DNA of 64,000 nucleotides from Bacteroidia bacterium (GTDB lineage: Bacteria > Bacteroidota > Bacteroidia > M30B66): positions 1,801,239 to 1,865,238 of the forward strand of contig OZ257142.1 in assembly GCA_965279035.1 (NCBI GenBank). Reading direction: 5' to 3'. Shown here piece after piece: positions 1 through 64,000 of the stretch. Within the stretch, counting starts at the first letter, position 1. The number at the start of each line of letters is the position of its first letter. The notes beneath the pieces were generated by a model. That model saw nothing but the letters and a program-made list of their open reading frames with translations, was not told the DNA's origin and did no database searches. The position numbers and the translations under genes are program-made.

Positions 1-2117
1 GCATCCGAAGTGAGTGGAAAGTCGGTACTGTTTGTATATCCGAAAATATAGACATCGTTGTTGAGGTCCACATTCAATCCCATCATGTTTACTTCATTCA
101 AACTTCCTCCGATATAGGTCGAATTCACGAATGTTTGATTGGTATCCATGCTGGCAACAAAGAAGTCATTATCGCCGCTATTGTATGAGTTATCGTAATT
201 TCCAGATGCTGGAATATTGCTTGGAGAATCGAGTCCATTGGTTGTTCCTCCAAAATACAAACGATTTTTGAGTGTATTAAATTCCATACACAAAATGGAA
301 GTGGATTTACTCGAAGCCGATTTAAAATACGAAGACCAAACAGTAGTTCCGTTCGATTTAATTTTTTGAATGAATCCACTTTTCGTTCCGCCCAATGCAT
401 TTTGTCGTGCATTGCTTGTCACAGGAAAATCGCTTGAAGTAGTGTATCCTCCTAAGAAAATATCTCCATTTGTGGGATTCATTGCCATGATGGTAGCTTG
501 ATCCAAGGAAACGTCTTTGGATGCACCTGTTCCACCAAAATTTTTCATCCAGACAATGGAAGAAAGCGCTTGATTGATTTTGAATAAATGAACATCTGTA
601 TTTCCAGTATAACCTGAAGTCCGATTGGTTGCACCGCTCGAAGAATACAGTGTTGCTAAGTTTTTACTACTCGTATTTCCACAAACAACTACATCACCTG
701 AAGTAGTTAATCGTAAATCGAACGATCCATCATCTCCATCACCACCAATTACAGCAGCTTTAATAGCAGTTCCTGCTTGGTTGATTTTTAAGATGAAGGT
801 ATTATCTGTTTTTTGCGAACGTTGATCTAAACCTCCTGAATTCCCAAATGCAGATCCTCCAATGAGTGGAAAATCAGAACTTCCAGTATAACCAGTAATG
901 TAAAGATTACCATCTGGTCCCATTTCCATCGCGTATGGATTATCGTCGCCCGAACCTCCAATATAGGTTTGCCAAACGCGAGTTCCGCTTCCTCCGATGC
1001 TTGATGGTTCCAAGTACTTTCCAACAACTAAATCAATTCCTCCATTCGAAGAATTATCTAATGCTCCAACCGAAATTTCGTTGGTTTGTCCATCCACACG
1101 GGCAACTACGTAAATAGCACCATCAGTAGGATCAACCCAAATTCCGTGACCATGATTATCGCCACTTGTTGCATTTTTCCCTGAACCAACTACTTGCGAA
1201 TTCGAATTCACCCATGTAGCCCAACGCAATGCAATGGGATCGATCACCAAAGGCAAACGTTTGTTGTATTCTCCTAAATCAAATTGTAGGATTCCTTTTT
1301 CATCGAGTTTGTATTTCGATGGAATGTCGATTTGTTTCCCATCTACTTTTTGATACACGATCGGTTGAGGTAAACGCATCTCACCCACGCTGGTAGAAAT
1401 GATGAGTTCACCTTTATCCGAAAGTTTCAAACCTGAAACACCTTCCAACTGAATGGCAATGGCATCTTGCTTAAAACCAGGTTTACAAATGATGTCGTAT
1501 TCGAGCATCCCATCAGCCGAAGGATAATAACGAACGTCCACTTGATCGTACACGTTGTTATACCAAACTTCTTGGAAGCTACTCACCGAAGAAGCTTGAC
1601 CACTTCCTGAGAAATAACTCATTTGATCGCCATGTTTCTGACGAGCATCAATGCTCATTTTTTCAGAACCATGAAGGAATTTCATCATCCAAGCATGCGA
1701 CCGCACTTTGGCGATATCCTCTGTAAAAGGAACACCATCGCGATGCGCTTCTTCTTCGCGCATACTTTGTTCGCTATGTCGAGCAAGATCATCTTCACTA
1801 AACCAACGCATCACAACACCATCGCGTGTTACGAGCGCTTTTCCTTGTGGGAATTCGGCTTTATAAAGGATTTCCTTTTCCCACTGACCTTTGTTTTCGG
1901 TAAAGTGAATTTGCTTTTCAAAATAATGAAGCAAGCTTTCCACATCCGGATCCTTTTGAGTTCCGGTTTGCAAAGGCAAATTCCGACTCGGATTGTTTTG
2001 TGAAAATCCAAATACTGGTTGGATGAAAAGGCTTGAAAACAACAATAAGCGCTTAAGCCAGTTTGACTGACTAGCACATTTGATTGTTTTATTTCTGTAG
2101 GTAGGGCTTATAATCAT
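1..2117 (-). CDS. Partial cell-surface beta-propeller (SBBP-type) repeat protein with signal peptide. The C-terminus lies off the left window edge.
   Basis: Manual reverse-complement translation gives a stop-free frame from 2117 (ATG; MIISPTYRNKTIKCASQSNWLKRLLLFSSLFIQPVFGFSQ...) down to position 1. The N-terminal ENKGQW-type module and repeated GGSGxD / YTGSSDFP beta-propeller motifs are typical of large Bacteroidota surface proteins. It is absent from the ORF track only because it has no in-window stop. Confidence 0.6.
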   Translation of the reverse strand, partial: MIISPTYRNKTIKCASQSNWLKRLLLFSSLFIQPVFGFSQNNPSRNLPLQTGTQKDPDVESLLHYFEKQIHFTENKGQWEKEILYKAEFPQGKALVTRDGVVMRWFSEDDLARHSEQSMREEEAHRDGVPFTEDIAKVRSHAWMMKFLHGSEKMSIDARQKHGDQMSYFSGSGQASSVSSFQEVWYNNVYDQVDVRYYPSADGMLEYDIICKPGFKQDAIAIQLEGVSGLKLSDKGELIISTSVGEMRLPQPIVYQKVDGKQIDIPSKYKLDEKGILQFDLGEYNKRLPLVIDPIALRWATWVNSNSQVVGSGKNATSGDNHGHGIWVDPTDGAIYVVARVDGQTNEISVGALDNSSNGGIDLVVGKYLEPSSIGGSGTRVWQTYIGGSGDDNPYAMEMGPDGNLYITGYTGSSDFPLIGGSAFGNSGGLDQRSQKTDNTFILKINQAGTAIKAAVIGGDGDDGSFDLRLTTSGDVVVCGNTSSKNLATLYSSSGATNRTSGYTGNTDVHLFKINQALSSIVWMKNFGGTGASKDVSLDQATIMAMNPTNGDIFLGGYTTSSDFPVTSNARQNALGGTKSGFIQKIKSNGTTVWSSYFKSASSKSTSILCMEFNTLKNRLYFGGTTNGLDSPSNIPASGNYDNSYNSGDNDFFVASMDTNQTFVNSTYIGGSLNEVNMMGLNVDLNNDVYIFGYTNSTDFPLTSD

Positions 2118-2576
2118 AAGCGATAAATTGGTTGGGTTTTGATGGATAAAACTCTTTACTGATGAGGAGTGTGAGCCTTTTTTAGGTTTCGAATTTTAAT
2201 CCGGTTTTGTTGCGTTTTTGTTTGAAATAGGTTGACATTTCTTTGTTTTATTACTCAGCTTTATACCTAAATCTCGTGTGGGGGTTTCCCTTCAGACACC
2301 CTAGAATTCATCAAGTCTTCAAAATGGGTGATAGGAAAATCGGACATCTTGTTTTTATTTTTCAATTCAAACTTTCATTTAAAGCAGCCGATTAACTCGT
2401 ATTGTTTGATCACAACACGTATTAACCTGAATTCTATTTTGAGATACAATTCAGATTTGTGTGTAAGTTTTTATTGCATTCTTTTTAAAAAAATGCTGCC
2501 TTAAAGGAATTAGGATGGTTTGTGTTTGAATGAATAACTAGTGTTAGTTGATTCAATCATTCCTTAGCTTTGCTTT

Positions 2577-2966
2577 GTGAAAATGAAATCGCTTTCGGGT
2601 TATTTGTTGCTGATGGTTTTCTGTCTGCGCTTCCTGCCATCGCTGGAAATGCACGACCATCGTACCTCCCATGAGCGATGCATTCAGGAGCATTTAGAAC
2701 ATCGCAATCAATATAGTTCTTGCGAATTGACTGAGGTCTTAGGATGGGATTTCGGAGGACATTGTTCCGATAAAAATCACTTGAAAGAAACCCAAAAAGA
2801 ATGCGCTTCTTGCGGTTTCGACTTTATTAAGAATTTCGATGCGGCTGTATTTTCAGTTCAAGAAGTAAGCACATTTCATTTAGCCAACATCGATTTTCCA
2901 ATCGAAAATTGCTACTCCGGATTTACCTTATTGTTATGCAATAAAGGGCCGCCTGCCTTTGCCTGA
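2577..2966 (+). CDS. Small secreted His/Cys-rich hypothetical protein, possibly metal-binding
   Basis: N-terminal hydrophobic signal-like segment. HDHRTSHERCIQEHLEHRN His-rich stretch and several Cys. It ends 50 bp upstream of the TonB-dependent receptor gene on the same strand. Confidence 0.35.
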   Translation: MKMKSLSGYLLLMVFCLRFLPSLEMHDHRTSHERCIQEHLEHRNQYSSCELTEVLGWDFGGHCSDKNHLKETQKECASCGFDFIKNFDAAVFSVQEVSTFHLANIDFPIENCYSGFTLLLCNKGPPAFA

Positions 2967-3015
2967 TATCAAATAGTACTATTCATTTCCTAATCAGGTC
3001 CAACAATTTTAAAGC

Positions 3016-5364
3016 ATGTCAATTCCATTTTCCTTTGGTAGGAAAGTGCTGACACTATTCCTGTTTCTATATATTCCTATGCATTATTGTAGTGCACAGG
3101 ATTGTGACAGTCGTTTGTTTTTGCATTTCTCCAATCCTTCTGCAAAGCCCGTTGCAGTAAAACTATTTTTCAAGAATTCAGAACGAACACTTTCGTTTAA
3201 TTCATCCATAATGCTTTCTACATTATGTCCCGGACAATACCGCATTGTTTTGCTCCAAGCAGGATATCTTCCCTTGGATACGAGTTTCACACTGGCTAAA
3301 TCTCTCGATTTAATTCTTCCACTTATTCCACGTGTGAAAGAATTGAAAGAACTTGAAATTCATGAGGATCATCTCGATCAACAAGGGCGATTAACGCTGC
3401 AATCATCTCAACTGAATGCATCACAATGGCAAGCAAATGCAGGCAAACCATTGGGCGAAATGTTGAAGGAGGCGAGTGGAGTGAGTAGTTTGCAATCGGG
3501 TCCAACCATTTCGAAACCGGTCATTCATGGTTTACATAGCAATCGGGTAGTATTGATTAACAATGGCATTCGGCTGGAAAGTCAGCAATGGGGCGCCGAA
3601 CACGCTCCGGAGATTGATCCATTTAATGTTGTGAGTGCAACAGTTTTAAAAGGAGCTGCCAGTTTACGCTATGGTTCAGATGCGATAGCAGGCGTTGTAT
3701 TACTTCAACCTAAAACGATGGATTTTGAGAAAGGCACACGAGGCGAAGTAGTTCTCAATGGAATGAGCAATGGTAGAATGGGCGCTGCATCTGCACGAAT
3801 TGAACATGCGTTTGGAGGGAAATTCAAAGGCATGGGAATTCGAATTCAAGGAACACTAAAAGATGCAGGAAATATAAAAACACCTACCTATTATTTGAAA
3901 AATACAGGCATGTGTGAAAACGATGTTTCAGCGACTTGGATGTATACGAATAAACGTGTAGCAATGGAAATTTCTGGGTCGATTTTCAAAACTCAAATCG
4001 GGATTTTTACAGGTTCACATGTGGGGAATCTCAAAGACTTGGAAGCTGCTCTTCAAAGCGTTTTTCCTAAAGATTCTTCCGGATTCTCTCGCAAAATTGA
4101 ACGTGGTTTTCAAGAAGTAAAACACGAAACATTCAAAGCACGTTTTTGCTATCATTTAAATGAATACAAACAGCTAGAAATTGTATACGGACTTCAACGC
4201 AATCACCGTCAAGAATACGATAGCGGCTTGCCTTTAAGTACCAATCCTGCGATATTAAATGCTGCTCAAGCCGACTTTTTAATTAGCACCAATACACTCG
4301 ATGTTTTGTATTCTGAGAAGCTCAATGGGTTGTATTCATTGTCGATAGGAGCAAGTTTGCTGAGTCAAGGAAATGTGTTTAAAGGATTAGAATACCGTGC
4401 ATTAATTCCCAATTTTCGAAACAATGGCGCAGGTAGTTTTATCGCGCTTTCGCGAAAGAAAAAAAGGTTGATTATCGAAGCTGGTTTACGTTACGATTAT
4501 CGCTGGTTGGAGTGTTATCGATTGGATTATACAACACTCGAAACCTTTGCAACATTGCATCAATTCCAAAATGGTTCCTTTTCACTTGGAGGCTTGTATC
4601 AATTCAACGAAAAGTTCAGCATACAGACAAATGTAGGTTCAGCATGGCGTGCACCCAACGTGAATGAATTATACGGAAACGGAGTTCATCAAAGTGCTGC
4701 TTCATTCGAAATTGGAGATAGTACTTTACTTAGCGAACGTGCTTATAATGCTATCATTTCAGGCCTTTGGGAAAGTAGTAAATCACGTTTCGAAATTGGA
4801 ATTTATCGAAATCAACTAGATCATTTCATTTTCTTAAAACCACTTCTTGTCCCAGTAATTACCATTGCCGGAGCTTATCCAGCCTTTCAACAAACTCAGG
4901 TAAATGCAGTATTCACTGGACTCGATTTCGATTTTAAAACCATCCTCTGGAGAAGTCTTAAAATAGGAGGGAAGTTGGCTCTGATTCAAGGGTATAATCG
5001 AACAATTCATGATTATTTAGTCTACACTCCTTCGAACCGAGGAGACATGTTTTTGATGATCGAAGGCAATGCGAATGAACGTGGGAAAAAGTCCTATGTC
5101 AAGTTGAGTGCTCAGTATGTAGCTCGACAAAATCATGTACCATCGAATAGCGATTATGTAGCTCCCCCGGCAGACTATTTTCTGATGAATTTCGATGCTG
5201 GATTATCAGTAGGGAAGAAGCATCCAATCGATTTGGGATTTTCAATTTACAATGTATTCAATACACAATACCGAGAGTATTTAAATCGCTTTCGGTATTT
5301 TGCAAATGAGCAGGGACGATCGTTTGTTCTAAGAATTTCTGTCCCCTTTACTCTAAAAAAATAA
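3016..5364 (+). CDS. TonB-dependent outer-membrane receptor
   Basis: Plug-domain motifs are present (LQSGPTISKPVIHGLHSNRVVLINNGIRLESQQWG..., VLKGAASLRYGSDAIAGVV). The long beta-barrel region ends in an aromatic-rich C-terminus. 782 aa. Confidence 0.85.
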   Translation: MSIPFSFGRKVLTLFLFLYIPMHYCSAQDCDSRLFLHFSNPSAKPVAVKLFFKNSERTLSFNSSIMLSTLCPGQYRIVLLQAGYLPLDTSFTLAKSLDLILPLIPRVKELKELEIHEDHLDQQGRLTLQSSQLNASQWQANAGKPLGEMLKEASGVSSLQSGPTISKPVIHGLHSNRVVLINNGIRLESQQWGAEHAPEIDPFNVVSATVLKGAASLRYGSDAIAGVVLLQPKTMDFEKGTRGEVVLNGMSNGRMGAASARIEHAFGGKFKGMGIRIQGTLKDAGNIKTPTYYLKNTGMCENDVSATWMYTNKRVAMEISGSIFKTQIGIFTGSHVGNLKDLEAALQSVFPKDSSGFSRKIERGFQEVKHETFKARFCYHLNEYKQLEIVYGLQRNHRQEYDSGLPLSTNPAILNAAQADFLISTNTLDVLYSEKLNGLYSLSIGASLLSQGNVFKGLEYRALIPNFRNNGAGSFIALSRKKKRLIIEAGLRYDYRWLECYRLDYTTLETFATLHQFQNGSFSLGGLYQFNEKFSIQTNVGSAWRAPNVNELYGNGVHQSAASFEIGDSTLLSERAYNAIISGLWESSKSRFEIGIYRNQLDHFIFLKPLLVPVITIAGAYPAFQQTQVNAVFTGLDFDFKTILWRSLKIGGKLALIQGYNRTIHDYLVYTPSNRGDMFLMIEGNANERGKKSYVKLSAQYVARQNHVPSNSDYVAPPADYFLMNFDAGLSVGKKHPIDLGFSIYNVFNTQYREYLNRFRYFANEQGRSFVLRISVPFTLKK

Positions 5365-5367
5365 ACC

Positions 5368-5946
5368 ATGAAAAATCATAAACGCTTTTGGAATATCATT
5401 TTTTCAATTTCCATTCTATTTGGAATGAATGGGTGTAAAAAGGACGAACAAGTTGTTTCTCCACCTTTACCCGGAAATGAATTAATCACAACGGTGAAAC
5501 TACAATTTATCAGTAGTGATCAGGCTGATACAATTCAAGCTGTGTGGCGCGATTTAACTCCAAACGACATCAATCCTCCGGATACGAGTGCCGCTGTAAT
5601 TTCACTGCGTGCGAATAAATCCTATCAAGCAGAAATTGCTTTTTGGGATGAAACAAAATCTCCAGCAGTCGACTTAACTCCTGAGATTAAACAACGCGGT
5701 AATTATCACCGAATCTTTTATTTTTCTTCTAGCCTTTTGGGAAATAATCTCGTATTCATCATCAACGATTTTGACACGAATTCTCCACCTTTGGCATTAG
5801 GAATTTCATCTACATGTACAACGCATGATGTATCTTCGGGCTTCCTAAATGTTATTTTAAAACATCAACCTAACGTAAAAGATGGCACATTTGCACCCGG
5901 TTCAATTGATCTCGATGTGAATTTTCAAGTGTCTATTCAACCTTAA
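5368..5946 (+). CDS. Lipoprotein of unknown function, co-operonic with the TonB-dependent receptor
   Basis: Signal peptide with lipobox-like FGMNGC. It starts 4 bp after the receptor stop. Confidence 0.55.
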   Translation: MKNHKRFWNIIFSISILFGMNGCKKDEQVVSPPLPGNELITTVKLQFISSDQADTIQAVWRDLTPNDINPPDTSAAVISLRANKSYQAEIAFWDETKSPAVDLTPEIKQRGNYHRIFYFSSSLLGNNLVFIINDFDTNSPPLALGISSTCTTHDVSSGFLNVILKHQPNVKDGTFAPGSIDLDVNFQVSIQP

Positions 5947-5955
5947 TTCTCCGCA

Positions 5956-6666
5956 ATGAAAAAAATATTCTTAACAAGCTTTCTTTTTTGCTCTCTTATT
6001 TCATGGGCGCAAACCGACAAAGGAACCTACTTTATAGACCTTACAGCAGGTGTAGCTTTTGCTTCTGGCAATTTCATCAAAACCGATTATGCCGATTCCA
6101 CTTCTGGATTTGCGCAATCGACCGGTTTGGCTATTCAGTGGAAATCGGGTGTTTTTATTCGAAAGAATTTTTCGATCAATATGGTCATTGGTTCAAACCA
6201 ATTTGGAATTGCTGAATTGCAGAAAATGGCCGATGGATTTTTGAGCGATTTTAATGTGGATAGCACCACCGTTACTGTGAAAGGAAAATATGCAAGTGCG
6301 AATTATTTGTTAGGTCCTTCTTATTCATATCCTCTAGGGAAATTGATTCTCGATGCACATGTTTTAGCTGGAATTTCCACCTTGCAAATACCTCAAATGA
6401 AGGTTGATTTGGAAGATAATACCAGTGCAACGTTTTATCAGAAGAAATCAAGCGGGATAGGATTTGGATTGCAATCCGGTATTGGAATAAAATACTTCTT
6501 AGGAGAACATTTCGCTTTAAGTTTTAACGGTGATTATTTACTAGCTAAACCCAAAGTCAGCATCGAAAACGAAAACAGAACCAATACTGCGGGCAGGTAT
6601 TTAAGAACCTATCAGCAATCGATTGGTGGCATTTCAGCTAAACTGGGATTGACGTATGTTTTTTAA
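5956..6666 (+). CDS. Outer-membrane beta-barrel (porin-family/OmpA-like) protein
   Basis: Signal peptide (SWAQT). Alternating amphipathic beta-strand pattern and C-terminal ...LGLTYVF aromatic terminus typical of OMP barrels. It is the third gene of the receptor operon. Confidence 0.55.
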   Translation: MKKIFLTSFLFCSLISWAQTDKGTYFIDLTAGVAFASGNFIKTDYADSTSGFAQSTGLAIQWKSGVFIRKNFSINMVIGSNQFGIAELQKMADGFLSDFNVDSTTVTVKGKYASANYLLGPSYSYPLGKLILDAHVLAGISTLQIPQMKVDLEDNTSATFYQKKSSGIGFGLQSGIGIKYFLGEHFALSFNGDYLLAKPKVSIENENRTNTAGRYLRTYQQSIGGISAKLGLTYVF

Positions 6667-6739
6667 TTGATAATCGCTGTTGATTCATGCGCGATGGTAT
6701 ATTTTCTATGAGGATGTTTGTGCTGCATAAGTTGAATCA

Positions 6740-8209
6740 ATGAGAGAAATAGTTCAATCGAAGTATCGTAAACTATTGCTGTTAGGATTGCTTGTGTATA
6801 TTCTAACAGCGGTTTTTAGTATTGGATATTTTCATCCAGATGAGCATTTTCAAATTCTGGAATTTTGTCAGTATAAATTAGGGAAATCTCCCCTGAGCGA
6901 TTTACCTTGGGAATACAACGAACACATGCGTCCCGCTTTGCAGCCAAGCATGGTTTTTATTCTTATTAAATTCCTACAACTCTTCCAGCTTCAAAATCCA
7001 TTTTACATAGCTAGTATTTTACGATTATTAAGTGGGATTTTAACTTGGTTTGTCACTTCTATTTTAGCAATACAGCTCCTATCTAATTTTAAAACAGAAA
7101 AGGGAAAACGAAAATTTCTTTTAGCTACTTATTTCCTGTGGTTTATTCCTTTTTTAAGTGTTCGATTTTCTTCCGAAAATTTTGCAGCCATTTTCCTGCT
7201 TGCTTCCTTGATTGTTTTTTTTAGAATTTCCCCCAATAGTAAATCGTATGTCAACTATGTATGGGTAGGAATTTTATTGGGACTTTCTTTTTTCTTTCGA
7301 TTTCAAATGGGCTTCGCCCTTCTTGGAATTGCCGCCTGGTTGCTATTCATACGACAATTAGCATTTCGAAGTATACTTATCATTGCCATCGGTGGAGTAT
7401 TATCCATAGCCTTTGGAACACTCGTCGATCGTTGGTTTTATGGCGAATGGGTGTGCACTCCTTATCAGTATTTCTTTGCCAATATCATTCAAAATAAAGC
7501 AGCCAAATTTGGGACAGAACCAATCTGGTATTATTTCAATTCCTTTTTTATTTCAGCCATTCCACCCATTAGCATTTTGCTTTTTATATTCTTATGCATT
7601 GGTTCTAAAAACAATAAAAAGGATATATTTTTATGGATACTCATTCCATTTGTCCTTGCGCATTCGCTTGTTGCTCATAAAGAAATGCGTTTTTTATTTC
7701 CTCTCATTTTTGGATTTATTTATTTAAGTGCATTGGGTTTAGATTCTATTTATCACCAATCGAAACATCTCAAATGGTGGAAATTATTTTTGCGCTTAGT
7801 GCTGATAATTAATATTCCAATTCTCTGCATTCGTTGCCTGATGCCCGCTAACGAATCCGTTGCGTATTATCGCTATATGTACAATCAGTATAACGAAAAA
7901 CCAATAACCATTTTGAGTAGAGAAAAGGAACTCTATTTCTTGAAAACGAATTTCTATAAAACTCCCGGTGTACACTCTCTCCAACTCGAAAATGATACTG
8001 CTATACGAGCCTTTTTATTGGAGAAAAATCCCAAATCAATCCTCCTGTTTGAATCCGAATTGAAAAATGGAACAATTCAATATCCCGGCTATAAACGCGA
8101 ATTAAACTTTTGCTTATTTCCGCAATGGATTCTCGATAATAATCTAAATAATTGGCAAAGCAGATCGCGCATTTGGAGCATTTGGGAATTGAAAAGAATA
8201 GAGGATTGA
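6740..8209 (+). CDS. GT-C fold glycosyltransferase, family 22-like (Alg9/PIG-B-type mannosyltransferase homolog)
   Basis: Polytopic membrane protein. The N-terminal luminal-loop motif YFHPDEHFQILEF matches the conserved HxDExFQ signature of the Glyco_transf_22 (Alg9-like) family. 489 aa with a C-terminal soluble segment. Confidence 0.6.
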   Translation: MREIVQSKYRKLLLLGLLVYILTAVFSIGYFHPDEHFQILEFCQYKLGKSPLSDLPWEYNEHMRPALQPSMVFILIKFLQLFQLQNPFYIASILRLLSGILTWFVTSILAIQLLSNFKTEKGKRKFLLATYFLWFIPFLSVRFSSENFAAIFLLASLIVFFRISPNSKSYVNYVWVGILLGLSFFFRFQMGFALLGIAAWLLFIRQLAFRSILIIAIGGVLSIAFGTLVDRWFYGEWVCTPYQYFFANIIQNKAAKFGTEPIWYYFNSFFISAIPPISILLFIFLCIGSKNNKKDIFLWILIPFVLAHSLVAHKEMRFLFPLIFGFIYLSALGLDSIYHQSKHLKWWKLFLRLVLIINIPILCIRCLMPANESVAYYRYMYNQYNEKPITILSREKELYFLKTNFYKTPGVHSLQLENDTAIRAFLLEKNPKSILLFESELKNGTIQYPGYKRELNFCLFPQWILDNNLNNWQSRSRIWSIWELKRIED

Positions 8210-8340
8210 ACACGTGAAGGGTTAAAATTATCCTCACATAATAATTATAATTAAACCCAATATTCAATGATAGTGTTAAGCTTTATTATTAGAAGATTAA
8301 ATTATTAATTAGGTTTAGAATTGAAACGGATCTTGCGATA

Positions 8341-9425
8341 TTAGCATCTAGGCTGAAACCTCACCCCCGGCCTCTCTCCACCGGGAGAGGGGAGTTTATT
8401 AAGGTACTTTTGCTGGTCTGCTTCTAAGTGTTTCGCATTTGAAAATTCAATTTCTATTACAGTTGAATGATTTACAGTAAATTGAATCTAGCTCAAAAAG
8501 TAGGATGTAAACACGGATTTAGTGCGCTAGCCTGTCTGGGCGGCGAGGCAGCGTTTCGCCATTCCTTAGAAAAATATAGCTCTTAGCACATAGGGCGAAA
8601 AAAGGCTTTGCGCGCTGAAGCATCGTCCAGACTTGAATTTCTTTGCATGCACGCTGAGCTTGTCGAAGCGTGTTTCAAGACAAGAAAGTACCACGTCGTA
8701 GACATTCATGTACAGCCCAAAAGAAAACTGAATCTCGAATTTCCCAGAATGATTATTAATATTTAAATGTAAACACGGATCTAATTCGATAGGAGACCTC
8801 ACCCCCAGCCCCTCTCCTTCCCGTAGGGACCACTAAGTGGCAGGAGAGGGGAGTTTGTTACGTTACTTGTGCTGTTCAGAATGAGCGGTCAGACTGCACT
8901 TCTCATTTTTAGAAAAATTCAATTCTAATACAGTTAAATGATTTTATTAAATAGAATCTAGCTCAAATTGTAGGATGCAAACACGTATCAAGTGCGCTGG
9001 CCTGTCTGGGCGGCGAGGCAGCGTTTCGCCATTCCTTAGAAAAATATAGCTCTTAGCACAATGGGCGAAAGAAGGCATTGTGCGCAAGCAGCATCGTCCA
9101 GACTTGAACTTCTTTATTCGTAAGTGTTTATTTTATAAAGGAACTCATGAGGGCTTCGCCGTTGCTTCCTTTCTTGTATCAAGACAAGAAAGGAAGACGT
9201 CGTAGACATTCATGTAATGACTCAAAAGAAAACTAAATTTCGAATTTCAATGAATGTTTATTGATACTAAAATGCAAAATCGAATCTTTGCAATTGCCCG
9301 TCATGCCGGTGAGGAAGTATCTTCAAGACTTGTGAATGTAAGTTGAAATTTTTCGAAGAGTTTATAAAAGCATATTTCAAGACAAGAAAGGAATACGTCT
9401 TAGACAAACATGAATGATTAATTGA
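8341..9425. repeat. Tandem array (~2.3 copies) of a ~450-500 bp non-coding unit with conserved internal hairpins
   Basis: Near-identical blocks gcgct(a/g)gcctgtctgggcggcgaggcagcgtttcgccattccttagaaaaatatagctcttagcaca at 8523 and 8993. The cctcaccccc(g/a)gcc(t/c)ctctcc...ggagaggggagttt inverted repeat occurs at 8359 and 8807. tcaagacaagaaag(t/g)a(c/a)(c/g)acgtc(g/t)tagaca occurs at 8675, 9179 and 9375. No ORF is conserved across copies. Confidence 0.7.
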
Positions 9426-9484
9426 AATAAAGCTGCCAAAGGTTTATTTTATCAATATCATATAGAATTTCAAAAGCAAACAGT

Positions 9485-10027
9485 TTAATTAACCTCAATT
9501 AATTTCATTAACTCTGATTCCTGTCTTTTAAGCATTTCTAACTCATGTTTCCACTTGAAATACAGTTTTGAAGCATTGGGCATTTCATATTTCTTCACTT
9601 CTTTTTTCTTTAATCTTAAAACGAGATTTCTCGCTTCTATTGGTTCTATTGTATTTCGACTTAATACTTCAATGGCTGTTTCTAATCGATATTTATAATC
9701 CCAGGTTTTTTCTAGTTTCTCAATCTTTTTTTCAATGGAATAAATAGTATGTTTTATTCTTCCTAATAATTTCTTTATTTCTAATTCATTTAAATCAGGT
9801 AGTGCTTTCTTTTCTAAATGCCATGCAGGATTTTCTTTCTCATGTTTTTGATACAAATCTATTATTGAATAATATTTATGCTTCGCTGAATCACTTAAAG
9901 TATATTTATTCCGATCGTTTCTCGCAATTACACTTCGAGCTACTTCAATTAACATAGCTAATTCATGTTGTTTTAGCCCCAGTGTTTCACGTTGAACTTT
10001 TCTTTCATAAGGTATACGGTCTTTCAT
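9485..10027 (-). CDS. XRE-like helix-turn-helix protein with C-terminal coiled-coil region
   Basis: The LGLKQHELAMLIEVARSVIARNDRN segment fits an XRE-family HTH. The rest is K/E-rich and predicted helical. Confidence 0.45.
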   Translation of the reverse strand: MKDRIPYERKVQRETLGLKQHELAMLIEVARSVIARNDRNKYTLSDSAKHKYYSIIDLYQKHEKENPAWHLEKKALPDLNELEIKKLLGRIKHTIYSIEKKIEKLEKTWDYKYRLETAIEVLSRNTIEPIEARNLVLRLKKKEVKKYEMPNASKLYFKWKHELEMLKRQESELMKLIEVN

Positions 10028-10276
10028 AATCTATTTTTAAATGAAATTAAGGAATGCTTGGAACATTTCAAAAGAATGGATTCAAGATGTTCTAATGAAA
10101 GAACATTTATTAATGATATCGTTCAGAATGTTCTGAATTTGGAACATTTTATATTTGTAATTACTGGAATGTTCTAATTGTAATCGTTATTGATAGTGTA
10201 TCTTATAAAAATCATTGTTTCGAAAACATTTTTCGAAGCCGTATGTTTGAAGCGGCAAATCTTTCTTCAATATATG

Positions 10277-12724
10277 TTAATACGTGCTACACTTCTTTTA
10301 CTTTTTCTAATTTCAACCACCACATTTGCCCAAAACACCGGCTCTATTCAAGGAACCGTGAAAGATAAAAACACTCAGGAAACTCTCGTTGGAGCTACGA
10401 TCCAATTAGAAAATACCACCTTGGGTGTGAATACCGATATTGATGGAAACTTCAAACTCAGCAACATTCCGGTGGGTAGTTATGCCGTTAAAGCAACGCT
10501 TGTTGGATATAAACCACTTACCAAATTCAACATCAATATCACTTCTGGAAACGCCATCGTGCTCAGCTTTGAACTCGAATCTTCATCAACCGATCTCAAA
10601 GAAGTTGAAATAACTTTCGATAAAAATCGCTCTGCTGCAGCTGTCGATATGGTTACTCCTTTATCTGTTCAAACGCTCACTACCGAAGAAATTCGTAGCA
10701 ATCCGGGTGGGAATTTTGATATATCTAAAGTAGTGCAAGTATTACCCGGCGTAGCTGGTGCTGCAGGTGCCTCGTTTCGTAACGACATTATCATTCGTGG
10801 TGGCGCTCCTAACGAAAATGTATATTATCTCGATGGCATCGAAATTCCAGTCCTAAACCACTTTCAAACACAAGGGAGTTCTGGTGGTCCTGCAGGTATG
10901 TTAAATGTGTCGTTCATTGAAGATGTAAAACTCAGCTCCTCTGCATTCGACGCGCGTTTTGATAATGCAATGGCTTCTGTTTTTCAATTCAAACAACGTC
11001 AAGGAAACCAAGACCGCATCTCCGGAAACGTGCGAACCAGCTCAACCGAAGTGGCAACTACACTCGAAGGTCCCATTAATAAGAAAACCAATTTCCTCGT
11101 TTCAGGGCGACGTTCGTATTTGCAGCTTTTATTCAAAGCCATCGACTTACCCATTCGTCCCAATTACTGGGATTTTCAATACAAAGTCACGCATAAAATC
11201 AACGATAAAACTACACTCACGGCTTTGGGAATTGGTGCAATAGACCAGTTTTCATTGGCTGTTCCGCGCAAATCGACACCCGATAATACCTATATTTTAA
11301 ATGCTACACCAACCATCAATCAATGGAATTACACGGTTGGTTTTGGTGTAAAACGATTGATAAAACATGGATTTATCAATATAACGGCAAGTCGGAATAT
11401 GTTTAATAATAACATCGACCGATTTGAGAATAAACAAGATGGCGATGAGAGCAAACGCATTTTAAAAATTCGTTCTCAGGAAATTGAAAATAAATTCCGA
11501 TTCGATGTCAATACCTTTAAAAACGGATGGAAGATATCTTATGGTGTGATGTTGCAGTACGTGAAATTCAATAATGAATTATACAATCGTTTAGTTAAAC
11601 AGCAACAAATAATCAATCCGCAATCGGGCGATACGATTACAGTTCCACAAGTTTTATTGCAGTATAATTCGAATATTGAATTCTTTAAATACGGTGCATT
11701 TGGACAAATTTCTAAACGCTTTTTTAAAGAGAAATTCTTGGTCAGCGCCGGATTAAGAACCGACATGAATTCCTTTACCAGCACTGGAAATAATCCTGGA
11801 AAAACACTTTCGCCGCGTGTGTCAATCTCATGGAATTTCCTTCCTAAATGGAATTTAAATGCATCAGTTGGGACCTATTATAAAATTCCAACTTACACCG
11901 TTTTAGGATTCCGCGATTCGTTGAATGTTACGGTAAATGCAGGTTCTAGCTATATTCGATCAACGCATTATGTTACAGGATTTGAGTATTTACCGAAGGA
12001 AGATTTACGTTTTACACTCGAAGGATTTTATAAGAAATATTCGAACTATCCGGTGTCGTTGCGTGATGGTATTTCGTTGGCTAATCAAGGTGGTGGTTTC
12101 GATGTACTCGGAAATGAGCCTGTTACCAGCATTGGCGGTGGCGAAACCTATGGATTAGAATTTTATGTGCAACAAAAATTGACCAAGAAAACCTTTGCTG
12201 TATTAAGCTACACGCTAGTACGTTCGCGCTTTTCAGGGACCAATGGGAAATTAATTTCTTCGGCTTGGGATTATCGCAATTTATTTTCGGCATTAGTAGG
12301 TCGCAAATTCAAACGTGGTTGGGAAGTGGGAATTAAATATCGTTTCGCGGGTGGAGCGCCTTACACGCCTTTCGATATGCCTGCATCGCAATTAAATTTC
12401 GCTACTACGGGTACTGGAATTTTAAATTACTCTCAACTCAATACTTTACGATTAATCAACTTTAATCAGTTCGATATCCGTATCGATAAGAAGATTTATT
12501 TCAAGCGCGCCACACTCGATTTATACATGGATGTGACCAATGCTGCCGGTTTTGCGAATCCTTCTTTGCCTAATTATTCTTTCAAACGTAACGCTGATAA
12601 TTCGGGCTTCGAAACCACCGATGGTCAAGCATTGAAGCAAGATGGCTCGAATGGAATTCCAGTTTTATTGCAAGATCAATCGGCTTTAGTAACTCCTTCG
12701 ATCGGCTTTATTTTCGAATTTTAA
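10277..12724 (+). CDS. TonB-dependent receptor with N-terminal carboxypeptidase-regulatory-like domain
   Basis: Signal peptide MLIRATLLLLFLISTTTFAQ. CarbopepD_reg-like TGSIQGTVKD...GATIQLENTTLGVNTDIDGNFKLSNIPVGSY. Plug motifs (VQVLPGVAG..., IIIRGGAPNENVYYLDGIEI). The ORF-track start at 10190 is in-frame upstream; 10277 is the likely true start. Confidence 0.85.
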   Translation, partial: LIRATLLLLFLISTTTFAQNTGSIQGTVKDKNTQETLVGATIQLENTTLGVNTDIDGNFKLSNIPVGSYAVKATLVGYKPLTKFNINITSGNAIVLSFELESSSTDLKEVEITFDKNRSAAAVDMVTPLSVQTLTTEEIRSNPGGNFDISKVVQVLPGVAGAAGASFRNDIIIRGGAPNENVYYLDGIEIPVLNHFQTQGSSGGPAGMLNVSFIEDVKLSSSAFDARFDNAMASVFQFKQRQGNQDRISGNVRTSSTEVATTLEGPINKKTNFLVSGRRSYLQLLFKAIDLPIRPNYWDFQYKVTHKINDKTTLTALGIGAIDQFSLAVPRKSTPDNTYILNATPTINQWNYTVGFGVKRLIKHGFINITASRNMFNNNIDRFENKQDGDESKRILKIRSQEIENKFRFDVNTFKNGWKISYGVMLQYVKFNNELYNRLVKQQQIINPQSGDTITVPQVLLQYNSNIEFFKYGAFGQISKRFFKEKFLVSAGLRTDMNSFTSTGNNPGKTLSPRVSISWNFLPKWNLNASVGTYYKIPTYTVLGFRDSLNVTVNAGSSYIRSTHYVTGFEYLPKEDLRFTLEGFYKKYSNYPVSLRDGISLANQGGGFDVLGNEPVTSIGGGETYGLEFYVQQKLTKKTFAVLSYTLVRSRFSGTNGKLISSAWDYRNLFSALVGRKFKRGWEVGIKYRFAGGAPYTPFDMPASQLNFATTGTGILNYSQLNTLRLINFNQFDIRIDKKIYFKRATLDLYMDVTNAAGFANPSLPNYSFKRNADNSGFETTDGQALKQDGSNGIPVLLQDQSALVTPSIGFIFEF

Positions 12725-12918
12725 ATTCATAAACGCATTTTCTATCTTACCAAAAAGCGGCAGGGGTTGCCCATAGGGACAGGCATGGAAAGCCCGATTG
12801 CGCCATTAGTGTGTGTGCCGGTACCGAAAGCTTTCGGTATGGTAGGAAAGCCGTTTGTCCGCCCAAATAAATCGACATCGTATATCGTATATCGTATTCC
12901 GTATATCGTAGTTCTATA

Positions 12919-13866
12919 TTAAAACAAGTCTTCAGTCCAACGCATCGACGGGCGTTTTTCATTGAGTTTTCCTAGAATAAAACCAAGCGTGAATTCATGT
13001 GCACCGCCAGTTCTATTAGTTAAATGAGAAATTGTGTAATCGTATGAATAAGCTGCGGAAAAGTGTTTTCCGGTATAGCCAAGCATTCCAATGACTGCAT
13101 CTCCTTTTCGAATGGCACAACCAGCTTTCCATTTTCCATAGCGATACGAAATGCTTGGTAACAGCTGGTGAAATTTTTGTTCTTTTATATAAAGCATGTT
13201 AATATAAAGCCCGCTAATACGTTTACCTTCATGTTGAAAAATGCGCAATGAAGCATGAGCAGTATGGCGAATGGGAAGGCGCGAATCTGAAGTGAAACTG
13301 ATATTCGGTTGATTTATGTTTGCTGCTGAATAACCAATTAAATATCGTTTTGCATGTATCACAAGTCCAGCATTTAGCAAAGCATAATGTACAATTGGAT
13401 TTGAAATAGTTTCAGTTGAACTGTAGATAAAACCAGTGTGCGAGTCAATTTGATCACCAAATATGAGTTTTGAGAAATCAATCTTTTTTGTTGCAATGGA
13501 TGCCGATACTCCAAACCGAATACTTAAGCTTTTGTAAATCTTAAATGAGCGGGCGAGACCAATTCCAATGTTATTCGAAATGAGTGATCCACTTCCAGCA
13601 TTATCATACGTACAAAATGTCCCTAAATCAATGGGTAATTTCGCAAAACTGAAATCAGCTGCAATGTTGGTTGTATAAAACGAACCCGGTATAGAAGGCC
13701 ATTGAATGCGCTGAGCTGCTTGAATACGAATAGCTCCGCTGCTTCCTGTAAAAGCTGGATTGGTATATGTCGCAGTTCCATTATACTGTGTAAATGCTGG
13801 GTCTTGCGCATGTAGAATGGGTGTTATTAAAAGAAATATACCCAATAATTTAAACGATGTTCTCAT
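12919..13866 (-). CDS. Type IX secretion system membrane protein, PorP/SprF family
   Basis: Signal peptide followed by the family-typical QDPAFTQY...TNPAFTG N-terminal motif. 315-aa beta-barrel-like protein. Confidence 0.8.
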   Translation of the reverse strand: MRTSFKLLGIFLLITPILHAQDPAFTQYNGTATYTNPAFTGSSGAIRIQAAQRIQWPSIPGSFYTTNIAADFSFAKLPIDLGTFCTYDNAGSGSLISNNIGIGLARSFKIYKSLSIRFGVSASIATKKIDFSKLIFGDQIDSHTGFIYSSTETISNPIVHYALLNAGLVIHAKRYLIGYSAANINQPNISFTSDSRLPIRHTAHASLRIFQHEGKRISGLYINMLYIKEQKFHQLLPSISYRYGKWKAGCAIRKGDAVIGMLGYTGKHFSAAYSYDYTISHLTNRTGGAHEFTLGFILGKLNEKRPSMRWTEDLF

Positions 13867-13966
13867 AGATATTTTAGTAAAACTGTTTTCTAATTTGAAT
13901 TCAATAAAAGAAATATTTTCGAATGAATGAATTATTTTCTCAATCCTAATTCCTAATTGTCAATTC

Positions 13967-15371
13967 GTAATCAGTACTGTCCGGTTAAAGTTTAAATCAG
14001 AAAAAAGGAGCGACCATTTCGATCACTCCTTTTGTGATTATTTTTGAGTTACGACACACCAAAATAATCATGAGTAAAAGTAAATATTTTACCGGACAGC
14101 CGATTTACAGTCAACTCCTTTCTTATCTGCCTCAGACGAAAGTAAAGAACATAGCTGATGAGCATAACGCTGATAGGTATTATAAGAACTTCAGGACTTA
14201 TACGCACCTAGTAACGATGCTTTACGCAATCTTTAATCGGTGTACAGGTATCCGAGAAGTGACCTCAGGCCTACTTGCCTGGGAAGGCAGGATACAGCAT
14301 TTAGGAATCAACTACTTTCCCAGAAGGAGCACGATTTCAGATGCAAATACCAGTCGACCAGCCGATGTCTTTGAAGATATTTACTACTGGCTTTATGACC
14401 GATACAAGCATTTTTTACCGGACAGCCGAAGTAAAATCGCATCCCGGCTTTATATTGTTGACTCGACAACGATTCAGTTGTTTCAGGAAGTTTTGAAAAA
14501 TGCCGGTCGTAATCCCGCCGATGGTAAGCGCAAAGGCGGTATTAAGGTGCATACTTTAATGAGGAGTGATCAAGACGTGCCTTGCTTGATAAGGTTCTCT
14601 GCTGGAGCTGGAGCCGACAGCCCATTTCTGCAGAACATACACCTGCAACGTGGGTCCATTGTGGTGTTTGATCGTGGTTATAATGATTACAAGCAATACA
14701 ACCGTTTCTCGGAAGAAAATGTCACATGGGTGACCCGATTACGAAACAACACCGTGATCAAAGTCCTGCGGGAAAAGAAAATTTCAGACAAGGAAAAGCA
14801 GAACGGAATTTTGCTCGACCAGATTATAGAAATGGGCCACACCAAGCACAATAACAATACACGAGTGAAGGCACGTCTTATAAAATATGAGGACAAAAAA
14901 TCGAAGAGGATATTTGAATTCATAACCAATAACAATCAATTCAAACCCTCCTCAATCGCACTGTTTTATAAAAATCGTTGGCAGATCGAATCGCTATTTA
15001 AGCGTATCAAACAGAACTATCCGATGCAAAGCTTCCTTGGAGAGAGCGAAAATGCGATCAAAATCCAAATCTGGTGTGCCCTGATCGCTGACCTTGTCTT
15101 AAAAATTGTCAAAGCAAGAGCTGGTAAAAACTGGTCGTTTTCAAATCTTGCAGCCATGGTCAGGCTACATTTGATGACCTATATCAACCTTTTTGAATTC
15201 CTCATCAATCCTGAAAAATCGCTAATTAGAAATCAAATTAAATCCTTTCAACTGCCATTGTTCCCTCCATAGGGGGCTTTATTTTAAATAAATACCATCA
15301 ACACCCGCATTTACTGCAACTACAGAAGGTAAATCATGCAATCTCAATTTTAACCGGACAGTACTGATTAC
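13967..15371 (+). mobile_element. IS4-family insertion sequence with ~23-28 bp terminal inverted repeats
   Basis: Left end gtaatcagtactgtccggttaaa (13967-13989) is the exact reverse complement of the right end tttaaccggacagtactgattac (15349-15371). A possible 5-bp flanking direct repeat aattc lies at 13962-13966 and 15373-15377. The element carries one DDE transposase ORF. Confidence 0.8.
14061..15272 (+). CDS. IS4-family DDE transposase
   Basis: Catalytic-region motifs YIVDSTTIQLF, VVFDRGYNDY and YKNRWQIESLFKRIKQ (the conserved RWxIE..F..LK block of IS4 transposases). The likely start is MSKSKYFTG at 14061, inside the longer track ORF. Confidence 0.8.
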   Translation, partial: KIIMSKSKYFTGQPIYSQLLSYLPQTKVKNIADEHNADRYYKNFRTYTHLVTMLYAIFNRCTGIREVTSGLLAWEGRIQHLGINYFPRRSTISDANTSRPADVFEDIYYWLYDRYKHFLPDSRSKIASRLYIVDSTTIQLFQEVLKNAGRNPADGKRKGGIKVHTLMRSDQDVPCLIRFSAGAGADSPFLQNIHLQRGSIVVFDRGYNDYKQYNRFSEENVTWVTRLRNNTVIKVLREKKISDKEKQNGILLDQIIEMGHTKHNNNTRVKARLIKYEDKKSKRIFEFITNNNQFKPSSIALFYKNRWQIESLFKRIKQNYPMQSFLGESENAIKIQIWCALIADLVLKIVKARAGKNWSFSNLAAMVRLHLMTYINLFEFLINPEKSLIRNQIKSFQLPLFPP

Positions 15372-16804
15372 AAATTCGTAATTCTTTTTCTCCTCCTAAA
15401 ACCAATCGTCAAAAAAATCAATTGCAATAAAATTCCAGGTAAATAATATCGGTTATGAATCACTTCTAAGGAACACGCTGCCAGCGACATTGCCAAGGGA
15501 ACACTCATCAATAAAACCAGAATTGGATCAATGCTACGATATAAATACATGCGTAGAATTTCTAAGCCAATTAACAGGATATAAATTCCATAAAAAAGCA
15601 TGTATAAATAGTGATTATTCATTTTTAAAAAAGCAGTATTCCAATAACTATACATCCAAATCATACGATTTGAATAGCTATTTAATCCAATAGATTGCTC
15701 ATTGATTTTATCTAACAAGGGTTGATGATGTTGAGATTGATACTGTTTAATAAATTCGCGATACTCTTGTGCGCTGCTATAAATACACAGACTTTCTTGT
15801 TGTTCGGTCGGTAAAGTCCACAATCCGCGTTGGAGTGAAATGGATAGGTAATTTACCGGATCGGCTTTAATTCCATCCCAACAAACATGCATGCAATACT
15901 CTTGAATTTCTTTGGGTTTTAATCCTTTGTGCGAAAGCTGTGAGGTAATGTCCCACCAATGTCCACTTTGGGCAACAAAGGTTGCATCGTGTAGCTGTCT
16001 TTTCATATTAAAAGTAGCTGCAGAACGATTTGGATCGTAGCCATCTTCATGCACTACACGGTTCCATAAATTCCAGGAAAACCCTTCACGTAAGGACCAT
16101 GTATTATATACTACATGATTAAATCCCGATTGAATGAAAGGGAAAATTAAAAAGCAAGCAGCAGCCAATGTTAAACGAATGCGATGTAGTTTGAAATACG
16201 GATGAAACAATAAAACAAGGAAGACAATAGGTAGCATTACACCCGCAACTGGTCGCACCAAAAAGGTATATCCGCTTAAGCAAAATGCAAGAATAATCCA
16301 GGTGTTCTTATGTTTCAACACTCCACATTGGAAGCAATATAGGCTAGCCAATAAACAGGTGATGAACCATGTTTCGGACATCAGCAAATGCGCATAATTG
16401 AAAAAAGGGATGTAGCACAAATAAGCTATCACGGTAAAGTTACATGCGGTTGTAGATGTATAATTTCGACAAATCAACCAAATAAAACGAGCTGAAGCGA
16501 GGTAAGCAATAAATTGAATTTGCAGCACCGACTGAGCAAACGAACACTGGAAAATGGTACTAACTAATTCTGCGATGTATAATAAAAACGGATAACCTAG
16601 AGGACAGTAATATAATATGGGTTCTTGAAACGACGGATAAAGTTCTTCCTGAATCCAAATTCCTTCGAATAAAAAATGTTTGTACATATAATACCAAGCC
16701 GGATCGTTCAAGAAATGTGGCATAAGAGGAATTCCACCATGCAAAACACATTGAACTAAAATGGTACTAACTAATAAATAGGAACTTACCTTTTTCAACA
16801 TCAA
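15368..16804 (-). CDS. Polytopic membrane protein, putative GT-C-type (ArnT/PMT-like) glycosyltransferase. Its stop codon lies inside the IS4 terminal repeat.
   Basis: About 11 predicted TM helices followed by a ~200-aa soluble C-terminal domain, an architecture typical of GT-C (family 39/83) enzymes. The last codons AAT TTG TAA are contributed by the IS right inverted repeat (15368-15376). Confidence 0.4.
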   Translation of the reverse strand: MMLKKVSSYLLVSTILVQCVLHGGIPLMPHFLNDPAWYYMYKHFLFEGIWIQEELYPSFQEPILYYCPLGYPFLLYIAELVSTIFQCSFAQSVLQIQFIAYLASARFIWLICRNYTSTTACNFTVIAYLCYIPFFNYAHLLMSETWFITCLLASLYCFQCGVLKHKNTWIILAFCLSGYTFLVRPVAGVMLPIVFLVLLFHPYFKLHRIRLTLAAACFLIFPFIQSGFNHVVYNTWSLREGFSWNLWNRVVHEDGYDPNRSAATFNMKRQLHDATFVAQSGHWWDITSQLSHKGLKPKEIQEYCMHVCWDGIKADPVNYLSISLQRGLWTLPTEQQESLCIYSSAQEYREFIKQYQSQHHQPLLDKINEQSIGLNSYSNRMIWMYSYWNTAFLKMNNHYLYMLFYGIYILLIGLEILRMYLYRSIDPILVLLMSVPLAMSLAACSLEVIHNRYYLPGILLQLIFLTIGFRRRKRITNL

Positions 16805-16862
16805 GTTTCGAAAATACGATTTCTATTTTGGCATAGTCATTGAAAACGCAAAATCAAATTCA

Positions 16863-17651
16863 ATGGTTATGAAAACACAACTCCTCTCCCTCTCAGCGCT
16901 TATTGCAAGTAGTCTTGTAGCTCAAGCGCAAGTAGTAGTTCAACAACAAACTACCACCTACACCAATACACCGGGCGTTCAGTTGCAAGTAAATGCTTGG
17001 AATCCCTTAATTCAACAACCTCAATATTATTCAGTATGGGATGCAATCACTAATCAATATATTTTAGTTCCAGTTACTCAACAACAACAAATTGTTTATA
17101 CCGATCAATACGGAAATCCCATTCAATCTCAAGTTACTTATTACACCGACCAATATGGGAACCAAATTCAACAACAAACCACTTCAAGCGTAAATTATTA
17201 TCCTCAACCCAATCAACCAATCGTTTATGTGGATCAGTTTGGAAATCCAATTCAACAACAACAGCAAGTTATTTATACCGATCCATATTCAAACCCAGTT
17301 CGTCCAAGCGTAATTTCTGCTCAACCAATACAAGCCAATACCTGTGCTCCAGTTAACACCGCGTATCCAATGAGTCAGGCCGATTTTAATAATGCATTAG
17401 CTAATATTCACAATCAAAGTTTTGAGTCAACTCGTATCACCGTTGCTAAACAAATGTTAGCAGGAAATTGGGTTACTTCTGATCAGGTTCGACAAATGAT
17501 GCGACAAATGAATTTCGAAGACAGTCGCATTGAAATTGCCCGTTTCGCTTACAATCGAGTGGTTGATCCACAAAATTATTACCTCGTGAATAATGGATTC
17601 ACATTTAGTTCTAGTGTAGATCAACTCAATCAATACCTTTTCGGTCGCTGA
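16863..17651 (+). CDS. Secreted Q/N-rich repeat protein with C-terminal DUF4476 domain
   Basis: Signal peptide. Four imperfect repeats VYTDQYGNPIQ(Q/S)Q. The C-terminal block MSQADFNNALANIHNQSFESTRITVAKQMLAGNWVTSDQVRQMMRQMNFEDSRIEIARFAYNRVVDPQNYY matches the DUF4476 pattern. Confidence 0.6.
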   Translation: MVMKTQLLSLSALIASSLVAQAQVVVQQQTTTYTNTPGVQLQVNAWNPLIQQPQYYSVWDAITNQYILVPVTQQQQIVYTDQYGNPIQSQVTYYTDQYGNQIQQQTTSSVNYYPQPNQPIVYVDQFGNPIQQQQQVIYTDPYSNPVRPSVISAQPIQANTCAPVNTAYPMSQADFNNALANIHNQSFESTRITVAKQMLAGNWVTSDQVRQMMRQMNFEDSRIEIARFAYNRVVDPQNYYLVNNGFTFSSSVDQLNQYLFGR

Positions 17652-17677
17652 CCGTCGCTATATATCCATCCACGTTT

Positions 17678-17706
17678 AAAAGCTGCTTTCGGGCGGCTTT
17701 TTTTAT
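17678..17706 (+). terminator. Rho-independent terminator
   Basis: aagctgc-tttcgg-gcggctt stem-loop (one G-U pair) followed by TTTTTTT. Confidence 0.5.
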
Positions 17707-17744
17707 GTTTGTCAACTTTTACATTAATAAATGGTTTATCCTGA

Positions 17745-18575
17745 ATGAAAAATAATACATGGTTTATTACGGGTGTTTCTGGTGGATTTGGAAAAGCGCT
17801 AGCCGAAGAATTAATTCACCAAGGAAAGCAAGTCGTTGCTACGTTTCGTAAACAAGAGCAAGCTCAAGCTTTTGAATTAAAATATGGTTCTCAAGTTCGT
17901 GCTATCATACTTGATGTAAATAATTCAAATACAATTCATGAAGCTGTTTCAGCATCTTGGAATTATTTCTCGGGTATTGATGTGGTTGTGAATAATGCCG
18001 GATATGGTTTGACTGGAGCGATTGAAGAAGCATCTGAAAAAGAAGTTCGTGCCCAAATGGAAACGAATTTTTTCGGAGCACTTTTCATTACTCAGGCATT
18101 TCTTCCCTTTTTTAGAATTCAAGGACATGGAACGTTTGTACAAATTTCTTCGCAGGCAGGAATTAGCAGTACTGCCGGACTCGGGATATATAATTCCAGT
18201 AAATTTGCGCTTGAAGGTTTTTCCGAAGCATTATCCAAAGAAGCTTCTCATTTAGGAATTCGTGTTTTGATTGTTGAGCCAGGACCTTTTAGAACCGACT
18301 GGGCAGGTAATTCGATGGTTTTTGCAAACAATGAAATTGCTGCATACGATTCAACTTCAGGTGTAATGCGTCGCCGTTTAAATCAGCTTTCTGGTAATCA
18401 ACCTGGTGATCCAATCAAAGGAGCTCAAGCAATTATTTCGGTTGTAGATGCAGATGCGATCCCTTTGAGACTTACTTTAGGGAAAATTGCCGTTGATATT
18501 GTTCGTGCTAAAATCAAGCAAGTTGAAAAAGACATTGAGCATTTTGAAAACATCAGTCGCTCTGCTGATTTTTAA
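17745..18575 (+). CDS. Short-chain dehydrogenase/reductase (SDR) family oxidoreductase
   Basis: TGVSGGFGKA (TGxxxGxG), NNAG, and catalytic YNSSK (YxxxK). Confidence 0.9.
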   Translation: MKNNTWFITGVSGGFGKALAEELIHQGKQVVATFRKQEQAQAFELKYGSQVRAIILDVNNSNTIHEAVSASWNYFSGIDVVVNNAGYGLTGAIEEASEKEVRAQMETNFFGALFITQAFLPFFRIQGHGTFVQISSQAGISSTAGLGIYNSSKFALEGFSEALSKEASHLGIRVLIVEPGPFRTDWAGNSMVFANNEIAAYDSTSGVMRRRLNQLSGNQPGDPIKGAQAIISVVDADAIPLRLTLGKIAVDIVRAKIKQVEKDIEHFENISRSADF

Positions 18576-18592
18576 TTTTATTTTGAATTGAT

Positions 18593-18814
18593 ATGAATCA
18601 TCAGATAAATAATCCGCTTCACGGTATTACTTTAGAGAATATCATTGTAGCTCTTGAAAAAGAATACGGATGGGAAACTCTATCAAACAAAATTCGGATT
18701 AATTGTTTTTATGAAAATCCCAGCGTTTCGTCTAGCTTAAAATTTTTGCGCAAAACACCTTGGGCAAGAAGCAAAGTGGAAGAATTGTATATCCAAATGA
18801 TTCAAGAAAAATAA
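18593..18814 (+). CDS. DUF2132/VF530-family small protein
   Basis: 73 aa with [21 protein letters not shown]...[18 protein letters not shown], matching the conserved pattern of the VF530/DUF2132 family. Confidence 0.55.
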
Positions 18815-18850
18815 GGTTGAGTTTGATTCTAGATAAGATCATTTAATAAA

Positions 18851-18893
18851 TAAAAAATCCCCGGCTTTAGAAATAAAACCGGGGATTTTTATT
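18851..18893. terminator. Bidirectional rho-independent terminator between convergent genes
   Basis: aaaaaatccccgg-ctttagaaataaaa-ccggggattttt, a perfect 11-bp stem with an A-run upstream and a T-run downstream. Confidence 0.75.
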
Positions 18894-18905
18894 CGTGATG
18901 ATTTC

Positions 18906-21900
18906 TTATCGAATGATCAATTTACCACTGGCTTCTGATTTCTTAGAAGTCACTTTGTAGTAGTACATTCCAGCAGCATATCCATGAGCATCAAACACCG
19001 TTGCTTTTCCAGATTCTGCATTTAATTCGGCAACAATTTCTCCCAATACATTGTAAATCTGAATCCGTGAATTTCCATTATCTGGAGTATTCACAAAGAA
19101 CTGAGTGCTACCATTAAATGGATTCGGATATACACTCACCATCGTTCCATTTTGAACATTTTCTAGTCCTGCAGAACGATCAATAGTATGAACCGTTGTA
19201 TTTGTTCTCACAGGAACATTAAAATCGAAATAGATATCAGCAAAATTATTTAAGACTGTTCCATCCAACTGATTCTGAACAGGATCAATACTAAACGATA
19301 CAAAGCCAATGCTACCAATTGGATCGGAAGTGCTATCGGGTAACATGATGTTATTAAATGTCCAACGAATGACACGCGTTGCTTGATCAATTTGAACGCT
19401 ATAATTATCTGAAGCGGCAACCATGCTAAATGTTTCAATTAAGAAATCATCGCTAAGTGTATCAACCAATACTACATTCACCGCAGGAGCCATTCCCGTA
19501 TTTTGGAAACGAATAGTATACGATAAACGAGTATTTGGAAGAATACTTCCTTCTTCTCCTATACCAGCTGGTACTCCTTGTTTATCGTTTGGATCCCAAG
19601 AACCAACAACCACTTGATGTAATGTATCAATGTTGTTCGAGGGATAACTATCATTCAAAGGTGTAACTACGACTGTATTATTTACAGGCGTACCCAATAC
19701 AAGTGAAGTAGGAGCAGGGGTGTTTTGATAGATATAAGTACATTGTCCAGGAGCAAGGTTAGTAAACGTCCAACTAGCTGTATTTCCAGCTGCATTAAAC
19801 GTTGTTGGTGCTGGACTAAATACACCCGCACTGCTGATTGCTAATTGTGGATCCCAATAGTAATTAAACGTTCCCGATTGTGCTGTTACTCCATTGTTGC
19901 AATAACTTAAATACGTCATAACCGGAAAACCTGGAGTGACAGTAGATATATGCGTAATAGAGGCCGATAGATCTTGTAAATTAGGATCAGCCCACAATCC
20001 GAAGTTATAACCACTGTATGTTTGACCAATGGTGTTTGCAATAACATTGTATGTATAAGGTGAAGCTGGAACTGAATACGAATATCCATTTCCAGGATAC
20101 ATGAGGCTGATCATATACGTTCCGGGGATGATGTTCAACATATAATGTCCATTGTAATCAGTATAGGTCCAGTAATTACCAATTTGAATGGCTTTGTAAG
20201 GTGCACCGGTTTCTCCTGTATCTTGAACTCCATTGTTATTGGCATCGTAAAATACATTTCCACTAATAACTACTGCCTGATTCTGATAACCGAAATCAAA
20301 TCCTGTTTGATCAGCAGTTCCAGTTGTACTGAAAGTATATCCACCACCTATCGAAGGAAGTGTTGGAACATATAAGTTTTGCCATATATACGATGTAATT
20401 GAATAATTTCCTGCAAATACATCAAATGAATAATGACCACTTGAATCGGTTGTCGTCCAAATACATGAAGTAGAATCTTGGATTGATCCCGTATTCAAAC
20501 ACAATTGTACATACGAATTGATAAACGGATTTTCATTCGGTTCGAATAATCCATTTCCATTTGCATCATCCCAAACATAACCTGAAACATTATCCGAATT
20601 CAATGTTCCCAAATCAATATTCACACAGGCGCTGTCCATACAAACTCCATCTGCATACACACATATTTGATGAACTCCAGCTGTGAGATAAGTTATTTCA
20701 GCTTGTCCATTTACTATTTGTTGCCATGATTGATCACTCGACAATGAATAATAAAGTTGTGGATCAAGATTGTTTACTATAACACTAACCGTATTTCCAG
20801 TTATCTGAGTTGTTAAATCAATTTGATAGGTACAAGGAACATCAACATATAAACAAGTTTGTTCGCTACAACCTAAAGAATTTACTGCCGTTAAACACAG
20901 TTGGTGATTTCCTTCTGGCATTGGGTAATTAAAACTTGCAGTTGTATTAGAAAGTGGAGCGCCATCCAAAGACCAACTGTAAGAAGTCCATGATTGGGCA
21001 CTTGTTGAGCTAATTTGCCAGCTACCATTGTTTTGATTTACTGCAGCAATAGATAAATCGGTACAAGAAATTTGAGCATTCCAGCCATTACTTACTACAG
21101 TGAAATCAGATGTAAAATGAAATGTTAATGATCCATCATTTGCTGTGGAAGTATAACTAATCGGACCCGTGATTGCTCCATTTAAGTTTGCTAAAATTTG
21201 ACTTGAAGTAGATTGCCCATTATGAATAGCTAAATAATCATAATTGGTTTCTAAATCATACGAATTAAATGTAACGCGCAATTTTGAGCCAGGTGTTGAA
21301 GGATAAAGTGTCAACGTATAGTTTTCATTATTCAAATACGCCGCAGATAAATTACCGGAATCAAAAAATTGAGCATTGCAAGTAGTTTGATTTCCAGTAT
21401 GCATCAGTAATTGTGGGCCTCCTGTTTGTGTGCATCCTACATATACAACACCCGTTACCACTTGGTTACATCCACAATTATCGCTTACAGTTAATATAAC
21501 TGAATAGCTTCCAGGTTGAGTATAAGTAGCCGTAAAGGATGGTCCAGCTCCTGTTTGATTTTGGGTTTGCCATAAATACGTGTAAATTCCACATCCACCA
21601 TTTATTAGTGGGGTAAACGTTGCAGTAAGTCCATTGGTTGTGGATATAATTTGAGGGAAGAAATTAACACATGGATTAATGGTAATCTGTTGGCAATATT
21701 GTCCCGAACAACCATTTACATCAGTCACAGTTAAACAAGCTGTATATGTACCTGGGAAAGGATAATTATATATTGATCCTCCGGTATCGGCTGTAACAAC
21801 AGTACCATCTCCATAATTCCAAGTATAGGTATAGGGTGCTTGTCCACCAGAAACACTTGGGTAGAATTCAAAAACATTACCACCAAAGCCATACGATTGA

Positions 21901-22763
21901 AAGGAAACAGGAAGGGATAAACACGAAGTAGTAACAACGGGTTGACAAAGTGTATCGGTGCAACCATTGGCATCAGTTGCAGTTAAACATAAAAGGTATG
22001 TTTGATTCACGTTGTTATAGTGGTGAGTTGCAGTAAATGCAGATGTTAAAATTGCATCTTGGATTGCTCCATCGCCATAATCAATATGCAAAAGAACCGG
22101 CAAAGCAGATGTATTACTAAATACGACTAATGCTAAATCTTGTTGATTAATTTGTGGTTGAGCAGTAATGAAATTGTTTGCACATGGACCATTCGTTATG
22201 TTAAATGAATTACAAGTAGTATCAGTGCAACCGTTAGCGTCAGTTACAGTAAGGCAAACCGAATAATATCCAGTAGGAAATGTTTGTTCAACCATTGGTG
22301 CAGTAGAAATGAAGCCGTTACTGAAAACCCATTCGTATGTAATGGGTAATACAGCATTGCTTACTTCAACACTATCTAATATGACTAAGCCATTCGGAAG
22401 TGCTGTGGTTAAATAAGTTGTATTGATGTTACAGTTAACACCGCTATTCACTTGGATGGTATAAATTCCATAGGCACACCAACTCGTTTGAAGAGAATCG
22501 TAAATTGTTAGTTCAACAATATAAACTCCATTGTTCGGATAAAAGTGAGTAGGGAATTGGCCGTAACTTGAAGAACCATCGCCAAAATTCCATACATAAA
22601 TTGAATTACCAGAAGGAGCTTGGATTGTAGTTCCTACACTAATCGTATTGCCGTTTTGTTGGAGCAAATCGATAGGGGCGGAGGTCTGACATTGAGAAAA
22701 CGCAGGAGCTGCGAAAGCCATCAGAGCAAGAATGACCGAAAATACGTAGCGATTGAATTGCAT
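18906..22763 (-). CDS. T9SS-secreted cell-surface protein with PKD-like and SdrD-B/Cna-B-like domains (1285 aa)
   Basis: Signal peptide. Repeated CLTVTDANGCTD PKD-type motifs. GYVWDDANGNGLFEPNE SdrD-B-like module. C-terminal Por secretion tail (VYPNPFNGSTQFF...GMYYYKVTSKK...KLII). Confidence 0.8.
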   Translation of the reverse strand: MQFNRYVFSVILALMAFAAPAFSQCQTSAPIDLLQQNGNTISVGTTIQAPSGNSIYVWNFGDGSSSYGQFPTHFYPNNGVYIVELTIYDSLQTSWCAYGIYTIQVNSGVNCNINTTYLTTALPNGLVILDSVEVSNAVLPITYEWVFSNGFISTAPMVEQTFPTGYYSVCLTVTDANGCTDTTCNSFNITNGPCANNFITAQPQINQQDLALVVFSNTSALPVLLHIDYGDGAIQDAILTSAFTATHHYNNVNQTYLLCLTATDANGCTDTLCQPVVTTSCLSLPVSFQSYGFGGNVFEFYPSVSGGQAPYTYTWNYGDGTVVTADTGGSIYNYPFPGTYTACLTVTDVNGCSGQYCQQITINPCVNFFPQIISTTNGLTATFTPLINGGCGIYTYLWQTQNQTGAGPSFTATYTQPGSYSVILTVSDNCGCNQVVTGVVYVGCTQTGGPQLLMHTGNQTTCNAQFFDSGNLSAAYLNNENYTLTLYPSTPGSKLRVTFNSYDLETNYDYLAIHNGQSTSSQILANLNGAITGPISYTSTANDGSLTFHFTSDFTVVSNGWNAQISCTDLSIAAVNQNNGSWQISSTSAQSWTSYSWSLDGAPLSNTTASFNYPMPEGNHQLCLTAVNSLGCSEQTCLYVDVPCTYQIDLTTQITGNTVSVIVNNLDPQLYYSLSSDQSWQQIVNGQAEITYLTAGVHQICVYADGVCMDSACVNIDLGTLNSDNVSGYVWDDANGNGLFEPNENPFINSYVQLCLNTGSIQDSTSCIWTTTDSSGHYSFDVFAGNYSITSYIWQNLYVPTLPSIGGGYTFSTTGTADQTGFDFGYQNQAVVISGNVFYDANNNGVQDTGETGAPYKAIQIGNYWTYTDYNGHYMLNIIPGTYMISLMYPGNGYSYSVPASPYTYNVIANTIGQTYSGYNFGLWADPNLQDLSASITHISTVTPGFPVMTYLSYCNNGVTAQSGTFNYYWDPQLAISSAGVFSPAPTTFNAAGNTASWTFTNLAPGQCTYIYQNTPAPTSLVLGTPVNNTVVVTPLNDSYPSNNIDTLHQVVVGSWDPNDKQGVPAGIGEEGSILPNTRLSYTIRFQNTGMAPAVNVVLVDTLSDDFLIETFSMVAASDNYSVQIDQATRVIRWTFNNIMLPDSTSDPIGSIGFVSFSIDPVQNQLDGTVLNNFADIYFDFNVPVRTNTTVHTIDRSAGLENVQNGTMVSVYPNPFNGSTQFFVNTPDNGNSRIQIYNVLGEIVAELNAESGKATVFDAHGYAAGMYYYKVTSKKSEASGKLIIR

Positions 22764-23121
22764 AATGCATGTTTAAATGTTGATTGAAAGGTAAAGAACT
22801 TTTCTAACGACCATGTTTTTTTATGGGCTATTTTTCAATAATTCTTACGTGGTTAAATTTTAGTTTCACGATTTTTCGATTGATATAGCTCATTTTAGAA
22901 GGTATTTTTATTACGAATGAGCTTGCGGTTCATAGTATTTATTTGAATAAGCGGGAGCTGTTTAAATAGATCTTAAAGCACCTTGTCTTAATAGTAATAT
23001 AAATTGAATTTGTGTGACGTATTTAAATTTCAATTACTTTTGAAAAATAACTTTATTGAATTTAGAGATGAATTAATTTTTTAATCCATGAATTTTAAAA
23101 TCATTTCATTATGACATTAGG

Positions 23122-24240
23122 ATGGGACAAATAATAGATTTCTTCCTCAATTTATTTGGAGCTGAGAGTTGGCCAGCTCGATGGTCATGTGGTAATTGGA
23201 CAGGTTTTCATGGATGGTTATATATCATTTCAAGTTTTTTAATTGCATCAGCCTATTTGCTTATTCCGTTCATTTTATACAAATACATCAAACTGAAAGC
23301 AGGTATTCCATTTCTGCGAGTTATTTGGTTATTTATATTTTTTATTCTTTCATGCAGTGCTACTCATCTGTTCGATGGAATTATTTTTTGGATTCCCGTC
23401 TATCGTATAAATGCTCTCATTCTTTTTATAACAGCACTTTTTTCTTGGGCAACTGTTTTTGCACTAATAAGAGCTTTGCCTCAGGTTATTCTTCTAAAAA
23501 CACCTAGACAATCGGAAGCGATTATTGAAGAGAGAACGTTTGAACTCAATAAATCAAATCAATTGTTGCTCAAAAAAAACCAAGAATTGGATAATTATGT
23601 TTATGCAGCTTCGCACGATTTAAAATCACCTATAAATAATTTGGAAGGATTAGTTGGAATTTTATTGGATGATATTGAAGAAGGAAAAATACCTGACAAA
23701 CGAATTGTTGAAAAAATACAACATTCCGTATTTCGTGTTCAGAATACAATTATGAATTTAACAGAGGTAATACGCTTAGAAAAGAACCCATATGATGATT
23801 TGGTAGAAATTTCTTTTCAGGATATTCTCGATGAAATTCTTTTAGAAAACGAAGAACTTATTCAAAGATTCCAAACGATTATACATGTAAACTTTGAAGA
23901 AATTGAATTTGTTTATTCGAGAAATGGATTTAAAAGTATTTTGTATAATTTAATTTCAAACGCAATTAAATACTCATCACCTGAACGTCGCTCAGAAGTT
24001 TGGATACGAACATATAGCGAACAGTCAAAATTGGTGCTCGAGGTTGAAGATAATGGTCTTGGGATCGACTTGAATCGACATCAAAATAAACTATTCAAAA
24101 TGTTTAAGCGTTTGCACGATCATATAGAAGGAACTGGTATTGGTTTATATAGTATAAAGCAACTGGTTGAACGTAAAGGTGGTAGCATTGAAATAGAGAG
24201 CACCATAAACGTAGGTTCTACTTTTCGGGTTCGATATTAA
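23122..24240 (+). CDS. Sensor histidine kinase with N-terminal ethylene-binding-domain (ETR1-like) membrane module
   Basis: Residues ~30-140 align to the Arabidopsis ETR1 transmembrane ethylene-binding domain: ours YIISSFLIASAYLLIPFILYKYIK...FFILSCSATHLFDG...ITALFSWATVFALIRALP versus ETR1 [24 protein letters not shown]...FIVLCGATHLINL...TAKVLTAVVSCATALMLVHIIP. The Cu(I)-ligand Cys and His of helix 2 are conserved (CSATH vs CGATH). It then continues directly into HisKA (SHDLKSP) and HATPase_c (N-box LISNAIKYS, DNGLGID, GTGIGL). Confidence 0.8.
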   Translation: MGQIIDFFLNLFGAESWPARWSCGNWTGFHGWLYIISSFLIASAYLLIPFILYKYIKLKAGIPFLRVIWLFIFFILSCSATHLFDGIIFWIPVYRINALILFITALFSWATVFALIRALPQVILLKTPRQSEAIIEERTFELNKSNQLLLKKNQELDNYVYAASHDLKSPINNLEGLVGILLDDIEEGKIPDKRIVEKIQHSVFRVQNTIMNLTEVIRLEKNPYDDLVEISFQDILDEILLENEELIQRFQTIIHVNFEEIEFVYSRNGFKSILYNLISNAIKYSSPERRSEVWIRTYSEQSKLVLEVEDNGLGIDLNRHQNKLFKMFKRLHDHIEGTGIGLYSIKQLVERKGGSIEIESTINVGSTFRVRY

Positions 24241-24304
24241 AATTGATTATTCCAATTTTTTCAGAGGTTTTTTTGATTTACTTGCATACACCCAATCCTA
24301 AATC

Positions 24305-24718
24305 ATGAACTCACCTTATTCTTGTGTTCTCATTGTTGATGACGATGAAACCAGTATTTTCCTAAGCGAAATCATTCTTGAACGAAATCGATTTGCAAGT
24401 GAAATCCATTCTTCAGCTAATGGTGAACAAGCTATTCAATTTCTATTGGATCATTGCTCAGAGATCGCTTCAAGTATCACAGGTTGCCCTGAAGTTATTT
24501 TGCTCGATATTAATATGCCAGTAATGGATGGCTTCGAATTCCTTGAAGTATTTACTACGAATGCAGCTATTTCAAATTCATCGAAAGTTGTTATTTTGAC
24601 CTCATCTAATAATCCTCGGGATATTGAAATGGCTCACAAATTTGGAATTAATACATTTATAAATAAGCCTCTAACTGATGATAAAATCCTTCAAATACGC
24701 GATATGCTTCAAAATTAA
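24305..24718 (+). CDS. Single-domain response regulator (REC only, CheY-like)
   Basis: VLIVDDDE...ILLDINMPVMDG...KVVILTSS...K receiver-domain motifs with no output domain. 137 aa. Confidence 0.85.
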   Translation: MNSPYSCVLIVDDDETSIFLSEIILERNRFASEIHSSANGEQAIQFLLDHCSEIASSITGCPEVILLDINMPVMDGFEFLEVFTTNAAISNSSKVVILTSSNNPRDIEMAHKFGINTFINKPLTDDKILQIRDMLQN

Positions 24719-24761
24719 AATTTGATTATTTAGAATAAATCATTTTACTACCTTCACCAAC

Positions 24762-25043
24762 ATGAAAAGAATTCTGCCACTTATTATTCTCATTGCAGGT
24801 TTTAGTTCTTGCAAGAAATGCTACGATTGTACTAAAAAATGTGGGTCTTGCCACAATGGAGCTATTACAGTTGCCGGTTGTACTGGTGATGATAACTTGA
24901 ATGGAGCTTCAGTAGATTCTTGGAAAATTTACCTTGAAACTCAAGGATACACTTGTGCCTATGACAATGTTACTGAAGAAGCATGTGGCAAGGATGACAA
25001 AACAAATAAAGAAAAGTCCTATTACGAATGCGTTGCTCAATAA
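24762..25043 (+). CDS. Small Cys-rich lipoprotein, paralog 1 (9 Cys)
   Basis: Signal peptide ending FSSC, then CKKCYDCTKKCGSCHNG...GYTCAYD...ACGKDDKTNKEKSYYEC. It shares its cysteine scaffold with the next ORF. Confidence 0.5.
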   Translation: MKRILPLIILIAGFSSCKKCYDCTKKCGSCHNGAITVAGCTGDDNLNGASVDSWKIYLETQGYTCAYDNVTEEACGKDDKTNKEKSYYECVAQ

Positions 25044-25079
25044 TGAAACCGAGCATCGTTAACGAAAAAATTAACTAGT

Positions 25080-25370
25080 TTGATTTACTTCAGAAGCCTC
25101 ATAGGAATTCTCCTTTTGTTATGTTCAATAAGTTCATGCAAGAAGTGTTTTAATTGCTCAGATCATTGCGTTCGATGTTTAAAAACGCCCTATAAATACG
25201 AAGCCTGTGGCGGAGAAGATTTTTTAAATAAAATGTCTGTTTCCGAATGGAAGGAGTATAAAATGAGCATAGGATATACCTGCATTGATATATATAAGAA
25301 TGATGAAGTGTGTGGTGTAGATGCGAAAAATGAGAAGGAAACACAGTATTATCTCTGTGAACCGAAATAA
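25080..25370 (+). CDS. Small Cys-rich lipoprotein, paralog 2 (9 Cys)
   Basis: Signal peptide ending ISSC, then CKKCFNCSDHCVRC...ACGGEDF...GYTCIDI...VCGVDAKNEKETQYYLC. The Cys spacing matches paralog 1. Confidence 0.5.
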   Translation: MIYFRSLIGILLLLCSISSCKKCFNCSDHCVRCLKTPYKYEACGGEDFLNKMSVSEWKEYKMSIGYTCIDIYKNDEVCGVDAKNEKETQYYLCEPK

Positions 25371-25645
25371 AATTTTCTTTTGATGTAATACTTTTCAGGA
25401 GCTGAATACTAATAAATAAAGTAAGCGATGAAAAGGCATAAAATCCTAAGTGGGGTTCTTGCATTTAGTTTTCCATGTTTATTAAATGCAACAGTTGTAT
25501 TGCCATTAAATAAAGGCATGGATTCTCATCCCCTGAAAAAGTGTTCGACTAAATCATTATACGTTAAACAACAGGACTCTCCTATTGGAGTTGATAGTTT
25601 AAAGAAATATGAGATAATTGTGAATCACAAATAAAGAGCAGTAGT

Positions 25646-26131
25646 TTGGATTCTAAGCTTCAGGAAGAATTTTTAAACCTCATTAATCAACATCGAGGAA
25701 TACTACATAAAGTGGTAAATCTCTATATTGATGATAGTATTGAAAGAGAAGATTTAATTCAAGAAATTCTTTTTCAAGCATATCGAGGATTTGATCGATT
25801 TCGTGGAGAGTCTTTATTTTCAACCTGGCTTTATCGCGTTAGTCTCAATACTGTATTTTCATATCGCAAGAAAAATCAACGAAGAATGGAAGCGGAATCG
25901 AATGCAATCCCAGAAGTCGTAGTTGATTTACCTTCGGATGCTTCGGAAGAACTTTATTATCATATTCGTCAACTCGACCCAATAAAACGAATGATCATTT
26001 CTTTGCATCTCGATGGATTTGGAAACAATGATATTGCTTCAATTACTGGTATGAATGCAAATGCCATCGGGGTGAAATTATTTCGTATTCGTGAGGAATT
26101 AACACAAAAATTAAATGCCCGTCATGACTGA
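25646..26131 (+). CDS. ECF-subfamily RNA polymerase sigma-70 factor
   Basis: Region 2 (LIQEILFQAYRGFDRFRGESLFSTWLYRVSLN) and region 4 HTH (DIASITGMNANAIGVKLFRIREEL). Confidence 0.85.
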   Translation: MDSKLQEEFLNLINQHRGILHKVVNLYIDDSIEREDLIQEILFQAYRGFDRFRGESLFSTWLYRVSLNTVFSYRKKNQRRMEAESNAIPEVVVDLPSDASEELYYHIRQLDPIKRMIISLHLDGFGNNDIASITGMNANAIGVKLFRIREELTQKLNARHD

Positions 26132-26735
26132 TCTTCAAGAACTTTGGGATAAGAGAAATAATAAAGAAATCAGCTCGCCCGTTTTGGAAGAGAAAGATAT
26201 TGCTCAACTAAAAGAAAGCATTAAATCTCCTATTCAAATCTTAAAAAGAAATTTCATCATTAATACAGCCTTTGCTCTTTTAATTCTCCTGGGATTTATT
26301 TATTTATTCTTTACTGTTGATTGGTTCTTGTTTCGACTATTTACTGCAATCCTTTGTATTTCTTATGTAGCTGCGATTGTTTTTAATGTGATTATCTATA
26401 AACGGTATCTTCAGGTACAATCTCCTGATCAACCAATAATTACTTATTTAACATTCCTTGTTGAAGGAATGAGAAAATCGTTTAAAGCAGCCGAAATAAT
26501 TGCTTTAGCTATTTATCCAATTGCTATGACCGCTGGTTTTTTATTACCATTAAGTTTAGAAAACAAATTATCACTTCTATACAACGAACCAATTGTCCAG
26601 GGAATTTTAATAGCTTGTTATGTACTATTAACTCCACTATGCTGGTATTTAGCTAGATGGATGAATAAAGTTGCTTTCGGAAATTATGTTGATCAATTGG
26701 ATGAATTGCTATTCGATTTAAAGAAAATTGATTGA
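26115..26735 (+). CDS. Putative membrane anti-sigma factor
   Basis: Its start overlaps the sigma-factor stop by 17 bp. A cytoplasmic N-terminal segment is followed by 4-5 TM helices. No recognisable catalytic domain. Confidence 0.4.
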   Translation: MPVMTDLQELWDKRNNKEISSPVLEEKDIAQLKESIKSPIQILKRNFIINTAFALLILLGFIYLFFTVDWFLFRLFTAILCISYVAAIVFNVIIYKRYLQVQSPDQPIITYLTFLVEGMRKSFKAAEIIALAIYPIAMTAGFLLPLSLENKLSLLYNEPIVQGILIACYVLLTPLCWYLARWMNKVAFGNYVDQLDELLFDLKKID

Positions 26736-26737
26736 AC

Positions 26738-27211
26738 TCAGTTGAATTTTCTAATTGGACGTTTTTGTTCTACATTAAAAAGTCCTACAAATACCGAATA
26801 ACCCATTAAAGCACCAAACCCAATTTGCTTCATTACTCCAAGCAAATCCGTTGTTTGCCATTCTTGTAGCACTTTACCATCCTTCACTTTGCGCATAAAA
26901 ATTCCATGAATTTCGAGCTTCTTTTTATTTGCTGGAGCGCCCATAAATTTACCAGTATTTATTGCTGTCGAAATAAATCGTATCGAAGCCATATCACCAT
27001 CCACAACAATGGATGGAAAGACCATTTTTAAATCCGAAAATGCCGCTTTCATATCTTGCATAAATCCAATATACTCATCTTTGGTAAATACAAAACCATC
27101 GCCTGTATAAGTGAATTTATCATCTAACAAAGCATCTAAATCATTCCAGCGTGCTTCTAAAATTGCTAGCGACACAGCTAATGCTGTTTTTTTAACTTCT
27201 TCCTTTTCCAT
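26738..27211 (-). CDS. SnoaL-like/NTF2-fold (ester-cyclase-like) protein with C-terminal hydrophobic tail
   Basis: ~150 aa alpha+beta fold pattern (RWNDLDALLDDKFTYTGDGFVF...GDMASIRF...GKFMG). Likely start MEKEE at 27211. It is divergent from an HxlR regulator gene. Confidence 0.4.
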   Translation of the reverse strand: MEKEEVKKTALAVSLAILEARWNDLDALLDDKFTYTGDGFVFTKDEYIGFMQDMKAAFSDLKMVFPSIVVDGDMASIRFISTAINTGKFMGAPANKKKLEIHGIFMRKVKDGKVLQEWQTTDLLGVMKQIGFGALMGYSVFVGLFNVEQKRPIRKFN

Positions 27212-27319
27212 GATTTTTTTTCTGTAAAGCAACACCGCTTCTTTGCACAGCACAATACACTACCCAAAAAGAAAGTACTATCTGTTGGGGTAGTATAAGC
27301 GATAAAGTACATTTGATCC

Positions 27320-27658
27320 ATGGAATCAAAAATTAAACGCTACAATCTCGACGGGACCTTCTTTTATTGTCCAGTTGATCTCACTTTATCTGTCATTGGC
27401 GGTCGTTGGAAAGGACTCGTTTTCTGGAACCTACGTGATGGTACTCGACGATATGGAGAATTGAAAAAAATACTAGTCGGTATCAATGATAAGATGCTCT
27501 CACAAGTACTTAAAGAATTGGAAAAATCAGGAGTTGTAAACCGCAAAGTATTTGACGTAATGCCACCAAAAGTCGAATATTCCCTATCAGAAGAAGGAAA
27601 GAAATTGCTCCCCGTTATGAAATTAATGTCAGAATGGGGAGGGAAATTCGAGATTTAA
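27320..27658 (+). CDS. HxlR-family winged-helix transcriptional regulator
   Basis: CPVDLTLSVIGGRWKGLVFWNL...RYGEL...PPKVEYSLSEEGKKLLPVMKLMSEWG conserved HxlR pattern. Confidence 0.85.
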   Translation: MESKIKRYNLDGTFFYCPVDLTLSVIGGRWKGLVFWNLRDGTRRYGELKKILVGINDKMLSQVLKELEKSGVVNRKVFDVMPPKVEYSLSEEGKKLLPVMKLMSEWGGKFEI

Positions 27659-27690
27659 TTCGAATGCTGATTCAATTACTCAATCCAAAT

Positions 27691-28986
27691 TTAAGCCTTA
27701 TAAAGACCCAGTCGCATCTTCACTTTTCGAATAGCAGCTCCTGCTAAATACGTCATGGTCATTTCTTGTCCGCGACTCTTTTGCTGATCAATTCGAAAAA
27801 TATTATAGAAGTTGGTGTAGTTTCCTCCTCTTGGTTTTTGAATACGACCATTGATTTGAGTTGTATCTAATCCATAAGGAAATTTCATACAAAATAAAAG
27901 CGATTCGGAAGATAGTGAAACATCGCATTTATCATAAGGAATAGGCGTTTCCTTTAATTTGTCATTTAAAGAAAGTAGATAGGTTTTATTGTAGTCGTGC
28001 AGGTGTATATGTGCAGGTTTAAGCAAACTTTTTACAATGAAGTTATTGGTCTTATTTAAATTGTTGATGAAGACATCTGCTTGCTTTTGTAGTTCAACTA
28101 AATCAACGGGTACGTTTTTAATTAATTTATCCTGATTTAAATCGATGTTTTTTAAATCGTTCATATATTTTTGAATAGAATCGGTCGAATCCCATTTCTC
28201 AGGATACGTATATTCTTCACCATTATACAATACAACTGCTTGAGCTTTTGTATTATTTTTTATGTATTGATATGTTTTCTCTGCCGTATTGATGCTGTCG
28301 TTTAAATAATAATTTTCTTCGTGGCAGAAGTAAACATAACTAGCAATTGGTATGATAGCTTTGGGTTCGAAAACGTCACATTGAAACTTGAGTGCTTCTA
28401 ATTTATCATCAGCAATTTTCTGTCTAACTTCTTTTTCATCTTTGTTACCGGCCCAATAGGCATAAGAAAACTGAGTTAATAGTACATCTACTTTTCCAAC
28501 TATATTCTTAATGTAATTGGCTGGACCAATATTTCGAACTCCACAATCATTCGTATTTAAAAATGTGTATCCACCACCTTTATATACTATCCATGAATCA
28601 CCTTCTCCATAATATTCGCACAGTACTTTAAAGTCTTTACCTAAGTCGTAGTATGTGCCTTTTTGCATTTCAATTACTTCCTTAAACCCAGCTTTCCTAC
28701 AATAATTAGCCACTCGTCCATCAATTGTATGTTGGAATAATACAGTAATATTCTTCTTGTATTCAGCAGGAATCAACTTTAAATTGGGAGGATAAAAATG
28801 ATCTGGATGTTCATGTGAAAACCAGATATAATTTATTTTTTTAAAATCTTCATAACTGAAACGGGATTTGCTAATTAAATCCCATCCATTATTAAAAACA
28901 CGTCCTTCAAGCCAAGGATCTGCAATAATTTTCACTCCTTCATGTTCAACAATAAACGAGGAATGATTTACGAATTGGATTTTCAT
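27691..28986 (-). CDS. MBL-fold metallo-hydrolase with ~200-aa C-terminal extension
   Basis: WFSHEHPDHF (HxHxDH zinc-binding motif) near the N-terminus. Beta-lactamase-fold pattern. Confidence 0.65.
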   Translation of the reverse strand: MKIQFVNHSSFIVEHEGVKIIADPWLEGRVFNNGWDLISKSRFSYEDFKKINYIWFSHEHPDHFYPPNLKLIPAEYKKNITVLFQHTIDGRVANYCRKAGFKEVIEMQKGTYYDLGKDFKVLCEYYGEGDSWIVYKGGGYTFLNTNDCGVRNIGPANYIKNIVGKVDVLLTQFSYAYWAGNKDEKEVRQKIADDKLEALKFQCDVFEPKAIIPIASYVYFCHEENYYLNDSINTAEKTYQYIKNNTKAQAVVLYNGEEYTYPEKWDSTDSIQKYMNDLKNIDLNQDKLIKNVPVDLVELQKQADVFINNLNKTNNFIVKSLLKPAHIHLHDYNKTYLLSLNDKLKETPIPYDKCDVSLSSESLLFCMKFPYGLDTTQINGRIQKPRGGNYTNFYNIFRIDQQKSRGQEMTMTYLAGAAIRKVKMRLGLYKA

Positions 28987-28989
28987 TTG

Positions 28990-29670
28990 AATTATATTTT
29001 TAGAGTTGAATCCTGAAACTTCTTAACTGATATTTTAATAGATACCAAAAAGTCATTCACCTGCAAAATATAACTCAAAAAGTAATTTGTCAATAGTTAA
29101 ACTCAGATTAATATTTATTTTATATATTATTGTATATGTAACATAGTGAGGAAGATACAAAGATATTAATTACATTAGTAAGTTTTATATACATATAAAA
29201 GACAATAAATGCATCTATGATATGTGTGAGTGGTGGTTGTGTATAGCATGTTCAATTGTGAATTTTAAAACAATCTATTAAGTGACATCATGTTCGGCAA
29301 AGTGCATGTCAAAGAGATAATATAGCTTGTTAAATGGATTAATACTACCACAACATTGGGTTTTGGCGATCCATTTACCTTTGAAATTAATAATGAAATG
29401 AAGTTTAGCGTTGGTTTATTTCGAGATTATTTGAATAAACTGAATCTATTCCTATCTATTAAAAATCTAGGTTTTGAGCTGTTGTTTCAACTAAATTGAA
29501 ATCCAATAATCCATCAATTTTAAATTCTTTTAAATTAGTTTAGATGAATTAAATTCATTTTAAAATTAGTATTGAATTAACAAAACTACTATTAAATTTA
29601 TTTAAACAAATTTAACCATAATCTCAAGAGTACCTTATTAACAAAAATTATCCAATTAAAATGTTTTCTA
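28990..29670. other. AT-rich (~80% A+T) non-coding tract
   Basis: No ORF longer than 60 aa. Much higher A+T than the flanking genes. It lies directly upstream of the minus-strand flotillin-operon tail. Confidence 0.5.
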
Positions 29671-29674
29671 TTTA

Positions 29675-30163
29675 TTAAATACTCGACAATTTATTCAGTT
29701 CTGTTATAAAATCTGTTTTTATATTCTTCTCGTTTAAATCTTCATAAATCTGAGAATATACTTCATAATTCACCTTATTTGAATCCATTTTAATTAGAAA
29801 AGAAATAAAGTGAACACGCTTCACATCTTTCTGAGTTCCATTTAATGATACTAAGAAATCGGCTTCATTGCATTGCGTTAATATTAATACTTCATTCGGA
29901 TTTAGTTGAATTATATGTAAAAACAAAAATTTATCAATTCGCGTATTTTCTTGAATAGATAAAAGTTTCTTAAATAAATCTGGAAAAGAGGTTATATCTA
30001 TTTTGCCGTAAATAGCTGTTAAATTGGCAGCAATTTTACTTGCATGTGCAGGATTTTTTCTGACTTTACGAACGTGATTATCTGCATTGGCTTTTTGAAT
30101 TAAATTCTTAATTCCAATAGCAATTAATGAGATGATTAATATTAAAAGAACGACTACTTTCAT
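29675..30163 (-). CDS. Hypothetical membrane-anchored protein (N-terminal TM helix), last gene of the flotillin operon
   Basis: MKVVVLLILIISLIAIGI N-terminal anchor. Co-directional with the three upstream genes, 7 bp gap. Confidence 0.45.
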   Translation of the reverse strand: MKVVVLLILIISLIAIGIKNLIQKANADNHVRKVRKNPAHASKIAANLTAIYGKIDITSFPDLFKKLLSIQENTRIDKFLFLHIIQLNPNEVLILTQCNEADFLVSLNGTQKDVKRVHFISFLIKMDSNKVNYEVYSQIYEDLNEKNIKTDFITELNKLSSI

Positions 30164-30169
30164 AACTAT

Positions 30170-30577
30170 TTATTTAGCTCTCATTTTATTATTCTTCGCT
30201 TCATGAGTTAATTCTATTAAACCCAATGCTTCCATTAATGGTGGAACATATACACCAAATCTTCCACGCAATCCTTTCTTCAATCCATACCATCCTCCAA
30301 TCGGATTTTGTTCAGATCTTCCCCAGGCTTCAACAGTTCCTGCTTTAGCTTCTTTTTGTTCATCCGCACCTCCTAAATCCATCCAATCGCCATGTTGTTT
30401 GAGCATTGCATGTAAATTGTTTAAGCAGCGAGCATCGTATAATAATGTTGTTTTTCCTACAACACATACAATGACTTCCATACCATCTTTTTCATCGCGA
30501 TACATTTGATATTCCGATGTATTGGGTGGAGTTTTTAATTGAAATTGATTTGATTTATTGCTTTCTTGAAAATTCAT
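30170..30577 (-). CDS. Hypothetical soluble protein (135 aa)
   Basis: Intact ORF with coding-like composition. Conserved-looking GGWYGLKKGLRGRFGVYVPPL segment. No family recognised. Confidence 0.4.
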   Translation of the reverse strand: MNFQESNKSNQFQLKTPPNTSEYQMYRDEKDGMEVIVCVVGKTTLLYDARCLNNLHAMLKQHGDWMDLGGADEQKEAKAGTVEAWGRSEQNPIGGWYGLKKGLRGRFGVYVPPLMEALGLIELTHEAKNNKMRAK

Positions 30578-30598
30578 TTTTCTTCGTTTGAGAATGGA

Positions 30599-31057
30599 TT
30601 AAAATTCGGGGTCAATTAAAAAAACTATGGCAAATATTATGGCAATATTAATTAGCAAACCAATCAAAGTAATTCCGAAAACACGCCATCCAGAATAAAA
30701 TTCTCCATTGGAGGAACTGTGTTTTTCAATATAATCTTCTTGATATCGTTTCGCTAAATAACCTGCAAGTTGTGATATTAATAATGGGATTAGTATGCTT
30801 GGGAAATGTTTTATTTCACTTACTAAAAAACCAATACTAATTGTCAGCAATAAAACTCCTATTCCAATGAACCAGGTTAAACTTGTTTTCCTTTCATCTC
30901 CCATTTCTTTGAAGTTCGCAGCTATCAAGTATGTTCCAACGATTGGTCCACCAAAAAATGTAGCATTCCGAATATGCATTATTCTGTAAATTGGAGATTC
31001 CGAATTCTTGAAATTATCTAAAATTAAATCAGATGAATTATTCTTTTGATTTTCCAT
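30599..31057 (-). CDS. Hypothetical integral membrane protein (4 TM helices)
   Basis: Hydrophobic segments. Its start overlaps the flotillin stop (31038-31057). Confidence 0.45.
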   Translation of the reverse strand: MENQKNNSSDLILDNFKNSESPIYRIMHIRNATFFGGPIVGTYLIAANFKEMGDERKTSLTWFIGIGVLLLTISIGFLVSEIKHFPSILIPLLISQLAGYLAKRYQEDYIEKHSSSNGEFYSGWRVFGITLIGLLINIAIIFAIVFLIDPEF

Positions 31058-32963
31058 CAGTATTTATTTCGTTCTTTTTGTTTGGATCCATCATTTCCAT
31101 CAACTTCAACCCTAATAAGCCATCCATCGCGTTGCCACCTCCATTTTGACCACCAATTAAAATATCAGGAATTAATTTTACATTTCCTTTAGATAATTCT
31201 TCGGTGATTTTATATCGCGTGAAATTTTCGCCTCCTAATGCACTTACGGCTAATTCATAGGCTTCGGCAGTTGATTTACCGATGGCTAATATTTTTCCAG
31301 CCTCTGCTGCACCTGTTAATGTTATTTGTTCTGCTTGTGCCGAAGCTTTCAATTTAATAGCCTCAGATTCTGCTTGAGCTCTTGCTTTGGTAGCTTCTGC
31401 TTCGGCAAATGCTCTCAACTTGGTCGCTTCCGATTCGGCACTTACTGCCAACTTCACACTCGCCGCATCTCCTTCTGATTTTTTTACTGTTGCACTTGCA
31501 GTTCTTTCCGCAATTTCAACACTCTGTTGAGCAGATACAATTTCCTTTTGCATATCTGCAATGGCTGTTTCTTTCTCCATGCCCTGACGTGTTTCTTGGG
31601 CTTTTTTCTGCGTATCGTAGGTAACTTTTTGTTCTTCTGCAATCTTCCGATCCGTTAAAGTTTTCATTAACGATTCTGGAGGAACAATATCTCCAATCAA
31701 AGTATCTACAGCATTTACATTGTATTCATCCAACACTTTTTTTATGTGTGCTTTAGCAGATTCTTGACGTTCTTTTCGCGTACTTAAAAATGCTATTACA
31801 TCACTATCCTGCGCTGAATTTCTAAAATAATTTCCAATGGTTGGTTCCAATACTTGTGAAACCAAATTAACCATATTTCCAAATCGGGCAATTACTTTAG
31901 GAGCTTCCGTTGTAGGCACATGGATGATTTGTGCAACATCTAAATTAAAAGGAAATCCATCTTTCGAACGAACCGTTATAGTTGATAAATTTTTATCTAG
32001 ATTATGTGCTTCACTTCGTGCGGATGCCCAATTCAAGACCAAATTCGTAGTAGGAACTTGCTCTACTTTCATTATGTATTTGTTGATTGGATATTTCCCA
32101 GGACCAAGAGGTTCTAACCACACGCCTTTATATCCTTTCTCAACAATATTTCCATGTTTAAATTCTGATCCAGTTAAATCACTTCCCTCTTGTCCTATAT
32201 AGGAAATCACCACACCAACATATCCTATGGGAATTTCCATCATCGGAATTTCTTCAATCTGAACTGCCCAAGGATTTAAATTATAAGAACCTGCTAATAT
32301 CACTTGAGGTTGTAAACCCCGATTTCCATTGTTCTTTAAAAAGGTATCGAAATCCTGAAAATTATTATGTCCTTCAATCAATTTTCCAGCAATTTGATCA
32401 GCTTGAATCGGTTGTCCATCCAATGTAGTGACGATTCCTACCATGCTTTCTTGTATTCGCACCATATCCGTTATCGACACTTGAAAGAGCATCGTGTTAA
32501 TACGGTATGATCCTGCCGTGATGTATACGGTTTGTCGACCACGTTGGCCGCCATTGTTTAGAAATTTCTCAGCATCTTGAAAATTATCACACTCTGCTCT
32601 TCCTGCAAGGATGTTTCCAGTTGGAATTTCAGCTCCATCTTTCGCCATGACCAATCCAATTTTTCCTTCCGGAATCACCATGAAGCGTTCCATGGTAACA
32701 TCGTATTGCCAAAACCACATCCCAAAATATAAACCCGGAGCTAAAGTTTTTGCTTGAAAACCGGCTTCTCCTTTTGTGGCGATTATTCTTCCGTCAGGAA
32801 GCTCTTTATTCTCACCAAAGAGTACAAATTTCTTAGTCACTAAGCCGATTTTATCTTCAGGAACGATCACCATTCCAAATAAAAATCGCAGGATGTATTT
32901 ATAGAGAAGTATGCAAATGATGAGTAAAATTACCCACCAATAATTTGAAAGAAATGTACCCAT
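31038..32963 (-). CDS. Flotillin-family SPFH/Band-7 protein (YqiK-like)
   Basis: N-terminal TM anchor. Duplicated VIPEGKIGLV...DGAEIPTGNILAG modules. A long C-terminal Ala/Glu-rich coiled coil (AEAEATKARAQAESEAIKLKASAQAE) is characteristic of bacterial flotillins. Confidence 0.75.
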   Translation of the reverse strand: MGTFLSNYWWVILLIICILLYKYILRFLFGMVIVPEDKIGLVTKKFVLFGENKELPDGRIIATKGEAGFQAKTLAPGLYFGMWFWQYDVTMERFMVIPEGKIGLVMAKDGAEIPTGNILAGRAECDNFQDAEKFLNNGGQRGRQTVYITAGSYRINTMLFQVSITDMVRIQESMVGIVTTLDGQPIQADQIAGKLIEGHNNFQDFDTFLKNNGNRGLQPQVILAGSYNLNPWAVQIEEIPMMEIPIGYVGVVISYIGQEGSDLTGSEFKHGNIVEKGYKGVWLEPLGPGKYPINKYIMKVEQVPTTNLVLNWASARSEAHNLDKNLSTITVRSKDGFPFNLDVAQIIHVPTTEAPKVIARFGNMVNLVSQVLEPTIGNYFRNSAQDSDVIAFLSTRKERQESAKAHIKKVLDEYNVNAVDTLIGDIVPPESLMKTLTDRKIAEEQKVTYDTQKKAQETRQGMEKETAIADMQKEIVSAQQSVEIAERTASATVKKSEGDAASVKLAVSAESEATKLRAFAEAEATKARAQAESEAIKLKASAQAEQITLTGAAEAGKILAIGKSTAEAYELAVSALGGENFTRYKITEELSKGNVKLIPDILIGGQNGGGNAMDGLLGLKLMEMMDPNKKNEINTDGKSKE

Positions 32964-33157
32964 TGGGAAGTAGAATAATAGAATGAAATCGCCTTTAAGC
33001 GAAATTCAAACATACCAAGTTCTTTATCGATAATCAAATACTTGTTGAAAAATTAGAATAAAAAATATGCTCCAGTTAAACATACCCACATGATCGGATT
33101 TATTTTTCCAATGGTAAACGCAATACAATAGCCGATGAAAAGGATCGTTAGTGCAAA

Positions 33158-33838
33158 ATGAAACATAAAAAACTGCTTTTTTACAGCTTTATTCTCTTTC
33201 CAATAATTGCCTTTTCACAAAGAAAAAAAGTTGATTCAATCAATCTAAGTGCATTCATCGATTTAACTCATTACAATTCTTGGAATGTAATAACAACAAG
33301 TAAAGGAGCATCCTTTTTTATTGATTTCAGGGATAAAAAACGCAATTGGTTTGAAGCCTGCTTAGGAGTGAGTTTGCTAAACTCGAACGTATTTAAAGTG
33401 TATGATGTTGACTTCACTCCAATTCTATATCCTCGTCCTAATGGCTCATCTTCAAGACCCTATTTTATTCAATCCCACTCACTCGATTTTACAATTCCCT
33501 TCTTCTTGCGTTTTCGAATTATTCATAATGAAAATATTTCGTTGAAATGGAGTTTAGGAATAGCGAGTTCTTATCGATTTCTAAATACAACAAAAACATA
33601 TTCATATCAAGTAGAAACATGGAATACTCCTTTTGTTCGGGGGCCAAACTATTCTAGTTATCATAGATTAAATAATGAATTCTTTTATCTAAATGCTTTA
33701 TTTCCTCTGGCTTCTATTGATGCTGTTTTCTTTGAAAAATCATCGTTTCAATGTGTTAGCCGATTTATTTTTTCGGGTGCTAAGAATCGATTTTTAATGA
33801 ATGTTGGATTGGGAATTCAAAAGCGTTTTAAACATTAA
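33158..33838 (+). CDS. Hypothetical secreted/outer-membrane protein
   Basis: Signal peptide (IIAFSQ). Aromatic-rich alternating pattern. Confidence 0.4.
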   Translation: MKHKKLLFYSFILFPIIAFSQRKKVDSINLSAFIDLTHYNSWNVITTSKGASFFIDFRDKKRNWFEACLGVSLLNSNVFKVYDVDFTPILYPRPNGSSSRPYFIQSHSLDFTIPFFLRFRIIHNENISLKWSLGIASSYRFLNTTKTYSYQVETWNTPFVRGPNYSSYHRLNNEFFYLNALFPLASIDAVFFEKSSFQCVSRFIFSGAKNRFLMNVGLGIQKRFKH

Positions 33839-33901
33839 TTTATGTTGAATAATTTCATTTTAAAATATAATTGAATGTATCATATTATTCAATTAAACAA
33901 T

Positions 33902-34408
33902 TTATTCGGATTTCAATTTCATAAAATTAAACAAGCCAATCATCTCTACCGAATAATCCCACATTTCAATGCTACTACTATATGGAATGACCGGCATTAC
34001 AGCCATTGGTTCATAAACTGTTTGATCTAATTTTAATATATCCAATGAAAATTCTAATGGATATTCAGTGCCATTTCGAATGATAAAAACACTGTGTTTA
34101 TTTGCTTTTTTTTCTTCCTCTGTGCTTCCTTTTGTTCCTATGGAAACCAAAATATCAATGGTTCCTTCGGGGGCTTTAATGGAGGTGTATTGGTCGAGTT
34201 GATTTAAATCGAACTTTTCTTCAAACAAATCAAAATTCAAAATAGCATAATGAAAACGTACCGAATCAATGGGAATTAAGCGAATGCTTATTTTTGAATA
34301 CATCGGAAATGCAAAGCCAGCAATGGCTGATGTATCTGCCTGCTGAGCTTGAGCCGAACAGCTTATCAACAAGGCGAATATGATGAGTGTTTTCCTGATT
34401 AATTTCAT
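33902..34408 (-). CDS. Hypothetical secreted protein
   Basis: Signal peptide (CSAQAQQ). Confidence 0.4.
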   Translation of the reverse strand: MKLIRKTLIIFALLISCSAQAQQADTSAIAGFAFPMYSKISIRLIPIDSVRFHYAILNFDLFEEKFDLNQLDQYTSIKAPEGTIDILVSIGTKGSTEEEKKANKHSVFIIRNGTEYPLEFSLDILKLDQTVYEPMAVMPVIPYSSSIEMWDYSVEMIGLFNFMKLKSE

Positions 34409-34460
34409 TTTTTTGAATACAATTTATCTACTATTAAACTCGCAATTTATTGTTTTATTT

Positions 34461-34625
34461 TTTATTCTCCGGATTGAAATCCGAGGTTGCGGGGGTGGGG
34501 ATTATCTACGTCTTATTCATTTATTAGCCGGATTGAAATCCGGGGTTGCGGGGTTTTATTATCTACATCTTATTCATTTATTCCCCGGATTGAAATCCGG
34601 GGTTGCCATTTCATTAATAAATCAT
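34461..34625 (+). repeat. Tandem ~58-bp repeat (2.7 copies) built around the palindrome ccggattgaaatccgg
   Basis: ccggattgaaatccg(a/g)ggttgc at 34468, 34527 and 34583, each followed by the similar attatctac(g/a)tcttattcatttatt. Confidence 0.8.
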
Positions 34626-34663
34626 GTATTAACGAATCAGCATACCAGCACACCAGCACATCA

Positions 34664-34990
34664 GCACACCAGTTTAATGTGCTAATCCGATAGCTATCGG
34701 ATAGTTGATGTGCTAATGTGCTTATGGAAAGATCAAATCTGCAACTTTCCGGTAACCTAACAGCACACTAATTCAATGTGCTAATCCGATAGCTATCGGA
34801 TAGTTGATATGCTAAAGTGCTAATGGAAAAACACAGCTCCAACCTTCAAGTAGCCTAACAGCACATCAGCATATCAGCACACCATTAAATCAATTCAATG
34901 TGCTAATTCGATAGCTATCGGATAGTTGATGTGCTAATGAACTAATGGAAAAGAACACTGCTCAAACATAACGCTAACATTTTGCAAACA
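34664..34990 (+). repeat. Three tandem copies of a ~110-bp REP/MITE-like element with core palindrome ATCCGATAGCTATCGGAT
   Basis: Core aatgtgctaat(c/t)cgatagctatcggatagttgat(g/a)tgcta at 34676, 34785 and 34897. Each copy carries a ctaacagcaca(c/t)cagca(c/t)a(c/t)cagcacacc tail. Confidence 0.8.
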
Positions 34991-35112
34991 CCCGAGGTGA
35001 CAAATTGGGTGAATGAATTGATTTAGTTTAGAAAAAACTCTAAATTAACGATTGCCTCAAATGCTCAGAATGCTTGACTTTGCTGATGTTTTGTTTTAGG
35101 GTGTTTTTAAAA

Positions 35113-35793
35113 TCATTCAGGAATGTAATTAATTATTCCCTGGTCGCCACTTTGGTAAAAACTCTCTTCTTTTTTAGCAAATTCAATAGACTTATCATGT
35201 CGGATTTCCAATGTTTGGCTGTCAAGCCACTTTGCATATACAAATTTTCCCTTTGAATAGAAGTTAAAAACAGATCCGCCACCAGATGCCCAACTTATAC
35301 TTGAGCTTGTGTCTTTGTATTCACCATTCACATAACTTTCTATAATTTCAAATGTCTTTTTTCCGTCTGGTGCAATGAGTGTCAAAAGGTGAATAGCGCT
35401 ATACTCGAACTTTGGTTTTACTCTTCGTTTCGCTTTTTCCTTTTCTGTTGAAATTTGAATTAGGAATTTGTCAAGTTCTTTTTTGCGTTTTTCTATTGTC
35501 TTGTTATCAGCACCAAGTCCTTTCCAAACTTCAAGGTCTTTACCCGTTTCAATAATTTCTTTTACTTTTTTATAAACTGTTGAGTCAAGTAATTTTGTTT
35601 CCCATTGTGCCAATGCAAGTCCAAACAAACTGTTGTTACGGTCGTCATTGTCGTTAAACATTTCAGCAAAGTCGTCTTGAATTTGTTTAGAAATGTCAGC
35701 GGGATGTTGTCCTTTATTGTATAAATCAAAGAAGGTTTGATAAATGTCTTGAAAGGTGTCATTTCCGTTTATTTTCGTATTCCAAGTCCCCAT
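35113..35793 (-). CDS. DUF4259-like hypothetical protein
   Basis: N-terminal MGTWNTKINGNDTFQDIYQTFFDLYNKG pattern resembles the DUF4259 N-terminus. 226 aa. Confidence 0.4.
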   Translation of the reverse strand: MGTWNTKINGNDTFQDIYQTFFDLYNKGQHPADISKQIQDDFAEMFNDNDDRNNSLFGLALAQWETKLLDSTVYKKVKEIIETGKDLEVWKGLGADNKTIEKRKKELDKFLIQISTEKEKAKRRVKPKFEYSAIHLLTLIAPDGKKTFEIIESYVNGEYKDTSSSISWASGGGSVFNFYSKGKFVYAKWLDSQTLEIRHDKSIEFAKKEESFYQSGDQGIINYIPE

Positions 35794-35834
35794 TTTTCAG
35801 TCTGTTAGCGTACTGTTTTTAAATGTCTTATTAG

Positions 35835-35965
35835 CCTATTTCACACCATCAAATCAAATTAATGTGCTAATCCGATAGCTATCGGATAGCTAATATGCTA
35901 ATGTGCAGATGAAAAAGAAAACTGCTGCAACTTTCCGGTAACCTAACAGCACACCAGCACACCAT
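35835..35965 (+). repeat. Fourth copy of the ~110-bp palindromic REP-like element
   Basis: aatgtgctaatccgatagctatcggatagctaatatgctaatgtgc...ctaacagcacaccagcacaccatcacatc. Confidence 0.8.
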
Positions 35966-35973
35966 CACATCAA

Positions 35974-37062
35974 TTATTTAAACCAGCCTTTTCTTCTAAA
36001 ATAAAACACCATACCAATGGAAATTAAAATCATAATAATCCAAACAATAGGGTAGGCCCATTCTTGATCCAATTCTGGCATGAACTTGAAATTCATTCCG
36101 TAAACTCCTACGATAAATGTTAATGGGATAAATATTGTTGAAATAATCGTCAGTGTTTTCATGACGTTATTCATCTTATTACTCAATGAACTTAAATACA
36201 CGTCCATCATGCCCGAACTCAAGTCACGAAAGGTTTCTAGCGTATCAATAGCATGCACACAATGATCATACACATCACGTAAATAAATATCCGTATTGCC
36301 TTTTAAATGCAGGTGTTCGCTTTTCGATAAACTACTCACCACTTCACGCATTGGCCAAATGGATTTTCGTAAATAAATTAATTCCCTTTTTAATCCATGC
36401 AATATTTGTAAATCGCTCGTTTTTGCATCATTTAATAATTGAATTTCTGTTTCTTCCAAATGATCGCCAATCCGCTCCAGTACTACAAAATAATTATCTA
36501 CAATGGCATCCAATAAACTATATAAAATATAATCAGTTCCACTTTTTCGAACTTTCAAATTTCCCTTTCTCAAACGATCTCTCAAACCATCAAATAAATC
36601 ACCTTCATCTTCTATAAAACTAATAATTGTATTATTTAATAGAATGATACTTAATTGTTCTGTCTTTACTTGTTTCTCTTTATCGTCGTAACTAATCATT
36701 TTAACAACCACATACAAATACGCTCCGTAATCCTCCATTTTCGGGCGTTGTGTGGGATGAACAATATCTTCTTGCACTAAACTATGCAAACAAAATACAC
36801 GACCTAATTGCTCAACAACCGATGGTTCGTGTATTCCGATGACATTAATCCAGCGTGTTTGTTCCGAACTAACATCGTCTTTAATATCAGCAATACGGAC
36901 TTTTTTCTTCTCTGTAAAATGAGATTCATCCCAAGTGAGAATATCTGCATGGACTTCAAAATCGCGTGTTTCGCCTACATAAGCTACTGTTCCAGGTGCT
37001 AAACCTGCTTTACTTCCAAGGCGACGTTGCCGATGACGATGCGGTGTGTTGTACTTTTTCAT
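35974..37062 (-). CDS. corA: Magnesium/cobalt transporter CorA
   Basis: C-terminal two-TM region with the signature YGMNFKFMPEL (GMN motif). 362 aa. Confidence 0.85.
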   Translation of the reverse strand: MKKYNTPHRHRQRRLGSKAGLAPGTVAYVGETRDFEVHADILTWDESHFTEKKKVRIADIKDDVSSEQTRWINVIGIHEPSVVEQLGRVFCLHSLVQEDIVHPTQRPKMEDYGAYLYVVVKMISYDDKEKQVKTEQLSIILLNNTIISFIEDEGDLFDGLRDRLRKGNLKVRKSGTDYILYSLLDAIVDNYFVVLERIGDHLEETEIQLLNDAKTSDLQILHGLKRELIYLRKSIWPMREVVSSLSKSEHLHLKGNTDIYLRDVYDHCVHAIDTLETFRDLSSGMMDVYLSSLSNKMNNVMKTLTIISTIFIPLTFIVGVYGMNFKFMPELDQEWAYPIVWIIMILISIGMVFYFRRKGWFK

Positions 37063-37079
37063 CTGCTCGAATATCGTAA

Positions 37080-38060
37080 CTATTTGCTTTTGTGACGCAC
37101 TACACTCAATGGCCCATCAATGCGGTTCCCATCGGGTAAAATCAATTCGAATTGATACGTTCCACTGGGCAAACCAGCACCATCCCAATCGTTTCGATAA
37201 TTATCCGTTTTAAAAACAACCAGGTCTTTTTTATTTCGAATCGTTAAACGACTATAGCGAGGCAATCCTTCGATATAAAATAAATCATTAAATCCATCTC
37301 CATTGGGTGTAACCACTTCGGGAACGTGCATGCGACCTGCTGGTAATATTTCACCCGAAGGAGGAGCGATAACCTGCACTTCGGTTGGTTTTTCTACTTC
37401 AGGTGTACAGCTACCTAAATACACATTGTCCACATAGAGATAGGCCAAACGAATGTATTGTGTTTGATCATTTGGCTGAAGATTCGTACTTGCATCGTTA
37501 CGGAAATTACCAATGGTGACAAACTGTTCACCTCCTTTAGCTTTGAATGTAAAGGATAGGATTTTCCAAGTTTTTCCTGTATCCGAAATGGCAAGGTATT
37601 TTTGACTTTTGAATTCTGGTTCGCGGATAATGGTGTTCCAGTCGTTCGAGCGTATGGAATCTTTGCTAAGCGCGATGCCCAATTCATCGGTAAAATAGCT
37701 CGATTTTTCTGCTGCCGAAACGGAGATTTTTAAACACAATTCTTCACCCGGAATGAGCATTCTGCTTAATCGAACTTCGAGGTATTCTCTGAAATTGGGA
37801 TTGTCGGCATCGTAAAGTATCAAGCCGGCAAACTGTTGTCCTTCAGCAGCCTTTTGCTTTCCATGTGGCACCTCTCCCGGTTTGATTAAATCGGGACTAC
37901 CAATTCCTGCAGGAAACCAAGGACTTGCCTGCTCAATATTTCCTGAATATTTCGATTTTACAGGCTTCAACGAACGTTCGAAGCTCCCATTGGGTATCAA
38001 ATTCTGCCCACAAACAGGCAGCACAGAAAGTAGAAAAATTATGGTCAGGAAGCGAATCAT
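37080..38060 (-). CDS. T9SS cargo protein with type-B (gliding-motility-associated) C-terminal domain
   Basis: Signal peptide. C-terminal VTPNGDGFNDLFYIEGLPRYSRLTIRNK...NYRNDWDG...GTYQFEL matches the TIGR04131-type CTD. Confidence 0.7.
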   Translation of the reverse strand: MIRFLTIIFLLSVLPVCGQNLIPNGSFERSLKPVKSKYSGNIEQASPWFPAGIGSPDLIKPGEVPHGKQKAAEGQQFAGLILYDADNPNFREYLEVRLSRMLIPGEELCLKISVSAAEKSSYFTDELGIALSKDSIRSNDWNTIIREPEFKSQKYLAISDTGKTWKILSFTFKAKGGEQFVTIGNFRNDASTNLQPNDQTQYIRLAYLYVDNVYLGSCTPEVEKPTEVQVIAPPSGEILPAGRMHVPEVVTPNGDGFNDLFYIEGLPRYSRLTIRNKKDLVVFKTDNYRNDWDGAGLPSGTYQFELILPDGNRIDGPLSVVRHKSK

Positions 38061-38084
38061 GCAAGGGGCGCAAGATAGTATTTT

Positions 38085-38435
38085 AGTGTGCTGATGTGCT
38101 AGTTTTTTGATGTGCTAGTTTTCCCGATTGCAATCGGGAGATGTACTAGTTTGTAGCTGCAGTATACCTCCCGCATCCCCGGATTTCAATCCGGGGGGAG
38201 ATTACCCTAATCTTTCACATCGCCCCAATCTCTCAATCACCCGCTTCGACAAGCTCAGCGGGCGGACTCTAGTCTTTCTCTAACCTAAGAGCACACCAAC
38301 CCACCATCACATCACTTTAATGTGCTAATCCGATAGCTATCGGATAGCTAATGTGCTCATGTGCTGATGGAAAAGAACACTGCTCCAACCTCGCACTAAC
38401 CTAACATCACATCATCACACCATCACACCAGCCTT
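38085..38435. repeat. Composite repeat block: inverted copy of the ccggattgaaatccgg element plus a fifth copy of the 110-bp palindromic element
   Basis: ccccggatttcaatccgggggg (38169-38190) is the reverse complement of the 34.5-kb repeat. The palindrome cccgattgcaatcggg is at 38135. The core aatgtgctaatccgatagctatcggatagctaatgtgct is at 38319, with a cacaccatcacaccagc tail. Confidence 0.75.
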
Positions 38436-38445
38436 TAGACTTGCA

Positions 38446-38643
38446 CTATTATTTTAGTTGAGATATCTTGACTGAAAATAAACAAAGAAACGGGGTGAAC
38501 TATCTCATCAGCTAGGTCTTTAAATCCCTAAGGTGTGTATGAGTCCCCGTTTCCTTTAACCATGTTGTTAATGGCCAGCTAGAATTTTAGACTTCGAGAT
38601 CTATTAAAGGTTTTAGCCAAGAGCAACACTTAAAAACAAAAGT
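38446..38643 (+). ncRNA. Candidate bridge (seek) RNA encoded in the IS110 non-coding 5' end
   Basis: ~200 bp non-coding left end upstream of the recombinase. This is the position where IS110-group elements (e.g. IS621) encode their structured bridge RNA. It contains the internal complementary segments gaaacggggtg / cccgtttcc. Confidence 0.35.
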
Positions 38644-39624
38644 ATGAAGAAGAACTTTATTGGCATTGATGTGTCAAAATTAACGCTGGATGTTTATTTA
38701 CATAATCAATCTCAGCACAACGTCTTTAGCAATGATATCGATGGTTATACACTGATGCTTGCTTGGTTAAAGCAGTTGAAAGTGAGTGTAAAATCGATGG
38801 CCATTTGCTTTGAGCATACGGGTATTTATAGCGAGGATTTATCTGTGTTTTTGAGTGAAAAGAAGATCTGTTTTTACATGGAATCCTCCTTAAACATTAA
38901 GTATTCTATTGGACTTCAGCGAGGCAAAAATGATAAGATAGACTCCCAAAGAATCGCAAATTTCATTGCATTACATGCAGAACAGCTTAGCCCAACGGTA
39001 CTATCAAAGAGTGCTGTAGCGCAGCTGAGAAAGCTCTTGAGTATGCGTTCGCATCTGGAAAAAGAGAAGATAGGCATCAAAAACAGACTTAAGAACTCAT
39101 CAAAAACCACTGGTGTAGATATAGTTTTTCAAATCGAAACGGATCTGTTAAAGACCTTTAACGATAAACTTAAACTGGTAGAAGAGGAAATCAAATCATT
39201 GATAAAGTCAGATGATAATCTTCGTCAAATCGACGAATTAGTTCAATCTATAAAAGGAGTTGGACCAGTGTCGAGTTGGTATTTAATCGCCACAACAAAT
39301 GGCTTTGAATACTTCGACAATGCTCGTCAATATGCATGTTATAGTGGAATAGCTCCATTCGAAAAATCATCAGGAACATCCATAAAAGGGAAAACACAAA
39401 CCGATAGAAGATCAAATCGAAAAATCAATGGAGTATTAACAATGGCGGCGCGTTCGGCAGTATTAAATAACACCGAAATGAGAGAATATATGGAGCGTAA
39501 AATCCAGGAAGGAAAACATTATAATTGTGCACTCAATGCAGTCAAAAACAAACTTGTATCAAGAGTATTTGCTGTCGTAAAAAGAAAAACACCCTATGTT
39601 GATCTAAAAAAATACGCTGCATAG
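38644..39624 (+). CDS. IS110-family transposase
   Basis: N-terminal FIGIDVSKLTLDVY (DEDD/RuvC-like N-domain). The C-terminal KGVGPVSSWYLIATTNGF...SGIAPFEKSSGTS block is typical of IS110/IS116/IS902 transposases. Confidence 0.85.
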   Translation: MKKNFIGIDVSKLTLDVYLHNQSQHNVFSNDIDGYTLMLAWLKQLKVSVKSMAICFEHTGIYSEDLSVFLSEKKICFYMESSLNIKYSIGLQRGKNDKIDSQRIANFIALHAEQLSPTVLSKSAVAQLRKLLSMRSHLEKEKIGIKNRLKNSSKTTGVDIVFQIETDLLKTFNDKLKLVEEEIKSLIKSDDNLRQIDELVQSIKGVGPVSSWYLIATTNGFEYFDNARQYACYSGIAPFEKSSGTSIKGKTQTDRRSNRKINGVLTMAARSAVLNNTEMREYMERKIQEGKHYNCALNAVKNKLVSRVFAVVKRKTPYVDLKKYAA

Positions 39625-40094
39625 ACTTGCATAAGTCCTAGAATACACACCAACCCACCAGCACATCAGATAAGTAAGATTCTTACTCTCCTCATCTTAT
39701 CATCCCTAAAATTTCCGGACTTGGGGGCTTCATTACAAAATCCATTTTCGTTTAAAGAGTGTAGAGATAAAGTTTTCAACAGAGCTAGTGTTATTTTGAC
39801 ACAATTAATTGGCAATGTGGGTGCTGATAGGCCTTTTATGTGGCTTATTCTGTTGAAAATCAAGGATTCTGTAAATTTGGTATTTCCATCTGATTGGTCT
39901 ATTTTTATGCTCCCTAAATTTCCCTTAGAAGTACCCTAATCTGTTTTGCTTTGAAAAATTTTGACGTGCTTTCTCGCTTCTCAACCCAAAACACTGCATT
40001 TTCTGTGTGGTGTAAGAAAAACAGCAAGTCTGTAACGTTTCCGATTTCATCCCGTATGCTTAGTGTTTTGAAAACTACCCTTTTCCCCGCATCC

Positions 40095-43000
40095 ATGAAG
40101 AACTTCAACTCCACCACCATGATGCTTACCCGTATTCGTTTAACCTGCTTGTTAGTACTTGCCGGTTTATCTGCTTTTGCGCAGACTACCGTTACCTACA
40201 CCCAGCAACAGGCAAACTACTACACCACTTTTACTGCCGGTACTGCTGGTAACTTCAACCAAGGCTCTTTCCAACTTGGGATGTATGCCAATGCTGGAGG
40301 TACAAAACAAGTAGCATCATTTCGTAAATTTCGAACGGATGGTTCGGGTTCATCTACCGGTGATCGGAGTATGAAAGTCGGTGATCAGTTTGTAGTCACC
40401 TTATCGGCTACTCGTGCCTATGGTAGAATCGGTTTCTCCCTTTTGGCTTCTCCAAGTGCAACTACTGCTTGGACCGATCGGGAAAACAATTATGCGATGA
40501 GCATGAATTTGGACGGAAATTCCGGAGCTTGGGGTAACTGGTATGCGAAGTACAATGGCGGTGGAACTTCTGCAGGATCGGCAAACGTAGCTGGACAACA
40601 AACTACCTATAAAAATTTCACTTTCACTCTTACGCTTACAGCTCCAGATCGGATGAATGCCACCTGGACAGATGGAACAACAACTAGTAATCTCTACGAT
40701 ATTCAATTAAATACTTCCAACCCGATTACCGACTATTGCGTGTTTTTGGAAGACGACTGGGATGGCGGAGCAAATCGAAACATCTACTGGGGATTAGGAG
40801 CAGTAGGAACTCAACACACATTAACCAATACAGGTAACTGTACTATTGGACAAAGCAATTCTTCCTTTACAACTTCAGGAGTAATTTTTAACGGACTCGA
40901 TGCCAATAGCGCATCCACCAATAGCTTAAACAACAACTTAGTAAAAAGCGGAACTGGTACACTCACCTTGAGCGGCGCTAATACATATGTTGGAACTACA
41001 ACAGTAAATGGTGGTTCACTTCTATTAGGTGCATCCGGTGTGATTCCTGATGCAAGTAATGTAACTCTTAATGGTGGAACCTTGAGTTCTGGATCCGGTG
41101 CAGGTTTTACAGAAGTCATGGGGACTTTGAACCTTAGCGCCAATTCAACCTTAGCTCTCGGAACAGGAGCACATACAATCACTTTTGCTAATTCCAGTGC
41201 TGTTTCTTGGACAGCCAATACGATCCTTACTGTTACTGGTTGGACAGGTACCAATAATGGAAATTCATCTGGAACAGCAGGGAAGCTGTTTGTTGGAAAT
41301 GGCTTTGGCGGATTGACAGGTATTCAATTATCAAGAATTCGATTTAATATCAGCGGTACTTTGTATGGAGCCATGCAATTGAGTACAGGTGAAGTGGTAC
41401 CTACAGGTGGAACGGTTTTATACTATGGTGGTGCAAATGGTACTTGGACTGGAAGTTTATGGAGTGTTAATGAAGGTGGACCATATACTACAGCATGGAC
41501 ATCTGGTTGTCATGCTGTAATGAATTTAACTTCAGGAGCAAATACTCTTACTGGAGCTACTACTAACATTGCTGCAATTACTGTAAATGCTGCGGTAACA
41601 TATGCAATAGGAGGTACTTGGAGTATGGGTCCTGCAGGTGCTGCCGTTGCTCCAATATACGTAGATAATGGGGTAACATTTTCAATGCTTGGTCAGGGAA
41701 TTTCAGTTACAGCTGGAAATGGTATAATAAAAAATGGTTCAGGGATTTTACAAGGCGCCAATGGTAATAATTACTTAGGTGGATTTACAATTAACAATGG
41801 AATGTTTGCCATTGGTGGAATTAATTCCATGGGAAATGGTGGAACTTTAAATATTAATGGTGGAACATTAGCCGGAACTGCAAATCGTGATTTAACAGGA
41901 AAATTTAGTTCAATAACTATTGGTGGAGATTTTACATTAGGTTCATCTACTTCTCCTGCATCAGGTACTGCAACATTAACTTTTACAAATAATACAGCTT
42001 TAGGAAGTTCTGTTACACGTACAATCACATTAGGTGGAACTGGTTTAATTACTTGGAATGGTATCATCAGTGGTACTAGTTCTAACTTAACGATTGGTGC
42101 TACTGCAGCGGGTTCTATGTCGCTTGGTGGAGTTAATACATTTGGAGGAAACTTTACAGTCAATGCAGCATCAAGTACCATTACACTCGCAGCAGCAAAT
42201 TCATATGGTGGAGGAACAGTTGTTAATGCTGGTACATTAAAACTTACTATTTCTTCTGCAATCCCATCAGGTTCGGCATTAAGTTTTGCGAATACATCAG
42301 GAGCAATTCTCGATTTAACTACGACTGCTTTAACACACACTGTTGCCTCTCTTTCGGGTGGTGGCTCAACTGGTGGTAATATCAGCTTTGGCGCTCCAGC
42401 TACAGGCGAAGTGTTAACAATCAATCAATCAGGTAACACAACGTATTCAGGTTTAATTAGTGGTAACGGTTCAATCACCAAAACAGGTGCTGGAATCTTA
42501 ACCTTTGGTCATACTGCTAATACTTATACAGGTTCTACAACCATTTCGGCTGGAGAGCTTCGCTTGAACCCAAGCACAACCACAGCTACATTTGCTTCAC
42601 CCGTAATTTTAAGTGGTGGTAAATTGAGCACTACTTCGATTACAGCTGCTACAACTTTCACTAGCTCATCAACCTTAAAACTTAACGCAAGCAGCAGCAT
42701 CGACTTAGGTTCGAATGCGCATTCCTTGAAATTTGCTGCTTCGAACGGTGTTGCTTGGACAGGTGCAACTACCTTAACAATCAATGGTTGGACAGGTACA
42801 GGAGGAGCAACAGGAACTGCTGGTAAAATCTTTTTCGGTTCTGCAGTAGGAACACTTACAGGAACTCAATTAGGGCAAATCACATTTACTGGTTATACGG
42901 GAACACCTATCCTTTTATCAACAGGAGAATTGGTTCCTCCAGTTCCGTCAGTTACCTATACATGGACTGGTGGTGCAGGAGATTTTCTTTGGACAAGTCC

Positions 43001-46000
43001 AGCCAACTGGAGTCCTGGAACAAGTACAGCAGGCGTTGGTCCAACAGCTACCGACAATGTTGTTATTCCGGTTGCAACAAACATGTTAAACTTAAACGTT
43101 GCTAAAACGGCAGCGAATTTCACATTAAGTGGAACAGGAAGTTTCCAAGTAGGAGCATCAGGCTCGCTTACAGTAACAGGTACATTAACGAATTCAAGTT
43201 CGGCTACACCAACATTTAACTGTGGTTCAACATTCACAGTAAGCAGTGCTGGACAAACCATCCCTGCATGGAATTACGGAAACTTGGTATTGAGTGGTAC
43301 AACAGCCACATTAGCAAGTTCAGGAACGATTGGTATTTGCGGAAGTTACACACCTTCTGCTACTACCACTGTAACAGGAAGTACTGTTGATTTCAATGGT
43401 TCTACCGCTCAAAGTATTTTAACCAATGCAGCGGTATTCAATAATTTAACGATTTCGAATACGGCATCAACTGTAACATCGGGAGTAAACGTAACGGTAA
43501 ACGGAACAGGAACGATTAATTCAAGTGCTACCTTTATTCAATCGGCAGGAACTTTTGCAGCCAATGCAGTTGCCACAACGGTTAATGGTACATTACGAGT
43601 TACAAGTACAGGGGCAGCAACAGGTTCGGCAGCGAACTTAATTTTCAGCTCTACTGGAACTTATGATCATAATCGGGATGGAGGAGCAATTCCATCGGCT
43701 TCTTGGAATGCAACTTCTAATTGTAATATCACCGGTATTAACGCAACATTGTGTACAAACACAGCTCAAACATTTGGTAACTTCTTATGGAATTGTCCTT
43801 CATCGTCGACAACATTTAACTTTGGAGCTGCATTAATGACCAATGTTGTAGGGCTTTGTGAGATAAGAAATACGAATGGAGCTACAGGTACACTGGGTTT
43901 TGATGCAACTAGAACTTGGACTGGAAATTTATCGATCACAGGTGGTAGAATTGCATTAACAAGAACGGGTTCAGCAACAAGTTCTTCTTTAACTGTCAAT
44001 AATTTTACATTAGATAATACAAGCGATGCCAACGCACGATTTACACTTGGAGGAAATGCTTCTAATGTGGCATCAACTCTCACTGTAAATGGAACCTTCA
44101 CTATTACATTGGGACAAAATGCGGCTGTCTCTCCAATTATAGTTTACGGAGGATTAGCAGGAACTGAGAATGTTAATGTAGTAGGTAATTTCTCTCAAAC
44201 GGGAGCTTTCACAGGATCTATAGGAGGTTCTTCAAGCAGAAACTTCAATTTTACGGGTGCTGGAACAAGAACAATATCTTGGGCAAGTTCAACTTTATGG
44301 GGTTCTGTTGCTGTTAATGTAAATAGTCCAGCCATTATAGATATTGCAAACTATGTATTAAATAACACGGGTACATTCACACTAAACTCTGGAGCAGGTA
44401 TCATCACAGCCAATGTCAATGGATTAACCACTTCGGGAGCAACAGGATCAATTCAATCGTCTGGTTCACGTACGTATACTTCAGGTGCTAACTATACCTA
44501 TAATGGTACTGCGTCACAAGCAACTGGAAATGGATTAAATCAAAATACACCAACCAATGTTAATATTGATAATACTGCAGGAGTAACGCTTTCTGGAGCA
44601 ACAACCATAAGCGGTGTATTAACTTTGACTAACGGGAAGTTGGATATTGGTGCAAATGATTTGACTTTGAGTAGTGTCGGATTAGGAAGTGTAACGGGAG
44701 CGAGTTCATCCAAATACATTATTACTTCTGGAGCGGGACAATTACTAAGAGCAATTTCAACTGGAGGATATCCTTTAACCTATACCTACCCGGTTGGAGA
44801 TGCAAGCAACTATACACCAGCAGCATTCAATTTTACTTCTGGCGGAACTGCTCGCAATATTGGAGTACGAGTAGTAAATACAGTACATCCGAGCAATACT
44901 CCTTCAACCGATTATGCCAACCGTTATTGGGCTGTAAGCAATAGTAATGCAGCTGGCACTTTTGCTTATACTCCTACGTTTACGATTGTTGATCCAGGAG
45001 ATATTGGAGCTGGTTCGTATGCCAACATGAAAATAAATCGTTGGAATGGTACTTCTTGGACTCAATATGATACATCACCCAATACTACGTTTAGCACTCC
45101 TGATTTTACCTTAACTTCTACACTTATTCAGTTCACAATTGTCAATGGTGGTACTAATGAATTTGCTATTCGCTTAAACAATCCAGCAATCAATTACACT
45201 TGGAACGGAGGTACAAGTTCATCGTGGACTACAACAACCAACTGGACACCGAATGGAACTCCAGGTGTGAATGATAATATTACCATTCCAGATGTTGCAT
45301 CATATACCAATGAATTGATTGTAAGTGGTTCAAAAACAGTAACCGATTTCACAGTAAGCGCAAATGGAAAGTATACTTTAGGTGCTGCCAGTTCATTAAA
45401 TGTTGCAGGAAACTATACCTATAGCAGTTCAACTGCTCCAACATTTGATTGTACTAGCACATTGAGTTTGAGTTCAGCTTCAAGTCAAACTGTACCAGCA
45501 CATAATTATGGTCATTTAAATTTAAGTGGGGGAGATCGCGTTTTAGCAAGCAGTGGAACGATAGGAATTTGCGGAAATTATACTCCAAGCAGTGGTGTTA
45601 CAACCATAACAGGAAGCACTGTTGATTTCAATGGTACATCGGCACAAACGATCATTACCAATGCGGCATCATTTAATAATCTAACCATTTCCAATACTTC
45701 ATCTACAGTAACTGCCAGTGTGAATGTTACAATCAATGGAACTGCTACGATTAACTCGAGCGCAACGTATGTTCAATCGGCCAATACATTAACCATCGCA
45801 GCAGCAACAACCACCAATGTAAATGGAACCTTACGTAATTCGGGAGGAACTATTACTAACAGTGGCACTTTAAACTTCAATGCATCGTCTATATATGACC
45901 ATGCACGCGATGGTGGAGCAGTACCAACAGCTACTTGGAATGCTACTTCAAACTGTAATATCACCGGTATTAATGCAACATTATGTACAAACACAGCTCA

Positions 46001-49000
46001 AACATTTGGTAATTTCTTGTGGAATTGTCCTTCATCGTCGACATCATTTAACTTTGGAGCAGCATTAATGACCAATGTTGTAGGACTTTGTGAAATAAGA
46101 AATACGAATGGAGCAACAGGTACACTAGGTTTTGATGCAACAAGAACTTGGACAGGAAATTTATCGATCACAGGTGGAAGAATTGCATTAACCAGAACGG
46201 GTTCTGCAACAAGTTCCTCTTTAACTGTCAATAATTTTACATTAGATAATACGAGCGATGCGAATGCACGTTTTACTATTGGCGGAAGTGGTTCGAACGT
46301 TTCAGCGGTATTAACTACCAATGGTAATTTTACCATGGTTATGGGTCAAAATGCAGCAGCTACTCCAGTTATAGTTTATGGTGGTATTTTAGGAACTGAA
46401 AATATTATCGTTAAAGGTAATTTTAGTCATAGTGGTTCAGGAACAGGAACCATCAGTAGATCTGGAACAGGAGGAACATCCGAAACATTCACATTTACAC
46501 CAACAGGAGCTCAAACATTCACAAGTGCAAATGCTAGTTTATTTGGATTATGTGATGTAGTTCTTAATGGAACTGGATCTTTAGCTTTTGATGCAACAAG
46601 TATCATCGCCAATACAACTGGAGCTACGCCAACAGTAGGTCGATTTACCTTGGCTTCTGGGGCAACAATTATAACAGCAAATACAGGTGGTTTATCCCTT
46701 ACCGGTTCTACAGGTAGTATACAATCAGGAGGAACTAGAACATACAATGCTGCCGCGAATTACACTTACAATGGTAGTTCTGCTCAGATAACCGGTTTAG
46801 GTTTGGTTCAAGCGAATAATTTAACAATCAACAATGCCGCAGGAGTTACTTTATCGGCAGGAACAACAATAACAAACAATGTCAACCTGAGCAATGGTGT
46901 TTTAACATTGAATACGGCTGATTTAATTATCAATAACGCAGCAACAATCACGGGAACTTTTGGACCAACTGCCATGATTGCAACCACTGGTTCAGCATCG
47001 AGAAGCTCAGGAAGAGTTATGCGCATGTTCCCATCAGGAACTTCTAGTGGATCTTTCACTTTCCCATTAGGAGATATTACAGGAACAGCTGAATATTCTC
47101 CTATAACTATTTCTCTATCTTACACTGGAGCTACATTGCCTCCTTATGTTGCCTATAAAGTAAAAGATGCACAAAATCCAAGTGATCCATCCATTACAAA
47201 TTATATCAGCAGATATTGGGAAGTAACTTCCAATTTATATTCAGCTACAGGTATTTCGTTTACAACTACATCAACCTATGTAACAGCCGATATTGTAGGA
47301 ACTGAAACTTTAATAGAACCGAATCGCCTTTCTCAATCGGGTGTTGATATCGGTACTTGGTATGAAGATGCTACCGGAAGTGCTGGTTCAAACACACTCA
47401 ATGGAGCAACCTTAACTTCTGCAAACGATTTCAATGATGATGATTTAACGGGAAGATTAACAGTACCAATTTATTTCCGTTCGAATGTTGCTACAGGCAA
47501 TTTTGAAAGCCCGGGTTCATGGTTAGTATCTACCGATCCTGCTTTCCTTGCACCTGTTGGAACAACTACTACTGCATCTCCAACATATAGTAATTGTGAT
47601 GGTATTGAAATTATGAGTGGTCATAATATTACCATTGCTGCTGCAGCCGGAATTGATCAAGCAACGGTAAATTCTGGAGGAACATTAACGATTGGTGCAG
47701 GAGCTACTTTGGTTGTATACAACGGAACCGGTACCGATTTACAAGTGAATGGTTCTTTGGTCAATCAATCGAGCATTGCTGTAACATTAGCAGGAACTCT
47801 TGTAATTGGATCTACTGGTTTGTACAATCATAACATCAACAGTGGAACTATTCCTAGTGCAACATGGACTGCAGGTTCAAATTGTTTGATTTCAGGAATG
47901 ACCACAACAGCACCATCTGGATTAGGTCAAGCATTTTCTGATTTCACGTTTAACTCAACATTATCTGCAAGCAATAGCTTAAGCAGCGCTTTAACGAATG
48001 TTGGAAGAGACTTAACTATCAATGGAACTGGCGGTTTCACTTTAGGTTTAACATCAACTACAGCTTTAGCATTAACTGTTGGTAGAGATCTGAATGTAAC
48101 ATCAGGCTTCCTAACATTAGTTACTGGAGCAAATACCAATACTGTTTCACTTACTGTTTCGGGGGATTTAAAAATCTCTGGAAATGGTGGATTCTCCATC
48201 GCTGGTGGATCATCATCAGGAGCTGGTTCAACTACTTTAACTGTAAATGGATTAGTTAATAATACTTCTTCTTCTGGTACTTCGTTCGTGATGTCGGGAG
48301 CATCTAAAATTGTTACTGCAACCATAGCTAATGGATATTCTCAAAGTTCAGGAACGGCTTCTATGTCGCAAGGTTCTGGAGCAACTACATTAACCATTGC
48401 AACAGGTGGATTTACATTAAGTGGCACCGGTTCTTTCAATATGAACAATGGTGGAACGGGTGGAGCAACAATGAACATTACTTCTGGAGATTTCACACAA
48501 TCTGCGGGTAACTTTAATCTCTGTGCTTCTAGTACTGGACCAGCTTATATCAACCAGAATAATGCAGCCAACGGAATGGTATTATCTGGTGGAACAATGA
48601 ATGTTTTACTTGGAAATTCTGTTACGTATGCGAATCGCCCAATCATCACCTTGGCTGGTTCATTTAGTCAAAGCGGCTCCCATGCATTTGATTGGGGCGG
48701 AGGTTCTGTATCAAATACAGCAAGTCCATACCCAGCCGAATTAAGAGTTGCTAAAGATTTCTCACGTGCAGGAACATCTACTATCAACTGTAGTAGCGGA
48801 AGTGTGACGAATAAAGGCTTGATCTTATTCAATGGAACACAAAACATTTCCTCGCTTTCAACAGGTACATTTAATAAAACAGAGACTCAAATTTCAGGTA
48901 CTTCAACACTGAATAACGACTTCACCATGACTTCTGGTGCGAACACCGTTTTCACGATTAATTCGGGAGGTCGTTTAAATACAAACAATTATGTAGTATC

Positions 49001-52000
49001 AGCTCCAGGAGGTACACCAACCTTTACTTTATCAAGTGGAGGTACTATTTCTTTAACTGCAGCTTCTGGAACTAGTAATTCAACTGGAAACATACAGATC
49101 AATGCCCCAACCTATAATGCTGGAGGTAACTACTTGTTCGAAGGAAGTACTTCAGGTATGGTTACTGGACCTTATTTACCTGCTTCTGTAACAGGAAATA
49201 TAACTATCAATAATAGCAATGGGGTAACACTTTCGAATAACCTTACTATAGGTGCTGCAAGTGTTCTTACTTTAACCTCTGGTGTATTCGATCTTGGAAC
49301 TAGCAATCTAATTTTAACATCGGGTGCAACGATTAGTAACTATGCTATTTCTCGTTACATTAAAACAAGTAGCACTGGAACAATTCGTCAAACTTTAGCT
49401 ACCAATACACCTGTTCTTTTCCCAGTTGGGAATAGTGGGTACAATCCTATAACTTTGAGTCAATCGGGAGCTAGCGATAATTATACGCTTCGTATGATTG
49501 ATGGAGCTATTTCTGGATTGAGTCCAAATGATGTTACTAAGACAATCAATCGTAATTGGTCGTTTACACGAACAAGCTCAAGCATTGTAAGCATTACAGC
49601 AAGTTCTATCTCTTATAATGTAGGTGAAGAAAACAATGCAACAAACTTTAATGCTGGCACTCAACCGTATTATGGTTTATACAATGGTGCTTTATGGGTT
49701 CAAGCTACAGCCACACAAGGAGCGCAAACATTCACCTCTGCCAATGCTGTTTCTTCCTCAACTTCTACAAGTTTCAATGTAGCAATGGGTAAAGATGATG
49801 CCTTTATTAATCCATCTACTACGTATACTTGGGTTGGTAACGGAGCTGCTGGCGATTGGACAGATCCGAATAACTGGAATCCAAGTACATCACTTGCAGG
49901 TCCTCTTCCGGGCGATAACATCATCATTAATGCTCCAGGTACTGCAAGTAATAATTTGAATTTGAATATTTCTAAAACCGTTACCGATGTTACATTCAAT
50001 GGAACTGGCGTTATGGCTTTAGGAGCATCAGGTAGTTTAACCATTAATGGTACTGTAACATACGGAGGTAGCTTTAGTGCAACTCTCAATTGTAGTAGTA
50101 CAATCAATTATGCGAATACTACTGCTCTAACAATCCCGCCATTTAACTATGGAAATTTGGTGAACGCCAATGCATCAGTAAGAACATGGGCAGCAAGTGC
50201 TACAACTGGTATTTGCGGAACTCTAACAGCAGGAATTGGATCAACATTCACAGCTGGTGCAGGTAGTACAGTTGATTATAATGGAACAGGTGCACAAACA
50301 GTTGTTAATCTCAATTATAATAACCTAACGATCAGTCAAAATAGAGGAGGAGCTACTGTTACTTTAGCTTCTGGAACTATTGATGTTGCAGGTACATTTA
50401 ACCCAAGTTTGAGTAACAATTCTATTTCTTATTCAGGAAATACAATTAATTTCTCAGGTTCTGCAGGACAAGGAATTCCAGCCTTTACATATAATAACAT
50501 CACAAGTTCAAATCTTGCTCGTACATGGGCAAATTCAGGGGTGATTGATGTAAATGGGACTTTTGCAATTCCATCTTCCGGTGTGCAAACTGTAACAGGA
50601 AGTACTGTTCGCTATTCTAGTACTGCAGCTGGAACAATTACTTTAACAAGTTTCTCTAGTTCTGCAACACCACGTCATTACAATAATTTAGAAATAGTTG
50701 GTGGAGCTTCTTCTATCTGGAACTTAGCTTCTGGATTTAATTTAGGATGCGCTGGTAATTTCGATTTAACTGGCGCAGGTACATTTACAGTTGCTGTTAA
50801 TGCCACAGCAAATTCAATGACTGTGGATGGAAATTTAACTGTAAGTGGTTCTGGTAATTTGATTATAGCCAATACAGCTACAGCAACTTTAGTCAACAAT
50901 TTAACTGTTACAGGAAACACAACCATCAGTAATGGATTGCTTACTTGTATTGGTGCTTCTAGTAGTACTACTGTTCAAGGAAATTTAAGTACGACTGATC
51001 TAACCATTAGTGGTTCAGGAGCAGTAAACCTTGATGCAGCAAGTAATACAGCAAGTGCTGCCATTACGGTTAATGGAAATATGAGTGTTACCAGTACTTC
51101 GGCCAGTGCAGTAAACTTTGGATCAGGTACTAATAATGCAAACAACGTATTCAACCTTAAAGGAAACCTAAGTAAATCTGGAACAGGTTCATTTAATTGT
51201 ACTGGAACCTTCAATTCTACTACAGGTTTCTTCTTCAATAATGGGAGTGGAACACAGCAGTTTAGTTATGCAGGAACTGCAATGACAGCTGCGAATATCA
51301 ATGTTTCAGCAGCGAGTACCTTGCAGTTAATGAGCAGCTTTAATTTAGGTTCTGCTGGTGCAAGTAGCTTAAATGTTGTGGGAACAGGTGTTCTTATTAT
51401 GGGAACCAATGTAGTAACAGCAGGAAACAGTGCCAATCTCTTCAGCTTGAGTTCAACCGGTACCTTGAAAACTGCTAATACATCGGGTGTTATAGGATCG
51501 ATTGCTGGATTTACCTTTGCGAACTGTACGTTTGCATCAGGTGCTATTTTTGAATTCAATGGTGCTGCAGCTCAAAACACAGGTGTGTCAACCTTTACAG
51601 GAATTACTACTGCAAGTTTTTACACCATTACTTGGACTGGAACAACCAGCTTAACATTGGATAAATCTTGGAGTTTAAATACTCTCAATTTCACTAACAG
51701 TGGTTTGATTTATTTGGGCACCAATAACTTAACAATTACTTCAGCTGGATCAATTACAGGAGGTTCATTCTCTGCATCCAAGATGATTGTAACCGACAAT
51801 ACAGGAACATTAGTTAGAAGTGTAACTTCAGTTGGTGTAGGATTACCATTTACTTGGCCAATTGGCGAAAATACAGGAACAACAGAATACTCTCCTGTTA
51901 CAATTGCTTCTTTAGCTTCTGGTGGTATTGCTGGATCCATAGGTTTCAGAGTCGTGGATGGTATTCAACCGAATATGAGTCCTGCAACCATCTATGCAAG

Positions 52001-55000
52001 CAGATACTGGCCATGTACAGTTTCGGGATACAATGCAACTTATACATTAGGAAGTTCGACCTTTACTTATGTACCAGGCGATATCGTAGTTGGTCCTGAG
52101 TCTTCATTTAAAGGAGATGTTTATAATTCTACAACATCACTTTGGACTGAGTTAGCATCGTCATCTGCCGTTTCTAGCGTCTTAACTATTGCATCCGGTT
52201 TGAATGGTACTGTAATGCCTACTGGTGGTTCTTCTGCAACGTATGATATTGCACCTAGAGTAGATGTACCAACGTATTATCAAACAGTAGCTTCTGGCAA
52301 CTGGACTACTTTAGGTACTTGGGAAATTTCAACAGATCCTGCCTTTGTTTCTCCTGCTGGTTCACCTGCGGTAAGTGTTCCAACCAACTTGAACAGTGCT
52401 GGAATTTTCATTCGAAATGGACATACAGTAACTGTCAACACTAGTTTATCCGGTGATGATGTTACCATTTATTCTGGTGGTACTTTACAATTAACTGGAA
52501 ATACATTCACATTGGCTAATGGATCAGCAGCAACCGATTTAACTGTTAATTCAGGAGGAACCTTGCTTTGTGCTTCTGCAACGAATAACTCACTTGTTGT
52601 TGCTTCAGGTGCAAGTATGCAAGTGAATGGATTATTTATGCAAGCTGGCTCTGCTAGTCCTGATTTGACAAACAGTGGAACCATCACCATTGGAGCTACT
52701 GGAACGTATGAGCATGCTCGAAATGCGGGTATCATTCCAACTTGTACTTGGACTGCAGGTAGTCTCTGTTTATTATCAGCCGTAACGAATAATGTTCCTT
52801 CTGGTTTAGCTCAAAGTTTCCATCACTTCACTGTTAATACAACATTAACAGCAAGCGTAAGCACATCTGGAAATCTTCAAACAATTTTGGGTGATTTTAA
52901 TTTGACTACTAATCACGCATCATTTGCCTTTAGCCTTTCTGCTGGTACATCCTATAGTTTGAATGTTTCCGGTGATATGACTATTAACAACGGAATTTTA
53001 GATTGTGCGAATAGTGGAGCTGGACCAAATTCAGTTACAGTTACTGGTACAACAACAATGACTGGTGCCAATTCTCAAATAACTAAGAAAGGTCCAGCAG
53101 CAATGACATGGAATTTCAATGGGAATTATACTCAAAACTCAGGAACATTGGAATTCAATGCGGGTGGTTCAAGTAACACAACTGTTAACTTTAGAGGGGA
53201 TGTTGTGATGAACGGGCCTGTTCAAAGAACAAATGGTGGTACACATTTGATGAATTTCTTAAAGGCAAGCGGTGTTCAGACCTTAAGTCAAGGAACTCCA
53301 ATTACTACAGCTCAGGCAATTGTTTGGGCAGTAGGAAATGGAACTACAACCAATACAGTTCAAATGCTTACGGATGTGAACGTTGGAACTTCTGGATCAA
53401 CAACCTTTACTGTTAATAATGCGGCCACATTAGATTTTCAAGACAAAACTTTATATGGTACTAATGCACCATTTTCTATGGGGGCAACTGCAACCTTAAA
53501 AATGGGTTCTCAATATGGAATAACCACTGCAGCAGTAGGGGCTACTTCTGGTAATTTGCAAACTCAAGTAGCTGGAAGGGTTGTTCAAGCGACTGGAACT
53601 TTTATCTATAGTGGTACTGTCAATCAGGTTACTGGAAATTTATTGCCTTCAACATTAACTGGAACTGGTAAATTAACTATTTCAAATACTGGAACAATTG
53701 GAAATAATACAGTTACCTTAACTACAACTCCTACAACTACACCAACCTTTAATCTTGTTTCTGGGTTATTTGCTGCAGGTGTAGGTCAGACATTAAATAT
53801 TACAAGTGGCGGAACTGTAAATGCTACAGGTGGTGATTTTGTTACAGGAAGTACAGCAGGTTTTATTAACTTCCCAGGAACTGGCACATGGACAGGTTCA
53901 TGTAATCCGTATAATGTAAATATTAGTGGTGGAGTTAATTTTGGAGCAGGAACTGTAACCATTCAAAATAGTGGTACACTAAAAATAAATGCTGGTGGTT
54001 TTGTGTCTACAAACGCACCTTTTTATAATGCTAATTCAAATTTACAATACAATGTAACTTCAGGAACTACTTATGGTAGAGGTTTGGAATGGTATCAATC
54101 CGCAGGCAGAGGTTATCCTGGAAATGTTAGAATTAGTAATAATAATACATTAGATCCAGCCAATGGTGGTGGAAATATTAATGGATCTGCCGCTGTAAAT
54201 ACTGTATTAAATTGTGCGGGTAGTCTTACAATTGATGCAGGTTCAAGCATGTACATGGACTTTGGCGGAAATAATATGCAGGTGAATTTGAATATACTTG
54301 GTTCACTAAACATATCGGGCAATCTTTCTTCTTCAGGAACCGCAGGAAAGGATATATATGTTGGGAGAGATTGGAATTATAATACAGGAGCCTCGTATAA
54401 TGCAAATACACGTGCCGTTTTCTTAAATGGATCAGTTAACCAGAATGTAGGAGGAACAGCCTCAACTACTTTCCCATATTTAGTATTAAATAACAGCGCA
54501 GGTGCAACACTTACTATTTCTCAAACAGTAAGCAATACACTAACACTTACAAATGGTAAACTAACTCTTGGGAATTTCGATTTAAATAGCAATGGAACTA
54601 TCAGTGGTGCATCAACTTCTAATTATGTTGTAACCAATGGAACTGGTCGTTTGAAACAGACCGTTGCAGCTAGTAACGTTGCTTTCCCTGTTGGAAATTC
54701 AACATACAATCCTATAACGTTGAATAATACCGGTACATCGGATGTATATGGTGTAATAGCTAAAGATGGAGCTGCAGGTAGTGAATCAGATAATACCAAA
54801 ATTGTTCTCAGAAATTGGGATATAAATGAAGCATCTGCCGGAGGAAGTAATTTAGCAATAACTACTCAGTGGAATGCTCCAGTTGCACAAACTGGACAAG
54901 AAGCAAGCAATTTTGTAAGAGCGGATGCAAGTCGTTGGATTGGAAATTATACTGGTGGAGTATGGACTCAGAATGCTTCATCTTTAGCAGGTAGTGATCC

Positions 55001-58000
55001 ATATACGTATACGGCATCTGGTTTTACCAGCTTAGGTATTTTTGAACCGGGAATTCAAAATGCATTTTTACCAATTCCTATCATAACAGGCTATTCACCT
55101 ACATCTGCTTATACTGGTGAAGTGATAACCATTACAGGTTCTAACTTAAATACATTAACCTCCGTAACGATAGGTGGTACAACTGCTGTTCTTACTACAC
55201 CAGCACCAACATCATCAACTGCTTATTATATTGTTGGTAGCGGAACATCAGGGAATGTTGTAGCAACGAATGCTTTTGGCTCTTTTACAGCTTCAACACC
55301 ATTTACTTACTTAGGATATATTACCAATAACCCAAGCGACTGGAATACTGGTTCTACATGGTTAGGTGGAAATGTTCCAATTGCGAATGCAACTACAACT
55401 GTAAATCACGCGATTACGATTAATGCAGCTGTTGTTAATTCTCCAAATTCGATTACGATCAACTCTACAAAATCAATCACTTTTGGTGCTAGTGGAGGAG
55501 TAACTGTTAATAATACACTCACTAACGGTGGTACAATCGATATGACCTCAGGAGGTGTTCTTACCATGGCTTCTGGTTCAACATTCGCCAATGGTTCTTC
55601 AACCTTTACTGGTGGAACAGGAACCGTTGTATTTGCTGGAACAGGAACTGTTACGAGCGCAAGTGGAGTTCCATTTAATAATGTAACGTTGAATGGTTCT
55701 GTCAATCCAAGTGCTGGTAGTTCAATTGCCGGAACACTTCGAGTTAATCAAAGTGGTTCTATCAATACCAATGCGTTAAGTTATGGTGCTGCATCTACCT
55801 TATTATATAATGGAACTTCAGCTCAAACACCAAATGCATTAGAGTTCCCATCTTCAAGCGGTCCTGTTAATTTCACAGCAAACAATCCAAGCAATGTGTA
55901 TCTGCCTTTTAGCAGAACAATTTCCGGTGATTTTAGAATATTGACTGGTACAGTTAGCAACCTGAGTGGTTCGGCCGTTACTTTAACAATGAGCGGTTCG
56001 AATGCAACTCTTGAAGTTACAGGTACTCTTCAAGGTACTGATGTTGGAGCTGGTAACGACATAAATCTAATCGTAAGTGGTGCTCTTACCTCCATTACTG
56101 GTAGCAACGTTACAACCTTGAAAGTCCTCAATGCAACCGTAAATAGTGGTTCAACCTTAGCACTTGCTCGAAGCAATGTAGAGGTTCGCTACGGAGCATT
56201 CAACATCAATGGTACTGGTACACTTCGTATTGATGCCAATGGAAATGTTGCTGCATTTGATGCAAATAGTCGTGTTCCAATTTATGCTTCTACAGCAAAC
56301 TTGGTTTACAATAGCGGTGGATCTTATGGTCGTTATGTAGAATGGTCAACATTGAGCGGTCCTGCCGGATATCCTGGAAATGTGATAATCCAAAATGGTA
56401 CAACGCTGAATATTGGAACACCTTCGACCGATCTTGGAATCTATAGCAACTTGAGCTTAGGTCAAACTGGATCTGCTGGTTCATTAAACATGCAATCAAC
56501 ACCACAAGGAATTACTGTTGGTGGAGATGTAACAATTGGTAGCAATACTGGAACAAGTACTTTAACATTATCTACGAATGCATCAAGTCCGGCTCTACGT
56601 TTATCAGGAAACTGGAATAGAACTTCGAATGGTGCTTTTGTAGGAACTGGTTCTAATGGACGAGGTGTTTTCTTCGAAGGTGGAAATGCTCAAACGATCA
56701 CTGCACCATCTACAGAAACATTTGAGTATTTATTGATCAATAAAACTTCAGGAACTAATGTAACATTGAACAGTCCAGTAGTTGTGAATGCAACACTAAC
56801 ATTTACTTCTGGAACAGTAACATTAGGAAGTAATGATTTAACAGCAGCAACTCAAACAGGAGGAAATGTTACTTCGTATGCAATCACCAATGGTGCAGGT
56901 AAATTGAAACTGAATGTTAACAATACCAATATTTTCTTCCCTATTGGACCGAATTCAACTACGTATGCTCCAGCTACATTGAATCAGGCTTCAACAGCGG
57001 AAGTGATAGGAGTAAGTGTTGCAAATGCACCTTCATACACACCTGCAGTAAACGATAACACTCAAATGGTAACCTTAGAGTGGAAAATGAATGAGTCGGT
57101 TGCTGGATCGAATTCTTTGATGACTCAATTCCAGTGGGCATCTTCTTCCGAAGCAGGTAGCTTTATTCGTGCAAATGGTGTTTTCCATGGTACATGGAAT
57201 GGCACTACTTACACAGTTCGTCCAGCAAGTGCTACAACAGGATCGAATCCTTACATTTCTACTTCAACTGTAAACTATACATCAACACTTAGCAATCAAA
57301 ACTTTGTGGTTGGAAACATCAGTGGAATCATTGGTTGTTTCTCTACTGTTGCAAATGGAATTTGGAATGATGCAAATACTTGGTCAAGTGGAGTAATACC
57401 TCCAGGTGGCTCAAGTGTATGTATCAATAATACCATTACAGTTGGTCCGTCCGATCCAGATGTTACTGCTTTAGGAGTTACCATTAATGCTTCTGGTTCA
57501 ATTAACTTGGATGTTGCAAGAACATTGACCATTTTAACTACTGGTGCTTTAGTAAACAACTCCGGTTCAAATCAGAATTTTGGTTTAGGTAGTGTATATG
57601 CAAATGGAGTTTTATCTATTGCTGGAGCAAATGTTTTCCTTCTTCCTAATTTAACATTAAACGGAAATACTACAGTAACAACATCTCCAACGATTTTATC
57701 AAACCTAACCTTGAATTCAGGTGCATTCTTAACAGCATCACCTACTTACGGTTCTAACGCAACCTTGATTTATAATACAGGTGGAAGTTACACTGTGAGC
57801 AATGAGTGGACTGGTAATTCGGCTACTCCGGGATTAGGTATACCTAAAAACGTAACGCTTACAGGAACTACCTTGAACATGCCTACTAGCGATAGAGGAA
57901 TTGGAGGAAACCTTAGCATTAGCAGCGGTACGGTGAATATGAATGGTACTTCGGGCGATTTATATGTTGGTGGAAATTGGACGCGTGCTTCATTTGCTAC

Positions 58001-61000
58001 GTTCAATCCAAATGGTCGTGCTGTGTTCTTTAACGGTTCTACCAACCAAACCATTTCAGTTACTTCAAGCGGTACTGAAACATTCTCTTACTTATTAGTA
58101 GCTAAATCGGGAGGTAACTTGATTTTAGATAATACGAATCCGACGAATGTTACAGTAAGTGCTTCTTCAGGAAATGTGTTACAACTCAACTCCGGAACTA
58201 CCATTGATTTAAATGGTAACACCATGTCACTCACTGGTACATCTGGAAATGTGAGCCTGCTTGGTGGAGCAAATTCAGTTATAGGTTCGGCTAATTCTGT
58301 ATTCGCAATTTCAGGAGGTTTGAAAACTATTGTACCTTCAGGTGGAGCTACACTTAGCTTTGGATCGAATGTGAAAGTTGCTTTAAGTAATGGAATCAAT
58401 TTCGGTTCATCCACATCAACCATAAACGGAACATTACAAATTGCTTTAGGTGGATACGTTAGTGGAAATGCACCTACTTATGCAAGTGGTTCAACTCTAC
58501 GTTATTTCTCTGGTAGCACTTATGGCCGCGGTTTAGAATGGAGCACGAATTCAGGACCAGGTTATCCATACCATGTGACTGTTGATCAAAATGGAACAGT
58601 TACAACAGCCGACTTAAGTACAGGATCTGCTACTTGTCAACTAGCTGGAGACCTCACCTTGAATAATGGAGGAAATATGACAATGGGAGCAATGACGAGT
58701 CCATTGATCATTCTTGGTAATGCTGTTATAGGAGGAGCTTCAAGTGGAACATTAACATTAAGTTCTGCTGCTGGTGGAGATGTTCGTATTGCTGGTGATT
58801 TAACCCGCAATGCAGGAGGAACGCTCACTCAAAACGGAAGAGAAGTTGAAATGAACGGTACAACTGTTCAAAATATCAACGGAGTAACCAGCTTTGCATA
58901 TCTAGCAATCAACAATTCAGGTGCTTCTGTTAAGTTAAATGCAAACTCTACCATTAGTAATCGTTTGCGTTTAACGAATGGTTCATTCGATTTAAATGGA
59001 CAAACTTGCACTATGGCGAATGGTTCTAAAATCCTACGGATTAATGGAACGATGACAGCTTCTCCAAGTGTTGCCCCTGGCGATTTGTATGATTTGGAAT
59101 ATCAAGCAAGTGTGGCAAGTAGTTTCGAGTTTATTTCAGCCAATGATGCTGTTCGCGATTTGATCATCACTACAGGTAATACATTAACACTAGGTGCTAG
59201 TCGCACATTCAACCGAGATTTAACATTGAGCGGTGGTGATTTGAATTTGGCAACTTATACACTTACTGCTAGAGGAAATGCTGTGGCACCTTCATTCTCT
59301 GGTAGCATTACAGTAAGCGGTGGTGGTACACGAACTATTACTGGTGCTGCAGGTTCTGGTTTTGATTTCACTGGATTTGGTGCAAATAACCCAACCAAAT
59401 ACACTAAAACAGTATCAACGTTTGGAGGAACACTTCTTAATTTTGATTCGAATGTATTGGTACGCATTGGAGATGGTTCAGTTGACTTTGGATCAGGAAG
59501 TCCAACTACCATTAACGGAGTCCTTCAAGTATTGCTTGGTGGTTCTGTAGGACAAATTTTGAATCCATGTTATTACGGATCAAACTCGATTTTGAGATTT
59601 GCTAATACAGTAGATTATCAAGTTGGAGTAAATGATAAAACTTGGGCAAGTGGTTCTATTTCTTCAGGTAATCCTGGTATTCCATACAATGTGGAGGTAA
59701 ACGATAACGGAACTGATCTTCAGTTACAGGATACACGTGCATTGAGAAATAATCTAGCAATCACCGATGGTACATTTACTTTAACTCCAGCATACACCAG
59801 TACGTTCAATATTGGTGGTAACTGGACACGTTCGGGTGCTACTAGCGCATTTAATCATAACAGCAAAAAAGTGGTATTTGACAAACAAGCCGCTGGTAAT
59901 CAAACAATCACTGTTAGCTCAGGAGTTACTGCCGAAACATTCTACGACCTAGAAGTTTCTCCTGTAACTGGTAATTTGCAAGCTGGATCTTCATCCGCCT
60001 TGAATGTGTTGAATACGCTCAATTTCGTAAGTGGTAAATTGGATATTGGAGCAAATCGCTTAACAATTGGAACCGCATCAGCAAACGGTAGCATAACAAA
60101 TGCAAGCAGTTCGATGTATGTCATTTCGAATGCAACTGCGGGTGGTGGTAATATTCGCCGCTACACAAATACAAACGCAACATTCGACTTCCCAGTAGGT
60201 GATGCTGGTGGATATAATCCGGTTTCTTTAACATTGAGCAATGGTGGACAAGCTGGTGCTTACATTACTACTACAGTAGTTTCAGGAATGCATCCAAATA
60301 TGACGGCTCCTGCACCAACGATTTACATTGCACGTTACTGGTCAGTAGAACCAACTGGATTAGCTACGAGTCCTGTTTACGACATCAACTATACTTACAT
60401 TACTGGTGATGAAGTAGGCGTAGGAACCATGTACCCTGTTAAATACAGTACAGCAACAGCAACTCCAGGATGGCAAAGTTGTCCAGGCTCTTTAGCTGCT
60501 GCCGTTACAGGAACTGCAGGTGGTAATAACGTTCCAACAAAAACGTTCTCATGGACTGGTTTAACAACCTTCTCCGATTTCTCTGGAGCTGGTGATGGTT
60601 CACCTCTTCCAATTGAATTGTTAAACTTTACTGCTACTCCAAAAGGCGAAGTTGTGGTGTTAGATTGGTCAACTGCTTCAGAGATTAACAATGATTACTT
60701 CACGTTAGAACGTTCTGATGATCTTGTTAAAATTGAATCAGTTGGTAAAGTAGCTGGAGCTGGAAACAGCACGAATATTCTCAATTACACGTATTCTGAT
60801 AAAATGCCTTTGAGTGGAGTAAGCTATTACAGATTACGCCAAACCGATTTTAACGGAAGTACTGAAGTGAGTGATTGGGTTCCAGTTACATTTAACAAAG
60901 GCAATACGGCTTTAGATTTTGGTTTCTTCTTAACTAATCGTGGTGAGAACTTCCTTCAATTTGGAATTGCCAATACAGCACCTATCACTTCATTAGAAGT

Positions 61001-61157
61001 TATTGATGCAACAGGTAGAGTGATTGTGAATGAGGTGTTTGAAACAAGAAACAGCAATACAAGCAAAACGCTTTACATGCCTGAAATTGCACCTGGTGTA
61101 TATTTCCTTCGTGTTCAAAGTGGCGGACAACAGTTAATTCGCAAGTTTGGCTGGTAA
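40095..61157 (+). CDS. Giant (~7000 aa) T9SS-secreted beta-helical repeat surface protein (adhesin-like)
   Basis: One uninterrupted 21.2-kb frame. The track start (TTG at 39951) is in-frame upstream; the likely start is 40095 or 40119 ahead of the signal peptide MMLTRIRLTCLLVLAGLSAFAQT. There are dozens of autotransporter-associated beta-strand-type repeats (e.g. LTLSGANTYVGTTTVNGGSLLLG). Recurring ~700-1500 aa modules begin NW(T/N)P..G.PG..DN..IP and contain YP(V/L)GD...Y(T/S)P...RYW. It ends with a pre-CTD Ig-like module (ELLNFTATPKGEVVVLDWSTASEINNDYFTLERS) and a type-A Por secretion tail (GVYFLRVQSGGQQLIRKF). Confidence 0.85.
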   Translation: MKNFNSTTMMLTRIRLTCLLVLAGLSAFAQTTVTYTQQQANYYTTFTAGTAGNFNQGSFQLGMYANAGGTKQVASFRKFRTDGSGSSTGDRSMKVGDQFVVTLSATRAYGRIGFSLLASPSATTAWTDRENNYAMSMNLDGNSGAWGNWYAKYNGGGTSAGSANVAGQQTTYKNFTFTLTLTAPDRMNATWTDGTTTSNLYDIQLNTSNPITDYCVFLEDDWDGGANRNIYWGLGAVGTQHTLTNTGNCTIGQSNSSFTTSGVIFNGLDANSASTNSLNNNLVKSGTGTLTLSGANTYVGTTTVNGGSLLLGASGVIPDASNVTLNGGTLSSGSGAGFTEVMGTLNLSANSTLALGTGAHTITFANSSAVSWTANTILTVTGWTGTNNGNSSGTAGKLFVGNGFGGLTGIQLSRIRFNISGTLYGAMQLSTGEVVPTGGTVLYYGGANGTWTGSLWSVNEGGPYTTAWTSGCHAVMNLTSGANTLTGATTNIAAITVNAAVTYAIGGTWSMGPAGAAVAPIYVDNGVTFSMLGQGISVTAGNGIIKNGSGILQGANGNNYLGGFTINNGMFAIGGINSMGNGGTLNINGGTLAGTANRDLTGKFSSITIGGDFTLGSSTSPASGTATLTFTNNTALGSSVTRTITLGGTGLITWNGIISGTSSNLTIGATAAGSMSLGGVNTFGGNFTVNAASSTITLAAANSYGGGTVVNAGTLKLTISSAIPSGSALSFANTSGAILDLTTTALTHTVASLSGGGSTGGNISFGAPATGEVLTINQSGNTTYSGLISGNGSITKTGAGILTFGHTANTYTGSTTISAGELRLNPSTTTATFASPVILSGGKLSTTSITAATTFTSSSTLKLNASSSIDLGSNAHSLKFAASNGVAWTGATTLTINGWTGTGGATGTAGKIFFGSAVGTLTGTQLGQITFTGYTGTPILLSTGELVPPVPSVTYTWTGGAGDFLWTSPANWSPGTSTAGVGPTATDNVVIPVATNMLNLNVAKTAANFTLSGTGSFQVGASGSLTVTGTLTNSSSATPTFNCGSTFTVSSAGQTIPAWNYGNLVLSGTTATLASSGTIGICGSYTPSATTTVTGSTVDFNGSTAQSILTNAAVFNNLTISNTASTVTSGVNVTVNGTGTINSSATFIQSAGTFAANAVATTVNGTLRVTSTGAATGSAANLIFSSTGTYDHNRDGGAIPSASWNATSNCNITGINATLCTNTAQTFGNFLWNCPSSSTTFNFGAALMTNVVGLCEIRNTNGATGTLGFDATRTWTGNLSITGGRIALTRTGSATSSSLTVNNFTLDNTSDANARFTLGGNASNVASTLTVNGTFTITLGQNAAVSPIIVYGGLAGTENVNVVGNFSQTGAFTGSIGGSSSRNFNFTGAGTRTISWASSTLWGSVAVNVNSPAIIDIANYVLNNTGTFTLNSGAGIITANVNGLTTSGATGSIQSSGSRTYTSGANYTYNGTASQATGNGLNQNTPTNVNIDNTAGVTLSGATTISGVLTLTNGKLDIGANDLTLSSVGLGSVTGASSSKYIITSGAGQLLRAISTGGYPLTYTYPVGDASNYTPAAFNFTSGGTARNIGVRVVNTVHPSNTPSTDYANRYWAVSNSNAAGTFAYTPTFTIVDPGDIGAGSYANMKINRWNGTSWTQYDTSPNTTFSTPDFTLTSTLIQFTIVNGGTNEFAIRLNNPAINYTWNGGTSSSWTTTTNWTPNGTPGVNDNITIPDVASYTNELIVSGSKTVTDFTVSANGKYTLGAASSLNVAGNYTYSSSTAPTFDCTSTLSLSSASSQTVPAHNYGHLNLSGGDRVLASSGTIGICGNYTPSSGVTTITGSTVDFNGTSAQTIITNAASFNNLTISNTSSTVTASVNVTINGTATINSSATYVQSANTLTIAAATTTNVNGTLRNSGGTITNSGTLNFNASSIYDHARDGGAVPTATWNATSNCNITGINATLCTNTAQTFGNFLWNCPSSSTSFNFGAALMTNVVGLCEIRNTNGATGTLGFDATRTWTGNLSITGGRIALTRTGSATSSSLTVNNFTLDNTSDANARFTIGGSGSNVSAVLTTNGNFTMVMGQNAAATPVIVYGGILGTENIIVKGNFSHSGSGTGTISRSGTGGTSETFTFTPTGAQTFTSANASLFGLCDVVLNGTGSLAFDATSIIANTTGATPTVGRFTLASGATIITANTGGLSLTGSTGSIQSGGTRTYNAAANYTYNGSSAQITGLGLVQANNLTINNAAGVTLSAGTTITNNVNLSNGVLTLNTADLIINNAATITGTFGPTAMIATTGSASRSSGRVMRMFPSGTSSGSFTFPLGDITGTAEYSPITISLSYTGATLPPYVAYKVKDAQNPSDPSITNYISRYWEVTSNLYSATGISFTTTSTYVTADIVGTETLIEPNRLSQSGVDIGTWYEDATGSAGSNTLNGATLTSANDFNDDDLTGRLTVPIYFRSNVATGNFESPGSWLVSTDPAFLAPVGTTTTASPTYSNCDGIEIMSGHNITIAAAAGIDQATVNSGGTLTIGAGATLVVYNGTGTDLQVNGSLVNQSSIAVTLAGTLVIGSTGLYNHNINSGTIPSATWTAGSNCLISGMTTTAPSGLGQAFSDFTFNSTLSASNSLSSALTNVGRDLTINGTGGFTLGLTSTTALALTVGRDLNVTSGFLTLVTGANTNTVSLTVSGDLKISGNGGFSIAGGSSSGAGSTTLTVNGLVNNTSSSGTSFVMSGASKIVTATIANGYSQSSGTASMSQGSGATTLTIATGGFTLSGTGSFNMNNGGTGGATMNITSGDFTQSAGNFNLCASSTGPAYINQNNAANGMVLSGGTMNVLLGNSVTYANRPIITLAGSFSQSGSHAFDWGGGSVSNTASPYPAELRVAKDFSRAGTSTINCSSGSVTNKGLILFNGTQNISSLSTGTFNKTETQISGTSTLNNDFTMTSGANTVFTINSGGRLNTNNYVVSAPGGTPTFTLSSGGTISLTAASGTSNSTGNIQINAPTYNAGGNYLFEGSTSGMVTGPYLPASVTGNITINNSNGVTLSNNLTIGAASVLTLTSGVFDLGTSNLILTSGATISNYAISRYIKTSSTGTIRQTLATNTPVLFPVGNSGYNPITLSQSGASDNYTLRMIDGAISGLSPNDVTKTINRNWSFTRTSSSIVSITASSISYNVGEENNATNFNAGTQPYYGLYNGALWVQATATQGAQTFTSANAVSSSTSTSFNVAMGKDDAFINPSTTYTWVGNGAAGDWTDPNNWNPSTSLAGPLPGDNIIINAPGTASNNLNLNISKTVTDVTFNGTGVMALGASGSLTINGTVTYGGSFSATLNCSSTINYANTTALTIPPFNYGNLVNANASVRTWAASATTGICGTLTAGIGSTFTAGAGSTVDYNGTGAQTVVNLNYNNLTISQNRGGATVTLASGTIDVAGTFNPSLSNNSISYSGNTINFSGSAGQGIPAFTYNNITSSNLARTWANSGVIDVNGTFAIPSSGVQTVTGSTVRYSSTAAGTITLTSFSSSATPRHYNNLEIVGGASSIWNLASGFNLGCAGNFDLTGAGTFTVAVNATANSMTVDGNLTVSGSGNLIIANTATATLVNNLTVTGNTTISNGLLTCIGASSSTTVQGNLSTTDLTISGSGAVNLDAASNTASAAITVNGNMSVTSTSASAVNFGSGTNNANNVFNLKGNLSKSGTGSFNCTGTFNSTTGFFFNNGSGTQQFSYAGTAMTAANINVSAASTLQLMSSFNLGSAGASSLNVVGTGVLIMGTNVVTAGNSANLFSLSSTGTLKTANTSGVIGSIAGFTFANCTFASGAIFEFNGAAAQNTGVSTFTGITTASFYTITWTGTTSLTLDKSWSLNTLNFTNSGLIYLGTNNLTITSAGSITGGSFSASKMIVTDNTGTLVRSVTSVGVGLPFTWPIGENTGTTEYSPVTIASLASGGIAGSIGFRVVDGIQPNMSPATIYASRYWPCTVSGYNATYTLGSSTFTYVPGDIVVGPESSFKGDVYNSTTSLWTELASSSAVSSVLTIASGLNGTVMPTGGSSATYDIAPRVDVPTYYQTVASGNWTTLGTWEISTDPAFVSPAGSPAVSVPTNLNSAGIFIRNGHTVTVNTSLSGDDVTIYSGGTLQLTGNTFTLANGSAATDLTVNSGGTLLCASATNNSLVVASGASMQVNGLFMQAGSASPDLTNSGTITIGATGTYEHARNAGIIPTCTWTAGSLCLLSAVTNNVPSGLAQSFHHFTVNTTLTASVSTSGNLQTILGDFNLTTNHASFAFSLSAGTSYSLNVSGDMTINNGILDCANSGAGPNSVTVTGTTTMTGANSQITKKGPAAMTWNFNGNYTQNSGTLEFNAGGSSNTTVNFRGDVVMNGPVQRTNGGTHLMNFLKASGVQTLSQGTPITTAQAIVWAVGNGTTTNTVQMLTDVNVGTSGSTTFTVNNAATLDFQDKTLYGTNAPFSMGATATLKMGSQYGITTAAVGATSGNLQTQVAGRVVQATGTFIYSGTVNQVTGNLLPSTLTGTGKLTISNTGTIGNNTVTLTTTPTTTPTFNLVSGLFAAGVGQTLNITSGGTVNATGGDFVTGSTAGFINFPGTGTWTGSCNPYNVNISGGVNFGAGTVTIQNSGTLKINAGGFVSTNAPFYNANSNLQYNVTSGTTYGRGLEWYQSAGRGYPGNVRISNNNTLDPANGGGNINGSAAVNTVLNCAGSLTIDAGSSMYMDFGGNNMQVNLNILGSLNISGNLSSSGTAGKDIYVGRDWNYNTGASYNANTRAVFLNGSVNQNVGGTASTTFPYLVLNNSAGATLTISQTVSNTLTLTNGKLTLGNFDLNSNGTISGASTSNYVVTNGTGRLKQTVAASNVAFPVGNSTYNPITLNNTGTSDVYGVIAKDGAAGSESDNTKIVLRNWDINEASAGGSNLAITTQWNAPVAQTGQEASNFVRADASRWIGNYTGGVWTQNASSLAGSDPYTYTASGFTSLGIFEPGIQNAFLPIPIITGYSPTSAYTGEVITITGSNLNTLTSVTIGGTTAVLTTPAPTSSTAYYIVGSGTSGNVVATNAFGSFTASTPFTYLGYITNNPSDWNTGSTWLGGNVPIANATTTVNHAITINAAVVNSPNSITINSTKSITFGASGGVTVNNTLTNGGTIDMTSGGVLTMASGSTFANGSSTFTGGTGTVVFAGTGTVTSASGVPFNNVTLNGSVNPSAGSSIAGTLRVNQSGSINTNALSYGAASTLLYNGTSAQTPNALEFPSSSGPVNFTANNPSNVYLPFSRTISGDFRILTGTVSNLSGSAVTLTMSGSNATLEVTGTLQGTDVGAGNDINLIVSGALTSITGSNVTTLKVLNATVNSGSTLALARSNVEVRYGAFNINGTGTLRIDANGNVAAFDANSRVPIYASTANLVYNSGGSYGRYVEWSTLSGPAGYPGNVIIQNGTTLNIGTPSTDLGIYSNLSLGQTGSAGSLNMQSTPQGITVGGDVTIGSNTGTSTLTLSTNASSPALRLSGNWNRTSNGAFVGTGSNGRGVFFEGGNAQTITAPSTETFEYLLINKTSGTNVTLNSPVVVNATLTFTSGTVTLGSNDLTAATQTGGNVTSYAITNGAGKLKLNVNNTNIFFPIGPNSTTYAPATLNQASTAEVIGVSVANAPSYTPAVNDNTQMVTLEWKMNESVAGSNSLMTQFQWASSSEAGSFIRANGVFHGTWNGTTYTVRPASATTGSNPYISTSTVNYTSTLSNQNFVVGNISGIIGCFSTVANGIWNDANTWSSGVIPPGGSSVCINNTITVGPSDPDVTALGVTINASGSINLDVARTLTILTTGALVNNSGSNQNFGLGSVYANGVLSIAGANVFLLPNLTLNGNTTVTTSPTILSNLTLNSGAFLTASPTYGSNATLIYNTGGSYTVSNEWTGNSATPGLGIPKNVTLTGTTLNMPTSDRGIGGNLSISSGTVNMNGTSGDLYVGGNWTRASFATFNPNGRAVFFNGSTNQTISVTSSGTETFSYLLVAKSGGNLILDNTNPTNVTVSASSGNVLQLNSGTTIDLNGNTMSLTGTSGNVSLLGGANSVIGSANSVFAISGGLKTIVPSGGATLSFGSNVKVALSNGINFGSSTSTINGTLQIALGGYVSGNAPTYASGSTLRYFSGSTYGRGLEWSTNSGPGYPYHVTVDQNGTVTTADLSTGSATCQLAGDLTLNNGGNMTMGAMTSPLIILGNAVIGGASSGTLTLSSAAGGDVRIAGDLTRNAGGTLTQNGREVEMNGTTVQNINGVTSFAYLAINNSGASVKLNANSTISNRLRLTNGSFDLNGQTCTMANGSKILRINGTMTASPSVAPGDLYDLEYQASVASSFEFISANDAVRDLIITTGNTLTLGASRTFNRDLTLSGGDLNLATYTLTARGNAVAPSFSGSITVSGGGTRTITGAAGSGFDFTGFGANNPTKYTKTVSTFGGTLLNFDSNVLVRIGDGSVDFGSGSPTTINGVLQVLLGGSVGQILNPCYYGSNSILRFANTVDYQVGVNDKTWASGSISSGNPGIPYNVEVNDNGTDLQLQDTRALRNNLAITDGTFTLTPAYTSTFNIGGNWTRSGATSAFNHNSKKVVFDKQAAGNQTITVSSGVTAETFYDLEVSPVTGNLQAGSSSALNVLNTLNFVSGKLDIGANRLTIGTASANGSITNASSSMYVISNATAGGGNIRRYTNTNATFDFPVGDAGGYNPVSLTLSNGGQAGAYITTTVVSGMHPNMTAPAPTIYIARYWSVEPTGLATSPVYDINYTYITGDEVGVGTMYPVKYSTATATPGWQSCPGSLAAAVTGTAGGNNVPTKTFSWTGLTTFSDFSGAGDGSPLPIELLNFTATPKGEVVVLDWSTASEINNDYFTLERSDDLVKIESVGKVAGAGNSTNILNYTYSDKMPLSGVSYYRLRQTDFNGSTEVSDWVPVTFNKGNTALDFGFFLTNRGENFLQFGIANTAPITSLEVIDATGRVIVNEVFETRNSNTSKTLYMPEIAPGVYFLRVQSGGQQLIRKFGW
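43690..44060 (+). repeat. Intragenic repeat copy 1, ~90% identical to 45915-46285
   Basis: The nucleotide stretch encoding ASWNATSNCNITGINATLCTNTAQTFGNFLWNCPSSST(T/S)FNFGAALMTNVVGLCEIRNTNGATGTLGFDATRTWTGNLSITGGRIALTRTGSATSSSLTVNNFTLDNTSDANARFT is repeated almost verbatim. Confidence 0.85.
45915..46285 (+). repeat. Intragenic repeat copy 2
   Basis: See copy 1. Only scattered synonymous or conservative differences. Confidence 0.85.
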
Positions 61158-61176
61158 TATTAGAATCGAATCCATT

Positions 61177-61209
61177 GAAAAAGCCGTCCTAGTTTGGACG
61201 GCTTTTTTT
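61177..61209 (+). terminator. Rho-independent terminator of the giant gene
   Basis: aaaaagccgtcc-tagtttg-ggacggcttttttt, a 9-bp GC-rich stem followed by a T-run, 20 bp after the stop codon. Confidence 0.8.
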
Positions 61210-61388
61210 ATATGTATTCATTCAGCAATTACTCCATTGAATAGATAAAATCAATGCATGCTTAGGAATTAGATGATTCTAAGTATGATTGGGAAGTAAA
61301 GGATTTGATGAGATAGTTCCTTTTATAGAGTCATTCTTTTTCTTAAAAGAATGCTTTAGATCGAAGGAAATGAATCGAGCTCTTATTC

Positions 61389-61952
61389 TTATTTGATTCC
61401 TTCAAATTCAAACTGAAACTTAGTGGCAAATTTTTCCTGTGCTACACTTAGTTTTTGATTTAAGATTTCCTCTTGAGAGCGAACACGTTCTACAATTAGA
61501 TTAAGCTTAGTTATATCCCCATCGGAAGCTGTATCCCCCTTTAAAAAAATATCAATCATTTCTTTGTATTCATGATGGAATACATTGTTATAAAACTGCA
61601 GTAAATCAATCGCCGAGTTTCTTAGTAAGGAATCACCTTCATAGTCGCTTAGTTGATTGAGCATTGCTAATGAAGAATCGGAACGAGTGACCAATGCATG
61701 ATATTGAAGCAAAACTTCTTGTTCTGTTCCATTATCGAAAGCATCGGTCAATTTAACCATGTTTCGGATGGTTGCATTCTGATGATCAACAATAAAATCG
61801 TTGTATTCTACTGGGGTGTAGAAAATTATTTCACCCGCATGAGCTCTTTTAGGGGAGCAGGAGGGAAGTAAAAGGACGATACAAACGCAACAAAACAGCG
61901 ATGAAGCAACCTTGATCATGAATTCAACATCTTCGATGGCAAAACTACTCAA
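61389..61952 (-). CDS. Hypothetical lipoprotein
   Basis: Signal peptide with LLPSC lipobox (likely start at MIKVASS...). No family recognised. Confidence 0.4.
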   Translation of the reverse strand: MSSFAIEDVEFMIKVASSLFCCVCIVLLLPSCSPKRAHAGEIIFYTPVEYNDFIVDHQNATIRNMVKLTDAFDNGTEQEVLLQYHALVTRSDSSLAMLNQLSDYEGDSLLRNSAIDLLQFYNNVFHHEYKEMIDIFLKGDTASDGDITKLNLIVERVRSQEEILNQKLSVAQEKFATKFQFEFEGIK

Positions 61953-62036
61953 AAGAGTGGCTTAATATCAATAAAAAACGCCCTGTTCCTTTGTTAGGAA
62001 CAAGACGTATTTGAAAACAGGTATGTTGAATGTTTT

Positions 62037-62849
62037 TTATCTCGAAACGTTAAATTTCTTAACGATATCGCCAGTTGAAGTATGAATTCGAACAAAATAA
62101 ACTCCAGCACTAATTCCTTCTAATGAAAGTTGTACTGGAGAACCATACGTTGCTTCTGGGCGATATTGCTGAACCAAACCTCCTAAAGCATTCATTACTG
62201 TTATTTGAGAAACTGTTCCCATTGATTCTGGAATTCGAATAAACAAATTGCCATCACGAACAGGATTTGGGTATAATGTTAAATCAGATGAAACCGTCGA
62301 AGAATTCGTTGTGTTTGAAATATCCATACGATTCTCAAGAACAGGACTTGTTAATTCGATATTGGCATCTACTGTATTTCCAGTTAATCCTCCATCTGAA
62401 ATAACAGCATGTGAGATTCTTGGTTCAACGTCTGTCGTAGGATTGGTATTAGCTTGAAATACACCTGAAATATTATCAACTGTAATATAATGTACAGTTA
62501 ATAGTTGAATGCGAACAGTTGGATTGTATGAATATGGACGAATGAATGGACGAACATTTCCACCACGAATAATAATGTCAACGTCCACTTTCCCATCTTT
62601 AAACTGAGAAATTTTCATGTCCTGTGCAGGATTCTCTTTCGGATTAAGAATCTCAATGGCTTCAATTCGTTGATCAGTTAAAATCTGAAGTGAAACATGC
62701 AAATCACGCGAACCATCATAGGTTCCATCGTTTGGTATCGTTATAAACACCGGTGAATTCCATGTTTCTTCTTTGCCTGCCTGCAGGTTTAAGGTTTGAA
62801 AGGATGCTAGTGCAACCAATACGACTCCAAGAAAGTAGCTACGGTTCAT
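62037..62849 (-). CDS. T9SS cargo protein with type-A C-terminal sorting domain
   Basis: Signal peptide. C-terminal LTLYPNPVRDGNLFIRIPE...ISAGVYFVRIHTSTGDIVKKFNV Por secretion tail. Confidence 0.7.
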   Translation of the reverse strand: MNRSYFLGVVLVALASFQTLNLQAGKEETWNSPVFITIPNDGTYDGSRDLHVSLQILTDQRIEAIEILNPKENPAQDMKISQFKDGKVDVDIIIRGGNVRPFIRPYSYNPTVRIQLLTVHYITVDNISGVFQANTNPTTDVEPRISHAVISDGGLTGNTVDANIELTSPVLENRMDISNTTNSSTVSSDLTLYPNPVRDGNLFIRIPESMGTVSQITVMNALGGLVQQYRPEATYGSPVQLSLEGISAGVYFVRIHTSTGDIVKKFNVSR

Positions 62850-63103
62850 AACGGTGTGTTTTAGTGAATAATCAAATATACGTTAAGATTTTAACCTGAC
62901 ACAGAACACTAATCGATCAGTATCGGAATAATTTAGCAACGAAGTTTTCGTCAACTTAGTTTTCCTTAATGTTTAAATGCCACATTTCCAGCAGTATATA
63001 ATTTGTTACTGAGGGCAATTTTATCGGAATTCTCTAAAAACACAATTTTTTAAAGTAGGTCGATGACGTTCAGAATCGTCTATTTTTGTTCACAGACACG
63101 TGG

Positions 63104-64000
63104 TATGCAACAGAGTAAACTCATACAGTTACTGAAATCCCTTTCCAAAAAGGAATTCAAGGAATTTCAAGGCTATGTGTCTTCGGAGTTCTTCAATAAG
63201 AATCAGCAGTTGATTCGTTTGTTAGATCATTTATCACATTACCAAGGATATTTCGATACTTCCAAACTCGATAAGGAAGTATTCTTTAAGAAGCACTATC
63301 CAACCGAAAAACTGGAAGAACAAAAATTTCGCTACTTACAAAGCGACCTCACCAAATTACTTGAGGATTTTATTGCCTATTCGCAATACAGTAAAGACAA
63401 TTTTCAACGGAAATACTTTTTACTTGAAGCACTCAATCAGCGAAATCAAGACAAATATTTTCTTCAGGAATTGGATGCTATCAAAGAGCAGAACGACAAT
63501 TCACCGTTTCGCGATTCTGTTTATTATTTCAACCAACATAAGATTAGCGAGCTTTCCTATCAACATACTTCTGAAAAACGAAACAGAGCTTTTGACTCTT
63601 CCCTTCAAGAAGTCATCGATAATTTAGAAATTACCTACCTCGCTCGTGGGTTTCGTTATTACTGCGAAATGATCAATCGTCGTAATATTCTCAGCGTTGA
63701 ATACAACCTGAGTTTTTTTGATGAAATGGTGAAATACTTGAACAACGCCATTTTTGATTTCGTTCCTGCAATTCGAATTTACCGTTTAATTCACAAGGCC
63801 TTAACCGAACCTGATAATCAGGAGAATTATGAAGAGTTGCTCAAATGTTTGAACGAAAACTCTCATTTATTCAGCAAAACCGAACAAAGAGGCATGTACG
63901 TTTTTGCTCAAAATTATTGTATCAAACGTATCAATCGTGGTGAACCTGGCGCTTTGAAACAGATTTTTGATTTGTATCAAGCAATGGTTGATCGGGATTT
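63104..64000 (+). CDS. Partial hypothetical protein (C-terminus off the right edge)
   Basis: Stop-free frame from ATG at 63104 (MQQSKLIQLLKSLSKKEFKEF...) to the window end. Helical, K/E-rich. No family recognised. Confidence 0.4.

What the first reader, a model, noticed from the sequence alone, without database searches (positions are those of the whole stretch)
39951..61157. Single 21.2-kb ORF encoding a ~7000-aa beta-helical T9SS surface protein
This is among the largest bacterial proteins. The frame is maintained over 21 kb, which argues for strong selection. The architecture is signal peptide, long parallel-beta-helix-type repeats, recurrent ~700-1500 aa modules with conserved NW.P..G.PG..DN..IP and RYW motifs, an Ig-like pre-CTD, and a type-A T9SS tail. 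That resembles SprB/RemA-class gliding adhesins, yet it uses a type-A rather than type-B CTD and has no adjacent sprF-like gene. The module family with the Y..RYW signature is not one I recognise.
Basis: partly seen in the sequence, partly recalled or inferred. Interest (0 to 1): 0.6.

Follow-up and report, generated by a model that had tools for sequence, protein, structure and literature searches.

The report
Giant T9SS-secreted beta-helix surface fibre
This is a real, intact 21-kb gene for a ~700-kDa rod-like surface protein of an uncultured Bacteroidia bacterium, probably a long adhesin with a lectin-like tip; it is one of thousands of similar, unstudied giants rather than a one-off.

Summary
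Window 39951-61157 (+) is one open frame of 7068 codons. The other five frames carry 209-637 stops, so the chance probability is about 1e-205. The likely start is ATG 40095-40122, in front of a Sec signal peptide cleaved AFA|Q.

The layout is: signal peptide, a ~230-aa N-terminal beta-sandwich head (galectin/ConA-like fold, low-confidence model), PATR beta-helix, seven super-modules, one IPT/TIG domain, an FN3-like pre-CTD domain and a type A T9SS CTD. Each super-module is a W-rich N-cap, a beta-helix and a ~165-aa 'FPxG...RYW' beta-sandwich.

The 'RYW' domain is in neither Pfam nor NCBIfam, but it is common. It hits 3997 protein clusters, mostly 2000-7650-aa giants built from the same shuffled modules.

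A syntenic ortholog exists. The repeats are diverged at DNA level and under purifying selection, so neither a pseudogene nor an assembly artefact is indicated.

It is not SprB-like: there are no SprB repeats and no type B CTD. A type A CTD without sprF is normal, since RemA is type A.

Verdict: a new member of a widespread but uncharacterised kind. Interest is moderate to low.

The parts
39951..61157 (+). Longest ORF (7068 codons plus stop). The probable CDS starts at 40095-40122.
   Evidence: no internal stop, against 209-637 stops in the other frames.
40095..40184 (+). Sec signal peptide (MKNFNSTTMMLTRIRLTCLLVLAGLSAFA|Q), with Gln at +1 (Bacteroidetes Q-rule).
   Evidence: Read from the sequence. 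All five homologs also place ..[AS]Q|(T/L)T directly before the domain. Q-rule: PMC5837995.
40185..40880 (+). N-terminal head domain (aa 79-~310): an all-beta domain with a galectin/ConA-like fold at low confidence. It is rare (5 homologs). In two of them it forms a 306-aa protein of signal peptide + this domain + type A CTD.
40929..42950 (+). PATR / autotransporter-associated beta-strand-repeat beta-helix. It contains two homologous blocks, aa 327-500 and aa 839-1007.
   Evidence: PF12951 at 70 bits with 4 stretches. TIGR02601 at 61 bits. Self-similarity.
42957..45200 (+). Super-module 1: N-cap YTW.G..W..NW.P, beta-helix, and RYW beta-sandwich at 44697-45200.
45195..47489 (+). Super-module 2, a tandem duplicate of module 1 with a 2232-nt offset. 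RYW domain at 46971-47489.
   Evidence: up to 100% aa and 90-93% nt identity over ~100 codons, with 19 synonymous and 4 non-synonymous differences.
47496..49820 (+). Super-module 3: N-cap GNF..GSW.VSTDP.F, with an RNW variant of the sandwich at 49329-49820.
49824..52274 (+). Super-module 4: N-cap YTW.G..W..NW.P, with the RYW domain at 51765-52274.
   Evidence: Collinear with P0130 at 53-71% identity.
52296..55070 (+). Super-module 5: N-cap GNW..GTW.ISTDP.F, with an RNW variant at 54594-55070.
55077..55310 (+). IPT/TIG domain (aa ~5043-5120).
   Evidence: PF01833 at 31.3 bits, above the gathering score of 20.9.
55338..57350 (+). Super-module 6: G8-like N-cap DWN..STW..G.VP, with an LEW variant of the sandwich at 56847-57350.
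   Evidence: Collinear with P0128 at 61-79% identity.
57360..60605 (+). Super-module 7: G8-like N-cap, three ~240-aa beta-helix sub-repeats carrying an 'L.Y..G..Y...EW...G.P' motif, and the RYW domain at 60099-60605. Its last part is modelled as a right-handed beta-helix.
60609..60902 (+). FN3/Ig-like pre-CTD domain (PLPIELL.F...W.TASE.NN.YF..ERS...YYRL.Q.D.(D/N)G). It is more strongly conserved than the CTD itself.
60918..61154 (+). Type A T9SS C-terminal sorting domain.
61177..61208 (+). Intrinsic-terminator-like hairpin (13-bp stem followed by a T run), 20 nt after the stop codon.

Best explanation
The gene encodes a ~700-kDa fibrous cell-surface protein of a T9SS-bearing, uncultured Bacteroidia bacterium.

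Proposed mechanism:
1. The precursor is exported by Sec, and its signal peptide is cut at AFA|Q.
2. The C-terminal type A CTD is recognised by the T9SS translocon and the PorV shuttle.
3. The CTD is removed. The new C-terminus, next to the conserved FN3-like domain, is either attached to the cell surface or the protein is released.
4. The body is a rod, roughly 100-150 nm long on my own estimate. It consists of right-handed beta-helix segments, each with a W-rich N-cap and each followed by a ~165-aa beta-sandwich (the 'RYW' domain).
5. The rod holds a rare N-terminal galectin/ConA-like head at the end farthest from the cell. The head, and possibly the interspersed sandwiches, bind a ligand, most likely a glycan on a particle, a surface or another cell.

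What is shown here: an intact ORF under purifying selection, the signal peptide, PATR repeats, the beta-helix, FN3 and CTD folds, the type A CTD, modular mosaicism and the family distribution.

What is inferred: secretion and anchoring, the orientation with the head distal, the adhesin function and glycan binding.
For: Intact ORF.

Selection: in the conserved core of the M1/M2 duplicate there are 19 synonymous and 4 non-synonymous differences in 100 codons. A positional ortholog, L081, has the same two downstream genes at 68% and 62% identity. It stays open for about 3000 codons at 42-68% identity.

Secretion signals: signal peptide and type A CTD. The host has a T9SS: a PorP/SprF family gene and four other CTD-bearing ORFs (three type A, one type B) lie in the same window.

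No catalytic family was found anywhere in the 7068 aa. The conserved residues of the RYW domain are G, P, Y, T and W, which points to a structural core rather than an active site.

Relatives keep the C-terminal stalk but carry different heads and different module counts, as expected for diversifying adhesins.
Against: There is no experimental data of any kind.

The head model is low confidence (pLDDT 52, alignment of 6 sequences). Its galectin-like fold is therefore only a lead, and the galectin sugar-binding residues were not identified.

Beta-helix is demonstrated only for aa 327-1000 (by family) and aa ~6480-6720 (by model). For aa 4576-6480 it follows from homology to the modelled part. 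For aa 1000-4500 it is inferred from composition and repeat pattern.

Beta-helices are also the scaffold of many polysaccharide lyases and hydrolases, so an enzymatic role cannot be excluded.

Type A cargo can be released rather than anchored, as with AmyB and partly RemA (PMC12618676).

An IS110 element sits 326 bp upstream of the ORF, so expression is not guaranteed.
Confidence: 0.6

Rival explanations
1. It is a secreted or surface-displayed polysaccharide-degrading enzyme, or an enzyme array. On this reading the beta-helix modules are catalytic, like pectate lyases, tailspike depolymerases or G8-type proteins, and the sandwiches act as carbohydrate-binding modules.
Against: No pectate-lyase, Beta_helix, NosD, GH or PL family reaches even E 0.1. 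The best structural matches are non-enzymatic adhesin passengers. No conserved acidic or basic residues stand out in the repeated domain. The G8 hits score 13 bits against a gathering score of 22.9.
Confidence: 0.15
2. It is a gliding-motility adhesin of the SprB/RemA class, loaded on the gliding track and propelled along the cell.
For: It is a giant T9SS substrate of SprB-like size. RemA is a type A CTD lectin adhesin (PMC12618676). A lectin-like head is predicted here.
Against: There are no SprB repeats, no type B CTD and no sprF, sprC or sprD neighbours. The SprB type B CTD is what targets cargo to the gliding machinery: cargo given a type A CTD stayed immobile or was released (PMC12618676). 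No RemA-type lectin family hit was found.
Confidence: 0.1
3. The reading frame is an artefact or a decaying gene. Either repeat collapse or expansion in assembly created it, or it is a pseudogene that happens to be open.
For: The gene is highly repetitive. Short-read relatives are visibly troubled: L081 has a 100-N scaffold gap inside the gene, and L082 has an in-frame TAG. An IS110 element lies just upstream.
Against: Only one DNA repeat exceeds 90% identity (300 nt, spacing 2232 nt). All other repeats are strongly diverged. The two copies differ mainly at synonymous sites. The window's genes sit on a 4,200,666-bp contig, which suggests a high-contiguity assembly. There are no stops in 7068 codons, with P about 1e-205. 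A syntenic ortholog is conserved at 42-68% identity. A terminator hairpin follows the stop codon.
Confidence: 0.04
4. It is a contact-dependent or polymorphic toxin delivery protein: a long beta-helical stick carrying an effector.
For: The beta-helical stick resembles TPS and CdiA-type passengers (the HxuA hit). Large polymorphic toxins exist in Bacteroidetes (PMC7073777, listed).
Against: No toxin, TANFOR or immunity family was detected. The C-terminus is FN3 + CTD rather than a variable toxin domain. The variable part in relatives is the N-terminal head. No small immunity-like gene is conserved next to it, apart from two convergent syntenic ORFs.
Confidence: 0.05

Closest known systems
Uncharacterised giant 'T9SS type A sorting domain-containing proteins' of Bacteroidota (e.g. 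P0126 5063 aa, P0127 5480 aa, P0128 5935 aa, P0130 5332 aa, P0136 7481 aa; locus L003 3515 aa; positional ortholog L081)
   Same: They share the same RYW sandwich (2-8 copies), the same N-caps and helix modules, the same FN3-like pre-CTD domain and the same type A CTD. Long stretches are collinear at 50-80% identity.
   Different: Module number and order differ, so the proteins are mosaics. The N-terminal heads differ too: the head of this protein has only 5 detectable homologs. None of these proteins is characterised, and Pfam covers almost nothing in them.
RemA of Flavobacterium johnsoniae (mobile cell-surface lectin, T9SS type A CTD)
   Same: Both are T9SS cargo with a type A CTD handled by PorV and without a SprF partner (PMC12618676). 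A lectin-type binding domain is predicted here.
   Different: RemA is far smaller, and it is not built of PATR/beta-helix modules (own knowledge). No RemA-type lectin family hit was found here, and no evidence links this protein to gliding.
SprB of Flavobacterium johnsoniae (about 6500 aa gliding adhesin; size from own knowledge)
   Same: Both are giant, repetitive, T9SS-secreted filamentous surface proteins of similar mass.
   Different: SprB has SprB repeats, a type B CTD and the cognate SprF shuttle (PMC9143113; PMC12618676). None of these is present here.
Type V autotransporter / TPS beta-helical adhesins (Fap2, Hap, Vag8, HxuA) and PATR-repeat passengers
   Different: The secretion route is different. 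This protein has a C-terminal T9SS CTD instead of a beta-barrel translocator, and no autotransporter barrel family hit was found. Here the helices are interrupted by beta-sandwich domains.
Giant RTX (T1SS) adhesins with extender domains and distal ligand-binding domains (e.g. the Aeromonas hydrophila 5047-aa adhesin, PMC12077191, listed)
   Same: The overall design is the same: one end anchored at the cell, a long repetitive extender, and lectin-like ligand-binding domains at or near the far end.
   Different: The extender fold differs (Ig-like beads there, beta-helix here). The secretion system and polarity differ too: T1SS adhesins are retained by their N-terminus, whereas this protein would be held by its C-terminus.

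Membership tests
T9SS type A CTD cargo | C-terminal type A sorting domain (TIGR04183 / PF18962, Ig-like 7-strand sandwich) | tested here: met
T9SS type A CTD cargo | N-terminal Sec signal peptide | tested here: met
   An n-h-c region with AFA|Q was read from the sequence. The cleavage context is conserved in homologs. It fits the Q-rule (PMC5837995). No dedicated signal-peptide predictor was available.
T9SS type A CTD cargo | Host encodes a T9SS | tested here: met
   A PorP/SprF family gene lies at 12919-13866 (TIGR03519, 157 bits). Four other CTD-bearing ORFs (three type A, one type B) are in the window. Core genes (sprA, porV, porU, gldKLMN) are not in the window and were not checked.
T9SS type A CTD cargo | Secretion depends on T9SS/PorV; the CTD is cleaved by PorU | not testable with these tools
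   This needs genetics or proteomics.
SprB-class gliding adhesin | Type B CTD (TIGR04131 / PF13585 CHU_C) | tested here: not met
   No hit in the giant protein. PF13585 was readily detected in the neighbouring 326-aa ORF, so the search was capable of finding it.
SprB-class gliding adhesin | SprB repeats | tested here: not met
   Pfam scans of the whole protein, and of ten pieces at E up to 5, list no SprB repeat family.
SprB-class gliding adhesin | Adjacent cognate PorP/SprF-like shuttle gene | tested here: not met
   The neighbours are an IS110 transposase, a CHU_C protein, CorA, a 187-aa ORF and a 270-aa type A protein. The only PorP/SprF gene is 26 kb away.
RemA-like lectin adhesin | Recognisable lectin domain | tested here: inconclusive
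PATR / autotransporter-associated beta-strand repeat proteins | PATR repeats (PF12951 / TIGR02601) | tested here: met
   PF12951 at 70.4 bits with 4 stretches. TIGR02601 at 61.4 bits. These lie in aa 330-873 only.
Type V autotransporter | C-terminal beta-barrel translocator domain | tested here: not met
   No autotransporter barrel family was found. The C-terminus is FN3-like + T9SS CTD.
G8 domain proteins | PF10162 above the gathering score | tested here: inconclusive
   Two matches of 13-13.6 bits, against a gathering score of 22.9, fall at module N-caps. Some relatives carry a precomputed G8 hit.
'RYW' beta-sandwich domain family (uncurated, defined here by alignment A4) | ~165-aa domain with Y.(T).G.G.L.R ... 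FP(V/I)G...Y.P ... T.Y..RYW, following a beta-helix | tested here: met
   Seven copies in this protein. The profile finds 3997 clusters at E<=1e-3 and 1741 at E<=1e-10. It is modelled as a 12-13-strand all-beta domain, mostly at pLDDT above 90 (about 79-98 per 10-residue block). It has no Pfam or NCBIfam model.

The most novel reading that the evidence does not exclude
The N-cap + beta-helix + 'RYW' sandwich super-module, together with the strongly conserved FN3-like pre-CTD domain, may define a large protein family that nobody has curated or studied. Its members would be T9SS-displayed fibres built by module shuffling. They would carry interchangeable N-terminal binding heads, here a rare galectin-like one that also exists as a free-standing T9SS protein. 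This would be a Bacteroidota counterpart of T5SS and T1SS giant adhesins, and it may set attachment specificity for particles, prey or hosts in uncultured Bacteroidia.
Probability: 0.4. Interest if true: 0.45.

Novelty: new member of a known kind. Interest (0 to 1): 0.3.

Why it matters
Giant surface proteins are costly: this gene is about 0.5% of a 4.2-Mb genome. They usually decide what a bacterium sticks to.

Three domain families in this protein have no Pfam or NCBIfam model, although two of them are common. These are the RYW sandwich (~4000 clusters), the FN3-like pre-CTD domain (at least 592 loci in species-representative genomes) and the rare N-terminal head. Curating them would improve annotation of thousands of 'hypothetical' T9SS cargo proteins.

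The strong conservation of the pre-CTD domain hints at a role in T9SS processing or anchoring that could be tested. For this particular gene, however, the general class (a giant T9SS type A beta-helical surface protein) is already abundant in databases. The finding is therefore representative rather than surprising.

Tried and rejected
The 5000-aa query timed out, so a 589-aa C-terminal query was used instead.
- Identifying the source genome failed. The genome-contig scan gave at best 48-52% identity. Exact look-ups show that window proteins lie on a 4,200,666-bp NCBI/ENA contig. However, the look-up of encoding contigs had no record for four window proteins. CorA relatives are named only 'Bacteroidia bacterium', at 57-60% identity.
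- PDB sequence searches with aa 320-1585 and aa 2500-4885 found nothing meaningful. The same was true of the head.
- A search for conserved neighbours among 80 related genome loci found none. Only the close ortholog L081 is syntenic.
- The sigma-70 promoter scan upstream was at chance level. A single Bacteroidetes-type TAnnTTTG (TAAATTTG at 39872) is present, but that motif occurs 0.6 times per kb per strand in the window, so it is not evidence.
In the multi-domain model it is an all-beta sandwich, but its closest structural family remains undetermined.
- SprB membership, autotransporter membership, the polymorphic-toxin reading and the artefact/pseudogene reading were considered and rejected (see the rival explanations and the membership tests).

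Full report
OBSERVATION

The window contains one ORF at 39951..61157 on the + strand, 7068 codons long, exactly as reported. In the same 21.2 kb the other five frames hold 209-637 stop codons. From base composition, the chance of 7068 stop-free codons is about 1e-205. GC at the third codon position is 0.24, similar to other genes in the window.

The listed TTG start is only the longest possible one. A typical Sec signal peptide, MKNFNSTTMMLTRIRLTCLLVLAGLSAFA|QTT, begins at ATG 40095, with alternative starts at 40119 and 40122. The start of an 81%-identical N-terminal ortholog aligns close to M57/M58. Glutamine at +1 fits the Bacteroidetes Q-rule (PMC5837995). The mature chain is 6990 aa, 707 kDa, pI 5.1, and rich in T, G, S and N. 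A 13-bp GC-rich hairpin followed by a T run lies 20 nt after the stop codon.

ANATOMY

Pfam and NCBIfam recognise very little of the protein:
- PATR / autotransporter-associated beta-strand repeats in aa 330-873 (PF12951 at 70 bits, TIGR02601 at 61 bits).
- A type A T9SS sorting domain at the C-terminus. TIGR04183 scores 30 bits against a cut-off of 23. PF18962 scores 29 against 27 when the tail is scanned alone.

Self-comparison and motif anchoring define the rest of the layout.
- After a ~230-aa head (aa 79-~310) and about 670 aa of PATR helix come seven super-modules of 755-1086 aa.
- Each super-module starts with a tryptophan-rich N-cap, of which there are three variants. YTW.G..W..NW.P occurs at aa 1003, 1749 and 3292. 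GN(W/F)...W.(I/V)S.DP.F occurs at aa 2516 and 4116. A G8-like (D/I)WN...TW..G..P occurs at aa 5130 and 5804.
- Each super-module continues as a Gly/Thr/Asn-rich repeat region.
- Each ends with a ~165-aa domain carrying Y..T.G.G.L.R ... FP(V/I)G ... Y.P ... T.Y..RYW. Three of the seven copies have RNW or LEW in place of RYW.
It is an approximate description of the first N-cap variant.

STRUCTURE

Foldseek returns tandem-FN3 proteins and PorU. A sequence profile also hits solved T9SS CTDs (8glk_D, 8glj_D, 5jvk_A).

The C-terminal part therefore reads beta-helix, then RYW sandwich (12-13 strands, mostly at pLDDT above 90), then FN3-like domain, then CTD.

Beta-helix is shown directly for aa ~6480-6720. 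For aa 330-1000 it follows from family membership. For aa 4576-6480 it follows from homology to the modelled segment. For aa 1000-4500 it is an inference.

RELATIVES

The C-terminal 589 aa have 534 database relatives. The best is 67% identical. All come from Bacteroidia, Flavobacteriales or Cryomorphaceae metagenome bins, and all are unnamed or called 'T9SS type A sorting domain-containing protein'.

A scan of species-representative genomes found at least 592 loci through two peptide patterns of the pre-CTD domain. Several of these ORFs exceed 3100-3800 aa. Only 9 of the 80 retrieved loci contain the RYW domain.

A profile of the seven internal RYW copies was searched against 1.84 billion representative proteins. 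It finds 3997 proteins at E<=1e-3 and 1741 at E<=1e-10. The best hits are 2000-7651-aa proteins with 2-8 copies.

Four of these hits (5063-5935 aa) are collinear mosaics of the same modules:
- The last ~1450 aa align at 50-80% identity with three of them.
- aa 3300-4800 align with P0130 at 53-71%.
- aa 4876-5600 align with P0128 at 61-79%.
- The heads differ completely.

The head of this protein has only five homologs. Two of them are 306-aa proteins made of signal peptide + head + type A CTD. Pfam covers almost nothing in these relatives either.

IS THE GENE REAL?

Only one DNA repeat exceeds 90% identity: 300 nt with a spacing of 2232 nt, which is the module 1 / module 2 duplicate. All other repeats are far more diverged. 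In the conserved core of that duplicate, 100 codons show 19 synonymous and 4 non-synonymous differences. The copies are therefore distinct and under purifying selection.

Several window proteins are exact members of the public collection, on a 4,200,666-bp contig. This suggests a high-contiguity assembly.

A positional ortholog exists on an ENA scaffold (L081). It is open from the contig start to its stop codon, apart from a 100-N scaffold gap. It is 42-68% identical to this protein, and it is followed by the same two convergent genes at 68% and 62% identity. A pseudogene or an assembly artefact is therefore unlikely.

CONTEXT

The gene stands alone.
- Upstream lie an IS110-family transposase (38644-39624), a 326-aa ORF with a type B (CHU_C) CTD, and CorA.
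- Downstream lie a 187-aa ORF and a 270-aa type A CTD protein, both on the opposite strand.
- The only PorP/SprF family gene is 26 kb away, next to an IS4 transposase.
- No neighbour is conserved across the wider family.

MECHANISM

My commitment, at about 0.6 confidence, is the following sequence. Sec exports the precursor and the signal peptide is cleaved. The T9SS and PorV recognise the type A CTD, and the CTD is removed. The protein is then attached to the cell surface or released. The result is a beta-helical rod, interrupted by sandwich domains, that presents a lectin-like head far from the cell as an adhesin.

The rod length of 100-150 nm is my own estimate. It assumes about 23 residues and 0.48 nm per coil, plus the sandwich domains.

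The T9SS steps follow from established knowledge of type A cargo (PMC12618676; PMC9143113; PMC10202324). They are not tested here.

The rivals are an enzymatic beta-helix array (0.15), a gliding adhesin (0.1), a toxin-delivery stick (0.05) and an artefact or pseudogene (0.04).

COMPARISON WITH KNOWN FAMILIES

It is a member of the T9SS type A cargo class and of the PATR-repeat class. It is not an SprB-class protein: no type B CTD, no SprB repeats and no sprF neighbour were found, and all three were tested. It is not an autotransporter, because it has no barrel domain.

It is not odd. [quoted passage not shown]

It is also not 'among the largest' bacterial proteins. Relatives of 7481 and 7651 aa exist, and predicted bacterial proteins reach 85,804 aa (10.1101/2023.11.21.568195).

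VERDICT

This is a new member of a widespread but uncharacterised kind of giant T9SS surface protein.

The useful residue of the finding is three uncurated domain families: the RYW sandwich, the highly conserved FN3-like pre-CTD domain and the rare galectin-like head. The evidence for module shuffling among paralogous giants is also of some value.

Interest is 0.3.

Noticed in passing
window 38644-39624 (+): An IS110-family transposase (PF01548 + PF02371) lies 326 bp upstream of the giant ORF. Its exact protein sequence belongs to a 9-member cluster seen on several metagenome contigs, so the element looks active and widespread. The N-terminal ortholog L082 has no such element upstream.
   Followed up: partly
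window 38061-38640: The intergenic stretch between the CHU_C gene and the IS110 element holds several perfect short palindromes (CCCGATTGCAATCGGG, CCCCGGATTTCAATCCGGGG, ATCCGATAGCTATCGGAT). It also holds repeated GATGTGCTAGTTTT-like motifs. These may be REP-like elements or IS110 target or end structures.
   Followed up: no
window 37080-38060 (-): A 326-aa ORF carries a type B T9SS CTD (PF13585 CHU_C, 49.9 bits) but has no adjacent PorP/SprF-like gene. It is an 'orphan' type B cargo.
   Followed up: no
window 12919-13866 (-) and 14034-15272 (+): A PorP/SprF family T9SS membrane protein gene (TIGR03519, 157 bits) lies directly beside an IS4-family transposase. No type B cargo gene is next to it, so the IS may have separated a shuttle-cargo pair.
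   Followed up: no
window 18906-22763 (-): A second large T9SS type A cargo of 1285 aa carries PKD x4, CUB, SdrD_B, DUF7619 and Por_Secre_tail. It is unrelated in architecture to the giant protein.
   Followed up: no
window 61389-61952 (-) and 62037-62849 (-); L081 9374-9910 and 10029-10853: The two convergent downstream genes are a 187-aa ORF with no family hit and a 270-aa type A CTD protein. Both are syntenic with the ortholog locus L081 (68% and 62% identity). They are the only neighbours conserved with the giant gene.
   Followed up: partly
window 60609-60902; alignment A2: The FN3-like domain just before the CTD (PLPIELL.F ... W.TASE.NN.YF..ERS ... YYRLKQTDFDG) is much more conserved than the CTD itself. 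Two of its peptide patterns found at least 592 loci in species-representative genomes. Yet it has no Pfam or NCBIfam model. It may have a role in T9SS processing or anchoring.
   Followed up: partly
L082 2213-2215 (JGI 3300032248 contig): The 74-81%-identical N-terminal ortholog has an in-frame TAG after 376 codons, and the same frame continues with homologous sequence. This is either a sequencing error or a pseudogenised copy. It also lacks the first PATR block.
   Followed up: partly
L081 6264-6363: The positional ortholog on a short-read scaffold has a 100-N gap inside the repeat region, and its gene was called as a 919-aa fragment. This shows how such giants get fragmented in short-read assemblies and in protein databases.
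   Followed up: yes
window 28001-30000: G+C drops locally to 0.28, against 0.34-0.42 elsewhere. The stretch covers an ORF-poor region and small ORFs with no family hit.
   Followed up: no
P0123, P0124 (306 aa): The head domain of the giant protein also exists as a free-standing small T9SS cargo: signal peptide + domain + type A CTD.
   Followed up: partly
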